The notes beneath the pieces were generated by a model. It was not told the DNA's origin. It was given only the letters and a program-made list of their open reading frames with translations, and ran no database searches. This document shows, piece after piece, positions 1 through 64,000 of a stretch of DNA of 64,000 nt. Numbering within the stretch: the first letter of the stretch is position 1; each line of letters opens with the position of its first letter. The DNA lies in contig NC_057719.1 in NCBI RefSeq assembly GCF_004010195.1, positions 36,428,585 through 36,492,584 of the forward strand. The letters run 5' to 3'. The position numbers and the translations under genes are program-made. Source of the stretch: Chiloscyllium plagiosum (lineage: Eukaryota).

Positions 1-147
1 CTTCTCAGGTTTGAAACATGTTTCAAAGATTCATGATAACTCTGCAGTCAGTTATATGCCTTCATGCATTTGCTGTGAATTTGTGAACAAAATTATAATT
101 GTATTGAAAATAAGCATGTATGGATGGGTGATTTTAGCAGTGTATAT

Positions 148-720
148 CATTAGAATTAGAATTGGCTTTATTGTCACATGTACTCAAATGAGTACAGTGA
201 AAAGTTTACATGTCGCCACTTACGATGCCATCTCAGGTGCAAGGGGACCTGGGTTCAGACTGGTAAGTACAATTCTCGGGGGAAAAAAAAATTAGAAAAA
301 TCAAGAAATAAAAAGTCCAGCATTATAGATCATGCAATATATTAGAAAATAAAGAAATGAAAAGTTCAGTGTAACAGTCCTTCCCACCCAGTCCACACCA
401 GCACCTAGCCTTGAGTCCACACCGGGCCATGACTCCAGACCACGCTCAGCTTCATCCCGAGGCTGGAAGACTGCTCTGGAATCATCTTGAGGCCAGAGGT
501 CCACACTGAGCCCATGCTGGGCCGGGAGGCTGCTTTGCCAGGTCTGCGCTGAGCCTGAGAGTCCGAGTCCGAGTCCGTGCTGAGGCTGGGAGTTCAGGAA
601 AATGCCAAGAATAAGTAAGAATAAAACTCAAAGTGAAACAAAGAAGTAAAAAAAGAAAAGAAATGGATGGAGCGGATGAGCTCCAGCTGAGGAGGCCTAC
701 TCCACCACCATCTTGGACAA
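148..720 (-). mobile_element. Non-autonomous retroelement with Rex1/Babar-type 3' tail
   Basis: (TTAGAA)n then tttattgtcacatgtac...tacagtgaaaag, the same tail as the LINE at 42421; GC-rich internal part. Confidence 0.5.
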
Positions 721-3670
721 TACTAGGATTGTGGGTGAGAATTTCATCTCCTTAACACCAAGATTTAACATTATTTTGCTCTTGAGAAGAGCTTGTGCAT
801 GCTAGTATTCCCAGTGTACACTGAAATGCTATGAAGGAGTGCAAATTTGATATAATATCAAGAGCTCTAATTTGTATCAATCTGACCCAAACTTTGACTT
901 AGATCCTTAACCTCCTGATCCCACTTTCCTCTGAAGGTGGTCAATGAGGGCCTCCTGACACTATTCCTCCTGTATTACCACTGCATCTCTCCTCCTATTC
1001 AACTCCCCCACAAATGTTTCCCATGCTGAATCTGCATTGTTCCATTTTCTATATATAAATCCCAGCAAAATGTATTCAATCAGTTCCTTCATGTGGGACA
1101 GACTGCCTTTAAGGCCAGACTCACTGCACTCCACGTCCACCATACACCACAGTTTGCAAAGCCAGCCAGCACTGAGAATCCTCTTTCAGGAACCGATAGG
1201 ATGAGGTTTGCATGACAATCACCTCAAAGGGCACTAACACAGATAGGATATGAATCACAGCTCCCTGCACCAAGAATGGAACATGTCAATTTGTAGTTCT
1301 TTAAGATCCAGCAGTCAAGTATTAAGCAGAGGTATCTAATTTATTTAAATGTGGCAATTAAAATTATCTACTCAACAGAAACAAAAGCAATAGCTTTAAA
1401 ACTGTTCAAATTATATTGTCACTTTGGCAAACATAAGAGGAACTAATTAGTATTGATCTATTTAATATATTACTTATTTGTTATGATAACTTATTGTCAA
1501 AAGTCATCCTAATTAAAGGAAAGGGGAGATAGTTTTTAAAAAAAGGTTGCAATAGAAGAAGATAGGATATGAAACAAATGAAGAGCAGGTCCAAAGCATT
1601 TTGGATAGAACAAATGGTCAGTATCTTCCCAATTTTGGACAAAGTCTGAAAGATTAGACAAAAGTTTGGAAAACCCATGGTCTATCAAGAAAGCATGACA
1701 TATCTTCCGGCAATCAGGTAGATGATTATTGCCAACAGGCTTTCTACTGGTATTAGGATGAGAAAGTCCTGGTCACCAAGACCTGTTGGCCAAAGCCTGG
1801 CAATTCCAGAACTGGCCTTGCAACGGAGGAGGTCAGAGCCTCTGCCAATAAAAGATACACCAGATCCTCAAAATGGAGGTACATCTGAAATATGTCGAAG
1901 TGTTGTTGTTGGGAGGTCTTCAGGGGATTGTGGGTAGAGGAGGGCAGCAGGGTCAAAAACAAGAGCAGAGGCTAGGATCTCAATGGCCACTCTCTCCTGA
2001 AGTCCAGTACCTTAGTCGTGTGTAGGTCAGTACAGATTGTGGGCTCCTACTCTGTCTGGCTGCATTGGTAAACTGGTTGGGGTAGGTCATCTCTTTGTTG
2101 TCCTGCTTGGAGCTGAAAAAAAATTGCAGCCATGACAGGAAAGACCCTTCAGTGATCAGTAAGGCCCTTAACTGGTACGAGAACTTAATTCAAGTGAAGA
2201 CAGAAATGTAGCAGAGTTGCAGTCCACAACACTTTCTTCCCACCCCAAGCACACAATGACTCAGCCCCATCAAATTCCACCAATCAATAGGAAAGTATTG
2301 TTGGCACACACCAATATTGGAGGTGTGGGTCTTGCGCGAGAAGAAGATTGAAATATGCATGCTGTATGAATTTACATGGAGAATAAGAATGGAAATTTCT
2401 TAGGAATTACTTGTATACCATCGATTTTGCCAGCAATGCAGCAGAAGCACTCTTTTTAAAAAATCAGATTTCCTGTGTAGGACATAGAGTTGAAAATCCA
2501 AAATAATTTTTTTAGATATGTTGGTAAAAATATAGGAAGTTCAACCTCAAAGAAAATTTCCATCTCAGCATATGAGATGCCGAATGAATGAAAAATGCTT
2601 CTACATGCATGGACATGCATGGATGCAAAACATGCCTTAGGAAGTAAGGTTTTGTAACAAGTTTGTATATCTGGAGATTAGAATATATAGGTGTCCCTTT
2701 CAATGCAAGAGATGAGGATCATGTGGAACAGAAAATGAAGCTTAAGGTATTTATAGGAAAATCTGAAAAGGATATTTGATTGGACACCATTGTTTGTTGG
2801 GTGCAATGTTTCTAAAATATCAGTTTTCTTTTTAACTGCTATCAGAAATATCAAAGCTAATTTTAAAACAATTTAAACCAGTTTTGTGCTGTATTGGTTA
2901 CTATTGAGCACAATAAAATTATAGGGGATAATAGACACTAGTAGTAGCTCTTGACATACATGAGATGGCAATTTCTAAATATAGGTCCCAAAATTCTATT
3001 ACATCAGAAAAATGGGATTTTTACACTGTTTTGTATTGCCATCATCCTGCCATGACTTCTTGGGTCAACTTGTCAAACAATTAACATTTCTTGAGTAGAT
3101 CTCACCTAAAGTTTCAACATACATGCAGTTGCTTGGACATGAGAATAAAATCTTTAGGAAGTCATATCCGGTTAACAATTACGGAACAGCGGGTAAGGAA
3201 GAAAATCTTTGGTTACTGAGATGATCATCAGATAGTTGCATTGGATGGTTTCTATGTGGATATTTCTTCCCAATATTCAAGATTGTCCAATATGTGAGGA
3301 ACTGGACAGCTGAAGAACAAGAGGACTCTATTAAATTCACTAATACCCTCATGTGTGACAGTAGGGAAGCTGTCACCTTTGTTACAAACTTCAGTAGAGG
3401 ATGTGTAAACAGCTCTGATACTCAGTCTAATATGAGGGGATAAAGTGTCACCTCTATCCCCTGACAATCTGACAAGTCAATGTAACTTGCTATCATATAA
3501 ACAGCTGTCTTGTGTTATGTATGTTGAGTACCTCTTGTAAAGACTTGTCAGTTGTCTATCCCCCACCACTGATAATTGGACAGACCCTTAGAGTTAGCAT
3601 CAAAAAGGAGATTGGTGGCAGCTTTCAATAACACAGAGCCCAATATGACATATTGATCAACAGTTCACAC

Positions 3671-6600
3671 TGAAATAACGCCACAAAGGCTGGTATCCCA
3701 TCATTAAGTCACCTTTTATTTACATGTGAAAAGTCAACTCTTGTAGAGACTTGTCAGAGTTAATTCGCAGAGTGTCAGGATTGCTGAAACTCTTGTTCTT
3801 ATCTGTCAGCCAGGACTCCCTGATTGGAACAGATTAACAGCCCCAATCAGGAAACTCATATTTTATGAGATCCACCTTGCTAACTTCAATACAATCTCTA
3901 CATCCCTCCCCTATCTGAATTTGAGGACACTGCCTGGTTCTTTTTCTTGTAACTCCTCCTGGGGTGTTTTAGCACTGGGTCAGGTTCCTCCAACTCTGCC
4001 TGGATACAGGTAGCCTGGAATGTACAATAATTCACCACTTGCACCTGGAGCGTCTCGGAAGAAATTCATCCTCTTCTTCAGGCAGCAACATCTGTCAGAT
4101 CTATCTCAAATTCCAAGCTCTCTTCAAATCTAGACAGCGAGGGAGAAGTTAATAGCCTTTCTGACTATTCCAAGAAGCTGCACACATTTTGCTCCCACCC
4201 CATTTGTGAGGTTGCAGCTTTCATATGGTCCATGTGCTTGTTCAGGACCATTGCACTCACCCAACTTAATATGTCATAGAATCTGACCTTGTGTTGACCA
4301 TGCCCCTTTGCCATTCCCGTGATTCCTACCCGAACTTTGTCCCCTGAAATAAACTGTCTGTCTCACTTAGCGGAATCTTGTGTCCAACGTTGGTGTTCCT
4401 GATGGCGTTTCACCCTCCACCCCACCCCAGGTCTGTGAAGATCAGATTTAACCTGGTGTTGTGTATTCTCCTATGAGCAATTCTGTTGAAGCTGTGCCTG
4501 TAGTTGTATGAGGGATAGTCCTGTAATCAAATAGGAACCAGGAGAGTATGGTTTTTAGTGAAGCTATAGGCTATTTCTTTAAGCCTGCCTTCAACATTTG
4601 AACTGCTCAGTCTGCAAGATCATTGGATGAGGGATGGTATGGAGCTGTCCTTATATGTCAAATGCCATTCAACTTTAGGAACAACTCAAATTCCCTGCTG
4701 TAAATAATAGCCCGATATCTGTGACCAACACTTCCAGCAGTCTGTGTATTGCAAAAAATGTGTGCAGTTTTTCTACCATCGTCCCTCTGTTTAACAAATG
4801 AACTCCATACATGTCCAAACATTTTGAATAGACATCCACAATGACTGAGAGCATTGAGTGCATGAAAGGACCTGCATACTCAATATGTAGCTGAGTCCAG
4901 GGTTTACCCAGCCATTCCCACAAATGTGGGGGAGCTGCTGGTGGTAAGTTTTGTCCTTGTTGACATTCTGGGCACTGCTTCACCAACTCAGCGATGTCAG
5001 CATCTAATCCTGGCCACAGACATAACTTCTCACCAACATCTCCATTGTGGACAGCCCTGGGTGACACTGGTGGAGTTCAGCCAGTATCTGTGGTGATCTT
5101 TGCTCAGGAAAATCACTCTTGCTCCCCATAATAATATGCCAATCTTTACTGTGATCTGGTCTCTCCGGATCCAAAAAATGTGAATTCTGGTTGTGACGGC
5201 CCTTTGGATTTCCCCATCACCATCAGCCGTTACAATTTTGCCATGATTGAATCTTTCTTCATCCAAAGTCTGATATTGTCAGCTGTGACTGGAAGTATGC
5301 CCAAAAAATTTAAAACCATTGCGGACTCTTCCAGTTTGTGGTACCACCATATCTGCGATTGGGTGACGGTTCAATGCATCCACATTCACTACTTGGCCTC
5401 CCGGACGGTGTTCCAACTTGTAATTATACGCAATTCGTTGTGGAGCCCAGTGCTGAATTTGGCCCGAAGCTATGGAAGGCACTGCCTTGTCTTCTTTAAG
5501 TAGTTCTACCAGGCATTTGTAGTCTGTAATTATTACAAATTTATATCTGAAAAAGGTGTTGTTTTAAAGTAGAGGACAAAAGTAGAGGCAGATATCAGAA
5601 GGCTGACAAGCAAAGGAATTATCTTTACAGTCCAGCTTGCAGTCTGGGCAGCATCAGTATAGGTTCTCAGTTTCGCTGAGGTCTTGTGCAAACTTAAGGG
5701 TTGGAGGCCAAAGAGCATTTTGTTAAAGACTGGTTCTGCAATCACTAAAATAGCTGCTGGTATTGACCTCCATTAGAACTGGATGGTTATATTGATTGGT
5801 TCTGATGTGAATGTTTCTAAGCATTTTAACCGTTCCCAACAAGATGTAGGTAGACTTTCCACACACTCCTGGATACCGGCCTCTTACTCAATTTAGGTCT
5901 AGTGGAAATCCTTTGCTATCTCAGGTCCGCATACTGGCAGCAACAAGAATGGCTTGCCGGTCCATATCCTGAAGAAAATTTTAACTGTTTGGCTGAGTCT
6001 TGACTTTGTTATGGGGTTTTTCTGTAGTGTCACTTAGAGTCTATCTGTTCTGGATATGTCCTGAGTGAGGCTATGCAATTGTCTTCACTCAAATGATGTT
6101 TCCCCAAGCTCAGTCAGACTGGCAAGGGCGTCCATGTCTATTAAAATACACTACAAATCATACACTCCACTTGCTACATTTCCCATTATAAAGCCAGTTG
6201 TTGTGCTTGTTTGAAGTCCGCTTAGGCTTCAACTAGTAGGTGCTTTTGTGTGGTGATGTCATTAATCCCACATACCAAACCGTTCCTCAGCATCAAATTA
6301 AGGGTTAAACTAAAGTCATATGCCTCTGCCAGTCCTCTTAACCTAGTCAAAAATTCTGACACAGATTCCTCTGGTTCTCTAATTGCCAAGTAAAAATGAT
6401 AGCATCTCAGAATAAAAGGAGGCTTGGGATTGTAATATTCCTTAACTAAACCCATCAAGTCTTGAAAGGTTTTTGACTCTGATGCCTGAGAGAAAGTTAG
6501 GCTCCTAATAACCGGAAAAGCTATGGGTCCACGAGCTGTCAGGAGAATTGCTTGTTGCTTTTCAGCTGCCCCAGTGTAATTTGCCCAGAAAGAAAAAAAA

Positions 6601-6975
6601 ATTCTTTGGGCGAGTCTTTGACAGTGGGGTCGAACGAGTCTAGCTTTCTAAATAACGGCATGATGCCAGAAATGTTTACCCCCACTCAAAAAGAACTGGC
6701 ATGAGTGAGTTTTTTCAGGATGTGTTTTACTGTCACCACCTCTGAAATAACTCCACAGAAGCTGGTAACCTGTGACCAAGTCACCCTTTATTTACATGTA
6801 GAAAGTCCTTGACTATAGTATAGCCTCATCAGAGAAAACTACGAGAATGTCAGGAAGTCTGACCTCCTGTTTTTATCTTTAGCCAGGTCGCCCTGATTGG
6901 ACCAGATTGACATCCCAAAGCAGGGAGTTCATAATCTAGGAGGTCCTCCTGGCTGAACTTGTTACAATCACTACA
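3671..6975 (-). mobile_element. Ty3/Gypsy LTR retrotransposon, degenerate and internally deleted
   Basis: Two diverged LTRs (~3671-3902 and ~6743-6975, TG..CA). Polypurine tract at 3903-3912 and PBS-like TGGTGACAG at ~6730-6738 on the - strand. Gag (6222-6660), protease remnant (~5650-5790), RNase H end (5279-5530), integrase (WPGLDADIAELVKQCPECQ, PWTQLHIEYAGPF). Confidence 0.9.
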
Positions 6976-7234
6976 CACTGTATTACTGAAATGCCTCAAA
7001 GGAACAAGAGCAGATAGAATCCTCCCAAAACTGGATAGAAAACTTAATAACATTGGCTTAGCACTTTCAAGAACACTACCAATTGAAGAAGACACAGGCA
7101 GTCAGTAAGTACTCAAACTTCAAAGCCAGCAAGCTGTCAGCAACACCTCACCCCTGAGCTGCGAAGAAGTGTGGGAAAAGCAGTGTGGACTGGGAAGAAA
7201 GGAAAAGCTAGTCACACTGGGAAGGGAGAAACAT

Positions 7235-7800
7235 TCACCTCAAACAGAATATTGCCATCAAGGCAAAAAGATGTTCTGCCCATCAAAATTTTGAGTAATA
7301 TGGTATATCAATTTCAGGCTTTGTACAATGCCAGGTATGTGAGGTTGATATTCCAAAGACTGTCTGATCATATCAAATAGCATGTGTCACTGGCTGTTCA
7401 CAACAAACAAGGTACTGACTGTACGCACCCACCCATGTTTGCAAAATTCTCAAAACCATATCTAACATTAGATGTGATTCTGCAAATGGATAATATTTGC
7501 TGGATATACGAGGTATTACGCTGACAACCAATTTAGGATTTCCAATCAACCAAGGTTAACCTGCCTAGTTTAAAACTTAAAACAGAACTTGGCAGTTAAT
7601 TGAAATCCATATTAATTGTTGCATCATCTATCCCAACACTTCAAACAATCAGAATCAACAAATGCCAACCAAACAGCATTTTCTTCTTATGCAGTATAAA
7701 GGTTGATTTTCCCCGTGAAGAGCTTTTCTTGCAATTTGTCTGATGGAAGACAATAAGCTTCAATAGATTATAATTTTTTCAGCAATATTCAAATTCTTCA
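7235..7800 (+). mobile_element. Penelope-like element remnant (GIY-YIG endonuclease end plus 3' region)
   Basis: ORF 7171-7380 contains KDVLP..SNMVYQFQ..ARYV...QRLSDHIK, a decayed GIY-YIG signature. Confidence 0.65.
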
Positions 7801-7869
7801 CTGCAGGAGAAAAGTGCATTTGAAAATACAGTTACAGCATAAAGAGGTTAGTTCTTAAGATTAGTGGTG

Positions 7870-9200
7870 TTTAGGGTGCTGTCTTAGTATGAATAAAGGA
7901 TTGGTTTACTTTTGGGAAACAGTGTCAGAAATCAATGCTGAAGCTTTGGGGCTCAAGTATTTACAATTTTTATTAATAATTTAGATTAAGGAATTGAGTG
8001 TATTATAGCCAAACTTACTCACAATACAAATATAGGTAGGAAGAATAGATATGATGCAAAAAGATATACCTTAGTGAGTTGGTAAAAAATGGAGAATAAT
8101 GTGCAAGAATATGAGTTTGTTCACTTTGATAGGAAGAACAGAAAGCCAGAACATTTGTGATTATCGGCCCCAGAGAGGCTGGGTCAATGAATATGTTTAA
8201 GGTACGTATTGGATAATTTTTTTGGCTACAAAGGGGGACAAGATTTAGGGGGTGGTGCAGGATGGAGTAAAAACCATGATCAGATCAGCTATGCTCTCAT
8301 TGAATGGTTGACTAGGTGAGGGCCCAAATGGCCTACTTCTGTTCCTGTTTCTTGACTTCAAGTGCAAACTCAGCATTTTATTAAATTATATAGGATACTA
8401 CAGGATTTTATTTAATATTCCATTTAGCAGACCTTGAATGTAGCAATTTCAAGAGTACTTCCAGTACCACAACCTAGTCAACCTAGAAACTGGATAACAG
8501 AGCAGATGAATGAGTGGCTGGGAGAGATATTACAGGAGGGAAGGCTTGAAAGTCCTGAAAATTTGTGTTCAGCTTTAGGGGAAAATAGGACTCCTTTCAC
8601 TTAACAGAGTTTGTTAATGCTGTGGAGAAAGGCTTAAACTCCATTGGCAAGAGATAGGAAGTAGGAGATAGCATTGCAGCAGAAAGACAAAGTTCACAAA
8701 GCATTTGGAAAAACATATGTATAGGTTAGATAGTAGAATGGGAATTAGTGTTATTAATTGAGGTCAAAATAAGACTGAAAAGAAGAAGTGCTAAGTTAGG
8801 TTTACAGTGGGTATAGGAGGAGAAAGTGAGGTCTGCAGACGCTGGAGATCAAAGCTGAAACTTTATTGCTGGAACAGCACAGCAGGTCAAAATAAGACTG
8901 AAAAGAAGAAGTGCTAAGTTAGGTTTACAGTGGGTATACATTAATATGCTGAACATAGGAAATAAACTTGGTGAGCTGGATGTTCATTTATACAAGTGGA
9001 AATATGATATCACAGAAATAGCAGAGGCCAACCAAATGTTAGACAAAATGTTCTTGGATAAAAGGCCTACTAGTAAGAAGTAGGGGAGGAAAGAAAGTAG
9101 ATGGGATGGCAATATTGATGAAGGAGGCTCTCTGGATGATGAAAGAGAGGAAAAGATGATGGAGAAATGAATATATTTAGACTGGTCAAAAGACGACTCT
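7870..9200 (+). mobile_element. Old CR1-type LINE fragments
   Basis: Decayed RT and 3' tail (aaatggcctacttctgttcct at ~8330), followed by ORF1-end and endonuclease-start-like sequence. Confidence 0.5.
8816..8889 (-). mobile_element. Short Penelope-derived terminal fragment
   Basis: ggagaaagtgaggtctgcagacgctggagatc matches the element at 26067-26195; flanked by a 55-bp direct duplication. Confidence 0.7.
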
Positions 9201-10987
9201 TGAGTGTGTAGGTTCAAGGAAACCAAGCCTATGCATATTTCAAAGAAGCTGTCAAAATACAAACTCTGCAACAGTTTTTTATAATGCTTAACTTTCTAAT
9301 TTCGCTATCAAGTTTCTTTGCAGATGTTCCCTGTTATTTCAACCTTCAGATTTAGGTTGACTCTTTACTCAACTACCTTGTCTGCATTAATTTGCCGTTT
9401 ATGTCCTTCTCTGTGCAGAAGATCATAATGATTGTGAAGCTATTATCGGAACATGAGCAGAGTCAATACTCCAGCTTTGGTCAAGTATTGCATCGATTTA
9501 CAGTGACTACTTGAAACAGTGAATGCATTTTCGAGTATCAATTTTAATGATATCAATCCCTTTTGTCCGACTTCAGGAGTTTATGTCAGGCTCTTAATCA
9601 AGTGAACTGAATACAGAAGGTTCGGAAAGGAAGTGAGAAAAATATAGTTCCTTAATAGCATTACAATAAAAGAAGCGTGAGAAAAGACTGATAAGTGATG
9701 TAAAACACACACTCATACAGACATATAAATAGGAAAGGTTAGTAAGAGGATGAATAAGGCAAAGTAAGAACCAAAAAGAAAGATTCACGACTGGAAACAG
9801 ATGTTCTGGCTGAGTTGCTAAAGGAGCATTTACACCTATCTTTATTAAAAATAAAGAATTAAGAATTGGTGCAAATCATTGTTTAAAAAAGGAAGGTTAG
9901 ACACTGCATGCTGTGGTAATCATGGGTTAAAAAAGGAAATATTACAAAAAATTGGTTGTACTTCATGTTGATAAGTCACCAGAACCAGGTCAGATGCATC
10001 TGAAGTACTCAAGGAAGTAAGGGTAGACATTATGATTATACAAGTCCTTATGCAGAAAGGGAATCAAATGTTATTGATATAAGATAGGAAGATAGAGTTG
10101 AGAAATATTGTATCAACCATGATCTCATTGAATGATGGAGCAGACGTGATGGACCAAATGGCCTACTTCTGCCCCTACATCTTATGGTCTCATGGTCTTA
10201 CAGTCACTGGCCATAATCTTTTTATCCCCATTAAATGTGGATCTGGCACTAGTGGAATGAAGATTTGCAACTACTACAGCTGTGTGGATAAGCCTTGCAA
10301 TTACAGACCAGTCAACTCAACATCGTTGATAGGAATACTTCTTAGAAAAACAGTTAACAGTCACTTGGACAACTGGAGATTAAGAAAAGCCAGTATTGAA
10401 CTGTTAAAGTCAAATCATGGTTAACTAACTTACTTGAGCTTTATAGTGCGATAACAAAGTGGTAAAGTAGAAGTGAGGGGCTAGACACCTCTGGACGTCC
10501 TGAGATGAAGCTTCAGGAGACTTGTGTATTGCTCTCTCTTCATGTGGATTCCTGCTGACATCAGTCTGTCTCCTTGAGATAAAGAACCATGTGGAGAGAG
10601 ATTGAAGTCCTTTGTCCCCCTCTCACCCTGCTATTGATGCAGAGCACCAACAACCACAGTGCTGGGGTGCAGGTCCATGTGTATATGCAGCAGACATTGG
10701 GTATACTGGACTTCTGTCTCCTTAGCATTTGCCAACATCTCCATGGAGACAGCAAAACATGCGCATGCCAGAGTCATCACAGTACTGATTACACTGATGG
10801 GTTCCTCCATCCTTCATTCCTGTTCACAGACTGCTTCTGACAAAACTGCCTGTGCATTTTCACATAGTTGTTAATCATTGAGGCTATATAATCATCTTTT
10901 GCCTGAGGCTGAGACAGTACCTGGTCTCTGGCTGTTTTCTGAGAGTCAGAGATATGGAGCACATTTTTTTCTCAACCAATTATATCA

Positions 10988-11198
10988 GTGATATTCTCAC
11001 CACAATGTGCTCTGAGGTCTAATCCAGATAGACTGAGGTGAAAGTCTCTGAGTTGCTGGAAGATGGAAGTGAACTACCTCAGATGGCAAGTCCTCATCCA
11101 TCGTCCTTTCCACCGTGATATTCTCACCACAATGTGCTCTGAGGTCTAATCCAGATAGACTGAGGTGAAAGTCTCTGAGTTGCTGGAAGATGGAAGTG
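10988..11198. repeat. Perfect 84-bp direct duplication
   Basis: 10988-11071 is identical to 11115-11198. Confidence 0.9.
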
Positions 11199-11211
11199 TT
11201 TTTGTATTTAT

Positions 11212-11500
11212 AGAATCATAGAATACCTACAGTGCGAAAAGAGGCCATTCAGCTCATAGGGTCTGCACCGGCCCTCCAAAGAGCATCCCACCCAGACCCA
11301 GTCCCCAAACCCTAGCCTTGTAATTTGCCATTTCCCATGGTTAATCCACATGGCCTACATATCCCAGAACAATATGGGCAATTTAGCGTGGCCAATCCAC
11401 TTATGCGCATCTTTGAACTGTGGGAAGTAACCGGAGCACCCTCACAGACGTGGGGAGAATGTGCACACTCCACACAGACAGTCACCCAAACATGGAATCT
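11212..11500 (-). mobile_element. HE1-like (V-domain) SINE
   Basis: Reverse complement of the V-core (ggggagaatgtgcacactccacacagac) and a CR1-derived tail. Confidence 0.8.
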
Positions 11501-11514
11501 AAAAAAACAGTTTT

Positions 11515-11686
11515 GTTAGGTTAAGTGAATTGGCTGTGCTAAATTGCCCATAGTGCAAGCTAGGTGGATCAGCCATGGGAAATGCAAAGTCACAAGGATA
11601 GGATGGGGTGTTTGGGTAGGATGCTGATCGGAGGGTCAGTATGAGCTGAATAGCCTGCTTCCACACTGTAAGGATCCTATGATTCT
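11515..11686 (+). mobile_element. HE1-like SINE, 3' half
   Basis: gctaaattgccc...gcctgcttccacactgtaaggatcctatgattct tail. Confidence 0.75.
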
Positions 11687-13544
11687 GCATCCCTGTCATG
11701 CAATTTCATAAGATGAATGCCATAGACCCCATATGCATAATCAATGAGATGAAGCGCAGATGACTGTGTTAGAAACGTAGCTCTGAGCCATCACATACTG
11801 GCTGCTTTGAATTCTCACTCAACAAATGGGAAAATTCAAGTTTTTGTATTAACAAAAAGAAGTTTTTTTTAATTCCTTCTCAAAATTGGAGTACTATATA
11901 CCGCCATATTTGAATTCACAATTCGCAGCATCATATTTACTACTAGCAAGCAGGTAATCTTTTAGATGTTTTAATTACCAATATTTTCAGTGAGTCCCAT
12001 AACATTCATTAATAACTGCAAATTAGACCCTTTAATTGGCTATTACGAGTGCAAATGTAGTCATTTGCAAGAGGTGAACCAAACTTTCTAAATAAACTGT
12101 TCTGTCACAGCAAACTATGAGAATATTGACTCAGTTTAAGAGGTTTAGAGAAATATTTTCTGTCAAGATTTCCTGTGTTTCCTGTATGTGGATAAGTGCT
12201 CATGAAAATCACAAAGTTTCATATCTTCACTATTCTGACATTGTAGAGTCATATAATCTATAGAATTAATCCTATTATTAATTCTTGAAAAACAAAATAG
12301 ATATGACTGTTGATTCATGTGCATTGGTCAGAATTGCATGATGCAGAGTGAATTATATGTTTGATGGGCTGAATGCCTTTACTCCTGCTCCTGATTTGCT
12401 TGACCTCTGTGTTGTGGCCTTATTAATATTGAATCAGCAATCTTCCAAAGCTAGTTATGCTCCTTATAGACAGGTTATTGACTGAGGGGTTGATGGAAAT
12501 TTGAGCATCTTATGGGTCAGCCAAGCATTTGCCTAAGCATTGGGAAAAGGTTGAGAGTTAAAGTCCTCTACAGTTTAACATGTCAAGGAAGATACTTTGT
12601 TATCTACAATTGCAAAGAAACCATGAATGTTTGAGCTGAAAATATACAAGTCAAAAAAGTAAAATGACTGACACCAGACCAGTTTCAAATGTTCCCTGAC
12701 TCCAGCTAAGGATCCTCTAAAATATTACTGGAAGCAACTCCCCTGTTATTTGTACAACCCATGGTTTGTGGATGCTTTGAGAAACTGACAGTAACAGGGC
12801 AGTTTAAGGTGAAAATGGTGTTGGGGTTTTAACAATATGATTCCACCCTAATTGGCATATATTAAGGAAATGATTGTCACTTTCCAAAAGGAACTCTGCC
12901 TTCTCAAGACATGGCCTGTCCAGAAATTAGGATAGGAAGACAATCCACAGTAAGCCCATGGGTCAATCTTCTATGTTCTTTTAGTCTCATTAAATCCCTG
13001 GCTCCTTGTTAGGTTTTTAAGTAAGGTGGTAGCGAGACAAAGATTGTGTCTCTATATATTTGACATTTATCATGAATTAACTTCTTCAAATTAAAGGGAT
13101 ATTTGGGTACTTTATATTTTTAATAGACACTTACAATTTGAAGAAAGGAAATCTTCTCCAAGTTACTGGGCCTGGTAGCATAATCATTATAGATCAGAAA
13201 TCCTGAGGTCTGGGCTGATAAATTGCAGATGTAAGTTCAAATCCCACCATGGCAGTAAGGTAATTTAAATTCAGTTAGGGAAATAAATCTGTAATAAAAT
13301 GCTGGTATCAATAATGTGTTTCATTAAACTACCAGATTGTTATAAAATCTGTTTGCCTTACAGTACTCTTTCCCAGATTGACCTCCATCTGAATCTTGAT
13401 TAGCAATGTGTTTGACAGCATTGATGGCCATTCCATTAGCTATCAAGGTCCTTAGTTCTGGCAGTCTCTTCATAAACGTTATCATCTCTCTACTCCTCTT
13501 GCCTATTTTGTGGTATATCTTAAAACGTTTGCACTTCAAAGAAA

Positions 13545-14160
13545 CATGAAACATAAAGTCATAGAAAACAAGTAGGCCATTCAGTCCTTCAAACCCACTC
13601 CATCATTCAGGTATGATCATGCCATTGAGATAGAAGATCAACCATACTGTCACCTTCACTACGTAATCCTAGATACCTTTAGAATGTCAAAAAGTATCTG
13701 TCTGTTTCTCGAATAGATTCAGTGACTTGGAATCCACAGCCTTCTGTAGTAAAGAATTCCAAAGGTTCACTATCTTTTGAGTGAAGAATTATTTTTCTCA
13801 TTTTAGTCCTAAATGGTCTACCCTGTATCCTGAGACTGTGTCCTCTGATTCTAGGCCCCCCAACCAGGGAAAACATAATCGGTTAATCTATTCTATCCAG
13901 CCCTGATAATATTTTGTATATTTCAGTTAGATCGCCTTCATCTTTCTAAACTCGAGTGAATACAAGCCAGTTGAACCATTTTCTCCTCATACAATAGTCC
14001 TGCCATCCCAATATCAGCCTGGTGAACATCCTTTGCACTTTTTCTACCATTCTTAGATATGGAGACTAAAGCTACAAGCAAAGCTCTGGTTATGGTCTTC
14101 CAAAGGCCCAATATAATTGCAGTAGACAACCCTACTTCTGAATGCAAATTCTCATTAAGG
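13545..14160 (-). mobile_element. CR1 LINE 3' fragment
   Basis: ORF2 C-terminal remnants (RGHSLRIQGRPFRTKMR; GLLYEE) plus 3' UTR tail. Confidence 0.8.
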
Positions 14161-14165
14161 AAAAG

Positions 14166-14515
14166 GCAGTGGCATAGTAATACTGTCAGTGAACTATTAA
14201 ATCAAAATCCTGACTGATGTTCTGGGGACATGGGTTTGAATCACGCGATGGCAAGTGGTAAAATTTTTGATTCAATAATAAAAAGAATCTGGACTTAAAA
14301 ACTGACCTAATGGTTAACTATGTAACACTTGTTGTAAAAATCCATCTGATTCACTAATATCCCTTAGGGAAAATATTCTATCATCCTTACCTGGTGACTC
14401 TTATATGGGACTCTTGATCAGCAATGTGATTCTTAACTGCTCTCTGAAATGGCCCAAGCAAGTCAAACAGATCAAGGGACAATTAGGAATGGACAATAAA
14501 TGCTGGCCCAATATT
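14166..14515 (+). mobile_element. tRNA-derived SINE (related copies at ~13168-13420 and ~39260-39580)
   Basis: A-box-like tggcatagt and B-box-like gggtttgaatc; shares ttctggggacatg and tail with 39260-39580. Confidence 0.6.
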
Positions 14516-14534
14516 GCCTTGTGTGGCTCAAGGG

Positions 14535-14618
14535 CTGATGAAGGGCTTTTGCCCAAAACGTCAATTTTCCTCCTCCTTGGATGCTGCCTGACCAGCACCA
14601 CTCTAATCTAGACTCTGA
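14535..14618 (+). mobile_element. Penelope-derived terminal repeat with mutated hammerhead motif
   Basis: CTGATGA-A-GGGC-TTTT-GCCC-AAAA-CGTC followed by ggatgctgcctgacc. Confidence 0.7.
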
Positions 14619-14803
14619 AGTTTCTATAGGCTATCTAGACTATCTATAATAGAATTCTGTAAGATAGAGAGGTCATTGGACATTAGAGATCTAAGCCCCC
14701 TCTGAAAATGTTTTACCTTTAATCTTTTAAGTGTTGAATACCCAAAAATGTAGAATCTATTCTAATGTTATCATTTATTTTGTACAGAATCAAAATAATT
14801 CTT

Positions 14804-15045
14804 TTAGATTAGATTAGATTACTTACAGTGTGGAAACAGGCCCTTCGGCCCAACAAGTCCACNNNNNNNNNNNNNNNNNNNNNNNNNNNNNNNNNNNNNN
14901 NNNNNNNNNNNNNNNNNNNNNNNNNNNNNNNNNNNNNNNNNNNNNNNNGCAAACTCCACACAGTCAGTCGCCTGAGGCGGGAATTGAACCCGGGTCTCTG
15001 GCGCTGTGAGGCAGCAATGCTAACTACTGTGCCACAGTGCTGCCC
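14804..15045 (-). mobile_element. HE1 SINE spanning N gap 14863-14948
   Basis: (TTAGA)n tail, V-core and tRNA head; matches 17865-18165 in reverse. Confidence 0.9.
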
Positions 15046-16738
15046 ACTTGATTTCCGGCATAATTCTTTCTTACTTTACAATGTACTAGGCTCTCCACTT
15101 CTATTATTATTGACAAATTATACATCTCATTAATTTAATTTTGTTCTATTTTATGTTATCTTATTCTTAGTGTGTCACAGATTAGTTTTCCCACTTGCCT
15201 CTGCTGAGATACGCTCAGCTTAATCCTTTGTCATCGTCACTATTGCTACTATTACATAACAAAACAACAGCCCCTCTAGAGAGCATCACTTAGAACGTAC
15301 ATTGAATTCAAATAACTTGCAAGGTGGTAGAACTGTCATATCAGAAAGAGGACAATATAATTTGGGCTCATTATAAATTTATGAAATCCAAGATGTTATA
15401 ACTACATTAGCATTTTCTAAATTATTTTGCTCCTTCTGGGAAATGTTATGTGATAACACAATTTTTTTGGAATCAGGAAGGAATGGCATCTAGAAGGTCT
15501 TTCGATTTGAGAAAACCCATTAAAGTAAATTATTGTTTCATCATTTTAGATTCTTTTTAAAATTTCAGTTCAAATTGAGGCATTCGTAGCATCTTCATAG
15601 CATTACCACAAAATACCATTGAAAGCATTAGTGGCTCAAAAACCCATGACCATTCTACTACGTTACTGGAAGTTTATACCAGAAATGATTTCTGCTGGGT
15701 CATGATCTTGTGTAGGGGATTTGTTATGTTTTGGAAGAGTTAATCATCTTTAAAAAATCTTCCAAAGCTGATGGCAGGTATTGCATACAATTGCGATTGG
15801 TTCTAAATCAGCAATGTATGCATTATCAGGGAACCAGCTTGGGATCTCTGAAGAAAGACACTTGAGTTTTAAAAATATTTGAAATGTGCTGCCCAAAGAA
15901 AATTGTTCTTCCTTGTTTCTGAGTTCCCAACCACTCCTCCTGTATAAGTCACTCTGCTGCTGCCATTCGCCCAAACTTATAAGTTTTTACAGCATCAGGT
16001 TCACATGACCCAGGCAGGTACACATCAATATTTGATAGGATGTGCCCTCTTCCCTACTTCTGTTGATGTTTAGCGCCTTTATTGCTCCAGTATAAATATT
16101 GTGTTGGAAGGAAGTGTCTAGCATTTTTAGCAATTTTCATGTTCTCAGGACATCATCAAACACTACAACTAAGAGGTACTTTTAAAACAATTACTGTTGT
16201 AGTGCAGAGAAATGAGAAAGTTATATGATGCTTAGCAAGGTCTCACAGATACAGTCAAAAGGTATCATCATGGAATTAGGCTACTATATTGATTTGAACA
16301 TGAGTAATTTCCTTCCTAATAAAATGTGATTTGCAAGGATGTTTGTCACATCTTGGATGAAGACAAACTAAGACCAGTTCACAGAGTTGGAAAATTTTAC
16401 TGAGGTTTCTCCCCACAAAATGACAATCGCGAATTGGAACATGATTGCAGCCACAGAAGAAGTCTTCCTTTCAATATAGAAAATGCACAAAATTACTAAA
16501 GGTGTATTTGCAATAAACTGGACAATTTATTGTCCTCATGAAAGGAGTGGCAAATGCTACCACACATATAATGCTTAAAGTTATGATGGCTTTGGAAAAC
16601 ACCGAGCCTATCCTGCAAATAACATTAACATTCCAAAATGTATAAATCTGACACTTCTACTATATAGACAACTAACGATTACTACAAGTGAAACAAAATA
16701 TGCAAATTAAAGATAAGCAGCTACAAGGCATGCTGTTC

Positions 16739-17572
16739 ATAGAACATAGAACATAGAAAAGTACAGGACATAAAAGGCCCTTAGGCCCACGATATTGTGC
16801 CGAGACTTAATCCTAATGTAAAATATAGTAACTTAACCTACGCACCCCTCAACTCACTGCTATCCATGTGCATGTGCAGCAGTCGCTTAAATGTCCTCAA
16901 TGACTTTGATTCCACCGCCTCAATTGGCAACGCATTCCATGCATTCACAACTCTGTGTAAAGAACCTATCTCTGATGTCTCCTTTATACCTTCCTCCTAA
17001 TATCTTCAAACTATGACTTCTTGGACCAGTCAACCCTGGGGAAAAGTCTCTGGCTATTGACTCTATCTATTCCTCTCATTATTTTGTACACCTCAATCAG
17101 GTTTCCTCTCTTCCTCCTTCTTTCCAGAGAGAAAAGTCTGAGCTTATTCAACCTTTCTTCATAAGGCAAGCCCTCCAGTCCAGGCAGCATCCTGGTAAGC
17201 CTTCTCTGCACCCTCTCCAAACTCTGTATCTTTCCTATAGTAGGGCGACCAGAACTGGACACAATATTCCAAGTGTGGTCTCACCAGGGGCTTGTAGAGC
17301 TGCAGCAAAACCTCGCGGCTCTTAAACCCTGTTAATGAAAGCCAAAACACCATGTGCTTTCTTAACAACCCTATCCATTTGAGTGGCAACTTCGAGGGAT
17401 CTATGTACTTGCACACCCAGATCCCTCTGTTTCTCCACACTGCCAAGAATCCTGTTGTTAATCCTATATGCAGTGTTGGAGTTCGACCTTCCAAAATGCA
17501 TCACTTTGCATTTATCCAGGTTGAACTCCACCTGCCACTTCTCAGCCCAGCTCTGCATCCTGTCTATGTGCA
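16739..17572 (-). mobile_element. 5'-truncated CR1/HER1 LINE
   Basis: ORF2 C-terminus (QLYKPLVRPHLEYCVQFWSP; LERVQRRLTRMLPG) with (ATAGAAC)n tail. Confidence 0.95.
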
Positions 17573-17864
17573 TAGAGATTCTGTCAAGTTGAAGACAATG
17601 GCACTTATATTGAAAGAGACATTCTTGAATATTGTGCAAATGAAAGTCTTAGATCACTAGAAGGACAAGCTGGAAAAATAACAGCTCTGACTGCGTGTCC
17701 CAACTCTGCAAATATTTGTGTGAACAAGTGGAGGTGCACTTAGTGAGTGAATCATGACATAGAACAGTCTTCAATCCTATTTTGGTGCACAGTCTGCTGT
17801 TTTGGACCACACAAGCTTTCTCAATGTCCTCAGGAACATAGGAACAGGAAACCATCTAGCCCCA

Positions 17865-18165
17865 GTGGGTGGCACAGTGGTTAGCACTGCTGTCTCACAG
17901 CGCCAGAGACTCAGGTTCCATTCCCGCCTCAGGCGACTGACTGTGTGGAGTTTGCACGTTCTCCCCGTGTTTGCGTGGGTTTCCTCCGGGTGCTCCGGTT
18001 TCCTCCCATAGTCCAAAGATGTGCAGGTCAGGTGAATTAGCCATGCTAAATTGCCCGTAGTGTTAAGTGAAGGGGTAAATGTAGGCGTATAGGTGGGTTG
18101 TGCTTCAGTGTGGACTTGTTGGTCCGAAGGGCCTGTTTCTACGCTGTAAGTAATCTAATCTAATC
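17865..18165 (+). mobile_element. HE1 SINE, full length
   Basis: tRNA head (ggtggcacagtggttagc; ggttccattcc), V-core gtgtggagtttgcacgttctccccgtg, (TAATC)n tail. Confidence 0.95.
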
Positions 18166-19055
18166 AAACCGATTTGTCATTCAGTGAAATCATGGCTGAT
18201 CTGTGATTTAAGTTTACATACCCAGTTTTCCTCAAATCCTCAAATAACAAACTCAGAATTAAAATGTACAATTCACCACGCACCAATTCTTGTGTGTACC
18301 CTTTGTTTGCATGAATTTTTAAAAATTTCACTCTTAAAAGGTATGTTTCTGATATTTTAGATTTTTTATCTGCTATTAACAACAGAACTAGTTTGCATGG
18401 ACAGAAATTATCTGTTTACCCTAGTATCTTGAAAACGTCAATCATTGCTTAATTTTCTAAACTCCTAAGAACACAAACCAAGTTAATGTAATCTCTCCTC
18501 AAAATTAAAATTCCAATTTAACACAATCACAGAAGTAGGCATAAACAATATTGGAAAACATCGCCCCTCCAGTTGCCCACTGTTACTGGGTATTCCCGAG
18601 ATCTTAGCCTCTGTTTCAGGGTGGTAATGATTTGCTTCACATACTCATGGCAACTGCATGGTTCTCTTTGTCTGGTGCTATCTACATAAGGTGAGGTGGT
18701 GGTCAGGAGTTATGAGCCAGATATAGAGCAGGTATCCTTTGTCACTCAGCAGTCAGTCTCCAGTTCCACATGCTGTGTCAAATTCCACACACCATGTCAA
18801 TGTACTGACTACTCAAACATATAGAAAGTCAAATCTGCATATTACTAATATTAGATTTATAAATACCAAGACAATCAAACCTTACTCTCAATAAAACTAC
18901 AGAAAAGAGCATAGTGGTGATAAAATGTTTAAGGGTTAAATTTCAAAAATGGTACTGAGAGTTGGGGTTAGGTGAGGAAGCACTTAGCACCTGAGTGTTT
19001 AAAAATGTCTGAAGCATGATGGAAGCAAAACTAACAGTATTCTTTTTTATTTCAG

Positions 19056-19190
19056 TTCTTCACCAAAACAGCTCCAAAATTACCAACTCGAACTGCAGGA
19101 GCCAGAACTGGACATGATTTACCTACATCTGGAGACAGAACTTCAACACACACAGGAAAAGCTGAAAGAGCTGACAGAAACATTACAAAG
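19056..19190 (+). CDS. BEGAIN-like gene, first visible coding exon (coiled coil)
   Basis: ttttttatttcag acceptor, AG|gttt donor, phase 2/2. Translates SSPKQLQNYQLELQEPELDMIYLHLETELQHTQEKLKELTETLQR, resembling BEGAIN YLEIELRRAQEELEKVTEKLR. Frame-compatible with the next exon. Confidence 0.85.
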
Positions 19191-19856
19191 GTTTATTTTC
19201 AAATAAAATGAATCTAGAAACAAAATTAATAATTTGATTAGACTTCAAAATATTTTCAATTTTATTCATTAATGCAGAGAATTATTCAAGTAAAATGTTT
19301 GTTTTCCATTTTATGACACAGCGTAAAACAGAATGGCTGTTGCTTCCCAAAGCAACAGGGACCACAATTTCATTTCAAGAAGCTTTGTAAGAATTGCTTG
19401 CTTATAATTTCATTTTTTTAAATTTAGGGATTGTTACATATCTGGCTAAGTGATTCTCATGGTGGCAGTACTACATTGTGGTAATAACAATAGTCATAAT
19501 CATCTTACATTGACACAATGTGGCTGGCCCTAATTTGAAATATTTATTGGCATTAGTCTTGTTTCATTCAAACAACAATAGCAAACAGTGATGTTGAAAT
19601 TTATATACACTGGCTTATCAATACAAATTATGTCGAGGGAAAAATCCCTACAATGCAATAGGTACTGAGTTTGGTTTTGCTTTTAGCAAGGTATTTTTAC
19701 CTGATGTGGCAATGCTTACGTTACTTTTTGTAACATAAGAAACTAAGCATGGATAGTTATTGAAACATTTAATATTACAATAGAGTCATAGAGTCTTAGC
19801 ACGGAAACAGACCCTTCGGTCCAACTCATCCATGCTGACTAGATATCCTATGTAAA

Positions 19857-22800
19857 TAGAATATAGAACATAGAAAAGTACAGCACAGAACAGGCCCTTT
19901 GGGCCACGATGTTGTGCCAAGATTTAATCCTAATGTAAAATATAGTAACAACCTACGCATCCCTCAACTCACTACTATCCATGTGCATGTCCAGCAGTTG
20001 CTTAAATGTTCCCAAGGACTCTGCTTCCACCACCACCGCTCACAACGCATTCCATGCATTCACAACTGTCTGCGTAAAGAACCTACCTCTGACATCTCCT
20101 TTATACCTTCCGCCTAATATCTTCAAACTATGACTTCTCATACCAGTTAATCCTGCCCTGGCTATTGACTCTATCTATTCCTCTCACTATTTTGTACACC
20201 TCGATCAGGTCTCCTCTCTTCCTCCTTCTCTCCAGAGAGAAAAGTCTGAGCTTATTCAACCTTTCTTCATACGGCAAGCCTTCCAGTTCAGGCAGCATCC
20301 TGGTAAACCTTCTTTGCACCCTCTCCAAAGCTTCTGTATCTTTCCTATAATAGGGCGACCAGAACTGGACACAATATTCCAAGTGTGGTCTCACCAGGGG
20401 CTTGTAGAGCTGCAGCAATACCTCGCGGCTCTTAAACCCTGTTAATGAAAGCCAAAACACCATATGCTTTCTTAACAACCTTATCTACTTGGGTGGCAAC
20501 TTTGAGGGATCTATGTACTTGCACACCCAGATCCCTCTGTTCCTCCACTTTGCCAAGAATCCTATCTTTAATCCTATATTCAGCATTCGAATTTGACCTT
20601 CCAAAATGCATCACTTTGCATTTATCCAGGTTGAACTCCATCTGCCATTTCTCAACCCAGTTCTGCATTCTGTCTATGTCGCACTGCAGCCTGCAGTAGC
20701 CCTCTATATTATCGACGACACCTCCAACCTTTGTGTCATCTGCAAATTTACTAACCCACCCCTCAACCTCCTCATCCAAGTCATTTATAAAAACTACAAA
20801 GAACAGAGGCTCAAGTACAGAGCCCTGCGGGACCCCACTCAACACTGACCTCCAGGCAGAATACTTTCCATCTATAATCACTCTCTGCCTTCTGTCAGCC
20901 AGCCAATTCTGAATTCAGATAGCCAAATCTCCCTGCATCCCATACTTCCTGATGTTATGAATGAGCCTATCATGGGGAACCCTATCAAATGTCTTGCTGA
21001 AATCCATATATACCACATCCACTGCTCGATTGTCGTCAACCTGTCTTGACATCTCCTCAAGGAACTCAGTAAGATTTGTGAGGCATGACCAGCCCCTCAT
21101 AAAGCCATGCTGACTGCCTTTAATCACCCTATGCTTTGCCAAATAGTCATAAATCCTATCCCTCAGAATTCTTTCCAAAACTTTGCTGACCACAGATGTA
21201 AGACTGGCTGGTTTGTAATTGCCAGTGATTTCCCTATTACCCTTCTTGAAAAGTGGAACAACATTCATTGCCTTCCAATCCTCTGGTACGACTCCCATGG
21301 AGAGTGAGGAGGCAAATATCCTCGCCAGCGGCTTAGCAACCTCCTTTCTTGCTTCCTGGAGCAGCCTAGGATAAATCCGGTGTGGCCCTGGGTACTTATA
21401 AATCTTAATGTTTTCCAAAGTTTCCAGCACATTAACTTCATCAATCTTGATCTGGTCTAGACTGTATCCCAGCTCCTCTAAGTTTTCATTTATAACAAGT
21501 TCCCTTTCCTTGGTGAAAACCGAAGCAAAAAACTCATTTCGGGCTTCCCCTATCTGCTCGGACACCACGCAGAAGTTCCCTCCGCTATCCCTGATCGGCC
21601 CTACCTTCACTCTGATCATTCTCTTATTCTTCATGTATGAGTAAAACGCCTTTGGGTTCTCCCTAATCCTTCTTGCCAAGCCTTTTTTGTGACCCCTCCT
21701 GGCTCTCCTCAGTCCATTTCTGAGCTCCTTTCTAGCAAGCCTGTAATCCTCTAAAGCTGTGCTAGATCCTTGCTTCCTCCACATTACGTTAGCTGCTTCT
21801 TCCTTTTGACAAGAAGTTCCTCTATTCTCGTCATCCAAGTTCCTTAATCTTATCCCTTCTTACCTGCCTCAGAGGAACAAATTTGTGCATCACTCGCATC
21901 AACTGCTCCTTAAATAGTCTCCACATGTCTGCTGTGCCCTTTCTGTGGAACAATTGCTCCAAGTCTATTCTTCCCAAATCCTGTCTGATTGCGTCATAAT
22001 TTCCTTTTCCCCAACTGAATATCTTCTCTCAGTAATTGCTCCTTTCACTTTCCAAGGCTATGCTAAATGTGAGGCAGTTGTGATCACTGTCACCAAAGTG
22101 CTCTCCCACTGCGAGATCTGACACCTGTCCTAGCTCATTGCCGAGCACCAAATACAAAATGGCCTCTCCCCTCATCGGTCTGTTGACATATTGAGTAAGG
22201 AAACCCTCCTGAACACACCTGACAAAATTGGCTCCATCCAAACCATCTACACTTAGGAGGTTCCAGTCGATATTGGGAAAGTTGAAATCACCCATAACAA
22301 CAACCCTGCTACTTCTGCATTTTTCCAGAATCTGCCCACCTATGAGATCTTCAATCTCTCTACAGCTATTAGGTGGTTTGTAGAAAACCCCCAATGTGGT
22401 GACTGTTCCCTTGCTGTTCCTAACTTCCACACATACTGACTCAGTAGACAAACCTTCCTCAACAACCTTTGTTTTTGTAGTTGTGATGCACTCTCTGATT
22501 AGCAATGCTACACCCCCTCCTCTTTTTCCACCCTCCCTGTTCTTTTTAAACGTTTTAAACCCTGGAACATCAAGCAACTATTCCTGCCCCAGTGAAACCC
22601 ACGTCTCCATTATGGCCACAATATTGTAGTCACAAGTACTGACCCATGCTCTAAGTTCGTCACTCTTATTTCGGACACTCCTTGCATTACAGCAGACACA
22701 CTTTAACCGATCCCTTTGTTTCATCGCGTGAGAAACCTTCCTTTTAGATTCAATATATCCTGTCACTGTCACGTCTGCAACTGACCCCCTCTTAGACATG

Positions 22801-23536
22801 TGGCTCTGATTCCCACCCCCCCCCTGCCAAACTAGTTTAAACCCTCCCGAATCACACGAGCAAATCTCCCACACAGGACATTAGTACCCCTCCAGTTCAG
22901 ATGCAACCCGTCCTTCATGTACAGGTCCCACCTTCCCCAGAAGATATCCCAATGGTCTAAAGACCTCCCACCTGCGCCAGCCTTGCAGCCACGTGTTAAG
23001 CTGCATTCGCTGACTGTTCCTCATCTCACTATCTCACGGCACCGGTAGCAAACCTGAAATCACTACTCTATTCATCCTGCTCTTCAGCTTCCAACCTAAC
23101 TGTCTGTAGCTGCTCCCCCTCCCCCTTCAGAATCTTGTAAACCCGATCGGCAACATCCCAGACCCTGGCAAAAGGGAGGCCACATACCTTCCGGGAGTCC
23201 CGTTCCTGACCACAAAATCTCCTGTCAATCTGTCTAACTATTGAGTCCCCGACCACTAGCGCTTTTCTATTTTCCTCCTTCCGTTCTGAGCCACAGTGCC
23301 AGGCTCAGTGCCAGAGACCTGATAACTGTGGCTTACCCCTGGTAGGCCGTCCCCACCAGCAGTATCCAAAATGGTATACTTATTGCTGAGGGGAACGGAC
23401 ACAAGGGATTCCTGCTCTGACCGTCGGTTCTCTTTCTTCCCCCTGACAGTAACCCAGCTGTCCTTATCCTGTGTTTGGGGAGTGACCACCTCTCTGTATA
23501 TCCTCTCAATTTCCCCCTCAGCCTCCCGTTTGCCAT
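19857..23536 (-). mobile_element. Near full-length CR1/HER1 LINE with frameshifts and stops
   Basis: ORF1 SGNH-esterase (VGDSIVR), APE endonuclease (GDFNFPNIDW, GDSDHN), RT ([15 protein letters not shown]), (ATAGAAC) tail. Inserted into an older CR1 tail split as 19780-19856 and 23537-23580. Confidence 0.97.
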
Positions 23537-23589
23537 CTAGTCCTATTTGCCAGCATTTGGCCTATATCCCTCTAAACCCAAGTTCTGAT

Positions 23590-24095
23590 CAGGTCTTGGG
23601 GATTTATCCACGTTTATACGTTTTAAGACATCCAGCACGTCCTCATCTGTAATATGGACGTTTTTCAATATGTCACTATTCATTTCCCCATGTTCTGTAT
23701 CTTCCATAAATTCTCCACAGTTAACACTGATGCAAAATACTCATTTAGTATCTCACCCATCTCCTGCAGTTCCACACGTAGGCAGCCTTGCTGATTTTAA
23801 GCAGTTTTATTCTGTCTCTAGTTACCCTTTTGTCTTTAATGTATTTATAGACCAAAGGACCCTTCAGCCCTCGATGTTGCACCAACCTGTGAAAGCAATC
23901 TGAAGCCCATCTATCCTACACTATTCCATTCTCATCCATATGTTTATCCAATGACCATTTAGGTGCCCTTAAAGATAGTGAGTCTATGACTGTTGCAGGC
24001 AGGGCATTTCACACCCCTATCACTCTCTGAGTGAATCCCTTTGGGTTCTCCTTAACCCTATTTGCCAAACCTATTTCATGTCCCTTTTTTGCCCA
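23590..24095 (-). mobile_element. CR1 fragments (linker region interrupted by another 3' tail at ~23848-24032)
   Basis: Similar to 48820-49000; interrupted by gacccttcagccctcgatgttg tail sequence. Confidence 0.65.
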
Positions 24096-24849
24096 TATTG
24101 AAACATTTAATTAAAATATATAAATATTACATTTCACAGATATCTGATGTCTAGGGTAGTATTAAGCTATTTGATTAATTCAGAGCTGCATTGCTTTCCT
24201 GCTATGCTTTAAGTGATCTGAGTTTAGATGGAGCATGTAATCTTTATATCCTTCTGTCAAATGCCATGGTATAGTGATAATACCATGATCTCTTAAAAGT
24301 ATAACGACGCACTGTGTCTCCTAAAGGTAGACCATGAGATATAACACATCTCCCTTTCTCAAAAGATTAATAAAACCCACATACATGTTCATGTATAGTC
24401 ACATATTGTTAGTTTGATTATTACACAAACAGCGAAAAGAGAATTTACAAGATGAAAATTTCAAACTTCAATGTAACACTTTGGAAGTTTGACAACTCAT
24501 TATAGCCTCTCTGGAAAGGTTTATACTGTTCTGTGTTGCCCTTGTTTGACAAATTGGTTTTCTTACTGCTGATTGCTGTCATTTAGTATTATCATACATC
24601 ATCATTGTCAGAACTTTCCACTTCAATTACTTTGTGTATTTTGATGTGTTGCATGTTGGGCTGAGTATGCTCCTGTCCTTCACAATGCAGCACCATGATC
24701 AGTAATGATTTTGTGTTATCTGGGCTAATTGCATGTTTTAGAAACCTTAGCTGGTATCATTGTATCTCTAATTCATACTGTTTGTTCAGTGTGCAGTTTT
24801 AGTAGGTCCATATCTGCTCACCCATCAGGTATTTCATTCATTCTCATCT

Positions 24850-25955
24850 TTCAAAATATAACATCCTGTCAAAATAATATCCTGTTCCTCAGAATCATTA
24901 GATAATTGATTGCTGGGTAAAATCATTGCCTTCTGATCACAAGTTATACTTGGGATGGTAATCCTTTCCCCATTGGTGCTGCATGAAAACACAGCAATGC
25001 AATTTAACTACTTCAACATATGGGTCACTCCTCACTTTGTACACATCTGGAATGTTTTGCTAGTGTATAGCTGTCCACTGCCAAAGATGATCCATTCTGG
25101 AATATTGGATAAACTGAACATACTATCCATCATTCTAGTAACAGTTGCACTCGTTGTATTGCTAAATCATGGAACAATGGGAAACTTAGAGAAGTAATCC
25201 ATCACAATAATATAATTTTCTCCAAACTCTGTGAGTAAGTTTGTTGCTACTTTTGCTCAAGGACTGGCTGGAATATTGTGTGGATACTTCATCTGCTGCT
25301 GGGCTTTTGGCATGCATTCACAAGTCATTGACTATCCTGTTTAATTCCTGACCAATGTGCAGACTCACTTGCTAGCCAGCTATTTGTTCAATATCGTTTT
25401 TACATAATGCTTCTACAATTAGGACTTGTTTACCCTTTAAAATGACTTGTTGTGATTATACCAAGATCAACCCTGTATGACAAAAGTGAATTAATTTTCT
25501 CAGGTACTTAGTATTGCAGGCCATGACTGGATAATTATCTTTTGCAGCTCTAGTAATTGCTCACCTTCGGCAGTGGCCGATTGCAGCTGTTCACACTGGC
25601 TCTTGTCAAAGTGTAATAGATCAATCTTGATAACGTCTTCAATGTTATAGTCCAGAGCATCAATGTGCTGAGGAAGGGTCACTGAACTACCAAGATTAAC
25701 TCTGATTTCTCTGGCAGATGTTGCCAGACCTGCTGAGCCTTTCCAGCAATTTCTGTTTTTGTTTCTGATTTCCAGCATCCACTGTTCTTTTGGTTTTGTT
25801 GTGCAGATCAAGATGATTATCCTGGTCTTTGTGTGAGATGGGTAATCTGCTCAGAGTCCCAGATATAATCTTCCTGACATCTGATATATACTTCACTTCA
25901 AACTTATATCCTTGCACCTTGGCTAGATGCTACAAATCGGGCGATGCATCATGAA
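24850..25955 (-). mobile_element. Degenerate Gypsy pol remnant (RNase H to integrase)
   Basis: QGYKFEVKYI...LSRLP; LLELQKIIIQSWP; integrase-like KVATNL..IIVMDYFS. Interrupted by a Penelope-type terminal fragment at ~25666-25800. Confidence 0.7.
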
Positions 25956-26066
25956 AGAGTTGATTTGATTTGATTTATTGTAGTCACATGAACCTAAGAA
26001 CAGTGAAAAACTTTGATTTGTGAGCAATACAGTCAGATCATAGCAAACAAGGACATACAGATCATA

Positions 26067-26195
26067 GGAGAAAGTGAGGACTGCAGTAGCTGGAGATCAG
26101 AGCTGAAAATGTGTTGCTGGAAAAGCGCAGCAGGTCAGGCAGCATCCAAGGAGCAGGAGAATCGACGTTTCGGGCATGAGCCCTTCTTCAGGAAT
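26067..26195 (-). mobile_element. Penelope-derived terminal repeat
   Basis: Same family as 14535, 36714 and 60082; carries a hammerhead core. Confidence 0.8.
26161..26195 (-). ncRNA. Minimal type I hammerhead ribozyme motif, core intact
   Basis: The - strand reads ATTC-CTGAAGA-A-GGGC-TCAT-GCCC-GAAA-CGTC-GAT: CUGANGA, 4-bp stem II, GAAA, palindromic ACGU in place of stem III, GUC cleavage triplet. Confidence 0.75.
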
Positions 26196-26499
26196 GGGTG
26201 ATCGAGAGTTTGAGAACATGATTCATCAGCAGAGAAACAGCAACTGTGGCATCCCAGGAAATTTGTGAGTTGATTGTTTAACAGTAACTGCTGTTCTGTA
26301 CAATATTGCAACACCAGTCATTTTGAACAGCAGGAATGTTTAAACTAGCACAAACTGAAAACAAGGCATAGTGGAGGAAGCTGATTAGTGAGTTAGGGAA
26401 AAGAAATTGCTACTCATCTCTAGTTTATAGGAATAGTAAAAGAGTAAGTTCAAAGGAAGTAAACTTAACTAAAGTCAAAGTAATGAATTATAAGCCTAT

Positions 26500-29400
26500 G
26501 GTATAGCAGGCAACTTCGCCAAGAGGAATAGTCATCCTGTAGCACAGGAGAATTGTGAGAACTTCTCATGACCTACACAAGTTATGTCCAGGAAGTGTCA
26601 CTGGCTGCACAAGCTTGAGCTCCAGCTCAAGCTCCTTTTAGGTGCATAAGAGGCAGAGAACCAAGTGTGGAGTTTGTTCAGAAGGAGGTAACACTGCAGG
26701 GAAGGTCGAGGCAGGCAGTCCAAAAGAAACACACAGAGAGTGCAGACATCCCCAAATGTCCTGCTTTCTAGTTAGTTTTCCATTCTGGATATTGGGGATA
26801 GAGATAGATCCTTGGAAGAGCGCATCAAGAATGGCCCAGCTATTAGGAGATTTGATTAGATTAGATTACTTAGTGTGGAAACAGGCCCTTTGGCCCAACA
26901 AGTCCACACCGACCCTCCGAAGAGCAACCCACCCAGACCCATTCCCTTGCATTTACCCTTTCACTTAACGCTACAGGCAATTTAGCATGGTCAATTCACC
27001 TAACCTGCACATTTTTGAACTGTGGGTGGAAATCGGAGCATCCGGAGGAAACCCACGCAGACACGGGGAGAATGTGCAAACTCCACACAGACAGTTGCCT
27101 GAGGCAGGAATTGAACCCGGGTCTCGGGGACAAATAGGCATTCTTATTGTTAGGGGAATAGACCAGCATTTCTGCAGCCACCAACGTGACTCCAGGCCGG
27201 CATGTTGGCTCCAAATTCAAGAATATCATAGAGCAGCTGCAGAATGTTTTTCTGAGGGGAGGCAACATTGGTGCTAATGACATAGGTAGGAAGTGGAATA
27301 TAGCCCTGGAATCAGAACTGAATGAACTAGGTAGAAAACTATCTAGCAGGATTCTAAAGTAGTAATCTCCAGATTACTCCTCACCACATGCAAGTGAGTA
27401 CAGAAATTGGAAAACAAGGCAGTTGAATGCATGGAAAGATGATGTAGGAGACAGAGTTTGAGATTGCCAAGACACCAGGACTGGATCTGGGGAAGTTGGC
27501 ACCTCTACAAGTCAGATGGGCTGCATCTGAACAGAGGCAGAACCAAGTTCCTTTTTGGGTGTTTTCATAATGCTACTGGGGGGGGGGCGGGGGGGGTTTA
27601 AACTAACCCAGCTAGAGTAAGGGAACTATAGGAGAATATTAGAAGGTAGTACTTGGATGCATGAAATGCTGAGAGAGGCAGATTTCATTAAAGTACAGAA
27701 TAATAAGTTAATAGGTGGAATCAAAGTAAGAGAAAAAGTGTGAAGGTTACACAATACACGAATGTGAAGGCATGGAATATAGTTAATAAGACTGGAGAGT
27801 TACAGCTCTTGTGGAGTTATAATGTGGCAATAATGGAGACCTGAATCAAAGAGTGTTAAATATTCCTGGTTACAAGGTGTACAGAAAAGATGGGAAAGGG
27901 CAGAAGGGAGGAGAGATAGCACTATTGATTAATGAAAGCATTGCAGTATTGAAGACAAAAGATGTTTCAGAGGGGTCAACAACAGAATTCATTTGGCTAT
28001 AGCGTATGAATAAGCAAGATGCAATTATATTACTCAGCCTAATTTGCAGACCACGAATTAGTGGGAAAGAAACAAGAGGAATAAATCTTCAAGAAAATTA
28101 GAGAGATGTGTAGACACCATAGAGTAGGTATGTTGGGGGATTTTAATCACCTAAATTTAGACTAGTTAGTGGTCTTGTAGGGATAACCGAGCGACAGATA
28201 TCCCTAGATTATATCGCAATTTTTTTCTATAACAGTTGTGTCCAATCCAACAAGAATGGAAGCATTGCTGGACCTTATTCTTAGGAAGTAGGTGGACCAA
28301 GTAAATCAAGTGACAGTAGGAAAACATTTAGTGGACAGTGATTATTGTATTATAAGGTCAAGGATAACAATGGTAAATGAAATGAAATGACGAAGAATAA
28401 TCAACAGGTGAAGAGCTAACTTCAATGGGGCTAGAACCGAGCTTCACTGGATAGATTGAAACAAAGTTTAATGGGAAAAACAGTCTCTGACCAATGGGCT
28501 ACCTTCAAAAAGGAGATTGTTTGAACAGAGTCAGGGTATATTCACTTGAGTGGGACAAACAAATACAGAGGTACCTTGGTGACAAGGGAAATGGACATTT
28601 TTAAGGAAGAAAACAATATGCTTAGAACAGGTGTCAGATGTTAAGTACAGGATTGAACAACTGCAAACATTAAGCCTTTGCTCAAAAAATATTTGTGAAT
28701 ACAGACCCAGCAATTCAGACCAGTCAGTTTAAGTTCAGTAATGGGGAAACCTCTAGAAACAATAATTTGGGATAAAAGTATGGTTGACTCAAAAGATTTA
28801 GCATGGGTTTGCTAAGGGAAAATTATGTCTAATTTACTTGGTGGAGGTTTTCTTATGAGAAAGCAGAGAACTGATGAACATAAGGCTGGTGATTAAAAGA
28901 CTTTTAATATACAAAGACACAATTCATAAGCTTATGAATAAAGTTATAGGTCATGAATAGAAAGGACAATTAAAAGTGCATGTAAAATTGGCTGAGGGAC
29001 GGGAACAGAGCTTATTAGTTAACATATATTTTTTGAGCTGGAACTAGGTTTGTATTTGAGTTCCCCAGGGGTCAGTGTTAGGACCCTTATTTTTCCTATA
29101 TAGATAGATATAAATGATGTAGATCTTGAGTGCACTGGCCAATTTACAGATTTTGTAAGAGATTTGTAAGCTGTAAGGATGACAGTGTAGACCCACACAA
29201 GGACATTGACAAGTTGGTGGAGTGGCTGGATAGCTGGCAAATGAAGTTTATTGCAAAGAAATGGAAGGTGATGCACATTGGTACAAGAATGGTTCCAGGA
29301 ATGAGAAATTTCAGTTATGAGGATAGATTGAAGAAGCTGGGACTGTTATCCTTGGAGAGAAGAAGACTGAGAGGAGATGTAGCTGATGTTTCCTAAATCT

Positions 29401-29752
29401 CAATGTGCAAGCTGGATGGGCAGCGGGTATTCCTGCTTGTAAAAGAAAAAAAAATAATGAGAGGGCGTGGAATTAAAGTGATGTGCAAACGAAGCATGGG
29501 TGCTGTAAGAAAACAACATTTTCATTCAGTATTGAAGGTGTTCACTCAGAGTAGTTGGGATATGAAATGCCCTGCCTGGAAATGTGTTGGAGGCAAATTT
29601 ACTTGAGGCATTTGAATGCATTAATGATCATTTGGATAGAAATAATGTGCAGGGAAGTGGGGACAAGACAAGAGATTGGGACTAGGGTAATAGAGCAGTA
29701 CAGGCACAATGGGTCAAATAGCCTACTTCTGAACTATAATGATTCTATGATG
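26500..29752 (+). mobile_element. Old, heavily decayed near-full-length CR1 LINE
   Basis: ORF1-like sequence (acattggtgctaatgacataggtagg), endonuclease (ggggattttaatcacc), RT and C-terminus (SYEDRLKKLGLLSLERRRLRGD), gattctatga tail. Confidence 0.8.
26850..27126 (-). mobile_element. HE1 SINE inserted in CR1 ORF1
   Basis: (TTAGA)n tail, V-core and B-box. Confidence 0.92.
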
Positions 29753-29754
29753 AG

Positions 29755-30276
29755 CAGGGAGTTTATTAAGAATTTATAAAGCAGTTAGGCATCAGCTGGA
29801 GTACCATATCCAGTTCGGGGCACCACATTGTATAAAGAATGTGAATGTATATGGGACTGTGCAGAAGAGTTTTGAGGTTCCAGGCATGTGAAACTTCAGT
29901 TATGGGATAGATTGAAGATGTTGGGATTATGTTCCTTGGAGAGATACGAGTAAGGAGAGATTTGATGGATGCTTTCATAATCATTAGAGAGAATGACAGA
30001 TCAGTGGGGAGAAACTGTTCCCACTTGTAAAAAGACTAAGGACCAGAGTGAGTGATTGGGATCGGAATGCACCGCCTAGCAGTGTGTGGAGGCATGTTTT
30101 ACTGAGGCAGTCAAGTGGGTATTCATTGATTTTACTACAAACAATGTGCTGGGTTAAAGGGAAAAGAGAGGAGTTTGGCATTAAATCAAAATGCTGAAAA
30201 AGCCAGTACAGACACAATGGACAGAAAGCCAATACCCAGTGAGGCCCTCTTGTGCACTGTAACAATTCTGTGATTC
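29755..30276 (+). mobile_element. Decayed CR1 3' fragment
   Basis: ctggagtacc..ccagttc...caccaca; ends ctgtaacaattctgtgattc. Confidence 0.65.
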
Positions 30277-32392
30277 AGATGGATATGGGCAAGGACATTT
30301 TGCAGCCAATCATCTGTTATAACTGCTACAGCTGCCACATACTCATGCTTACTCCGCAAAGGACAATGCCGTAGCTTTTCTTCATTCAGTCTAGATCTCC
30401 ATCGCTGCACATCATCTCCTAGCTACTCAGTCTCATTGCCAGGGTGACTCCCCTTTCTTGCAGGATCAGGGTTAGAGATGGGAACATTTTCTGCTCAAGC
30501 AGAGCAGAGCTTCTTCAATGTCAAATAGTGGCCTCTCTCATTCTCTTCCTTGCTGGTGAGAACGCTGTCAAATTGTTCCAAGATATTCACCTTGTACTTT
30601 GAAATGATTGACAAACACAATGGTGGAGTCCAGATCTCAGTGCTTTTGTTCCTTAGGTACAGACAAACATGGCTGAAAACAACTAATCTTGTGTTCCCAG
30701 TCTGGAACTTTGCCTTCTTGTGGCATCATTATCGGATTTGCTATTCTGCTGGTGGGAATGTTTGACTACTTGGATACAACCAAGATTTTGGGATATCTAA
30801 ATTTGAGATAACACAATTTCATACTCCCAGTACTTTGGACAAATTTCTAGACCAATACCTTTTAAAATAACATCAACCAAATGGCAAATGATTAACAAGA
30901 TGCAATGTATCCTTGGAAGTTGGAGAAATTTCACTAGTTTAACTCCTCTTTCTCTTGTTCAGGCCATATTCTAATGCTGATCTTGAAATTGAGGATGACA
31001 GAATTGATCCTACTGATATTTCAAACAAAATTTTTAGGGCGATGACAAAATATGACTCCCAATTTGGTACTTCTGCTGACTTTTGCTATTAAAATTATAT
31101 GCAGGAAGTCTTTATCGTCATGCTAGTTTTTGAACTCAATGAAATTATTGCACCAAGCACCCTTAGATTTCTTTATGCATAGACTGCACATATATCAGTA
31201 GTTTGTACTTTCACTGATGGGACTTATTTCCATTAAAATAAATGAGTACATGGTATTTGGGTTCCTGGTTATTCATATTCTTTCTGATTGAACCACTCGT
31301 CACGTCAAGGTAATTCACAGGAATTACTGGATTTCTGACTAAGAATGATGTTTCTCTGCTCCCATCCCCCCTTTTTGTGAGTTTTCAAATACAATTCTGT
31401 CATGGTTTTTAAACTTTCCTGAAGTTTGTTATGGAAACAATAACACACCACTCAACTTTAAATGAGTCAGAGTATGAAGGTTGTTGGTGATATACATAAC
31501 AGACCTGAATTTTCCAGAAAAATAAACATCAACTGGCCTTCAATTAATCATGTGTATTGTTGGTGAAAATGGCATTAAAATGGCAAAGGTTTAGGTGGAT
31601 GGCAAGGTACTGAGTCATCCAGGTTTTATAGCTTTACCAAATTCCAAGCTTCAGTTCAAAAATATCTGTAAAAGGTTGAGCAGTACCATATCATGTGATA
31701 TTGTGGTCTTTATCATTTTGCAACCTGGACAATAAGTGTGGTTGGAATTGGAAACAAAATAAATAGAAATAATAATGAAATGCTTAAATACTACAGAGTG
31801 AAATATTCATCTTATGAAAACCAATTCTGAAACAGGACTGATTACTTATTGAAACAATTAATTTGGACTGTATCTACTGGTTCATTTCTTTGAAATGTAC
31901 TTATGATTTGAGGCATTCAATGGCCTACAAATTTGTGACCTGTTTTTCATACATTCTATATATGTCATATTTTTTAAAACAACATTAGGTGCAACCACGT
32001 TCTTTCTCAAGTTACAATCACACACCCCAAGTTTAGTATCAATTGAAATTCTTTGATGTTTCATACCTATTCTTAAATTTTGATGTAAACCAGGTACCCT
32101 GACCCAAGACCTTGTAACTGAAATGCAGTAAGATTATCTCCCTTGAGAAATCTCACTCAGCTACCTCAAGCCCAGTCCTGATAGTGACAAAAACCTTCGC
32201 ACAGTAACTGCAGTACTGATGTACAGCAAAGCTGCTTCTCAACAAGCAACAGCTAGTTGTGAATCCACCCTCGCACTCAGGACATGTTCTTTGGATAGGT
32301 CATTAAACACACATTGGTTCAATGGCAAGAGAGAAAGAACTAAGTGAGCCTTTTGATTATAATTGTTTTAATATTCTATTATTGCCGTTTAG

Positions 32393-32459
32393 GACACAAA
32401 GCAATCAGACAGAATTACAAAGAGTTAACCAGGATCTTGAAAAGAAGCTGCATAGGATG
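32393..32459 (+). CDS. BEGAIN-like gene, 67-nt coding exon
   Basis: tttag acceptor, ATG|gtgagt donor. TQSNQTELQRVNQDLEKKLHRM versus BEGAIN IQSNYMALQRINQELEDKLYRM. Confidence 0.92.
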
Positions 32460-32626
32460 GTGAGTGAATGGCATGATGATTCACAAAAATATAATTTTTG
32501 GGCAACTGATTGCTTTTGAATACCAGTGGATATAAGTACAACAGTCAGAATGATGGATCTCCCTGATGCAAGTGCTGTGGAAAATATCCTAATGATTTCT
32601 TCAACATACCTCTTAGTTTATGTGCA

Positions 32627-33540
32627 TAGTCATACAGTCATAGAGATGTACAGCATGGAAACAGACCCTTCGGTCCAACTCGTCCATGCTGACTAGATAT
32701 CCTAAATAAATCTAGTCCCATTCACCACATTTGTCCCATATCCTTCTAAACACTTCCTATTCATATAGCCATCCAAGTGCCTTTTAAATGTTGTAATTGT
32801 ACCAACTTCCACCACTTCCTCTGGTAGCTCGTTCCATACACGCAACATCCACTGCATGAAACAGTTGCCTGTTAGATTCCGTTCAAATCTTTCCCTTTTT
32901 ACCTTAAACCTATACCTTCTAGTTTTGGACTCATCTACCCCAGAGAAAAAAACCCTGTCTATTTATCCTATCCATGCCCCTCATGATTTTATAAACCTTT
33001 ATAAGGTTACCCCTCAGCCTCCGACACTCCAGCGAAAATAGCCCCAGCCTATTCAGCCTCTCCCTGTAGCTCAACCTAGCAACATCCTTGTAAATATTTT
33101 CTGAACCCTTTCAAGCTTCACAACATCCTTCCTACAGCAGGGAGACTTGAATTGCACACAGTATTCAAAAGTAGCCTAACCAACATCCTGTACAGTAACA
33201 TGATCTCCCAACTCCTTTATTAAATATTAAATACACTATCTTATCCACCTGCAACTCCACTTTCAAGGAACTGTAAACCTGCATCCAAGGTCTCTTTGTT
33301 CAGCAACATGCACCAGGACCTGACCATTAAGTGTGTAAATCCTGCCCTGATTTGTCTTTCCAAAATGCAGCACTTCATATTTATCTAAATTAACTCCATC
33401 TGCCTCTCCTCACACCACTGCCCCATCTGATCAAGATGAGGTAACCCTCTTCGCTATCCACTACACTTCCAATTTCGGTGTCATCTGCAAACTTACTAAA
33501 CATGCCTTTATGTTCGCATCCAAATCATTTATATAAATGA
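32627..33540 (-). mobile_element. CR1/HER1 3' fragment
   Basis: agtcatagagatgtacagcatggaaacagacc tail; RT remnant gtcatctgcaaacttactaa. Confidence 0.88.
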
Positions 33541-33664
33541 ATGCCACAATTATCAATTTGATTTCCTCAACTGCTTAGCTTGTGTTATTTTTAGCTCTTG
33601 CTGTGTGTGAGATCTAATTCCCTAGACCAATTCTAATTCTTCCCTTAAGATGACAGGCATGAAG

Positions 33665-34088
33665 AGAGTTTGTTTCGGTTGGGACTATTTTCACTTTAGA
33701 AGAATAGGGCATTCTGATAGAAACCTATAAAATTCTAACCAGACTAAACAGATTAAATGCAGGAAGAATATTCCCAATAACTGGGGAGTTCAGAACCAAG
33801 GGTCACAGTCTAAGGATATAGGATAAGCCATTTAGAACTAAGATGAGGAGAAATATCTTCACCCAGGAAATGGTAAACCTCTGGAATTCTCTGCTACAGA
33901 AAGCAGTTGAGGCTCGAACATTGAATGTTTTCAAGAATAATTTATATATAGTTCTTAGGGCTAGAGGTATGGGAAGAAAGCAGGAAGGTTACTGGATTGG
34001 TTGATAAGTCATAATCATATTGACTGTGGAAGCAGGCTCAAGATCTGAATTGCCCCCACCTGCTCCTATTTTTCTCTGTTTCTATGTA
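33665..34088 (+). mobile_element. CR1 3' fragment
   Basis: ggtcacagtctaaggat...cctgctcctatttttctctgtttctatgt; related to 13545-14160. Confidence 0.75.
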
Positions 34089-35491
34089 TCTTTCAATCTT
34101 TCAACAGGATAAGAGATAGAAAACACTGTTTGGTAATTGCTTTTAGATTCTGTCTTATCTCATGTCTCTGAAAAATCACACATTATATTTTTAAGAGCAT
34201 TGCATTTAAAGTGCAATACATTCAATATTATCCCAGTATACTGCCTATAAAAATTTCAGAAGATCAAAACATTACTTGAGATTAATCATTGGGCTGGCAA
34301 CATAATGTTGCATTTGTAATTGCGCCAGACCTTTACAAGGTTAAATACATCTCACATCATTGCTCAATCTGTTATCTCTATTGGCTGTCTCAGCAGGCAA
34401 TCCAATGATAAAGACTAATGCAGTTTGCTTTGTCCTAAGTGAGTTGAATTTCTGGATTGAGATATCTATGATCCTTTGCTTCTTTGAAATACATTCAAAT
34501 AAACAGTTCTTTAACAGAGTGAACCTTTAGACAGTCCAGAAAAGTGGAGACCAAAGCTGCAGTTCCTAATCCTGAGTTGACATCCTTTGGAGCACTTACA
34601 TCCTATGATTGTCCCAATCTGACCATTTTATTTGGATGAGCTGTTAGAGGTTATAAAGCCTGTTGTTCATATACGAATCTCTTGGTTGGAATAAAGATAA
34701 TTAAACACATGGAAGGAACATTCAGATCAGCTTCTGTCAAAGCCTGCCTGAACCTTTCCTAGTTTAATTAATCTATCACACTCACAAGTAAGTGTGATAA
34801 AATATAACGGTAATGATGTGCATTGCATTAGTAAAATAACTTCATATCATTAGTGGTGAGAAAGTAAGATTTGTCCTGTTATTTTTATCTGTTGATTAAT
34901 TTGCTGCTTTTGTGTTAATTCGCTTCTGAAAATAAACTGAATTAGTAATTTTATGTCTGAGCTATCACGTTTTTCAGTATGATTTGACATCTTTGAGGTG
35001 CTGTGGGCCTCAACCGCAATCTGTAACTTTATGGTCAGCATGCCCCCACTTTACTACCATGATCAAGCCAGGGAATCAAGCCTGGTTGAATGAAGAATGC
35101 AGGAAGACACGCCAGGGGCAGCACCAAGCTTACCCAGAAACGAGGTGCTAACCTAGTGAAGCTACAACACAGGACTAGTGCCATGCCAAGCAGCATGTGA
35201 TACAGATAATCCTGCTGTCATTGGGTCAGATGTAAGCTACTTTCAATCATGAGTAGAATTGAATTGAATTGAATTTATTGTCACGTATACTGAGGCACAG
35301 TGAAAAGCTTTGTCTTGTGAGCAATACAGGCATATCACAAATTAAATAGCATAGATAAGTAATGGACAAATAAAGAGTAACTGGTGCAGGAGACAAAAGT
35401 AGAAATTGCTGGAAAAACTCAGCAGGTCTGGCAGCATCTGTAGAGAGAAATCAGAGTTAACATTTCGGGTTGAATGATGCTTCTGCAGAAA

Positions 35492-36017
35492 GATATAGGT
35501 ATCTCCTAATAGTGCTGTGAAGAATGATTAGGATTTTGACACAGCGACAGTGAAGGAATGACAACATACTTCAATCTTTTCTGCTTTATTGAGGATGAGA
35601 ATATAAGGAGTCTCCTCCACCAGTTAAAACCGAAAGAACTGTGGATGTTGTAAATCAGAAACAAAAATAGAAATTACTCGAAAAGCCTAGTAGATCTGGC
35701 AGCATTTGTAAATAGAAAGCAGAGTTAACACTTCTGGTCGAGCAATCCTTCTTCAGAACTGACGAATGGCCAGAAACATTACCTTTGATTTCTCTCCTCA
35801 GATGCTGCCAGACCTGCTGACCTTTTCTGGCAATTTCTATTTTTTGATTTTGATTTACAGCATCTGCAGTTCTTTTGGTTTTTAACTAGTGGAGGAGACT
35901 CCGTATATCCTCATCCTCAATAAAGCAGAAAAGACTGAAGTATATTGTTATTCCTGCACTGTCGCTGGGTCAAAGTCCTAATTATTCTTCATAGCACTAT
36001 TAGGCTGTACCTACATC
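35492..36017. repeat. About 525-bp imperfect palindrome centred on two opposed Penelope-type termini
   Basis: 35492-~35740 is the imperfect reverse complement of ~35768-36017. Confidence 0.9.
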
Positions 36018-36239
36018 ATTACAGCAGTTCAAAAACATAAGTTGTTTCCTTTATCAGTTGCAAGGTGTCATTCATTTGAGACTGTTAACTTATAAGAGCC
36101 AATTATTTTTGGCTGAGATGTTGAGAGAAAGGGATAGGGCTTAATGAAGTAAGTTTAATATCATCCAGAAACCTCCTATGATAACTCACCATCAATGCAA
36201 AAGAAATTCAACCAGAAGAGGGAAGGGAATGGTCCATCT

Positions 36240-37435
36240 TGGCTTTCTCCTGAGTTACCCAACATGCTAGATGCTAGTCGTCGGCTAATTCAGTAAATTC
36301 TATATGATATCAAGAAATGACTGAACATACTGGATACTACTCTGGAATTTCTCTGGCAATAATACTGAAGTCTCACGTTCCAGAACTAGCCACATACATA
36401 ACCAAGCTTTTCCAATATAGTTACAACACAGCACATAGGAGAAATGGGGAAAAAAGCCCATATATGTTCTGTCAGTAAAACACAGGTCAACCCCAACCTA
36501 GCCAATTACCACCAACTAGTCTACTCTCAATCATCAGCAAGGTGATGAAGAAGTCACTGATAAAATTAAATAATAGGTACCCAGCTCATTGGTACAAACA
36601 CAGAATGTTTGAGAAATACAGGTAGTAGCCATTGGGAGAAACAGAGCTTGCTCAATGATGCCCAGCTTGGATTCCACAAGGGCCACTCAGCTCCTGGACT
36701 TATTACAACCTTGTCCCACCTGTCAATCTTGCTTCCCACCTATCCGCTCCACCTTCCTCTCTGATCTATCACCTTTACCCCCAGCTCCATCTACCTATTG
36801 CACACTCAGCTTCCTTCTCCCCAGCCCCACCCCTTCCCATTTATCTCTTCACTCCTGAGTTCCCAGCTTCATTCCTGATGAAGGGCTTTTGCCTGAAATG
36901 TCGATTTTCCTGTTCTTCGGATGCTGCCTGACCTGCTGTGCTTTTTCAGCACCACTCTAATCTTGACTCTAATCTCCAGCATCTGCAGTACCCACTTCTG
37001 CCTTATTACAACCTTGGTTCAAACATTTTCAAAAGAGCTGAATTCCTGATGTGAGGTGAGAGTGACAACCTTTAATGTCAAAGCCATATTTGATCCAGTG
37101 TGACATCCTAGCAAAACTGGAATCAGTGGGGATCGGGGAAAAGCTTTCTGCTGCTTGGAGTCATTCCTGGCACAGAGGAAGGTGGTTTTGTTTCGAGAAG
37201 TCCGTCACCTCGGCTCCATAGCATCTTGGCATGAGTATCTCAGGGTAGTCTCCTAGGCCCAACTATCTTCAACTGTTTCATCAATGACCTTCCCTCCAAA
37301 TAAAAATTCAAAGATGTGGATGTTTTTTGATGATTCGGTGTGCATCACCATTCATGGCTCCTCAGATATTGAAGCAGTCTGCATCCAAATGCCACAATAC
37401 TTAGACAATATTTAGATTTAGGCTGATATATGTCA
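36240..37435 (+). mobile_element. Decayed CR1-clade RT fragment
   Basis: aattaccaccaactagtctactctc; ctcagggtagtctcctaggccc (PQGS.LGP). Confidence 0.7.
36714..37001 (+). mobile_element. Penelope-derived insertion with 15-bp TSD and hammerhead motif (36871-36905)
   Basis: TSD cttattacaaccttg at 36699-36713 and 37002-37016; CTGATGA-A-GGGC-TTTT-GCCT-GAAA-TGTCGA. Confidence 0.85.
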
Positions 37436-37594
37436 ATTATCACAGAGAATCAAAAGTATTTCAATGCTGCAGGAGGCTATTTAGCCCATCATATTGTCAC
37501 TGGATCTTCATTGCTGAATCCCACACAACATCCTTGGAATTACTATTGAACAGAAATGAATTGGACCAATCATCCAAATGTGTGACTAGAAGAG

Positions 37595-37970
37595 CAGTCT
37601 ATGCAATATATATTAATGATTTGGATGACAGAAGTGAATGTACTATCAGCAAATTTGCAGATGAAAAAAAAGGCTGACAAGTATTGGGGCTGGCACAAGA
37701 GGTTTACAGAAGGATATAAACAGGTTTTAGTGGGCAAAAACTTGGCAAATGGAATGTGATATGGGAGGTTGTGCAGTTTAGCAGGAAGAATAGAAGAACT
37801 GAACCTTATATTAATGAGGAAAGACTGCTGAGAACTGCAGCACAAAGGGATTGGGGGGTCCTGGTGCATGAATCACAAAAGTTAGCATCCAGGTTCAGCA
37901 GGTAATAGTGAAGCTGTATGGAATGTTGGCCTTTATGTCAAAGAGAGGCCTTGCTGAAAATATACAAAGT
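37595..37970 (+). mobile_element. CR1 RT fragment
   Basis: attaatgatttggatg...aaatttgcagatga (INDLD..KFAD). Confidence 0.7.
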
Positions 37971-38984
37971 ACCCTCACAGCTCTCTAAGGTGAGACTCCC
38001 ACCCAGGTGGGGATAGATATCCCACTCTGACACAGTTAAGGCTGATCCCAACATAATATTGCTCACAGCAGATAGGTTGCAGGATAAACACCATTTTGGT
38101 CAGGAGTAGCAGGGAATACATTGTCCCATAAGATCCAATCCAATAGTGCACAGCTCAATACTAAAAAATGTCCCTTCACCTCTGTAATCTTCTGCAACCT
38201 CCTTAAGCATAAACTAAACTATCACTTCATACAAGCACAGACTATGGCTGCTGACATGTTGCATTAGCCTATGTATTGGTGAAAATCTTGAATAGTAATA
38301 TATAATATATGGCACTTTTCCCATCTTAAAACAAAACATGAGGACAGTGTCTTCTTAAGATCGAGTTGCTATGATGGGTTGCAATTGTATCCTTTCATTG
38401 AATACCCTAACTGTTTAAAAAATAGATCATTTTAACATCCATGTAAAAGATGACATTTCAAAATTGAGAAATTTAAGCACATTGTGATCAATCTCGTATT
38501 TGTGTGAGTAAAGGTGCTGATTCATGTGTGAACTTGTAGCTTTCAAATGTCAGATTTGATTGAATGGTAACAAACTATGTGATAATCGTGGTTCTCCTCA
38601 GTTTCTCATGATTAATATGAATTAAACTACAACTAAACTCAGTAGTAAGAAGGAAAATGGCTTGAGAGAGAATGTAGCTTGAAACACTTCCGAGCAGATA
38701 AGTAACTATTGTTGGGCCAGTGAGGGATTTAATCTTCTATCATACTGCTAAGATTCCAGAGCAGATAGGCACTGTACCTGTAAGATAGTTCACTGACAGC
38801 TTAGCATTTAATATTCCAATATAAAGGTCCTCACCTCACCTTCAGCAGCACAGTGCGATGGAATTAGTGGAGCATGTAGTCAGTCTGTCAACCATGTATA
38901 TTGTTACTGTCATATGTTGTAACTATATCAACAATAAACACAGTACAAAACAAAGCACAGTACCCAGGCTATGTACAAGTCTGA

Positions 38985-39890
38985 GGTCTTATCTGTTACC
39001 ATGGGATCCGTGCCAAGGCCACAATTATTTACAATATACACTAACGACTTGGATAAAAAAGTGAATGTTCTGTCACCAAGTTTGTGAATGACACAAAAAT
39101 AGGTGAGAAGGCAAGTGCTGAGGATGAAGTGCTGATAGTCTGCAGAGGGATATGGATGGGTTTTGAAAGTGGAAAAACTTCAATGGAATATAATATGGAA
39201 AAATATGAGGTTTTGCATTTTAGCAGGAAAAATAGAGATGTTTGGGATTGGGTAGGGGATCAATGGTGTATTGGTAATAATACTAGACTGTTAAACCAGA
39301 GACCGAGGTGATATTCTGGGGACATGAGTTCAAATTCCACCAAGGCAGATGGTGAAATTTGAATTCAATAAAAATCTAGAATTAAGAGTCTAATGATGAC
39401 CATGAATCCATTGTTAATTGCTGGAAATAACTCATCTGATCCAGTAATGTCCCTGTTCTAGCCTACATGTGACCCACAGAAATGTGATTGACTCTTAACT
39501 GCCCGTTGGGATGGGCAATAAATGCAGGCCGAGCCAGTGACATTCTTGTCCCATGAATGAACAAAATAAATATTAATAAAGTGGAGAAAAGACTGCAAAA
39601 GGAATAGAGAAATTTTGGGACACTTGTGTTTAAATCACAAAAAGCTAACATCCAAACTCAGTAGGTTATAGGGAAAGCAAATGGAATACTTCAAAAGGAA
39701 TGCAGTATAAAAATGGGGAAGTTTTGATAAAACTCATTTATAAGGGATTTTAATAAAAAATAAGGAATCTCTGGGGTCTTGACAGGGTAAATCCTGAAGT
39801 TGTATTCCTTCTGGAACTAGAGCACATGATTTCAGAGTAAGGGGATGTCCAGTTAGGCCTGAGATGAACAGGAATTTCTTCTCTCAAATT
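38985..39890 (+). mobile_element. Decayed CR1 RT/3' fragment with a SINE inserted at ~39255-39580
   Basis: KFVNDTKIG motif; the LINE resumes after the SINE. Confidence 0.65.
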
Positions 39891-39939
39891 GCAGTGACCC
39901 TAAGAACTGTCTTCAGTCCTGTTTTGACAGAACTAGTCC

Positions 39940-40292
39940 CGCTTTGACTGTCTCCCAGGTCCCTTCTGACTGTCCCCCAGTCCCCTCTGACTGTCCCAAG
40001 TCCCACTCTGACTGTCCCCCAGGCCCCCTTTGACTGTCCCAAGTCCCCCTCTGACTGTCTCACAGGCCTCCTCTGACTGTCCCAAGTCCCACTCTGACTG
40101 TCTCCCAGGCCCCCTCTGACTGTCTCCCAGGCCCCCTCTGACTGTCCCAAGGTCCCCTCTGACTGTCCCAAGGTCCCCTCTGACTGTCCCAAGTCCTCCT
40201 CTGACTGTCCCACAGGCCTCCTCTGACTGTCCCAAGTCCCTCTCTGACAGTTCTCAGGGCCACTCTGACAGTCTTCAGTCCCGCTCTGACTG
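39940..40292. repeat. Minisatellite, ~20-22-bp unit (CTCTGACTGTCCCAAGTCCC-like)
   Basis: About 16 tandem degenerate units with a conserved ctgactgtc core. Confidence 0.92.
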
Positions 40293-41354
40293 ACTCAGTC
40301 TTGGTCTGAATGATTCCGTTCCTCAGGTATGTATCTGGTAGCTCCTGCCACTGTTCAGCGCCTACATACATTTTGGTCACAGCAAGGCAGAGCAGATTTA
40401 GCAAGCTCGTCTGATGTATCCTCTAGACTATATATAGATCACATTGATGCAGAAAACAAAATAGTTTTCATATCAAATGTGAGTTTGCCGGTTGTTCTTA
40501 CATTGATGATGATTTGTGATTTACAATGCGGCTAAACTCCATTAGCTTGATTATGGAAAGCAGCTCTTGCAGATGATTGATAGGAACTAATAGATTAAGA
40601 AAATTGAACAACAATATGCTCATGTTAAAAATGACATAGCAGACTCAGTTATTGTAAAGGCCTGGAAACAATTTCAGTAAACACTGTCAATTTTCATTTT
40701 ATTAATCTGGTGTGGAGTAATGACTGTCTCCTTTTGGGAATATCCAAGCAATTAGCTGACTAATGCAAATGTAGGAACAATTTTGAGCAGATTGGTAACG
40801 CCTGATTTTGAAATGAAATGGAAAGTTAGCTCATCATCGTTTTTTAAGGTAAAATGTATTTGTTCATTCAGCTAGATATCATGTCAACATAAATTATAGC
40901 CACAAATATATTTTGTACTTATTACTTATGGTTGAAATCTTACATAAGTTCTAATGGGGATCAGTCTGGAATACATGAGTCTATTTCATGTCAGGGGCCT
41001 TTATTTAAATCTAAGGCTAAACTGTTTAGATGCAAATCAATTTTCTCTACCATCTAAACTCATTTCCCCACAATATGAGGACAGCAGAAGAAGATTAAGA
41101 AGAGGGCATTATGTTAGCAACCTCATTGAAGAGACTGTACAAATAATGAGAAGAGTAAAAGGAGAAATTTATTTTGGAGTAACAAGTAGTGTGAAGGCTA
41201 AGGTTAGGGTAGGTAGTTGGAGAAGAGTAAAAACAACATTTAGTGCTCTACCTTTTACAGTCTTTTGAGTAGAAAACTGAGTTTGAAATGTCTCAGCTCT
41301 GTTCCTACTTTGTGAAGTATTGATAAGTTGACTATGATAAGCTATTTGTCAGTG

Positions 41355-41610
41355 TAAGCTATGGCTCAGTTGGTACACTATTTCCTCCATACAATAGAAT
41401 TCTCACTTCAAGCCCACTCTACACCTTGAGTGCTGCACAAGTTTGACAGAACCTAGTGCAGTATAGAAGGAATGCTGTATTGCTGCATGGTATTGTGTTA
41501 AACTCATCTGCCTATTCAGGAGGGTATCAGCATTGCCTTGGCACTAATTCAAAGACAAGCGGGGAAGTTATCCCAGGAATCCTGGGCAGTATCAGAACTA
41601 CAATCAACAA
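41355..41610 (+). mobile_element. Ancient tRNA-derived SINE (Deu/SacSINE-like)
   Basis: tggctcagttggt A box, caagcccactc, and ggggaagttatcccaggaatcctgg. Confidence 0.5.
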
Positions 41611-42420
41611 ATTACCTTGTCACTTTTATATTGTTCAGCACATTCGTAATTTTTAAGAACTTGTTACTTGAGTATAAATATTACTTTGTGATTACAATAC
41701 AACAAAAGCAGAAGCAAAATTTCATTTAGACCAGACAATGGAAACAAAAGGTATACAAAGTTGGGGGGGGGGGGAACATTCAAAATGATTCTGCAGGAAA
41801 ACAGGAGTATTCATTTCCCAAAGTAGACAGAATGGAGGCAGGTGCAGAGGAGGGAGTATGTATCACAACTAACCTTCTCCAGTGGCAAGCCAAGCGTTCC
41901 AATATATTTAAGAAGGCTGCATGCCTCACAGTTAGCTGGAGTTTTACTTTAACAGCATACAAGCCAACTTTTCCAGAGTTCAGAAATCCTAACAGTTGAA
42001 GGGGTACAAGCAGGGCAGTTTCCATAAGATGGATGTCTTTATGGAACTTCTTGAATCCGAAGCAGTGGAGTGCTTCCTCTATGGTGGCCCAAAGGGAATG
42101 TGGTTCCTTCCCTGCAAATGTCAGGACCAATATTTCAGTGATTTAATCAATGGAAGTGGTTCCTTCGGAGACAGTGAAAATTGTTTGTCTTCATTCATTT
42201 CAATGCAATCTAAAGAGATTTCAACAGCAACCATTTGTATTCACATAGCGTCTTTAACAGAATGAAATGCCCCAAGTTACTTCAGAGAAGTGTCACAAAA
42301 TAAAACTTGACACCAAACCATAAAAGAAAGTAAAGTTTGGTCAAAGAAGCAGATTTTAATTAACGTTTTAAAAGAGGAAATGAAGGCAACGAGGGGAACT
42401 CCAGAGCTGAAGGCCATGCC

Positions 42421-43320
42421 AGTTGAATTGATTTTATTTATTGTCATGTGTACTGAAGTACAGTGAAAAGCTTTGTTTATGAGCAGTAGAGGCAGATCAT
42501 AGTAAACAAGGAGGTGCAGTTCAAAAAAACTTAGAAAAAGGCATTGAGGTTACATTGTACAGGGCATGTTCTAGGTGAGATCAACATTAGCAAGATCAGC
42601 ATTATTTGAGGCTAGAGAGTTCACTCATCAGTCTAATAACGGCCAGGAAGAAGCTGTTCCTGAACCTGCTGGTGTGTGTGTGTGTTCAAGCTTCTGTATC
42701 TTCTGCCTGACCGAAGAGGTTGTAGGATATCATTACTGGGGTGGGATGGGTCTCTGATGATGCTGGCAGCCTTTTCGCAACAGTAAGCCATATAAATGGA
42801 GTCCATGAATGGAAGGCTGGCTTCCATGATGGTAGGGGTAGCGCGCACTACCTTCTGTAGTTTCTTACAGTCGAGTAGACCAGTTGCCATACTAGGCCGT
42901 TATGCACTCGGACAGAATGCTTTCAATGGTACATCTGCAGAAATTGGTGAGGGTCTTTACGGACATGCCAAATTTCCTGAGCTACCTGAGGAAGAAAGGG
43001 CATTGTTGTGCCTTCTTGGCCATCTACATGGGAAGTCCAGGACAGATTGTTGGTTATCATCATGCCAATGCTCTCCACCCTCTCAATCTCTGCTCCATTA
43101 ATGTAAATGGGGGCATGTTCTCCTTTTCTCTTTTTGAAGTCAATGATCAATTCTTTAGTTTTGCCAAAGTTGAGAGAGAGGTTGTTCTCATTGCACCATG
43201 TCACCAAGCCCCCTATCTCCCTTCTGTATTTTGACTCGTCATTGTTAGATATCTGTCCTAGAACGGTGGTGTCGTCAGTGAACTTGCAGATGGTATTCAC
43301 GTGAAATTCAGCTACATAGT
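42421..43320 (-). mobile_element. Rex1/Babar-type LINE 3' fragment
   Basis: KFTDDTTVLGQISNNDESKYRREI..WCNENNLSLNFGKTKELIIDF. Tail-only copies at ~25960-26065 and ~35256-35360. Confidence 0.88.
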
Positions 43321-44542
43321 CTAGGGTGCAAGTGAAGGCATAAATTGGAGGAACACAAGTATGTCAGAAGGTATTGGGGCTCCATAGAGGCATAGCTGAA
43401 TTGGGAGCCAATGCAGAATCACATTTGATGATTTAGCAGAAAGTTACTGAAAAGCTACTTTGTCAGTTCCATAAGAAATGTAAAAGTGAAGTAATGGTAA
43501 CTTGACAAATCAATATTTGGTTAAGCACCTAAATAGTTATTTACTACCTTACTTTTAAAGCTTTTAGTTTTATAGTTCCCAATTATGAAAAGCCCAGAAA
43601 TGTGATTGAGAATGCCAAATGTTCACCACCATCTGAATGAAGAATTCTTTCCTCATCTGAGTCTGAAATGGCCTACAGCATGTCCTGACACTGTGGCCCT
43701 TTGCCTGAAACCTCTGGCCATCAATCTGAGGAAGGTTAATGGGAAAGACCACAGACCCATGCCCTGTGCAGGTATAGATGTGAAAGGTCCCTAATCCTGA
43801 TGACCATTGGCCTTGTTTGCTATGCTCCTCCCTGCTCAAGTCTGACCACTTCATTGACACCAACACTTTTGAACACAGAGGCCAGGGAAAGAATAGGCAT
43901 GTTACAAGAAAGAATAATGCTGTCAGTAGGACCCAATACCCTGTATACACCTTCTTCCTTTTGTTTCCAGATACTGCAGCAGGTTCTCAACACAAACATC
44001 ACTCCAAGGTACATCCTGTGGAACTATGAAGTTATGTCTCATGCTGGGGCAGTGATATTCAGAGCTACACAAAGACAAATAACTAGATGTGAGATCAAAA
44101 CAGTATTATTTATTTTAAAACAAATCAAAATAATGTTCAGTGCATTGCCACCTTTACCACCCAAATGGCCTCAATATGCTTTCTTCTTCCTTTCTCTCCC
44201 ATTACATTTCAGGGCTGTACTGTATTCCATAATCGGGGTGGAGGTTCCCTGCTTGGCAGTGGAGTCCTTTGGCCTCAAGATTTCATCGGGTGGTCTCGGG
44301 GCGTTTGTGTCTAAACAGTATAGATGTGCTGAGGTGCATCTTGTCACAGGCAAGTTGCCTGTCCTCCGTATGACCTTCCAAGGGTCAGACATTGGCGGGG
44401 TGGATGTGGAAGGCTTTCTGATATGACCTGAGAGTCGACCTCTGAAGGGCCTGTGTGTGGTTCCACCTCCAGATGAGTGCCTCCTGGCTCTGCCCTGTCT
44501 CCTTGAAGGGGCAGCTGGAGTGTGTACCAGGCTCCCTGGCCC

Positions 44543-45435
44543 ATAAGACATCGGAGCAGAATTAGGTCATTCGGCCCATTGGGTCTGTTCCATCATTTCG
44601 CCATGGCTGATATGTTTCTCAACCATTCTTCTGCCTGCTCCTTGAACACTTGACCTCCTCACTAATCAAGAAATTGTCTATTTCTGTTTTAAAGACACTC
44701 AATGACTTGGTCTTCACAGGCCTCTGCAGAAATAAGCTTCGCAGATTAACTACCTTCTGGTTGAAAACATTCCTCCTCATTTCAGTTGTAAAGGGTCATT
44801 CCTTCACTCTGAGGCTGTACCTTCAGGTTCTAGTCTCTCCTAATCCACTGTATTCAGGCCTCTCACTATTCTGTAAGTTTCAATCAGATCCACCCTCATC
44901 CTTCTAAATTCCTTTGAGTAAAGACCCAGAGTCCTCCACCATTCCTTGTAATGACAAAAACTTTTCATCTCAGGGATCATTCTTGTAAACCTCCTCTGGA
45001 CCCATTCCAATGCCAATACATCCTTCCTTAGATACAGGGCCCAAAACAGCTTATCCAGAACCTTATACAGCTGTAGCAGTACAACTCTGTTCTTATATTC
45101 TTGATTTATCTGCCTTCAGACCCTCCAACTTCCCCAGCACCTTCTTCCTAGTAGTGGCCACCACATCACTTGAAGTTCTGGTGTGCTGGTAAAATCCTCC
45201 AATGTGAAGACTGGTGCAAAGTACCTATTCAGTTCCTCCGCCATTTCTTTGTTCTCCGTTACTATTTCTCCAGCCTCATTTTCCAGCAGTCTGATGTCCA
45301 ATGTTTCCTCGCTCTTGGCTTTTATATATTTCTTAAAAATCTTGCAATCTTCTTTTATATTACTGGCTAGATTACTCTCATATTTCATCTTCTCCCTGTT
45401 ATTGTTTTTTTTTGTTATCCTCTGCTTCCCAATCC
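44543..45435 (-). mobile_element. CR1 fragment with internal deletion
   Basis: 3' tail (ataagacatcggagcagaattagg) joined almost directly to the linker region (ENKEMAEELNRYFAPVFT); RT core absent. Confidence 0.78.
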
Positions 45436-46815
45436 TTTTGTCATCAATACTCACCATTCTGTGGTTCAGTGACTGGGGGGGAGCAGGAATGGGGTGTAGG
45501 AGCATGCTCCTCTCCAGCAGATATAGAGGGGGACAGACGGTCATATCACTCTCTGCACTGCTGCAGCTTGTGTCACATACCTTTCTGTCACTGCTGTTCT
45601 TCCTTGTGCCAGTGGACAAAGTCCCTCTTTGCTGATGCAACAGGATCCCCTCTTGCCTGGTGCTGAGCAGGTACCTGGTCTCAGAGTGTCCTTCAGGAGC
45701 CTGTGGACTGGGGACGTCCTTCCTCAGTTGGCTGGAGAACTGTTACTGTGAGGCCCTTGCCATTTTGTGCTCCCACATTCTCGAACATTCCCCCCAAGGT
45801 ATTAGTATCGAGCTAGTGGGGGAGTAGGAGGCAGCCTTGCTGGTGCTTCCTCTAAAGTCTTGCTGCTCTCACCCCTAAAGGTTCAGAATGTGACTTCTGG
45901 GGGGGCGCAGGCAGTTTTGCTAGAAATGCTGGCAGGATCTGCAAGGCACGAGGGTGAGAAGTTCCATGGCCAGTGGTTAGAAATAGTGTTCAATAAATGA
46001 CACTGACATTAAGGTTACTGTGGATGTTGCAGCGAAAGTGAGTGGCGAAAAATGGTGAGATCATGTGAGACAGTAGGGAGCATTCTTGACTGTGTAGAGT
46101 TAGTGGCATAAGTGATTGCAAAGTGGGTAGTGAGAGTGAGTGAGGAAAGGTGTGAAAGTGACAGAGCATGAGTTTTGTTGGGAGGTGCATACAGCAGCAG
46201 AGAAAAAGTGAGTGTAAAGTAGCAGACAGGAGTGTGTGAAACATACCCCAATGGAGCAGAGAAGGTTATTGGATAATGGATATCCTTCTTTGGATAATGT
46301 TAGTTGCTCCTCTGCACCATGGAGTTGGCACTGATCTGGATGGTGACCTCAGACTAGGCTGCCAGGGCCTAATGACATGGCATCCTTCACTGGTCCTCCA
46401 GGAATAGGACTCCTCTCTGATGCTCCACCCCCTTGACCAGGATCTCAATGTCCTTGTCCAAGAGTTGTGATGTCACCTTCTCCTTCTCAGACTTCTTTGG
46501 GAAATGTTTTTGACCGAGCAGGGTAGTTTCAGAATACCAGCGCCCGTAAGGGTGTAAAGCAGTCTTTAAAGATGGCAGGTGCAAGGAATGCTGGTCTCTC
46601 AGTTGGTATCCACCATGTGGCAACTTGTTCTGGGAAGGGCATTTGGTAAGATGGGGATAGAAATGGACATGAGGGACCACAATAGACTGGGGTAGGTAGT
46701 TAATGAAGCATGTTTAATACAATACACTGAGGCATCTCACTAGGCCTCACAGTCAGAATCACTCTAAAACTCAACAGTGTTCACATTTTGCCAAAAACAG
46801 TACGATTCAGGCCAA
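45436..46815 (-). mobile_element. PIF/Harbinger-type remnant (Myb/SANT-like ORF)
   Basis: The - strand gives LLDKDIEILVKGVEHQRGVLF and, after a frameshift, AWSEVTIQISANS...RS, typical of Harbinger Myb-like DNA-binding proteins. Boundaries approximate. Confidence 0.6.
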
Positions 46816-47073
46816 TATTTTAAGTGTTCCCAGATATATTTGAATTGCTGTAAGTAGTTTAATTTTATTGTAAGTACAATACAATTTGTTTAAATTTTAA
46901 ATAAATTGATTTGAAAATTAATCTCCTGTCAATGTGCATTGTTTTGTGCAGCATTGTTATTTTGTTTAACTCATTATTTTGAAATATGCCTTGCAAATTA
47001 CACATATAAATTTTAAAAAATGTAATTGATCCATCTTGTGCAATATTTAACTGTATTCATGATGTACACACAG

Positions 47074-47181
47074 GTAGAACTACATGAAGAGGAAAAGAGA
47101 AATCTCAGCCATGAAGTCATCACTTTATGCAATCAGCTAATGGAAGCCAAAATAACCATAGATGAATTAACAGAAAACAAT
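47074..47181 (+). CDS. BEGAIN-like gene, 108-nt coding exon
   Basis: cacag acceptor, AAT|gtaagt donor, phase 0/0. VELHEEEKRNLSHEVITLCNQLMEAKITIDELTENN versus BEGAIN GQHYEEEKRALSHEIVALNSHLLEAKVTIDKLSEDN. Confidence 0.93.
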
Positions 47182-47574
47182 GTAAGTAACTGAGAACAAA
47201 TATGTCCCTGAAAACTCACATTCAACAAAAGATAAAACAAAGCAATTGGAATTTTAAACCTTTTCCAGTACTTTATCTATGTGACATTTTGAGGCAATGC
47301 CTGTATATTCAAAGGGAATGTGTGTACACAAAAATTTCACCCCTTAACAGCAGCAGTACCTTTTAAAATCATGTCTGGGAATTCCCCATAATCTGCCTTC
47401 CACCAGCTAAAGGGTAGAGACCCAGCAAGAGATCCACATTGTTACCATTGGTGCTTGATACAGGCAGCCTTCCTGAGTCGGGCAGTGGAGAGGCCAGCAT
47501 TGGGCCTTTCCCTGCAATCAGGATCACTACTGAAACTGTTAGAAGATTAGAGATCACACAGCAACACCATTGAA

Positions 47575-47725
47575 AATAACGTGGAGATGCTGGTGTTGGA
47601 CTGAGGTGGACACTGTCACAAGTCACACAATACTAGGTTGTAGTCCAACAGCTTTATTTGAAATCACAAGCTTTCGGAGCATTGCTCTTTCATCCGCTGA
47701 AGTTGAAGGAAGCTATAGTCATAGG
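47575..47725 (-). mobile_element. Penelope-like terminal region with mutated hammerhead; continues at ~50704-50960
   Basis: The - strand reads CGGATGA-A-AGAGC-AAT-GCTCC-GAAA-GCTT. Confidence 0.6.
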
Positions 47726-47729
47726 ATAT

Positions 47730-50699
47730 TGTAAACCCTCCTGCTTAATTTAAACTGACAACACAGAAAAGATTTATCCCTTGCAGTAACCTGTGAAAAC
47801 TCATGAGGCCAAGAACTACTTAAAGTAAAAATTAACAAATTTATTTACAACTCCTTCCTCTAACCTATCTTTTACCTTCCCTTCGAGAATAGAGTCATAG
47901 AGATGTACAGCATGGAAACAGACCCTTCAGTCCAACCCGTCCATGCTGACCAGATATCCCAACCCAACCTAGTCTCACCTGCCAGCACCCGGCCCATATC
48001 CCTCCAAACCCTTCCTATTCATATACCCATCCAAATGCCTCTTAAATGTTGCAATTGTACCNNNNNNNNNNNNNNNNNNNNNNNNNNNNNNNNNNNNNNN
48101 NNNNNNNNNNNNNNNNNNNNNNNNNNNNNNNNNNNNNNNNNNNNNNNNNNNNNNNNNNNNNNNNNNNNNNNNNNNNNNNNNNNNNNNNNNNNNNNNNNNN
48201 NNNNNNNNNNNNNNNNNNNNNNNNNNNNNNNNNNNNNNNNNNNNNNNNNNNNNNNNNNNNNNNNNNNNNNNNNNNNNNNNNNNNNNNNNNNNNNNNNNNN
48301 NNNNNNNNNNNNNNNNNNNNNNNNNNNNNNNNNNNNNNNNNNNNNNNNNNNNNNNNNNNNNNNNNNNNNNNNNNNNNNNNNNNNNNNNNNNNNNNNNNNN
48401 NNNNNNNNNNNNNNNNNNNNNNNNNNNNNNNNNNNNNNNNNNNNNNNNNNNNNNNNNNNNNNNNNNNNNNNNNNNNNNNNNNNNNNNNNNNNNNNNNNNN
48501 NNNNNNNNNNNNNNNNNNNNNNNNNNNNNNNNNNNNNNNNNNNNNNNNNNNNNNNNNNNNNNNNNNNNNNNNNNNNNNNNNNNNNNNNNNNNNNNNNNNN
48601 NNNNNNNNNNNNNNNNNNNNNNNNNNNNNNNNNNNNNNNNNNNNNNNNNNNNNNNNNNNNNNNNNNNNNNNNNNNNNNNNNNNNNNNNNNNNNNNNNNNN
48701 NNNNNNNNNNNNNNNNNNNNNNNNNNNNNNNNNNNNACCTTTGAGCCAGTTCTGTATCCAAATGGCTAGTTTTCCCTGTATTCCATGAGATCTAACCTTG
48801 CTAATCAGTCTCCCATGGGGAGACTCATTTAGTATCTCCCCCATTTTCTGTGGCTCCACACAAAGGCCGCTTTGCTGATCTTTGAGGGGCCCAATTCTCT
48901 CCCTAGTTACCCTTTTGTCCTTAACATATTTGTAAAAACCCTTTGGGTTCTCCTAATTATATTTGCCAAAGCTATCTCATGTCCCCATTTTGCCCTCCTG
49001 ATTTTCCTCTTAAGTATACTCCTACTTTCTTTATACTCTTTGAAGGATTCACTCGATCTATCCTGTCTATACCTGAAATATGCTTCCTTCTTTTTCTTAA
49101 CCAAACACTCAATTTCTTTAGTCATCCAGCATTCCCTATACCTACTAGCCTTCCCTTTCACCCTGACAGGAATATACTTTCTCTGGATTCTTGTTATCTC
49201 ATTTCTGAAGGCTTCTCATTTTCTAGCCGTCCCTTTATCTGTGAACATCTGCCTCCAATCAGCTTTCGAAACTTCTTGCCTAATACCGTCAAAATTAGCC
49301 TTTCTCCAATTTAGAACTTCAACTTTTAGATCTGCTCTATCCTTTTTCATCACTATTTTTAAACAAATAGAATTATGGTCACTGGCCCCAAAGTGCTCAC
49401 CCACTGACACCTCAGTCACCTCCGCTGCCTTATTTCCCAAGAGTAGGTCAAGTCTTGCACCTTCTCTAGTAGGTACATCCACATACTGAATCAGAAAATT
49501 GTCTTGTACACACTTAAGAAATTCTTCTCCATCTAAACCTTTCACACTATGGCAGTCTCAGTCGATGTTTGGAAAGTTAAAATCCCCTACCATAACTACC
49601 CTATTATTCTTACAGATAGCAGAGATCTCCTTACAAGTTTGTTTCTCAATTTCCCTCTGACTATTGGGGGGGTCTAAAATACTTTTCCAATAAGGTGATC
49701 ATCCCTTTCTTATTTCTCAGTTCCACCCAAAAAACTTGCCTGGATGTATTTCACAGCTGTAATGCTATCCCTTATCAAAAATGCCACTCCCCCTCCTCTC
49801 TTGCCTCCCTTTCTATCCTTCCTGTAGCATTTGTATCCTGGAACATTAAGTTGCCAGTCCTGCCCACCCCTGAGCCATGTTTCCGTAATTGCTATGATAT
49901 CCCAGTCCCATGTTCCTAACCATGCCCTGAGTTCATCTGCCTTCCCTGTTAGTCCCCTTGTATTGAAATAAATGCAGTTTGATTTATCAGTCCTACCTTG
50001 TCCCTGCCTGCCCTGACTGTTTGACTCACCTCTGTTCTCAGCTGTACCTGTCTCAGAGTCACTTCTACCCCAAAAGAGATTCCAATGATCCAAAAATGTG
50101 AATCCTTCTCCCATACACCAGCTCAGCCATGCATTCATCTGTTCTATCCTCCTATTCCTGCCCTCACTAGCTCGTAGCACTGGGAGTAATCCAGATATTA
50201 TACTAGTCCAATAAAACGCAACTAAAATTTACCAAAATTTCAAGTTTTCAAAACCATACAGTTGTCGAATCTTCTATTTGGATCTTCCTGTGTCTTCTTT
50301 ACTTCTTCTTAGGGATTATGCTTCACAGGTCATGGATCGATAAAGGTACCTTTAAGAGAGTTATTTTTTGGGCAGTCTCCACATGCTGGTGGCTTGGCAG
50401 TTCTTCTCCCAAGTGTTCAATTTTCCATAGTCTTATACCCCCAAAGCATCGGGTTGTGTCATTGGCTTTTAAGATTGTCAGTGTACTAAATTCAAACTTG
50501 ATTGGAATTTGGTATTTTTCGGGGTATAATTTAAACTATCTGGCCTAATTCGAATATGTTTCTGTCTCCAGGCAAATAGCTACGCCAGTAGCTGGACCAC
50601 ATGTTACATTATATCTTATTCAGAACACTTGGTGCTGTCAGGTAGTTCTGCTAGCTTTTAACTCTCCTAAAGGTACAGCACGCCCATATCTTCATAACA
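47730..50699. mobile_element. Solo LTR (47730-~47884 plus ~50199-50699) split by a CR1 insertion
   Basis: TG...CA termini flanked by an ATAT 4-bp TSD (47726-47729 and 50700-50703). Confidence 0.7.
47886..50198 (-). mobile_element. CR1/HER1 LINE with internal deletions, spanning N gap 48062-48736
   Basis: ORF1 end, endonuclease (DIIAITETWL, GASDHN), linker, 3' tail agagtcatagagatgtacagc. Confidence 0.92.
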
Positions 50700-50962
50700 A
50701 TATGTACAGATGGTGAGGAAAAAGAGCAGATGCTGTGGGACTGAACCTCCTTACCAGAGGCCTCGGATCACAGAGCAATGCAGGTAACAGTTAAGTAATG
50801 GCAGGAAGGGCTTCCCGTGATGGTGTGTGTTGGGAGCATTGGCAACAAGGTTGGGAGTGGTTCTCAGTTGACTTCTCTTCCTGATTCCATGTCCTTCAAT
50901 TAGGCAATGACTGCCTTTGGAGGGAGGACCCACCACTGGCTACTGCCACCCCTTTGCTTCAA

Positions 50963-53765
50963 CATAGGCCCCCCAATAGCAGCAGAGATGTGGAGAAACA
51001 GATTGGGAAACAGATTTTGGAAAGGTGCAGAAGCCACAGGGTCGTAGTCATGGGCGACTTCAACTTCCCAAATATTGATTGGAAGCTCTTTAGATCAAGT
51101 AGATTGGATGGGGCGGTGTTTGTGCAGTGTGTCCAGGAAGCTTTTCTAACGCAGTATGTAGATTGTCCAACCAGAGGGGAGGCCATATTGGATTTGGTAC
51201 TCGGTAATGAACCGGGACAAGTGGTGGGCTTGTTAGTGGGTGAACATTTTGGTGATGGTGACCACAATTCTGTGACTTTCACCTTGGTTATGGAGAGAGA
51301 TAGGTGCGCACAACAAGGTAGATTTTATAATTGGGGGAAGGGAAATTACGATGCTGTAAGGCAGGATTTGAGGAGCATACGTTGGGAGCATAGGCTGTCA
51401 GGGAAGGATGTGGTGGAAATGTGGAACTTCTTCAAAGAGCAGATACGACGTGTCCATGATATGTATGTACCTACCAGGCAGGAAAGAAATGGTCGTGTGA
51501 GGGAACCTTGGTTGACAAGGGAGGTTGAATGTCTTGTAAAGAGGAAGAAGGAGGCTTACATAAGGTTGAGGAAACAGGATTCAGACAGAGCAGTGGAGGG
51601 ATACAGGATAGCCAGAAGGGACCTGAAGAAAGGGATAAGGAGAGCTAAGAGAGGGCATGAAAAATCGTTGGCGGATAGGATCAAGGATAACCCCAAGGCA
51701 TTTTATGCGTATATGAGAAACCTGAGAATGACGAGAACGAGGGTAGGTCCGAACAAGGACAGTAGTGGGAGACTGTGTATTGAGACGGAAGAGATAGGAG
51801 AGGTCTTGAACAAGTACTTCTCTTCAGTATTTACGAACGAGAGGGACCGTATTGTAGAAGAGGAGAGTGTGAAATGGACTGGTAAGCTAGAAGAGATACC
51901 TGATGGAAGGAAGATGTGTTGGACATTTTGAACAACTTGAGGAAAGACAAGTCCCCTGGGCCTGACGGGATATATCCTAGGATTATGTGGGAAGCAAGAG
52001 AGGAAAGTGCAGTACCGTTGGCAATGATCTTCTCGTCTCCACTGGCAACTGGCAAGAGACTTGATGAACTTCTGCCCGTTTCTTATCTGCCAATGTGATG
52101 GCCTCCATTTCCTCAATAAGACAACCTTTTTCAGATAATAACATTCAGGGATTCATTCACATTCTTTTTCTGTGTGTGCCTTTTGATACAATTGCTTTAA
52201 ATTTTCTCCTTTTTGCTATAACTCAGCTAATTTATCTGAGCTAAAGATATCTGTATTGTCAGCTATCTGCTCCTCGCTTGTCTCAACCATCTGATCTAAC
52301 AGGGTCTCTGCTAATTCCACTTCATCTTTCTTATCTGTGCTCTTTGATGTCTCCTGTTTAAGCATGTGAATTTGTGACCTTGTTACCACACAGTTCGGAA
52401 AAATCCAGGATATGAGTCTAAGGGAATAGGGATTACCCCGGGAATTACAGGCCTGTTAGTCTTACTTCTGTGGTAGGCAAAGTAATGGAAAGGGTACTGA
52501 GGGATAGGATTTATGAGTATCTGGACAGTCACTGCTTGATTAGGGACAGCCAGCACGGATTTGTGAAGGGTAGGTCTTGCCTTACAAGTCTTATTGAATT
52601 CTTCGAGGAGGTGACCAAGCATGTGGATGAGGGTAGAGCAGTGGATGTAGTGTACATGGATTTTAGTAAGGCATTTGATAAGGTTCCCCATGGTAGGCTT
52701 ATGCGGAAAGTTAGGAGGCATGGGATAGAGGGAAATTTGGCCAATTGGATAGAAAAGTGGCTAACCGGTCGAAGGCAGAGAGTGGTGGTAGATGGTAAAT
52801 ATTCAGCCTGGAGCCCAGTTACAAGTGGAGTTCCGCAGGGATCAGTTCTGGGTCCTCTGCTGTTTGTAATTTTTATTAATGACTTAGATGAGGGAGTCGA
52901 AGGGTGGGTCAGTAAATTTGCAGATGATACGAAGATAGGTGGAGTTGTGGACAGGGAGGGCTGTTGTCGGCTGCAGAGGGACTTAGATATGATGCAGAGC
53001 TGGGCTGAGGAGTGGCAGATGGTGTTCAACCCTGCCAAGTGTGAGGTTGTCCATTTTGAATGCGGAATACAGGGTTAACGGTGGGGTTCTTAGTGAGGTG
53101 GAGGAACAGAGGGAATTTGGGGTCTATGTTCATAGGTCTTTGAAAGTTGCCACTCAGGTGGATAGAGCTATGGTGTTTTAGCGTTCATTAGCAGAGGGAT
53201 TGAATTCAAGAGTCGTGAAGTGATGTTGCAGCTGTACAGGACTTTGGTTAGGCCACAGTTGGATTACTGTGTGCAGTTCTGGTCGCCTCACTTTAGGAGA
53301 GATGTGGAAGCTTTGGAGAGGGTGCAGAGAAGATTTACCAGGATGTTGCCTGGAATGGAGAATAGGTCGTACGAGGATAGGTTGAGAGTTCTCGGCCTTT
53401 TCTCGTTGGAACGGCGAAGGATGAGGGGTGACTTGATAGAGGTTTATAAGATGATCAGGGGAATAGATAGAGTAGACAGTCAGAAACTTTTTCCCCGGGT
53501 ACAACAGAGTGTTACAAGGGGACATAAATTTAAGGTGAAGGGTGGAAGGTATAGGGGAGATGTCAGGGGTGGGTTCTTTACCCAGAGAGTGGTGGGGGCA
53601 TGGAATGCGCTGCCCGTGGGAGTGGTAGAGTCGGAATCATTGGCGACCTTTAAGCGGCATTTGGATAGGTACATGGATGGGTACTTAATCTAGGTTAGAA
53701 GTTCGGCACAACATCGTGGGCCGAAGTGCCTGTTCTGTGCTGTATTGTTCTATGTTCTATGTTCT
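50963..53765 (+). mobile_element. Young CR1 LINE ORF2, interrupted at ~52047-52419
   Basis: Long open segments 50954-51931, 52470-53078 and 53220-53693 ([27 protein letters not shown]); (TTCTATG)n tail. Confidence 0.95.
52047..52419 (-). mobile_element. Internal fragment of a Gypsy (Gmr1-like) LTR element
   Basis: The - strand reads PGFFPNCVVTRSQ...LAEL*QKGENLKQLYQKA...LRKWRP, like the protease-integrase linker of vertebrate Gmr1-type elements. Confidence 0.55.
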
Positions 53766-53766
53766 A

Positions 53767-54294
53767 AAACTCTGGTGCGGCCGCACTTTGGAGTATTGCG
53801 TGCAGTTCTGGTCACCGCATTACAGGAAGGATGTGGAAGCTTTGGAGAGGGTGCAGAGAAGATTTACCAGGATGTTGCCTGGAATGGAGTGGAAGTCGTA
53901 CGAGGATAGGTTGAGAGTTCTCGGCCTTTTCTCGTTGGAACGGCGAAGGATGAGGGGTGACTTGATGGAGGTTTATAAGATGATCAGAGGAATAGATAGA
54001 GTATACAGTCAGAAACTTTTTCCCCGGGTACAACAGAGTGTTACAAGGGGACATAAATTTAAGGTGAAGGGTGGAAGGTATAGGGGAGATGTCAGGGGTG
54101 GGTTCTTTACCCAGAGAGTGGTGGGGGCATGGAATGCGCTGCCCGTGGGAGTGGTAGAGTCGGAATCATTGGCGACCTTTAAGCGGCATTTGGATAGGTA
54201 CATGGATGGGTACTTAATCTAGGTTAGAAGTTCGGCACAACATCGTGGGCCGAAGGGCCTGTTCTGTGCTGTATTGTTCTATGTTCTATGTTCT
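53767..54294 (+). mobile_element. Tandem second copy of the CR1 3' end
   Basis: 529-bp offset; the antisense ORFs 53480-53674 and 54009-54203 are identical. Confidence 0.92.
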
Positions 54295-55173
54295 AACATC
54301 AAAAAGCAACCCACACAGGTTTATGTCTCATAGCAACAGTTAAACTCACAGCTATGTAACATCAGCAGCAGTGCAATGGCAACTGTAAGTGGTCATTAAT
54401 AGTCCACTTAAAGGCCTCAACTGACAGCATGGGGGTGGGTGTTGACCACCAGCCTTAGACCCTCAGATGGAAGCAGAAGGTAGTGTCCTCCATCCTCCCA
54501 TCTGATTAAACGCTTTTTCCAGTTCCAAACATGCCACTGAAGAGAGAAAATGATTCTATATGAATCATAGAGTCCCTACAGTGTGGAAGCAGGCCATTCA
54601 GCCCATGGAGTCTACGCTGACCCTCCAAAGAGCATCCCTCCCAGATAGATTTAATGGTTTGTCCAGTTATAAGTAACTTTTTGGAACAGTTTGCTTTAGC
54701 AGTGCTCCTCTCTAAGGGCTAACTTTCCTCCAATAGTCTAAATCTGGGGAACTTTAACTCCATCACAAGTAAGAGATTTTGATTTAGCAACATGAGTTAC
54801 TTATCATTTTGGTGTTGGTGTTGGGGCTAGGGTTTAGAGGAAAATAGGAAGAAGGCACAGAGAATGAAGCAACATCTACATGATGTGATTACAAGTTAAA
54901 ATCCCCCATAACATAAGCAACAAATGCTGACCCAGTTAATGACACTCACATCCCATGAACAAGCAAATGGATAAACAAGACACAGATCTTATGAACATTT
55001 CAGCAATAATTTTTGCCAATCATGAATATTGTTCTCAGAAACTATTGGAGAAAAGTTCTAATCAGCTTCTGCATTCAGACTTGCAGCCAAGACCATTTGC
55101 CTGAGTAGCATTGCACATGGCTGTAAATGAATGGCAGTACTTAATTTCAATGCCCGTATCTCCTTTTAAACAG

Positions 55174-55248
55174 CCATGGTTGTTGTACCACTGTAACATC
55201 ACCCTGATGCGATGTAGTCATAAATTTACCAGGCTTACAATACAATTT
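55174..55248 (+). pseudogene. Putative decayed exon of the BEGAIN-like gene
   Basis: Branch-like cttaat and tctccttttaaacag acceptor. Phase 0 translation PWLLYHCNITLMRCSHKFTRLTIQF resembles ELYRKDCNLAAQLLQCSQTYGRV. Followed by ttaaga instead of a GT donor. Confidence 0.45.
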
Positions 55249-55524
55249 TTAAGAATCTGGAGAATTCAAGCAATGTAGAAAAACATAAGCAGCACTGTCA
55301 TTGAGCTATACACTTAAACATGTTGCTAGTTTTCCAGTGTTCAGGACACAATAACACTGTACACATACCACTGTAATTTTCTAGTTAACTCGTCAATGGT
55401 TGTTAATAGAAAGACTATTCACTAAATGCTCAGATAGTGTGTGACTGATTCCTAAGAATCCTACAGTCTGTTATCAAGGCGGCACAATTGTGGTGTTACC
55501 TGACCATTTTTTGATTAACCACAG

Positions 55525-56856
55525 CTACCGGCAGAAGTTCAAGAAAGGGTTAGAATCCATGCAGAGAAATTTGGATGTGATATTCCTGGGACTGCATGTC
55601 ATTCATCTTTCTTCAACACTCAAGCTGACGTTTTACAGAAACTTGAACCAACTGGTTTATCAGGCTCTGCAATTCCTGTGTCACCCTCAAGAAAGGTTAC
55701 ATATGATCATTTGAACAGCATTAATAAACCTGACCAATGGTCACCTTGCAAGTCTAACTTATATCATAGTGATACAGCTCTTTACTGCCCTGCAGAACAG
55801 AGAGACAGATGGCAGGTTAGAAATGCTCATTTTTTAAAAACACGGAGCTTTACAGATAGCTGCACAGAAGCCGAGGGCTTTAGTCCAACTCTCACAAGTG
55901 AAATGCTTTCAAATTATACTGCATCAATACCAAGTTCCTCCAGCTATCTAAGCAGCACCATGACAGCTGAGAAGAAAAGAACCGCAGAAGCTAAATCAAC
56001 CTTGCCTCTAACCCAACAAGTTGTTTTGAAAGATGATATTCATGAAAGAAAATACAACACTTCGGAAAGGCAAGAAAACAAGAAATGTCATTTCATTCCA
56101 ACAAAACCACTACAACAATTCACAGACATGGCACTAGGTTATAAAGATAGCACACAACAATGCTCTGCCACTCCTCCAATAGACTTTAGTGATTCACCAC
56201 ATTTGTTTTGGTTCAGTACTAAGCATGTAACAATCCCAAAGCTATACAATGATCAAGAAGATGAGAACAACTTAGAAAAAGACAGAATGGGTCAACTTAA
56301 GAAAGCCAACACGCACTATACAAATACTTCTTCACACAGGATTTCTGGAAGGATTTTGAGTAGTGATGTTGAGCAGCAATGGAATAGTCATCTGATGAAG
56401 GAAACAACCAACAACATGAACCAGTTTTTCGTCAGAGAAAATTATTTCCCTGATGGTGAAGATATCAACAAAAGTACCTTTACAGATGTAGGCTTTGGTG
56501 CAATGAACTATCAACCTTGCTTAGAGATTGATCACAATAAACAAGAAAGCTCCTCCATGCTGAGATACACAGAGACAGAAGATGGACCTAAAATATTGCC
56601 AAGTGAAAGGAATACAAATAAAATGTACATCAAAAATACAAATACTGTTTCGGACATTAATAGAATTGTTGATGTTGCCTCAAACACTTTGGCTAAATCC
56701 TTATGCCAACGTCCCATTAAATTTTTAATGGTTCATAATGTTCCCTTGGATGATGTTGTTTCAAGTAGCAAACAAGAAAAACCCTTAAAGATAAGTGGCC
56801 TTTACAGGAAGGACAGCCTCATAAAGGCTCAACTTTATGGAAATCTACTAAACTAA
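55525..56856 (+). CDS. BEGAIN-like gene, terminal coding exon (443 codons plus TAA)
   Basis: ccacag acceptor, then LPAEVQERVRIHAEKFG (BEGAIN LPSDFQERVSLHMEKHG). In frame with the 55678-56856 ORF. Contains YHSDTALYCP and ends GLYRKDSLIKAQLYGNLLN* (BEGAIN ends RKDSLTKAQLYGTLLN). Confidence 0.93.
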   Translation, partial: LPAEVQERVRIHAEKFGCDIPGTACHSSFFNTQADVLQKLEPTGLSGSAIPVSPSRKVTYDHLNSINKPDQWSPCKSNLYHSDTALYCPAEQRDRWQVRNAHFLKTRSFTDSCTEAEGFSPTLTSEMLSNYTASIPSSSSYLSSTMTAEKKRTAEAKSTLPLTQQVVLKDDIHERKYNTSERQENKKCHFIPTKPLQQFTDMALGYKDSTQQCSATPPIDFSDSPHLFWFSTKHVTIPKLYNDQEDENNLEKDRMGQLKKANTHYTNTSSHRISGRILSSDVEQQWNSHLMKETTNNMNQFFVRENYFPDGEDINKSTFTDVGFGAMNYQPCLEIDHNKQESSSMLRYTETEDGPKILPSERNTNKMYIKNTNTVSDINRIVDVASNTLAKSLCQRPIKFLMVHNVPLDDVVSSSKQEKPLKISGLYRKDSLIKAQLYGNLLN

Positions 56857-57384
56857 TAATCCAAAGAAAAAATGAATCTCCTGAATGATTGTACAAATTT
56901 GCAAATGTACATGTTGTGAATATATATGTCATGGCTCTTGTATTTTAGCATATAATTTTGAGCTTTAGGAACTGAAATTTAACTGTGGAAACCAGGGTAA
57001 GTGTAATGGAAACACCATTACATTAAAAGCACCATGAACTCCAATCTTTTAAGTGGTTAACAACTGGAAATAGAGGGTCAGAAACAGCTGGCTGAACTGC
57101 AGACATGGTGTCTATTCTCCCTGCCGTGATAACTGGGCAAAGGAATTGTTTATCTTGCAAGTTAAAACTAAATTAGTTAAAAGTATTCAGTCAAATCTAA
57201 TTGTTGTAAAACTCATTTACTTACCAAATAATACATTATTAATGAGGGATATTAACCCAAACGTTAGGTTAAGGACAGCTCAGAGCAAGCTATATGATCA
57301 ACATATGAATTAGGACCAGAAGTAGGCCCTACGGGTCTGCGCAGCTACTCAAACGGAGTATTCCCTGGTCCCACTGAATCTTCA

Positions 57385-57935
57385 TAACCTCTGGTTGGTG
57401 CCATACCTGGCATAAAGAAAGATGTTTGTGGTTGTTGGAGGTCAGTTAACTCAGCTGCAGGGCATCTCTGCAGGAATCCCTCAGGTTTGTGTCTTAGGCC
57501 CAACTATTTCCAACTGCTTCAAAATAGACATCCTCAGCATTGTAAGCTCAAAATTGAAGATGTCTGCTGATGATTGCACAATATTCCGCACCGTTCACAA
57601 CTCCTCAGATATTGAAGCAGTCCATTCAGCAAAGGCATTTAACAAGGTTCCGCATGGTAGACTGGTTAGTAAGGTTACACCACATAGGATCCAGGGGAGC
57701 TAGCCAATTGGATACAAAATTGGCTTGAAGTTAGGAGACAGGGTGGTGGTAGAGGGTTGCATTTTGGACTGGAGACCTGTGACCACTACTGGATCCACTG
57801 CTTTTTGTCAGTTATTTAAAATATTTAAATGTGAGTACAGGCAATATGGTTAGTATGTTTGCAGATGACACTAAAATAGGTGGTGTAGTGTACAGTGAAG
57901 AAGATTATGTCAGAGTACAATGGTATCTTGATCAG
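57385..57935 (+). mobile_element. Two fused CR1-clade RT fragments
   Basis: GIPQVCVLGP..SADDCT joined to KAFNKVPHGRL..FADDTK. Confidence 0.75.
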
Positions 57936-58114
57936 AGCTTTTCAAGGAAGAAAGTTTAAAAGACTTTCAGATTTCTGTGAGAAAATAAATGTCTATATGG
58001 CCTCATGTCAATATTAAATGGGTTGACCCCTTATTTTCAAACTGTGATTTCTAGTTCTAGATTCTCTCATAATAGAAATCATCCTTTCCACATCCATCCT
58101 GTCAAGTCCTCTCA

Positions 58115-58692
58115 GGTTCTGGAGAAACTCAGAAGGTTTGGCAGGCTCTGTGGGGAGAAAGGAGAGTTAATGTTTCTAGTCCATTGACTCTTCATTTGAA
58201 CAGTTCTGGTGCCAGACTTGGAGCATTAAATCTGCTTTCTCCCCATAGATGCTGCCAGACCTGAGTTTCTGCAGCAATTTCTGTTTTTGTTTCATGAACA
58301 CCAACTAGCCACAAAACAACATGACCGTCTCTCACTAGTATCCTTACATACAGATAAGGAAGGACACCTCTTTGACTGGGACAACACATCCATCTTAGGA
58401 CAAGCCAAACACAGACACGCACAAGAATTCCTAGAAGCATGGCATTCCACTGGAACTCTATTAACAAGCACTTCGAGTTCGACCCCATCTGCCACTCCCT
58501 GAGAAAAAGAACAGGAAATGACATCACCACAGGAAATGACATCACAAACCCAAAGAAACCCAAACATATAAATAGAAAGCAGGAATCGTGGACAGTCCTT
58601 CGCCTGGAGGTCTACTGAAGATGTTTCCTAGTAGGGTGACAAAATGTCTGGAAATGAACTTTCCAGCTCAGCGAGCAAATCTACGTCCAAAA
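58115..58692 (+). mobile_element. Penelope-like element: inverted terminal pair, GIY-YIG C-terminus and 3' region with mutated hammerhead (58615-58650)
   Basis: HEHQLATKQHDRLSLVSLHTDKEGHLFDWDNTSILGQAKHRHAQEFLEAWHS; CTGAAGA-T-GTTTCC-TAGTAG-GGTGAC-AAAA-TGTC. Confidence 0.85.
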
Positions 58693-59115
58693 TAGACATT
58701 TTCATATTTCCTACATTCCATTTGCTTGATCTTTGCCCATTCATTTGACCTATCTATATCCCCTTGTAGCTTCCTTATGTTCTGTTCACAACTTACTTTC
58801 CTAACTATCTGTAAGTCATTAGCAAATTTGACAACTATACCTTGTGTTCCTTCATTCATGTAATTCACATAAATTGTAAACAGATAAGGCTCCAACACTG
58901 AGTCTTGCATCCAGCACACCTTGTCAGTCAGAAAGCAAGCCATTCATGACTGCTGTGTTTCTTAATAGCTAACCAATCTTCTATCATACCAGTATGTTAT
59001 GCCCCAAGCCATAAGATCTAATAACCTTTCATATGATGCCTTCTAAATCTAAATCTAAATGTAGTATATCCACTTTATTAATAGCACTGGTTACTTCCTC
59101 AAATAACTCCAATAA
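58693..59115 (-). mobile_element. Decayed CR1 RT fragment
   Basis: QDSVLEPYLFTIYVNYM..KFAND. Confidence 0.7.
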
Positions 59116-59664
59116 ATACAGGGTGTGTGGTGTTCAACCAGTTTCTCTATTAATTCATATTTACTGGATATTAATGCTGAATGTTAGCGTCTAAATTGTG
59201 CAAATGCAGTGTGTAAGATTTACATCCATTACCTTGTCTGTTCAGCAATATTTAGTCATTATTGCTTATGCTTGTTTTCAAATTTATATAATAGATTATT
59301 TTATGTATTTTAATTCACAACCCTGGAATCCTCTCAGTTATTTCTTGCCCCTGGTTCTCCCAAGTATTCTATTCTTTAAAGGATTATGGTATGTAAAGCC
59401 AGATCTATGTTATGTCTACCAAGCAGGTACATGAACAGTACTTTCATAAATGGGATCATAACATGTAACCATAATAGCCAAGTCACCTGATTTTGAGTCT
59501 GCAAAAATAACAAGCAATTCCTAGAGATTTTTATTGCACCAGACTGAATAAGTTGAATTCTTAAATTTCAAGATGAAAACCAAAACTTGTGCTTTTCTTA
59601 CTTATATATAATGAATAGTAAAGAAGTTTGCACTTTGTATATAAAGTAAAATAATATAAAGTGT

Positions 59665-60270
59665 TATAGAGCCATACAGCACAGGAACAGAATTTCGGCC
59701 CAATGCATTCATGTTGACCAGATTTCCTAAACTGAACTAGACCCATTTGGCTACCTTTGACTCATATCCATCTAAACCTTTCCTATCCAAGTACCATTCC
59801 AAATGTCTTTTAAATGCTGTAATTGTACTTGCATCTAACATTTCCTCTGGCGGCTCATTCAATATACGCACCACTTTCTGTGTGAAAACGTTGCCTCTCA
59901 GGTCCCTTTTAAATCCTTCCCCTCTCACCTCTCAACTATGTCCTATAGTTTTGGACTTCCCTACCCTGAGAAAAATACCTTGGCTATTCACCTTATCTAT
60001 GCCCTCACGATTTTATAAACCTCGATAAGGTCACCCCTCAGCCTCCTACACTCCAGGGAAAAGAACCTCAGCCTATAAAAACTCTTGATGAAGGGCTCTT
60101 GCCCGAATTGTCAATTCTCCTGCTCCTTGGATGCTGCCTGACCTGCTGTGATTTTCCTGCACCCCATTCTTGACTCTGATCTCCTATAAAAATTCAAACC
60201 CTCCAACGTTGGTAGCATCCTTGTAAATTTTTTTTGCACTCTTTCCAGTTTAATAATATCCTTCCTATTG
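59665..60270 (-). mobile_element. CR1 3' fragment carrying a Penelope-derived insertion (60082-60182)
   Basis: FKRDLRGNVFTQKVV; insertion flanked by a cctataaaaa TSD (60072-60081 and 60183-60192) with a mutated hammerhead motif. Confidence 0.85.
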
Positions 60271-63200
60271 CATTTACACAAAAATCATAACTTCCCAACT
60301 CCAAAACTTTAGGACAAAGGAAAAATATAGGAAAATTTAAATCAGCAAGCTTTTTGTGAGGCTACATTCAGAGATTAAGGAATACTCAACTAAAAGTAGA
60401 CAAACTTACATTATCCTGGATTCCTTCATTTCCACAGTCAAATAAACGGTACTGAGATGTGCCGTAAATAACTGAGAAGCTTGAAGCACAAACGCACCAA
60501 CCATTTTTCATCCTGAACCATCAATAAAAATTATTACTTGCTGAAATCTTAAAGATTAATCTGCATTGCTGCTTGTTCAATTTGGTTGTCATAACTTGAA
60601 TGGAATGAAATTACTTTTCTCGAGGCAGGTCTTCATCAGCTAAAGTAGAACAGAAATAAATACGTTTAAGTCTTTATTTTTTCATTACACAGTTGGGTGA
60701 AGAATTTATTCAAAAGTTGAGCTGTAAAGAATATCTAACATCTACATCTACATCTTCATGTAAGATCTTATGAAAATGAAATTCAAGCTTAAGGATTTCC
60801 CCTGGCTAAAGATGCTTTCTATGTTTTTCAACTCTCAGGTCAGCTGTTAAGTCTAGTAATCTGTTTTACTTACAATAGATGAAACTTCTAAGATCTGGAT
60901 ATAACTGACCTGCATGGATGTATTTAGTGACATTTGGAGGTTGTGAACATATCTGGTTGTTCTCATTTCCAGCCAGGCAGTAATGGGTTCTGTTTCAGGG
61001 GACTGTGCGTCAAGCTTTTGACAGAAGGAAACCAAGCTGATAGGTTTATCTCAGTTCCAGAGGGTTTTATGATTGTTATGTTACCAAGCAACTTCAACTT
61101 CAACATCCAAGTACTGGAATAACATCCGCAGACATCACTAATATACTATATGTAAAGTATTTTGAAGGTTCTTCATTACAAGATGTAATGGCAAACTAAA
61201 AAGAATCTTTAATTTGGTTACTGATGAATCCTTGTAATTTATGCTGCAAAATGTCAGCTACTCTAGATCTGAGCTCTCTTACATTCCTTTCCATTTCTCT
61301 ACCTGGCTTTTATTTACTATGTTCACTTAATAGATTTCTAAGTAACCCTCCCATTTATACTGAACATTCCCTCCCCTTATACAGTATATTGTCTATTGTT
61401 CTAAATGGTGTCACCATCATTTTCAAGCTGTAAAATAAAGATCCCAACATGGTGACTGGAGCCAGAGTGAGCATTTTTGTGGAACCTGAAAGGGCATCCT
61501 TCTCTTCCTGGTCTAGAAAGAAGCTATTTTGATGATCCTATTCAGTCAAACTACCAGTTGGCATGTCTGATTTTATATGTTATAATTAGTATTTTAAATG
61601 GATTTTACAGCCTAACTTGGTTTCTCTGGAATTATCTGGCTGTAACCTAGGAAACATTGCTATGGTCACAACAATGGTTGCAATGGGTCATTTTAGATCT
61701 TTTACTGTCATTTTCAGAGAAGTACCACTTAACTTTTAAATTTCCTGCCTAGAGGAAATGAAGTTCACGTTTTCTCTCAAGAATTCCACCCCAAATGTCT
61801 TGCAATTTTATAACTCCCTGCATTTCAAAGACCTCCTAAAATCCCAGCTTTTCAACAATGCCATTGATCTCTCACTTCCCGGTTCTTCTAACTTTCTTTC
61901 CTGCCCATTACCTTATCTCTCTCTCCCTTGTGGTTGCTTCATGTGAGGAGTACTATGCAAATTCTGTTGAAGTATAATAGTATTTATCTAATGTCATGAG
62001 TCCTAGTCAGAAAATGTACTCTTTAAGCTACTAAGAGCAATAACTATGTATTACTTAAAGTACAAACTGATCTCAAATTATTATTCACCCTCCCTTTCTT
62101 GTGTATTACTCTATGCATTAGCAACTATTCTTTACATGTAAAGTGCTTTGCAAGATAGCTTGCTTTTAGCTTAACTCACAAATAAACATTGATCCAAAAG
62201 TGCAGTGCTATTTAATTATTCCATTTAAAATATCAACGAAATAGTCAAGGGCTATAAATGGGAATCACCAGGTCATTTCATTTCATATTGCTACCAGATG
62301 CTTCAATAACATAACTAGATAAGTGAAGAGGATACTCATAGCACATAACTTCACTATGTTTTGTCAACTCAACATTATTTCACTTCCTTGAGGTTTTCAA
62401 TGCCTGGTTGTAACGACTTTTAGCAGCAGTATGTTGTTTGATAGGGGCCCAATGCAGTTTGGAGAGCACAGAGATAACAGGGGAACAGAACTTGCTGTGA
62501 CTTAAGGCTGGGGCAACAGAATTTTACAAGATCTCAAATTTGATGACAGTAGAATGTGGGATACTTCAAGCTCAGCGAGCTAACTTACATACTTGTCATC
62601 AACCTGAACTGCAAATCTTCTCAAAAATCACTAATATGGGATACATCTGCAAAGTGCAGAACTCAACTTCTACTTTTCACACAGTGTTCACTTCCCAAAC
62701 TAGACAGAATTTATTTGAAGAAATACTTTATTTTTATTACCATTTTCCTTTGAAATATCACACATTTAGATTGACTTTTGAAACAGCATAAAATCAAAAT
62801 GTAATCGCACAGCAGAAAGTAGTTGTGTTGATTGTATCTGCGCTGACATACGAAATAGCAATGTACTTAACTTTATACCTCCCTGTCATTTCCACACATC
62901 CTTTATAGAATTTGTGCCAAATGTAATTAATTTTTAAAATTCTCATACCATATTAAATAATTGTTTCAATTCATTGAAAGCAACAAATCAGAAGACTTTT
63001 CCATTTATAGGCAGTGTTATTTTAAAGTACTCAAACTAAACCAACACCGATCTTAAATTGATCCTGCCATTTATCAGGTTCCAACAAAATATTATTTCTG
63101 AATATATAGTGCAAAGTAATATCTGCAAATTGTGGAAGTTAGTTCAAGGGTGAAGTAACTAAATGGTATTAAAAGAAATACTGAACCTCATATGCTTAAT

Positions 63201-64000
63201 ACACACAAATAATAAAGAAAAAATGGAAGTATTTAAGGAAAATAAATAACTTGCTTTTATTTTCAGCAAATAATTCATAGTTTATTTGATTTTATTTTTA
63301 TATAGTCAGCTTCAACAATTAACAGTCATACTTTTCACAGAACAATAATTGAATCTGGTTATCTTGATTTTCAGATCAGACCAACAGGCATGTGGTTGAC
63401 CTTTCTGCTCTTCAATTTGTTTAATCAACGTTTAGCTGTAAGTTCTGGTTAGCATTTCCAGAGAGTGTTGTGCAAGCTAATCAAAATAGCACAAAAATGG
63501 ATTCACAAGTATTGACTATTTTAAAATATTATCCTATTGGAACCTGATAAATTGTGATAATGATATTGGAAACAGGATGATTGCATGTTGACTGTTATAA
63601 ATACATGTGGCATCATTCTTTTGATGTTATTGATACAATCATAGGATTCACTACAAAATCAAATATACACAAATCAGACAACTTGTTTAATACTGTAATC
63701 TGAAAGGTCATAGCTTGATTTACTTCTTCAGTGCTTTTTGAAACATTAAATAATCACTAAATGATAGTGATACTCCACAACATGCCCACAATTTATGTGT
63801 AAAGAACAATGTAGATATTTCAGATGTCTAATACCTTCCTTACAGCTACAAGAGGCTGGACATATTGGCCACAATGCATAAGTGCATTAATTGCACTAAT
63901 CTAGTGTGCAGAGACCTGAGCATTGTCTGATACTCATACCTGTTGTTAACCCAATAAATATTGCTGAATTAATCAGCAGATAAAGGGAAATGAAGACTGC

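Follow-up and report, generated by a model that had tools for sequence, protein, structure and literature searches.

A fast-evolving BEGAIN orthologue with a shortened N-terminal domain as the likely identity of a bamboo shark gene

The gene and its coding exons

The stretch of Chiloscyllium plagiosum DNA analysed here (64,000 nucleotides; hereafter, the window) carries four coding exons of one gene on the forward strand. The features of the locus are as follows:

19056..19190, + strand, internal coding exon, first part of the coiled coil (135 nt; residues 52/53-97 of XP_043554368.1)
32393..32459, + strand, internal coding exon, coiled coil (67 nt)
47074..47181, + strand, internal coding exon, phase 0, end of the shortened coiled coil (108 nt)
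47182..55524, + strand, LINE-filled intron that holds a 28-codon exon in chimaera and bony vertebrates; no remnant of that exon found
48062..48736, no strand, assembly gap of 675 N in that intron, the sole place there where the exon could hide
55525..56856, + strand, terminal coding exon, short helix followed by a long disordered tail (1332 nt; 443 codons plus TAA)
55768..55791, + strand, SDTALYCP motif, present in BEGAINs and absent from the TJAP1-type rows listed
56806..56829, + strand, RKDSLIKA tail motif (R-x-x-S-L-x-x-A), candidate phospho-dependent PSD-95/DLG guanylate-kinase (GK) site, putative in role
56857..57250, + strand, 3' untranslated region, in the same contigs as the terminal exon, which extend 456-977 nt past 57250

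All four exons are preceded by AG acceptors, and the three internal ones are followed by GT donors. When spliced, they yield 546 stop-free codons, the product of which is an exact substring (residues 53-598) of RefSeq XP_043554368.1, a C. plagiosum model that carries no family name ('uncharacterized protein LOC122553926'). Thus, the four exons, splice sites, open frame of about 546 aa and long terminal exon described in the initial annotation were all recovered, as were the SDTALYCP motif (at 55768) and the claimed KAQLYGxLLN end, which reads KAQLYGNLLN at the C terminus. The gene had also been described as intact: the frame is indeed open through the four exons, but the gene is incomplete in the window, its start exons being located upstream. 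The first 51 residues of XP_043554368.1 derive from these upstream exons and have no match within positions 1-19056. Inspection by eye of the frames of at least 45 aa in 56857-64000 revealed no neighbouring gene; WDR25 and DLK1 are the neighbours that we would expect for BEGAIN.

Four sequencing runs, of unrecorded type and tissue, were aligned to positions 54400-57250 only. Contigs from 3 of the 4 runs covered the terminal exon, two starting exactly at 55525 and one at 55549, and did not cover the unique intron sequence before 55525, a pattern expected of spliced RNA. One contig extends 109 nt before 55525, which, judging from this length, fits the 108-nt third exon being joined directly to the terminal exon. 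In a single-cell RNA run (X8), of which about 2 in 100 were read, no read fell on the terminal exon.

Relationship to BEGAIN and TJAP1

The relationship of the gene to BEGAIN and TJAP1 was assessed in a quick whole-length tree of 37 rows and a careful core-domain tree of 22 rows. In both trees, 7-12 chondrichthyan rows, with the chimaera branching first, were sister to bony-vertebrate BEGAIN, and no bony-vertebrate row fell inside the chondrichthyan clade, a topology that is also compatible with an early duplication followed by reciprocal loss. In the core tree, the BEGAIN clade was supported at 100/99, and a grouping of the chondrichthyan proteins with TJAP1 was rejected (p-AU 0.000499). The SDTALYCP motif and the tail are consistent with this placement, and the assignment to the BEGAIN family made in the initial annotation holds. 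That the window gene is a diverged TJAP1 (Pilt) is extremely improbable: the two share the family core and the GNLLN end, but the AU test rejects the grouping, identity is higher to BEGAIN exon by exon (in the coiled coil, 54/104 residues to turtle BEGAIN versus 35/104 to whale TJAP1) and the window protein has SDTALYCP and the BEGAIN tail. The sequences retrieved for these comparisons included no shark TJAP1.

The initial annotation had proposed an extra cartilaginous-fish paralogue and named grouping with bony-vertebrate BEGAIN, in a phylogeny with BEGAIN and TJAP1, as an observation that would speak against it; this grouping was found. In its fuller form, the proposal holds that the gene is an old third ohnologue beside BEGAIN and TJAP1, and that a conventional BEGAIN either resides at another locus or has disappeared from cartilaginous fishes. 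Low identity, a changed exon set and the '-like' or 'uncharacterized' names of the proteins of several species would fit, as would the end of the protein, which reads GNLLN as in TJAP1 rather than GTLLN as in bony BEGAIN. However, Ciona has the N too, so that it is probably the ancestral state, and the chondrichthyan clade contains no bony-vertebrate row. Furthermore, the branch separating the chondrichthyan from the bony copies is short (0.086 + 0.063 in the core tree), whereas most of the divergence followed the chimaera/elasmobranch split (branches of 0.43 and 0.24 plus later ones), which argues for a fast-evolving orthologue rather than an old duplication. A sole BEGAIN copy in the genome had been named as a further observation against the paralogue; no second, conserved chondrichthyan BEGAIN was present in the best 120 of 639 and the best 120 of 757 matches, where the sole chondrichthyan row was the chimaera protein; lungfish appeared in both lists, and coelacanth, bichir, sturgeon and gar in that drawn from 757 matches. 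The 11 clusters returned by a search with the terminal exon were exclusively chondrichthyan, and each named species contributed a single one. Thus, the paralogue is unsupported by the trees and by the matches listed, and we regard it as very unlikely.

The names given to relatives point in the same direction. The proteins of Callorhinchus, Mustelus, Pristis and Hypanus are named BEGAIN by NCBI, with no '-like', and that of Cetorhinus 'begain'. In UniRef, the chimaera protein is labelled Si:dkey-174m14.3. That this label names a third paralogue was considered and rejected, as it is also carried by a member of the gar BEGAIN cluster; in the available part of PMC3644299, it serves merely as a marker name. 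Bony BEGAIN, for which si:dkey-174m14.3 is a fish label, has in common with the shark protein its exon junctions, coiled coil, SDTALYCP motif, collinear tail and R-x-x-S-L-x-x-A end. The gene is thus already known, in that RefSeq contains a model of it and BEGAIN is the name given to its relatives, and the paralogue claim falls. Collectively, we conclude that the window gene is very probably the BEGAIN orthologue, and the explanation that we strongly favour is that it is the single BEGAIN of this bamboo shark, fast-evolving and with a shortened N-terminal domain. It is BEGAIN by descent, but not full-length BEGAIN. A literature search, with subscription papers and supplements outside its scope (supplements of shark genome papers could list the gene), found no paper linking BEGAIN, sharks and synteny; none of the papers listed on BEGAIN with exon skipping or alternative splicing concerned evolution, judging by title.

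The unusual divergence described in the initial annotation was borne out. The coiled coil, said to be about half identical to BEGAIN, matches turtle BEGAIN at 54 of the 104 aligned residues (52%), compared with 94/113 between coelacanth and turtle. The central region had been called unrecognisable; it is divergent (87/319 identical to turtle, 27%), yet collinear with BEGAIN to the end, with Heptranchias and chimaera as bridges. In the core tree, summed root-to-tip distances are 0.71 for the window gene and 0.52 for chimaera, versus 0.22 for gar, 0.25 for coelacanth, 0.27 for turtle and 0.40 for gorilla, so that the core branch of the window gene is ~2.6-3.3 times those of the slow bony lineages. 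In the whole-length quick tree, the distance of the window gene (0.94) is no greater than that of gorilla (1.03) or spiny eel (0.93), with coelacanth at 0.53 and pheasant at 0.67; the excess in rate is therefore evident only in the core and in comparison with slow lineages. These comparisons show, at the level of sequence, a loosened constraint on BEGAIN in cartilaginous fishes. The fast chimaera BEGAIN contrasts with the genome-wide picture, in which, according to the accessible text of PMC3964593, chimaera proteins are the slowest of vertebrates.

Conserved N-terminal segments missing from sharks and rays

The exon boundaries had been reported to fall as in standard BEGAIN. This is not the case at one position, where the shark gene lacks an exon: chimaera and bony vertebrates carry one more between the counterparts of the third and fourth window exons. 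The motif of this 28-codon exon was found in 0 of 21 shark and ray models (20 of which span the site, from 13 species), but in 5/5 chimaera and 152/164 bony-vertebrate models. The corresponding segment is retained in TJAP1 and in lamprey, hagfish, amphioxus, tunicate, scorpion and sawfly members; of 20 nearly invariant columns in a 63-row family alignment, 7 fall within it. The chimaera exon is identical to bony BEGAIN at 19-21 of 28 residues. Paddlefish protein P0058 carries the exon in a variant form.

Two further pieces are absent. The first window exon is indeed shorter than usual, as the initial annotation stated (46 aligned residues versus 55): every aligned shark and ray lacks 6 residues of this coil exon, and Chiloscyllium and Stegostoma lack a further 3. 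The VPTxVI stretch is absent from sharks and rays, and from chimaera too. Together with the 28-codon exon, the 6 coil residues and the VPTxVI stretch make up three conserved N-terminal pieces that, as the alignments show, sharks and rays lack, while 16 of the last 20 residues are identical. Relative to bony BEGAIN, the shark protein misses both the 28-codon exon and VPT, and its first coil exon is 9 residues shorter; as a BEGAIN/TJAP1 core domain, it is not full-length, lacking the 28-residue segment and the VPTxVIA stretch. The BEGAIN of Callorhinchus milii (XP_007886584.2) resembles that of the shark in belonging to the same clade, in its fast divergence, GNLLN end and lack of the VPT stretch. 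Unlike the shark, it has a complete first coil exon and has retained the 28-codon exon, and a longer block around VPT has been lost. TJAP1/Pilt and the invertebrate members share the coiled-coil core with the shark, and the chordate members also the R-x-x-S end; all those shown retain the segment missing in sharks and rays and have no SDTALYCP. Many invertebrate members, unlike the shark, terminate in sequences such as ETEI or QTSV, which we take to be PDZ-type tails.

A profile of the 28-codon exon scored at best 5.8 bits in the readable window sequence outside the 675-N gap, compared with 43.2 bits for the held-out chimaera exon, and none of the AG..GT open candidates of 78-90 nt in the intron resembled it. 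The exon might nevertheless persist in the orthologue, within the gap or too diverged to be recognized, if annotation had taken only a skipped isoform. Such isoforms do occur in bony vertebrates that keep the exon, the 675 N sit in the relevant intron, and absence from the other sharks and rays was read from protein models. However, the exon is missing from 20/20 models of 13 species, a copy such as that of chimaera (19-21/28 identical, 43.2 bits) would be easily annotated, LINE sequence flanks the gap on both sides and the VPT stretch has been lost as well. Persistence of the exon is thus unlikely, and genomic loss of the exon throughout sharks and rays is probable in our view.

The skipped form itself is widespread. 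Among the bony-vertebrate models, which are database predictions, many from related birds, 12/164 skip exactly this exon with the same clean junction (gar, paddlefish, birds, turtles and a lizard); gar isoforms X1 and X2, and paddlefish X1 and X3, differ by 28 residues. In gar XP_069049311.1, paddlefish XP_041131163.1 and chicken XP_040528152.1, the third coil exon is joined to the terminal exon, as in the shark. In these species, the skip form retains VPT and coexists with a full-length isoform, whereas in sharks and rays, it is the sole form on record. Since it is precisely this exon that the bony models omit, an old splice isoform was probably fixed in sharks and rays. In this view, the exon would have been an optional cassette already in early jawed vertebrates; the shark and ray ancestor may have fixed the skipped form, followed by loss of the exon.

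Alternatively, the deletions and fast change might reflect loss of function in an orthologue that is turning into a pseudogene. The stepwise loss of conserved motifs could be read in this way, as could the terminal exon, which differs from the organism of run X1 by 16 non-synonymous and 6 synonymous changes (among the table rows listed), giving a pN/pS of 0.68 that is not distinguishable from neutral (p 0.43, 22 differences). Against this, an open frame is found in chimaera and in 13 species of sharks and rays, lineages that separated hundreds of millions of years ago, the deletions are all in frame, the tail motif is present in 20/20 models that reach it and the contigs point to spliced transcripts. 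A gene in decay is thus highly unlikely.

Predicted dimer, tail motif and possible significance

In the predicted structure of turtle BEGAIN, a helix spans residues 2-132 and further ordered elements extend to 187, whereas the shark protein is modelled with helices at 55-153 and 158-170 only. When shark residues 50-200 were modelled as two copies, the score was 0.52, versus 0.01 for the best of 3 controls, a value that may stem from likeness to solved coils; the runs agreed in at least 70% of contacts, with a pLDDT of 71 and in-register contacts over 70-152. In calibration, the dimer mark was reached by 21/30 solved pairs and 0/23 single chains of microbes, and by 17/29 solved pairs (7/16 in animals) and 0/30 single chains of eukaryotes. 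The N-terminal coiled coil of the shark protein is thus predicted to form a homodimer. According to the models, the long helix of bony BEGAIN would owe its final 15 residues to the 28-codon exon, which would also connect it to a small folded cap built in part from the VPT stretch; the shark protein would form a shorter, capless, parallel coiled-coil dimer.

Searches for known domains and folds gave little. The Pfam scan, applied to the terminal exon and to four full-length proteins, returned nothing at the cut-off; the homologue tables list PF27583 for all of them. In the ESM Atlas, residues 52-260 matched generic coiled-coil clusters (kazrin and others; 0.89-0.91), which is uninformative; a sequence search of the PDB gave one chance match (E 0.27), and Foldseek with the turtle model produced no match at E 0.001 or better.

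The R-x-x-S-L-x-x-A motif is retained in the tail as RKDSLIKA, with L in place of the Y of the R-x-x-S-Y-x-x-A consensus given in the available portion of PMC10171801. Rodent BEGAIN is described in the accessible part of PMC10716515 as an N-terminal homodimer with C-terminal binding to the PSD-95 GK domain. Shark BEGAIN would still act as a dimeric scaffold presenting two R-x-x-S tails to the GK domain of PSD-95/DLG, and binding of whatever partner uses the cap would be lost. One candidate for such a partner is ARF6, which has been reported for TJAP1 (PMC10820826; PMC13305319). That the dimer and the putative GK binding are both kept appears reasonably probable.

We tentatively suggest that sharks and rays are natural deletion mutants for a portion of the BEGAIN/TJAP1 domain whose conservation extends from insects to mammals, having fixed an ancient splice isoform and lost both halves of the cap while keeping the dimeric stalk and the GK-binding tail, under a constraint released since the ancestor shared with chimaeras. 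If so, shark BEGAIN has changed partners or tissue, beyond mere drift, and the cap represents a binding module in its own right, as yet uncharacterised, which other vertebrates switch by splicing. The loss marks a candidate module, the coil end plus the cap, in a family for which the PDB sequence and Foldseek searches found no solved relative. Cartilaginous-fish proteins are used as slow-evolving proxies for the jawed-vertebrate ancestor; for the postsynaptic scaffold BEGAIN, they represent a derived lineage instead. The result also draws attention to the BEGAIN skip isoform of birds, reptiles and fishes, the function of which is directly testable, and accounts for the missing gene name in several shark annotations.

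Structure and splicing of the BEGAIN-family gene

Six-frame scans of the window revealed a 445-codon open stretch (55519-56853) holding both the SDTALYCP motif and the KAQLYGNLLN end, with three short coil exons upstream of it. The four exons are as follows:

19056-19190, plus strand: coil exon 1, AG before and GT after
32393-32459, plus strand: coil exon 2, AG before and GT after
47074-47181, plus strand: coil exon 3, 108 nt, AG before and GT after
55525-56856, plus strand: terminal exon, AG before

When spliced, they yield 546 codons with zero stops, identical to residues 53-598 of the Chiloscyllium plagiosum RefSeq protein XP_043554368.1. Thus, the exons, splice sites and open frame of the intact four-exon gene described in the initial annotation stand, except that the first 51 residues of the RefSeq protein have no match within the window and lie outside it. 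The gene was already annotated but unnamed, and its orthologues were already named.

Four sequencing runs were compared with positions 54400-57250. Contigs from runs X1 and X2 start at 55525, precisely the terminal-exon acceptor, and one X4 contig starts at 55549; short repeat matches aside, the unique intron before the terminal exon is uncovered by run contigs. In a sample of about 2 in 100 of the single-cell run X8, no match on the terminal exon was found. The gene is real and spliced.

An ATG-started stretch at 18647-18690 (plus strand) reaches a GT donor in a phase that fits the 19056 exon, and 13/13 of its residues match the start of the C. punctatum gene prediction GCC25350.1; judging from sequence, it is a possible alternative first exon. 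In two Hemitrygon models, the 19056-19190 exon is longer by 11 codons via a later donor. In the window, the corresponding intron stretch (19191-19224) meets a stop no more than five codons past the first donor, so that an extension of this type is closed.

Descent and copy number

Trees were built from 37 rows over the whole length (quick) and from 22 rows over the core (careful). In both, chondrichthyan rows are sister to bony BEGAIN, with the chimaera branching first; Heptranchias splits off ahead of the rays, with weak support. Forcing the chondrichthyans together with TJAP1 was 71.5 log-likelihood units worse (p-AU 0.000499), which rules out a TJAP1 identity. Furthermore, four chondrichthyan proteins carry the NCBI name BEGAIN with no '-like' and a fifth is called 'begain', and the chimaera UniRef label, Si:dkey-174m14.3, is shared with the gar BEGAIN cluster. 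On tree, motifs and naming, the gene is most probably BEGAIN by descent.

The initial annotation had proposed an extra cartilaginous-fish paralogue, a reading that no evidence supports: the gene falls on the BEGAIN side of the phylogeny, and a second copy is absent among the matches listed. A terminal-exon query returned 11 clusters, exclusively from cartilaginous fishes (identity 97% to 31%). A query with the N-terminal region of the chimaera protein gave 639 matches, the best 120 of which comprised that protein and BEGAINs of bony vertebrates, including one unnamed row with a frog-like junction sequence. The chimaera protein was again the sole chondrichthyan among the best 120 of 757 matches to a profile of bichir, coelacanth, lungfish, sturgeon, paddlefish, chimaera and Heptranchias members. 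A conserved shark BEGAIN, if present, should appear in these lists. A search of 1.84 billion representatives, clustered at 50% such that a conserved shark copy could stay hidden, gave 496 matches, with TJAP1, lamprey, hagfish, amphioxus, tunicate and arthropod members among the best 150.

The jawless-fish rows (P0188, P0292, P0196 and P0218), from sea lamprey, hagfish and Lethenteron, the last named BEGAIN by NCBI, group with TJAP1, a placement that is unsure because of long branches. No BEGAIN proper was found among the jawless-fish sequences retrieved.

An exon missing from shark and ray gene models

In a 19-row alignment, a 28-residue block retained by the chimaera and eleven bony rows is missing from all 7 shark and ray rows, exactly where the third window exon meets the fourth. 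The block motif was found in 0/21 shark and ray models (20 of which, from 13 species, span the site, one stopping short of it), 5/5 chimaera models and 152/164 bony models. The block is present in TJAP1 and in invertebrate members, and contains 7 of the 20 columns that are nearly invariant across a family alignment of 63 rows. Because this core segment is missing, the gene is not a full-length family member. The earlier observation was largely right.

A profile of the 28-codon exon, run against all frames of the window, scored at most 5.8 bits, compared with 43.2 for the held-out chimaera exon. An assembly gap (675 N, 48062-48736) lies between LINE pieces and forms an unread part of the intron before the terminal exon. 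An X2 contig has 109 nt preceding 55525, a length that would fit coil exon 3 (108 nt) and a single shared base. The same clean junction was seen in the 12 bony models without the exon (gar, paddlefish, birds, turtles and a lizard), gar and paddlefish having models of both forms. In our judgement, the probable lineage-wide in-frame exon loss in sharks and rays is the main point of interest; no papers on the loss or on the fast rate were found among the open-access articles searched.

Two further pieces are absent from sharks and rays: six residues of coil exon 1, and the VPTxVI stretch (0/21 models). The chimaera, too, is without the VPT stretch, through a longer gap. In 31 of the 35 bony models that miss the VPT pattern, the printed junction shows 34 residues skipped there, so this stretch is also optional in some bony isoforms. 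In the Cetorhinus model P0006, the third coil exon is joined further into the terminal exon, omitting the SDTALYCP region, through either an annotation quirk or a further loss.

Divergence and predicted architecture

The unusual divergence noted initially was borne out by exon identities and core branch lengths. Window and turtle BEGAIN are identical at 18/46, 14/22 and 22/36 residues of coil exons 1, 2 and 3, at 87/319 of the mid-tail and at 16/20 of the last 20 residues; the corresponding coelacanth-turtle counts are 50/55, 17/22, 27/36, 177/335 and 19/20. In the core tree, summed lengths from the jawed-vertebrate node are 0.71 for the window, 0.52 for the chimaera, 0.22-0.27 for gar, coelacanth and turtle, and 0.40 for gorilla. 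The common chondrichthyan stem is only 0.086, which places the change after the chimaera split, on both sides of it. The fast chimaera BEGAIN contrasts with the slow evolution of chimaera proteins across the genome described in PMC3964593. However, node distances in the whole-length tree (window 0.94, gorilla 1.03, spiny eel 0.93) count against a rate excess over the whole length. Between the terminal exons of the window and of the X1 organism, 16 differences are non-synonymous and 6 synonymous; at these small numbers, the pN/pS of 0.68 is not distinguishable from neutral.

Rodent BEGAIN is described as dimerizing via its N-terminal region and binding the PSD-95 guanylate-kinase (GK) domain via its C-terminal region (PMC10716515); in the knockout described in PMC5066261, exons 4 and 5 were removed. 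The AlphaFold2 model of turtle BEGAIN consists of a single helix (2-132) followed by ordered elements at 141-145, 148-160 and 178-187. Its only two strand marks, 141-142 and 178-179, may pair. In turtle numbering, the lost exon corresponds to residues 118-145 and the VPT stretch to approximately 177-183, so that both losses would strike one small cap. The shark model has helices at 55-153 and 158-170, then disorder until the terminal helix. For two copies of shark residues 50-200, the prediction was a coil in register from 70 to 152 (score 0.52 versus 0.01 for the best control; contacts agreeing at 70% or more; pLDDT 71), which speaks for a putative coiled-coil dimer.

SAPAPs bind DLG GK domains via R-x-x-pS-Y-x-x-A, as stated in PMC10171801, whereas the BEGAIN tail motif, R-K-D-S-L-x-x-A, has L in the Y position. 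It occurs in 20/20 shark and ray models reaching the tail, 5/5 chimaera and 164/164 bony models, and is a candidate GK site; the relevant passage of PMC6989407 includes BEGAIN as a GK partner but does not specify the site. Most likely, the shark protein would be a dimeric stalk that lacks the cap and bears two tails able to bind GK, and, going by these models, its dimer and tail would be expected to function as those of BEGAIN do.

Other features of the window are:

4678-6647, minus strand: decayed gag-like and integrase-like frames, seen by eye, presumably parts of an LTR retrotransposon
20435-22577, minus strand: broken LINE copy
39935-40292: minisatellite, 21-nt unit, ~17 copies, second intron
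48740-50230, minus strand: broken LINE copy
50885-53690, plus strand: broken LINE copy

The LINE copies, which we take to be of CR1 type, have endonuclease-like and reverse-transcriptase-like frames; several broken copies sit within introns of the gene. The intron without the 28-codon exon also contains a near-identical tandem duplication of ~530 nt of LINE 3' end (~53230-54295, plus strand), which is either real or an assembly artefact.
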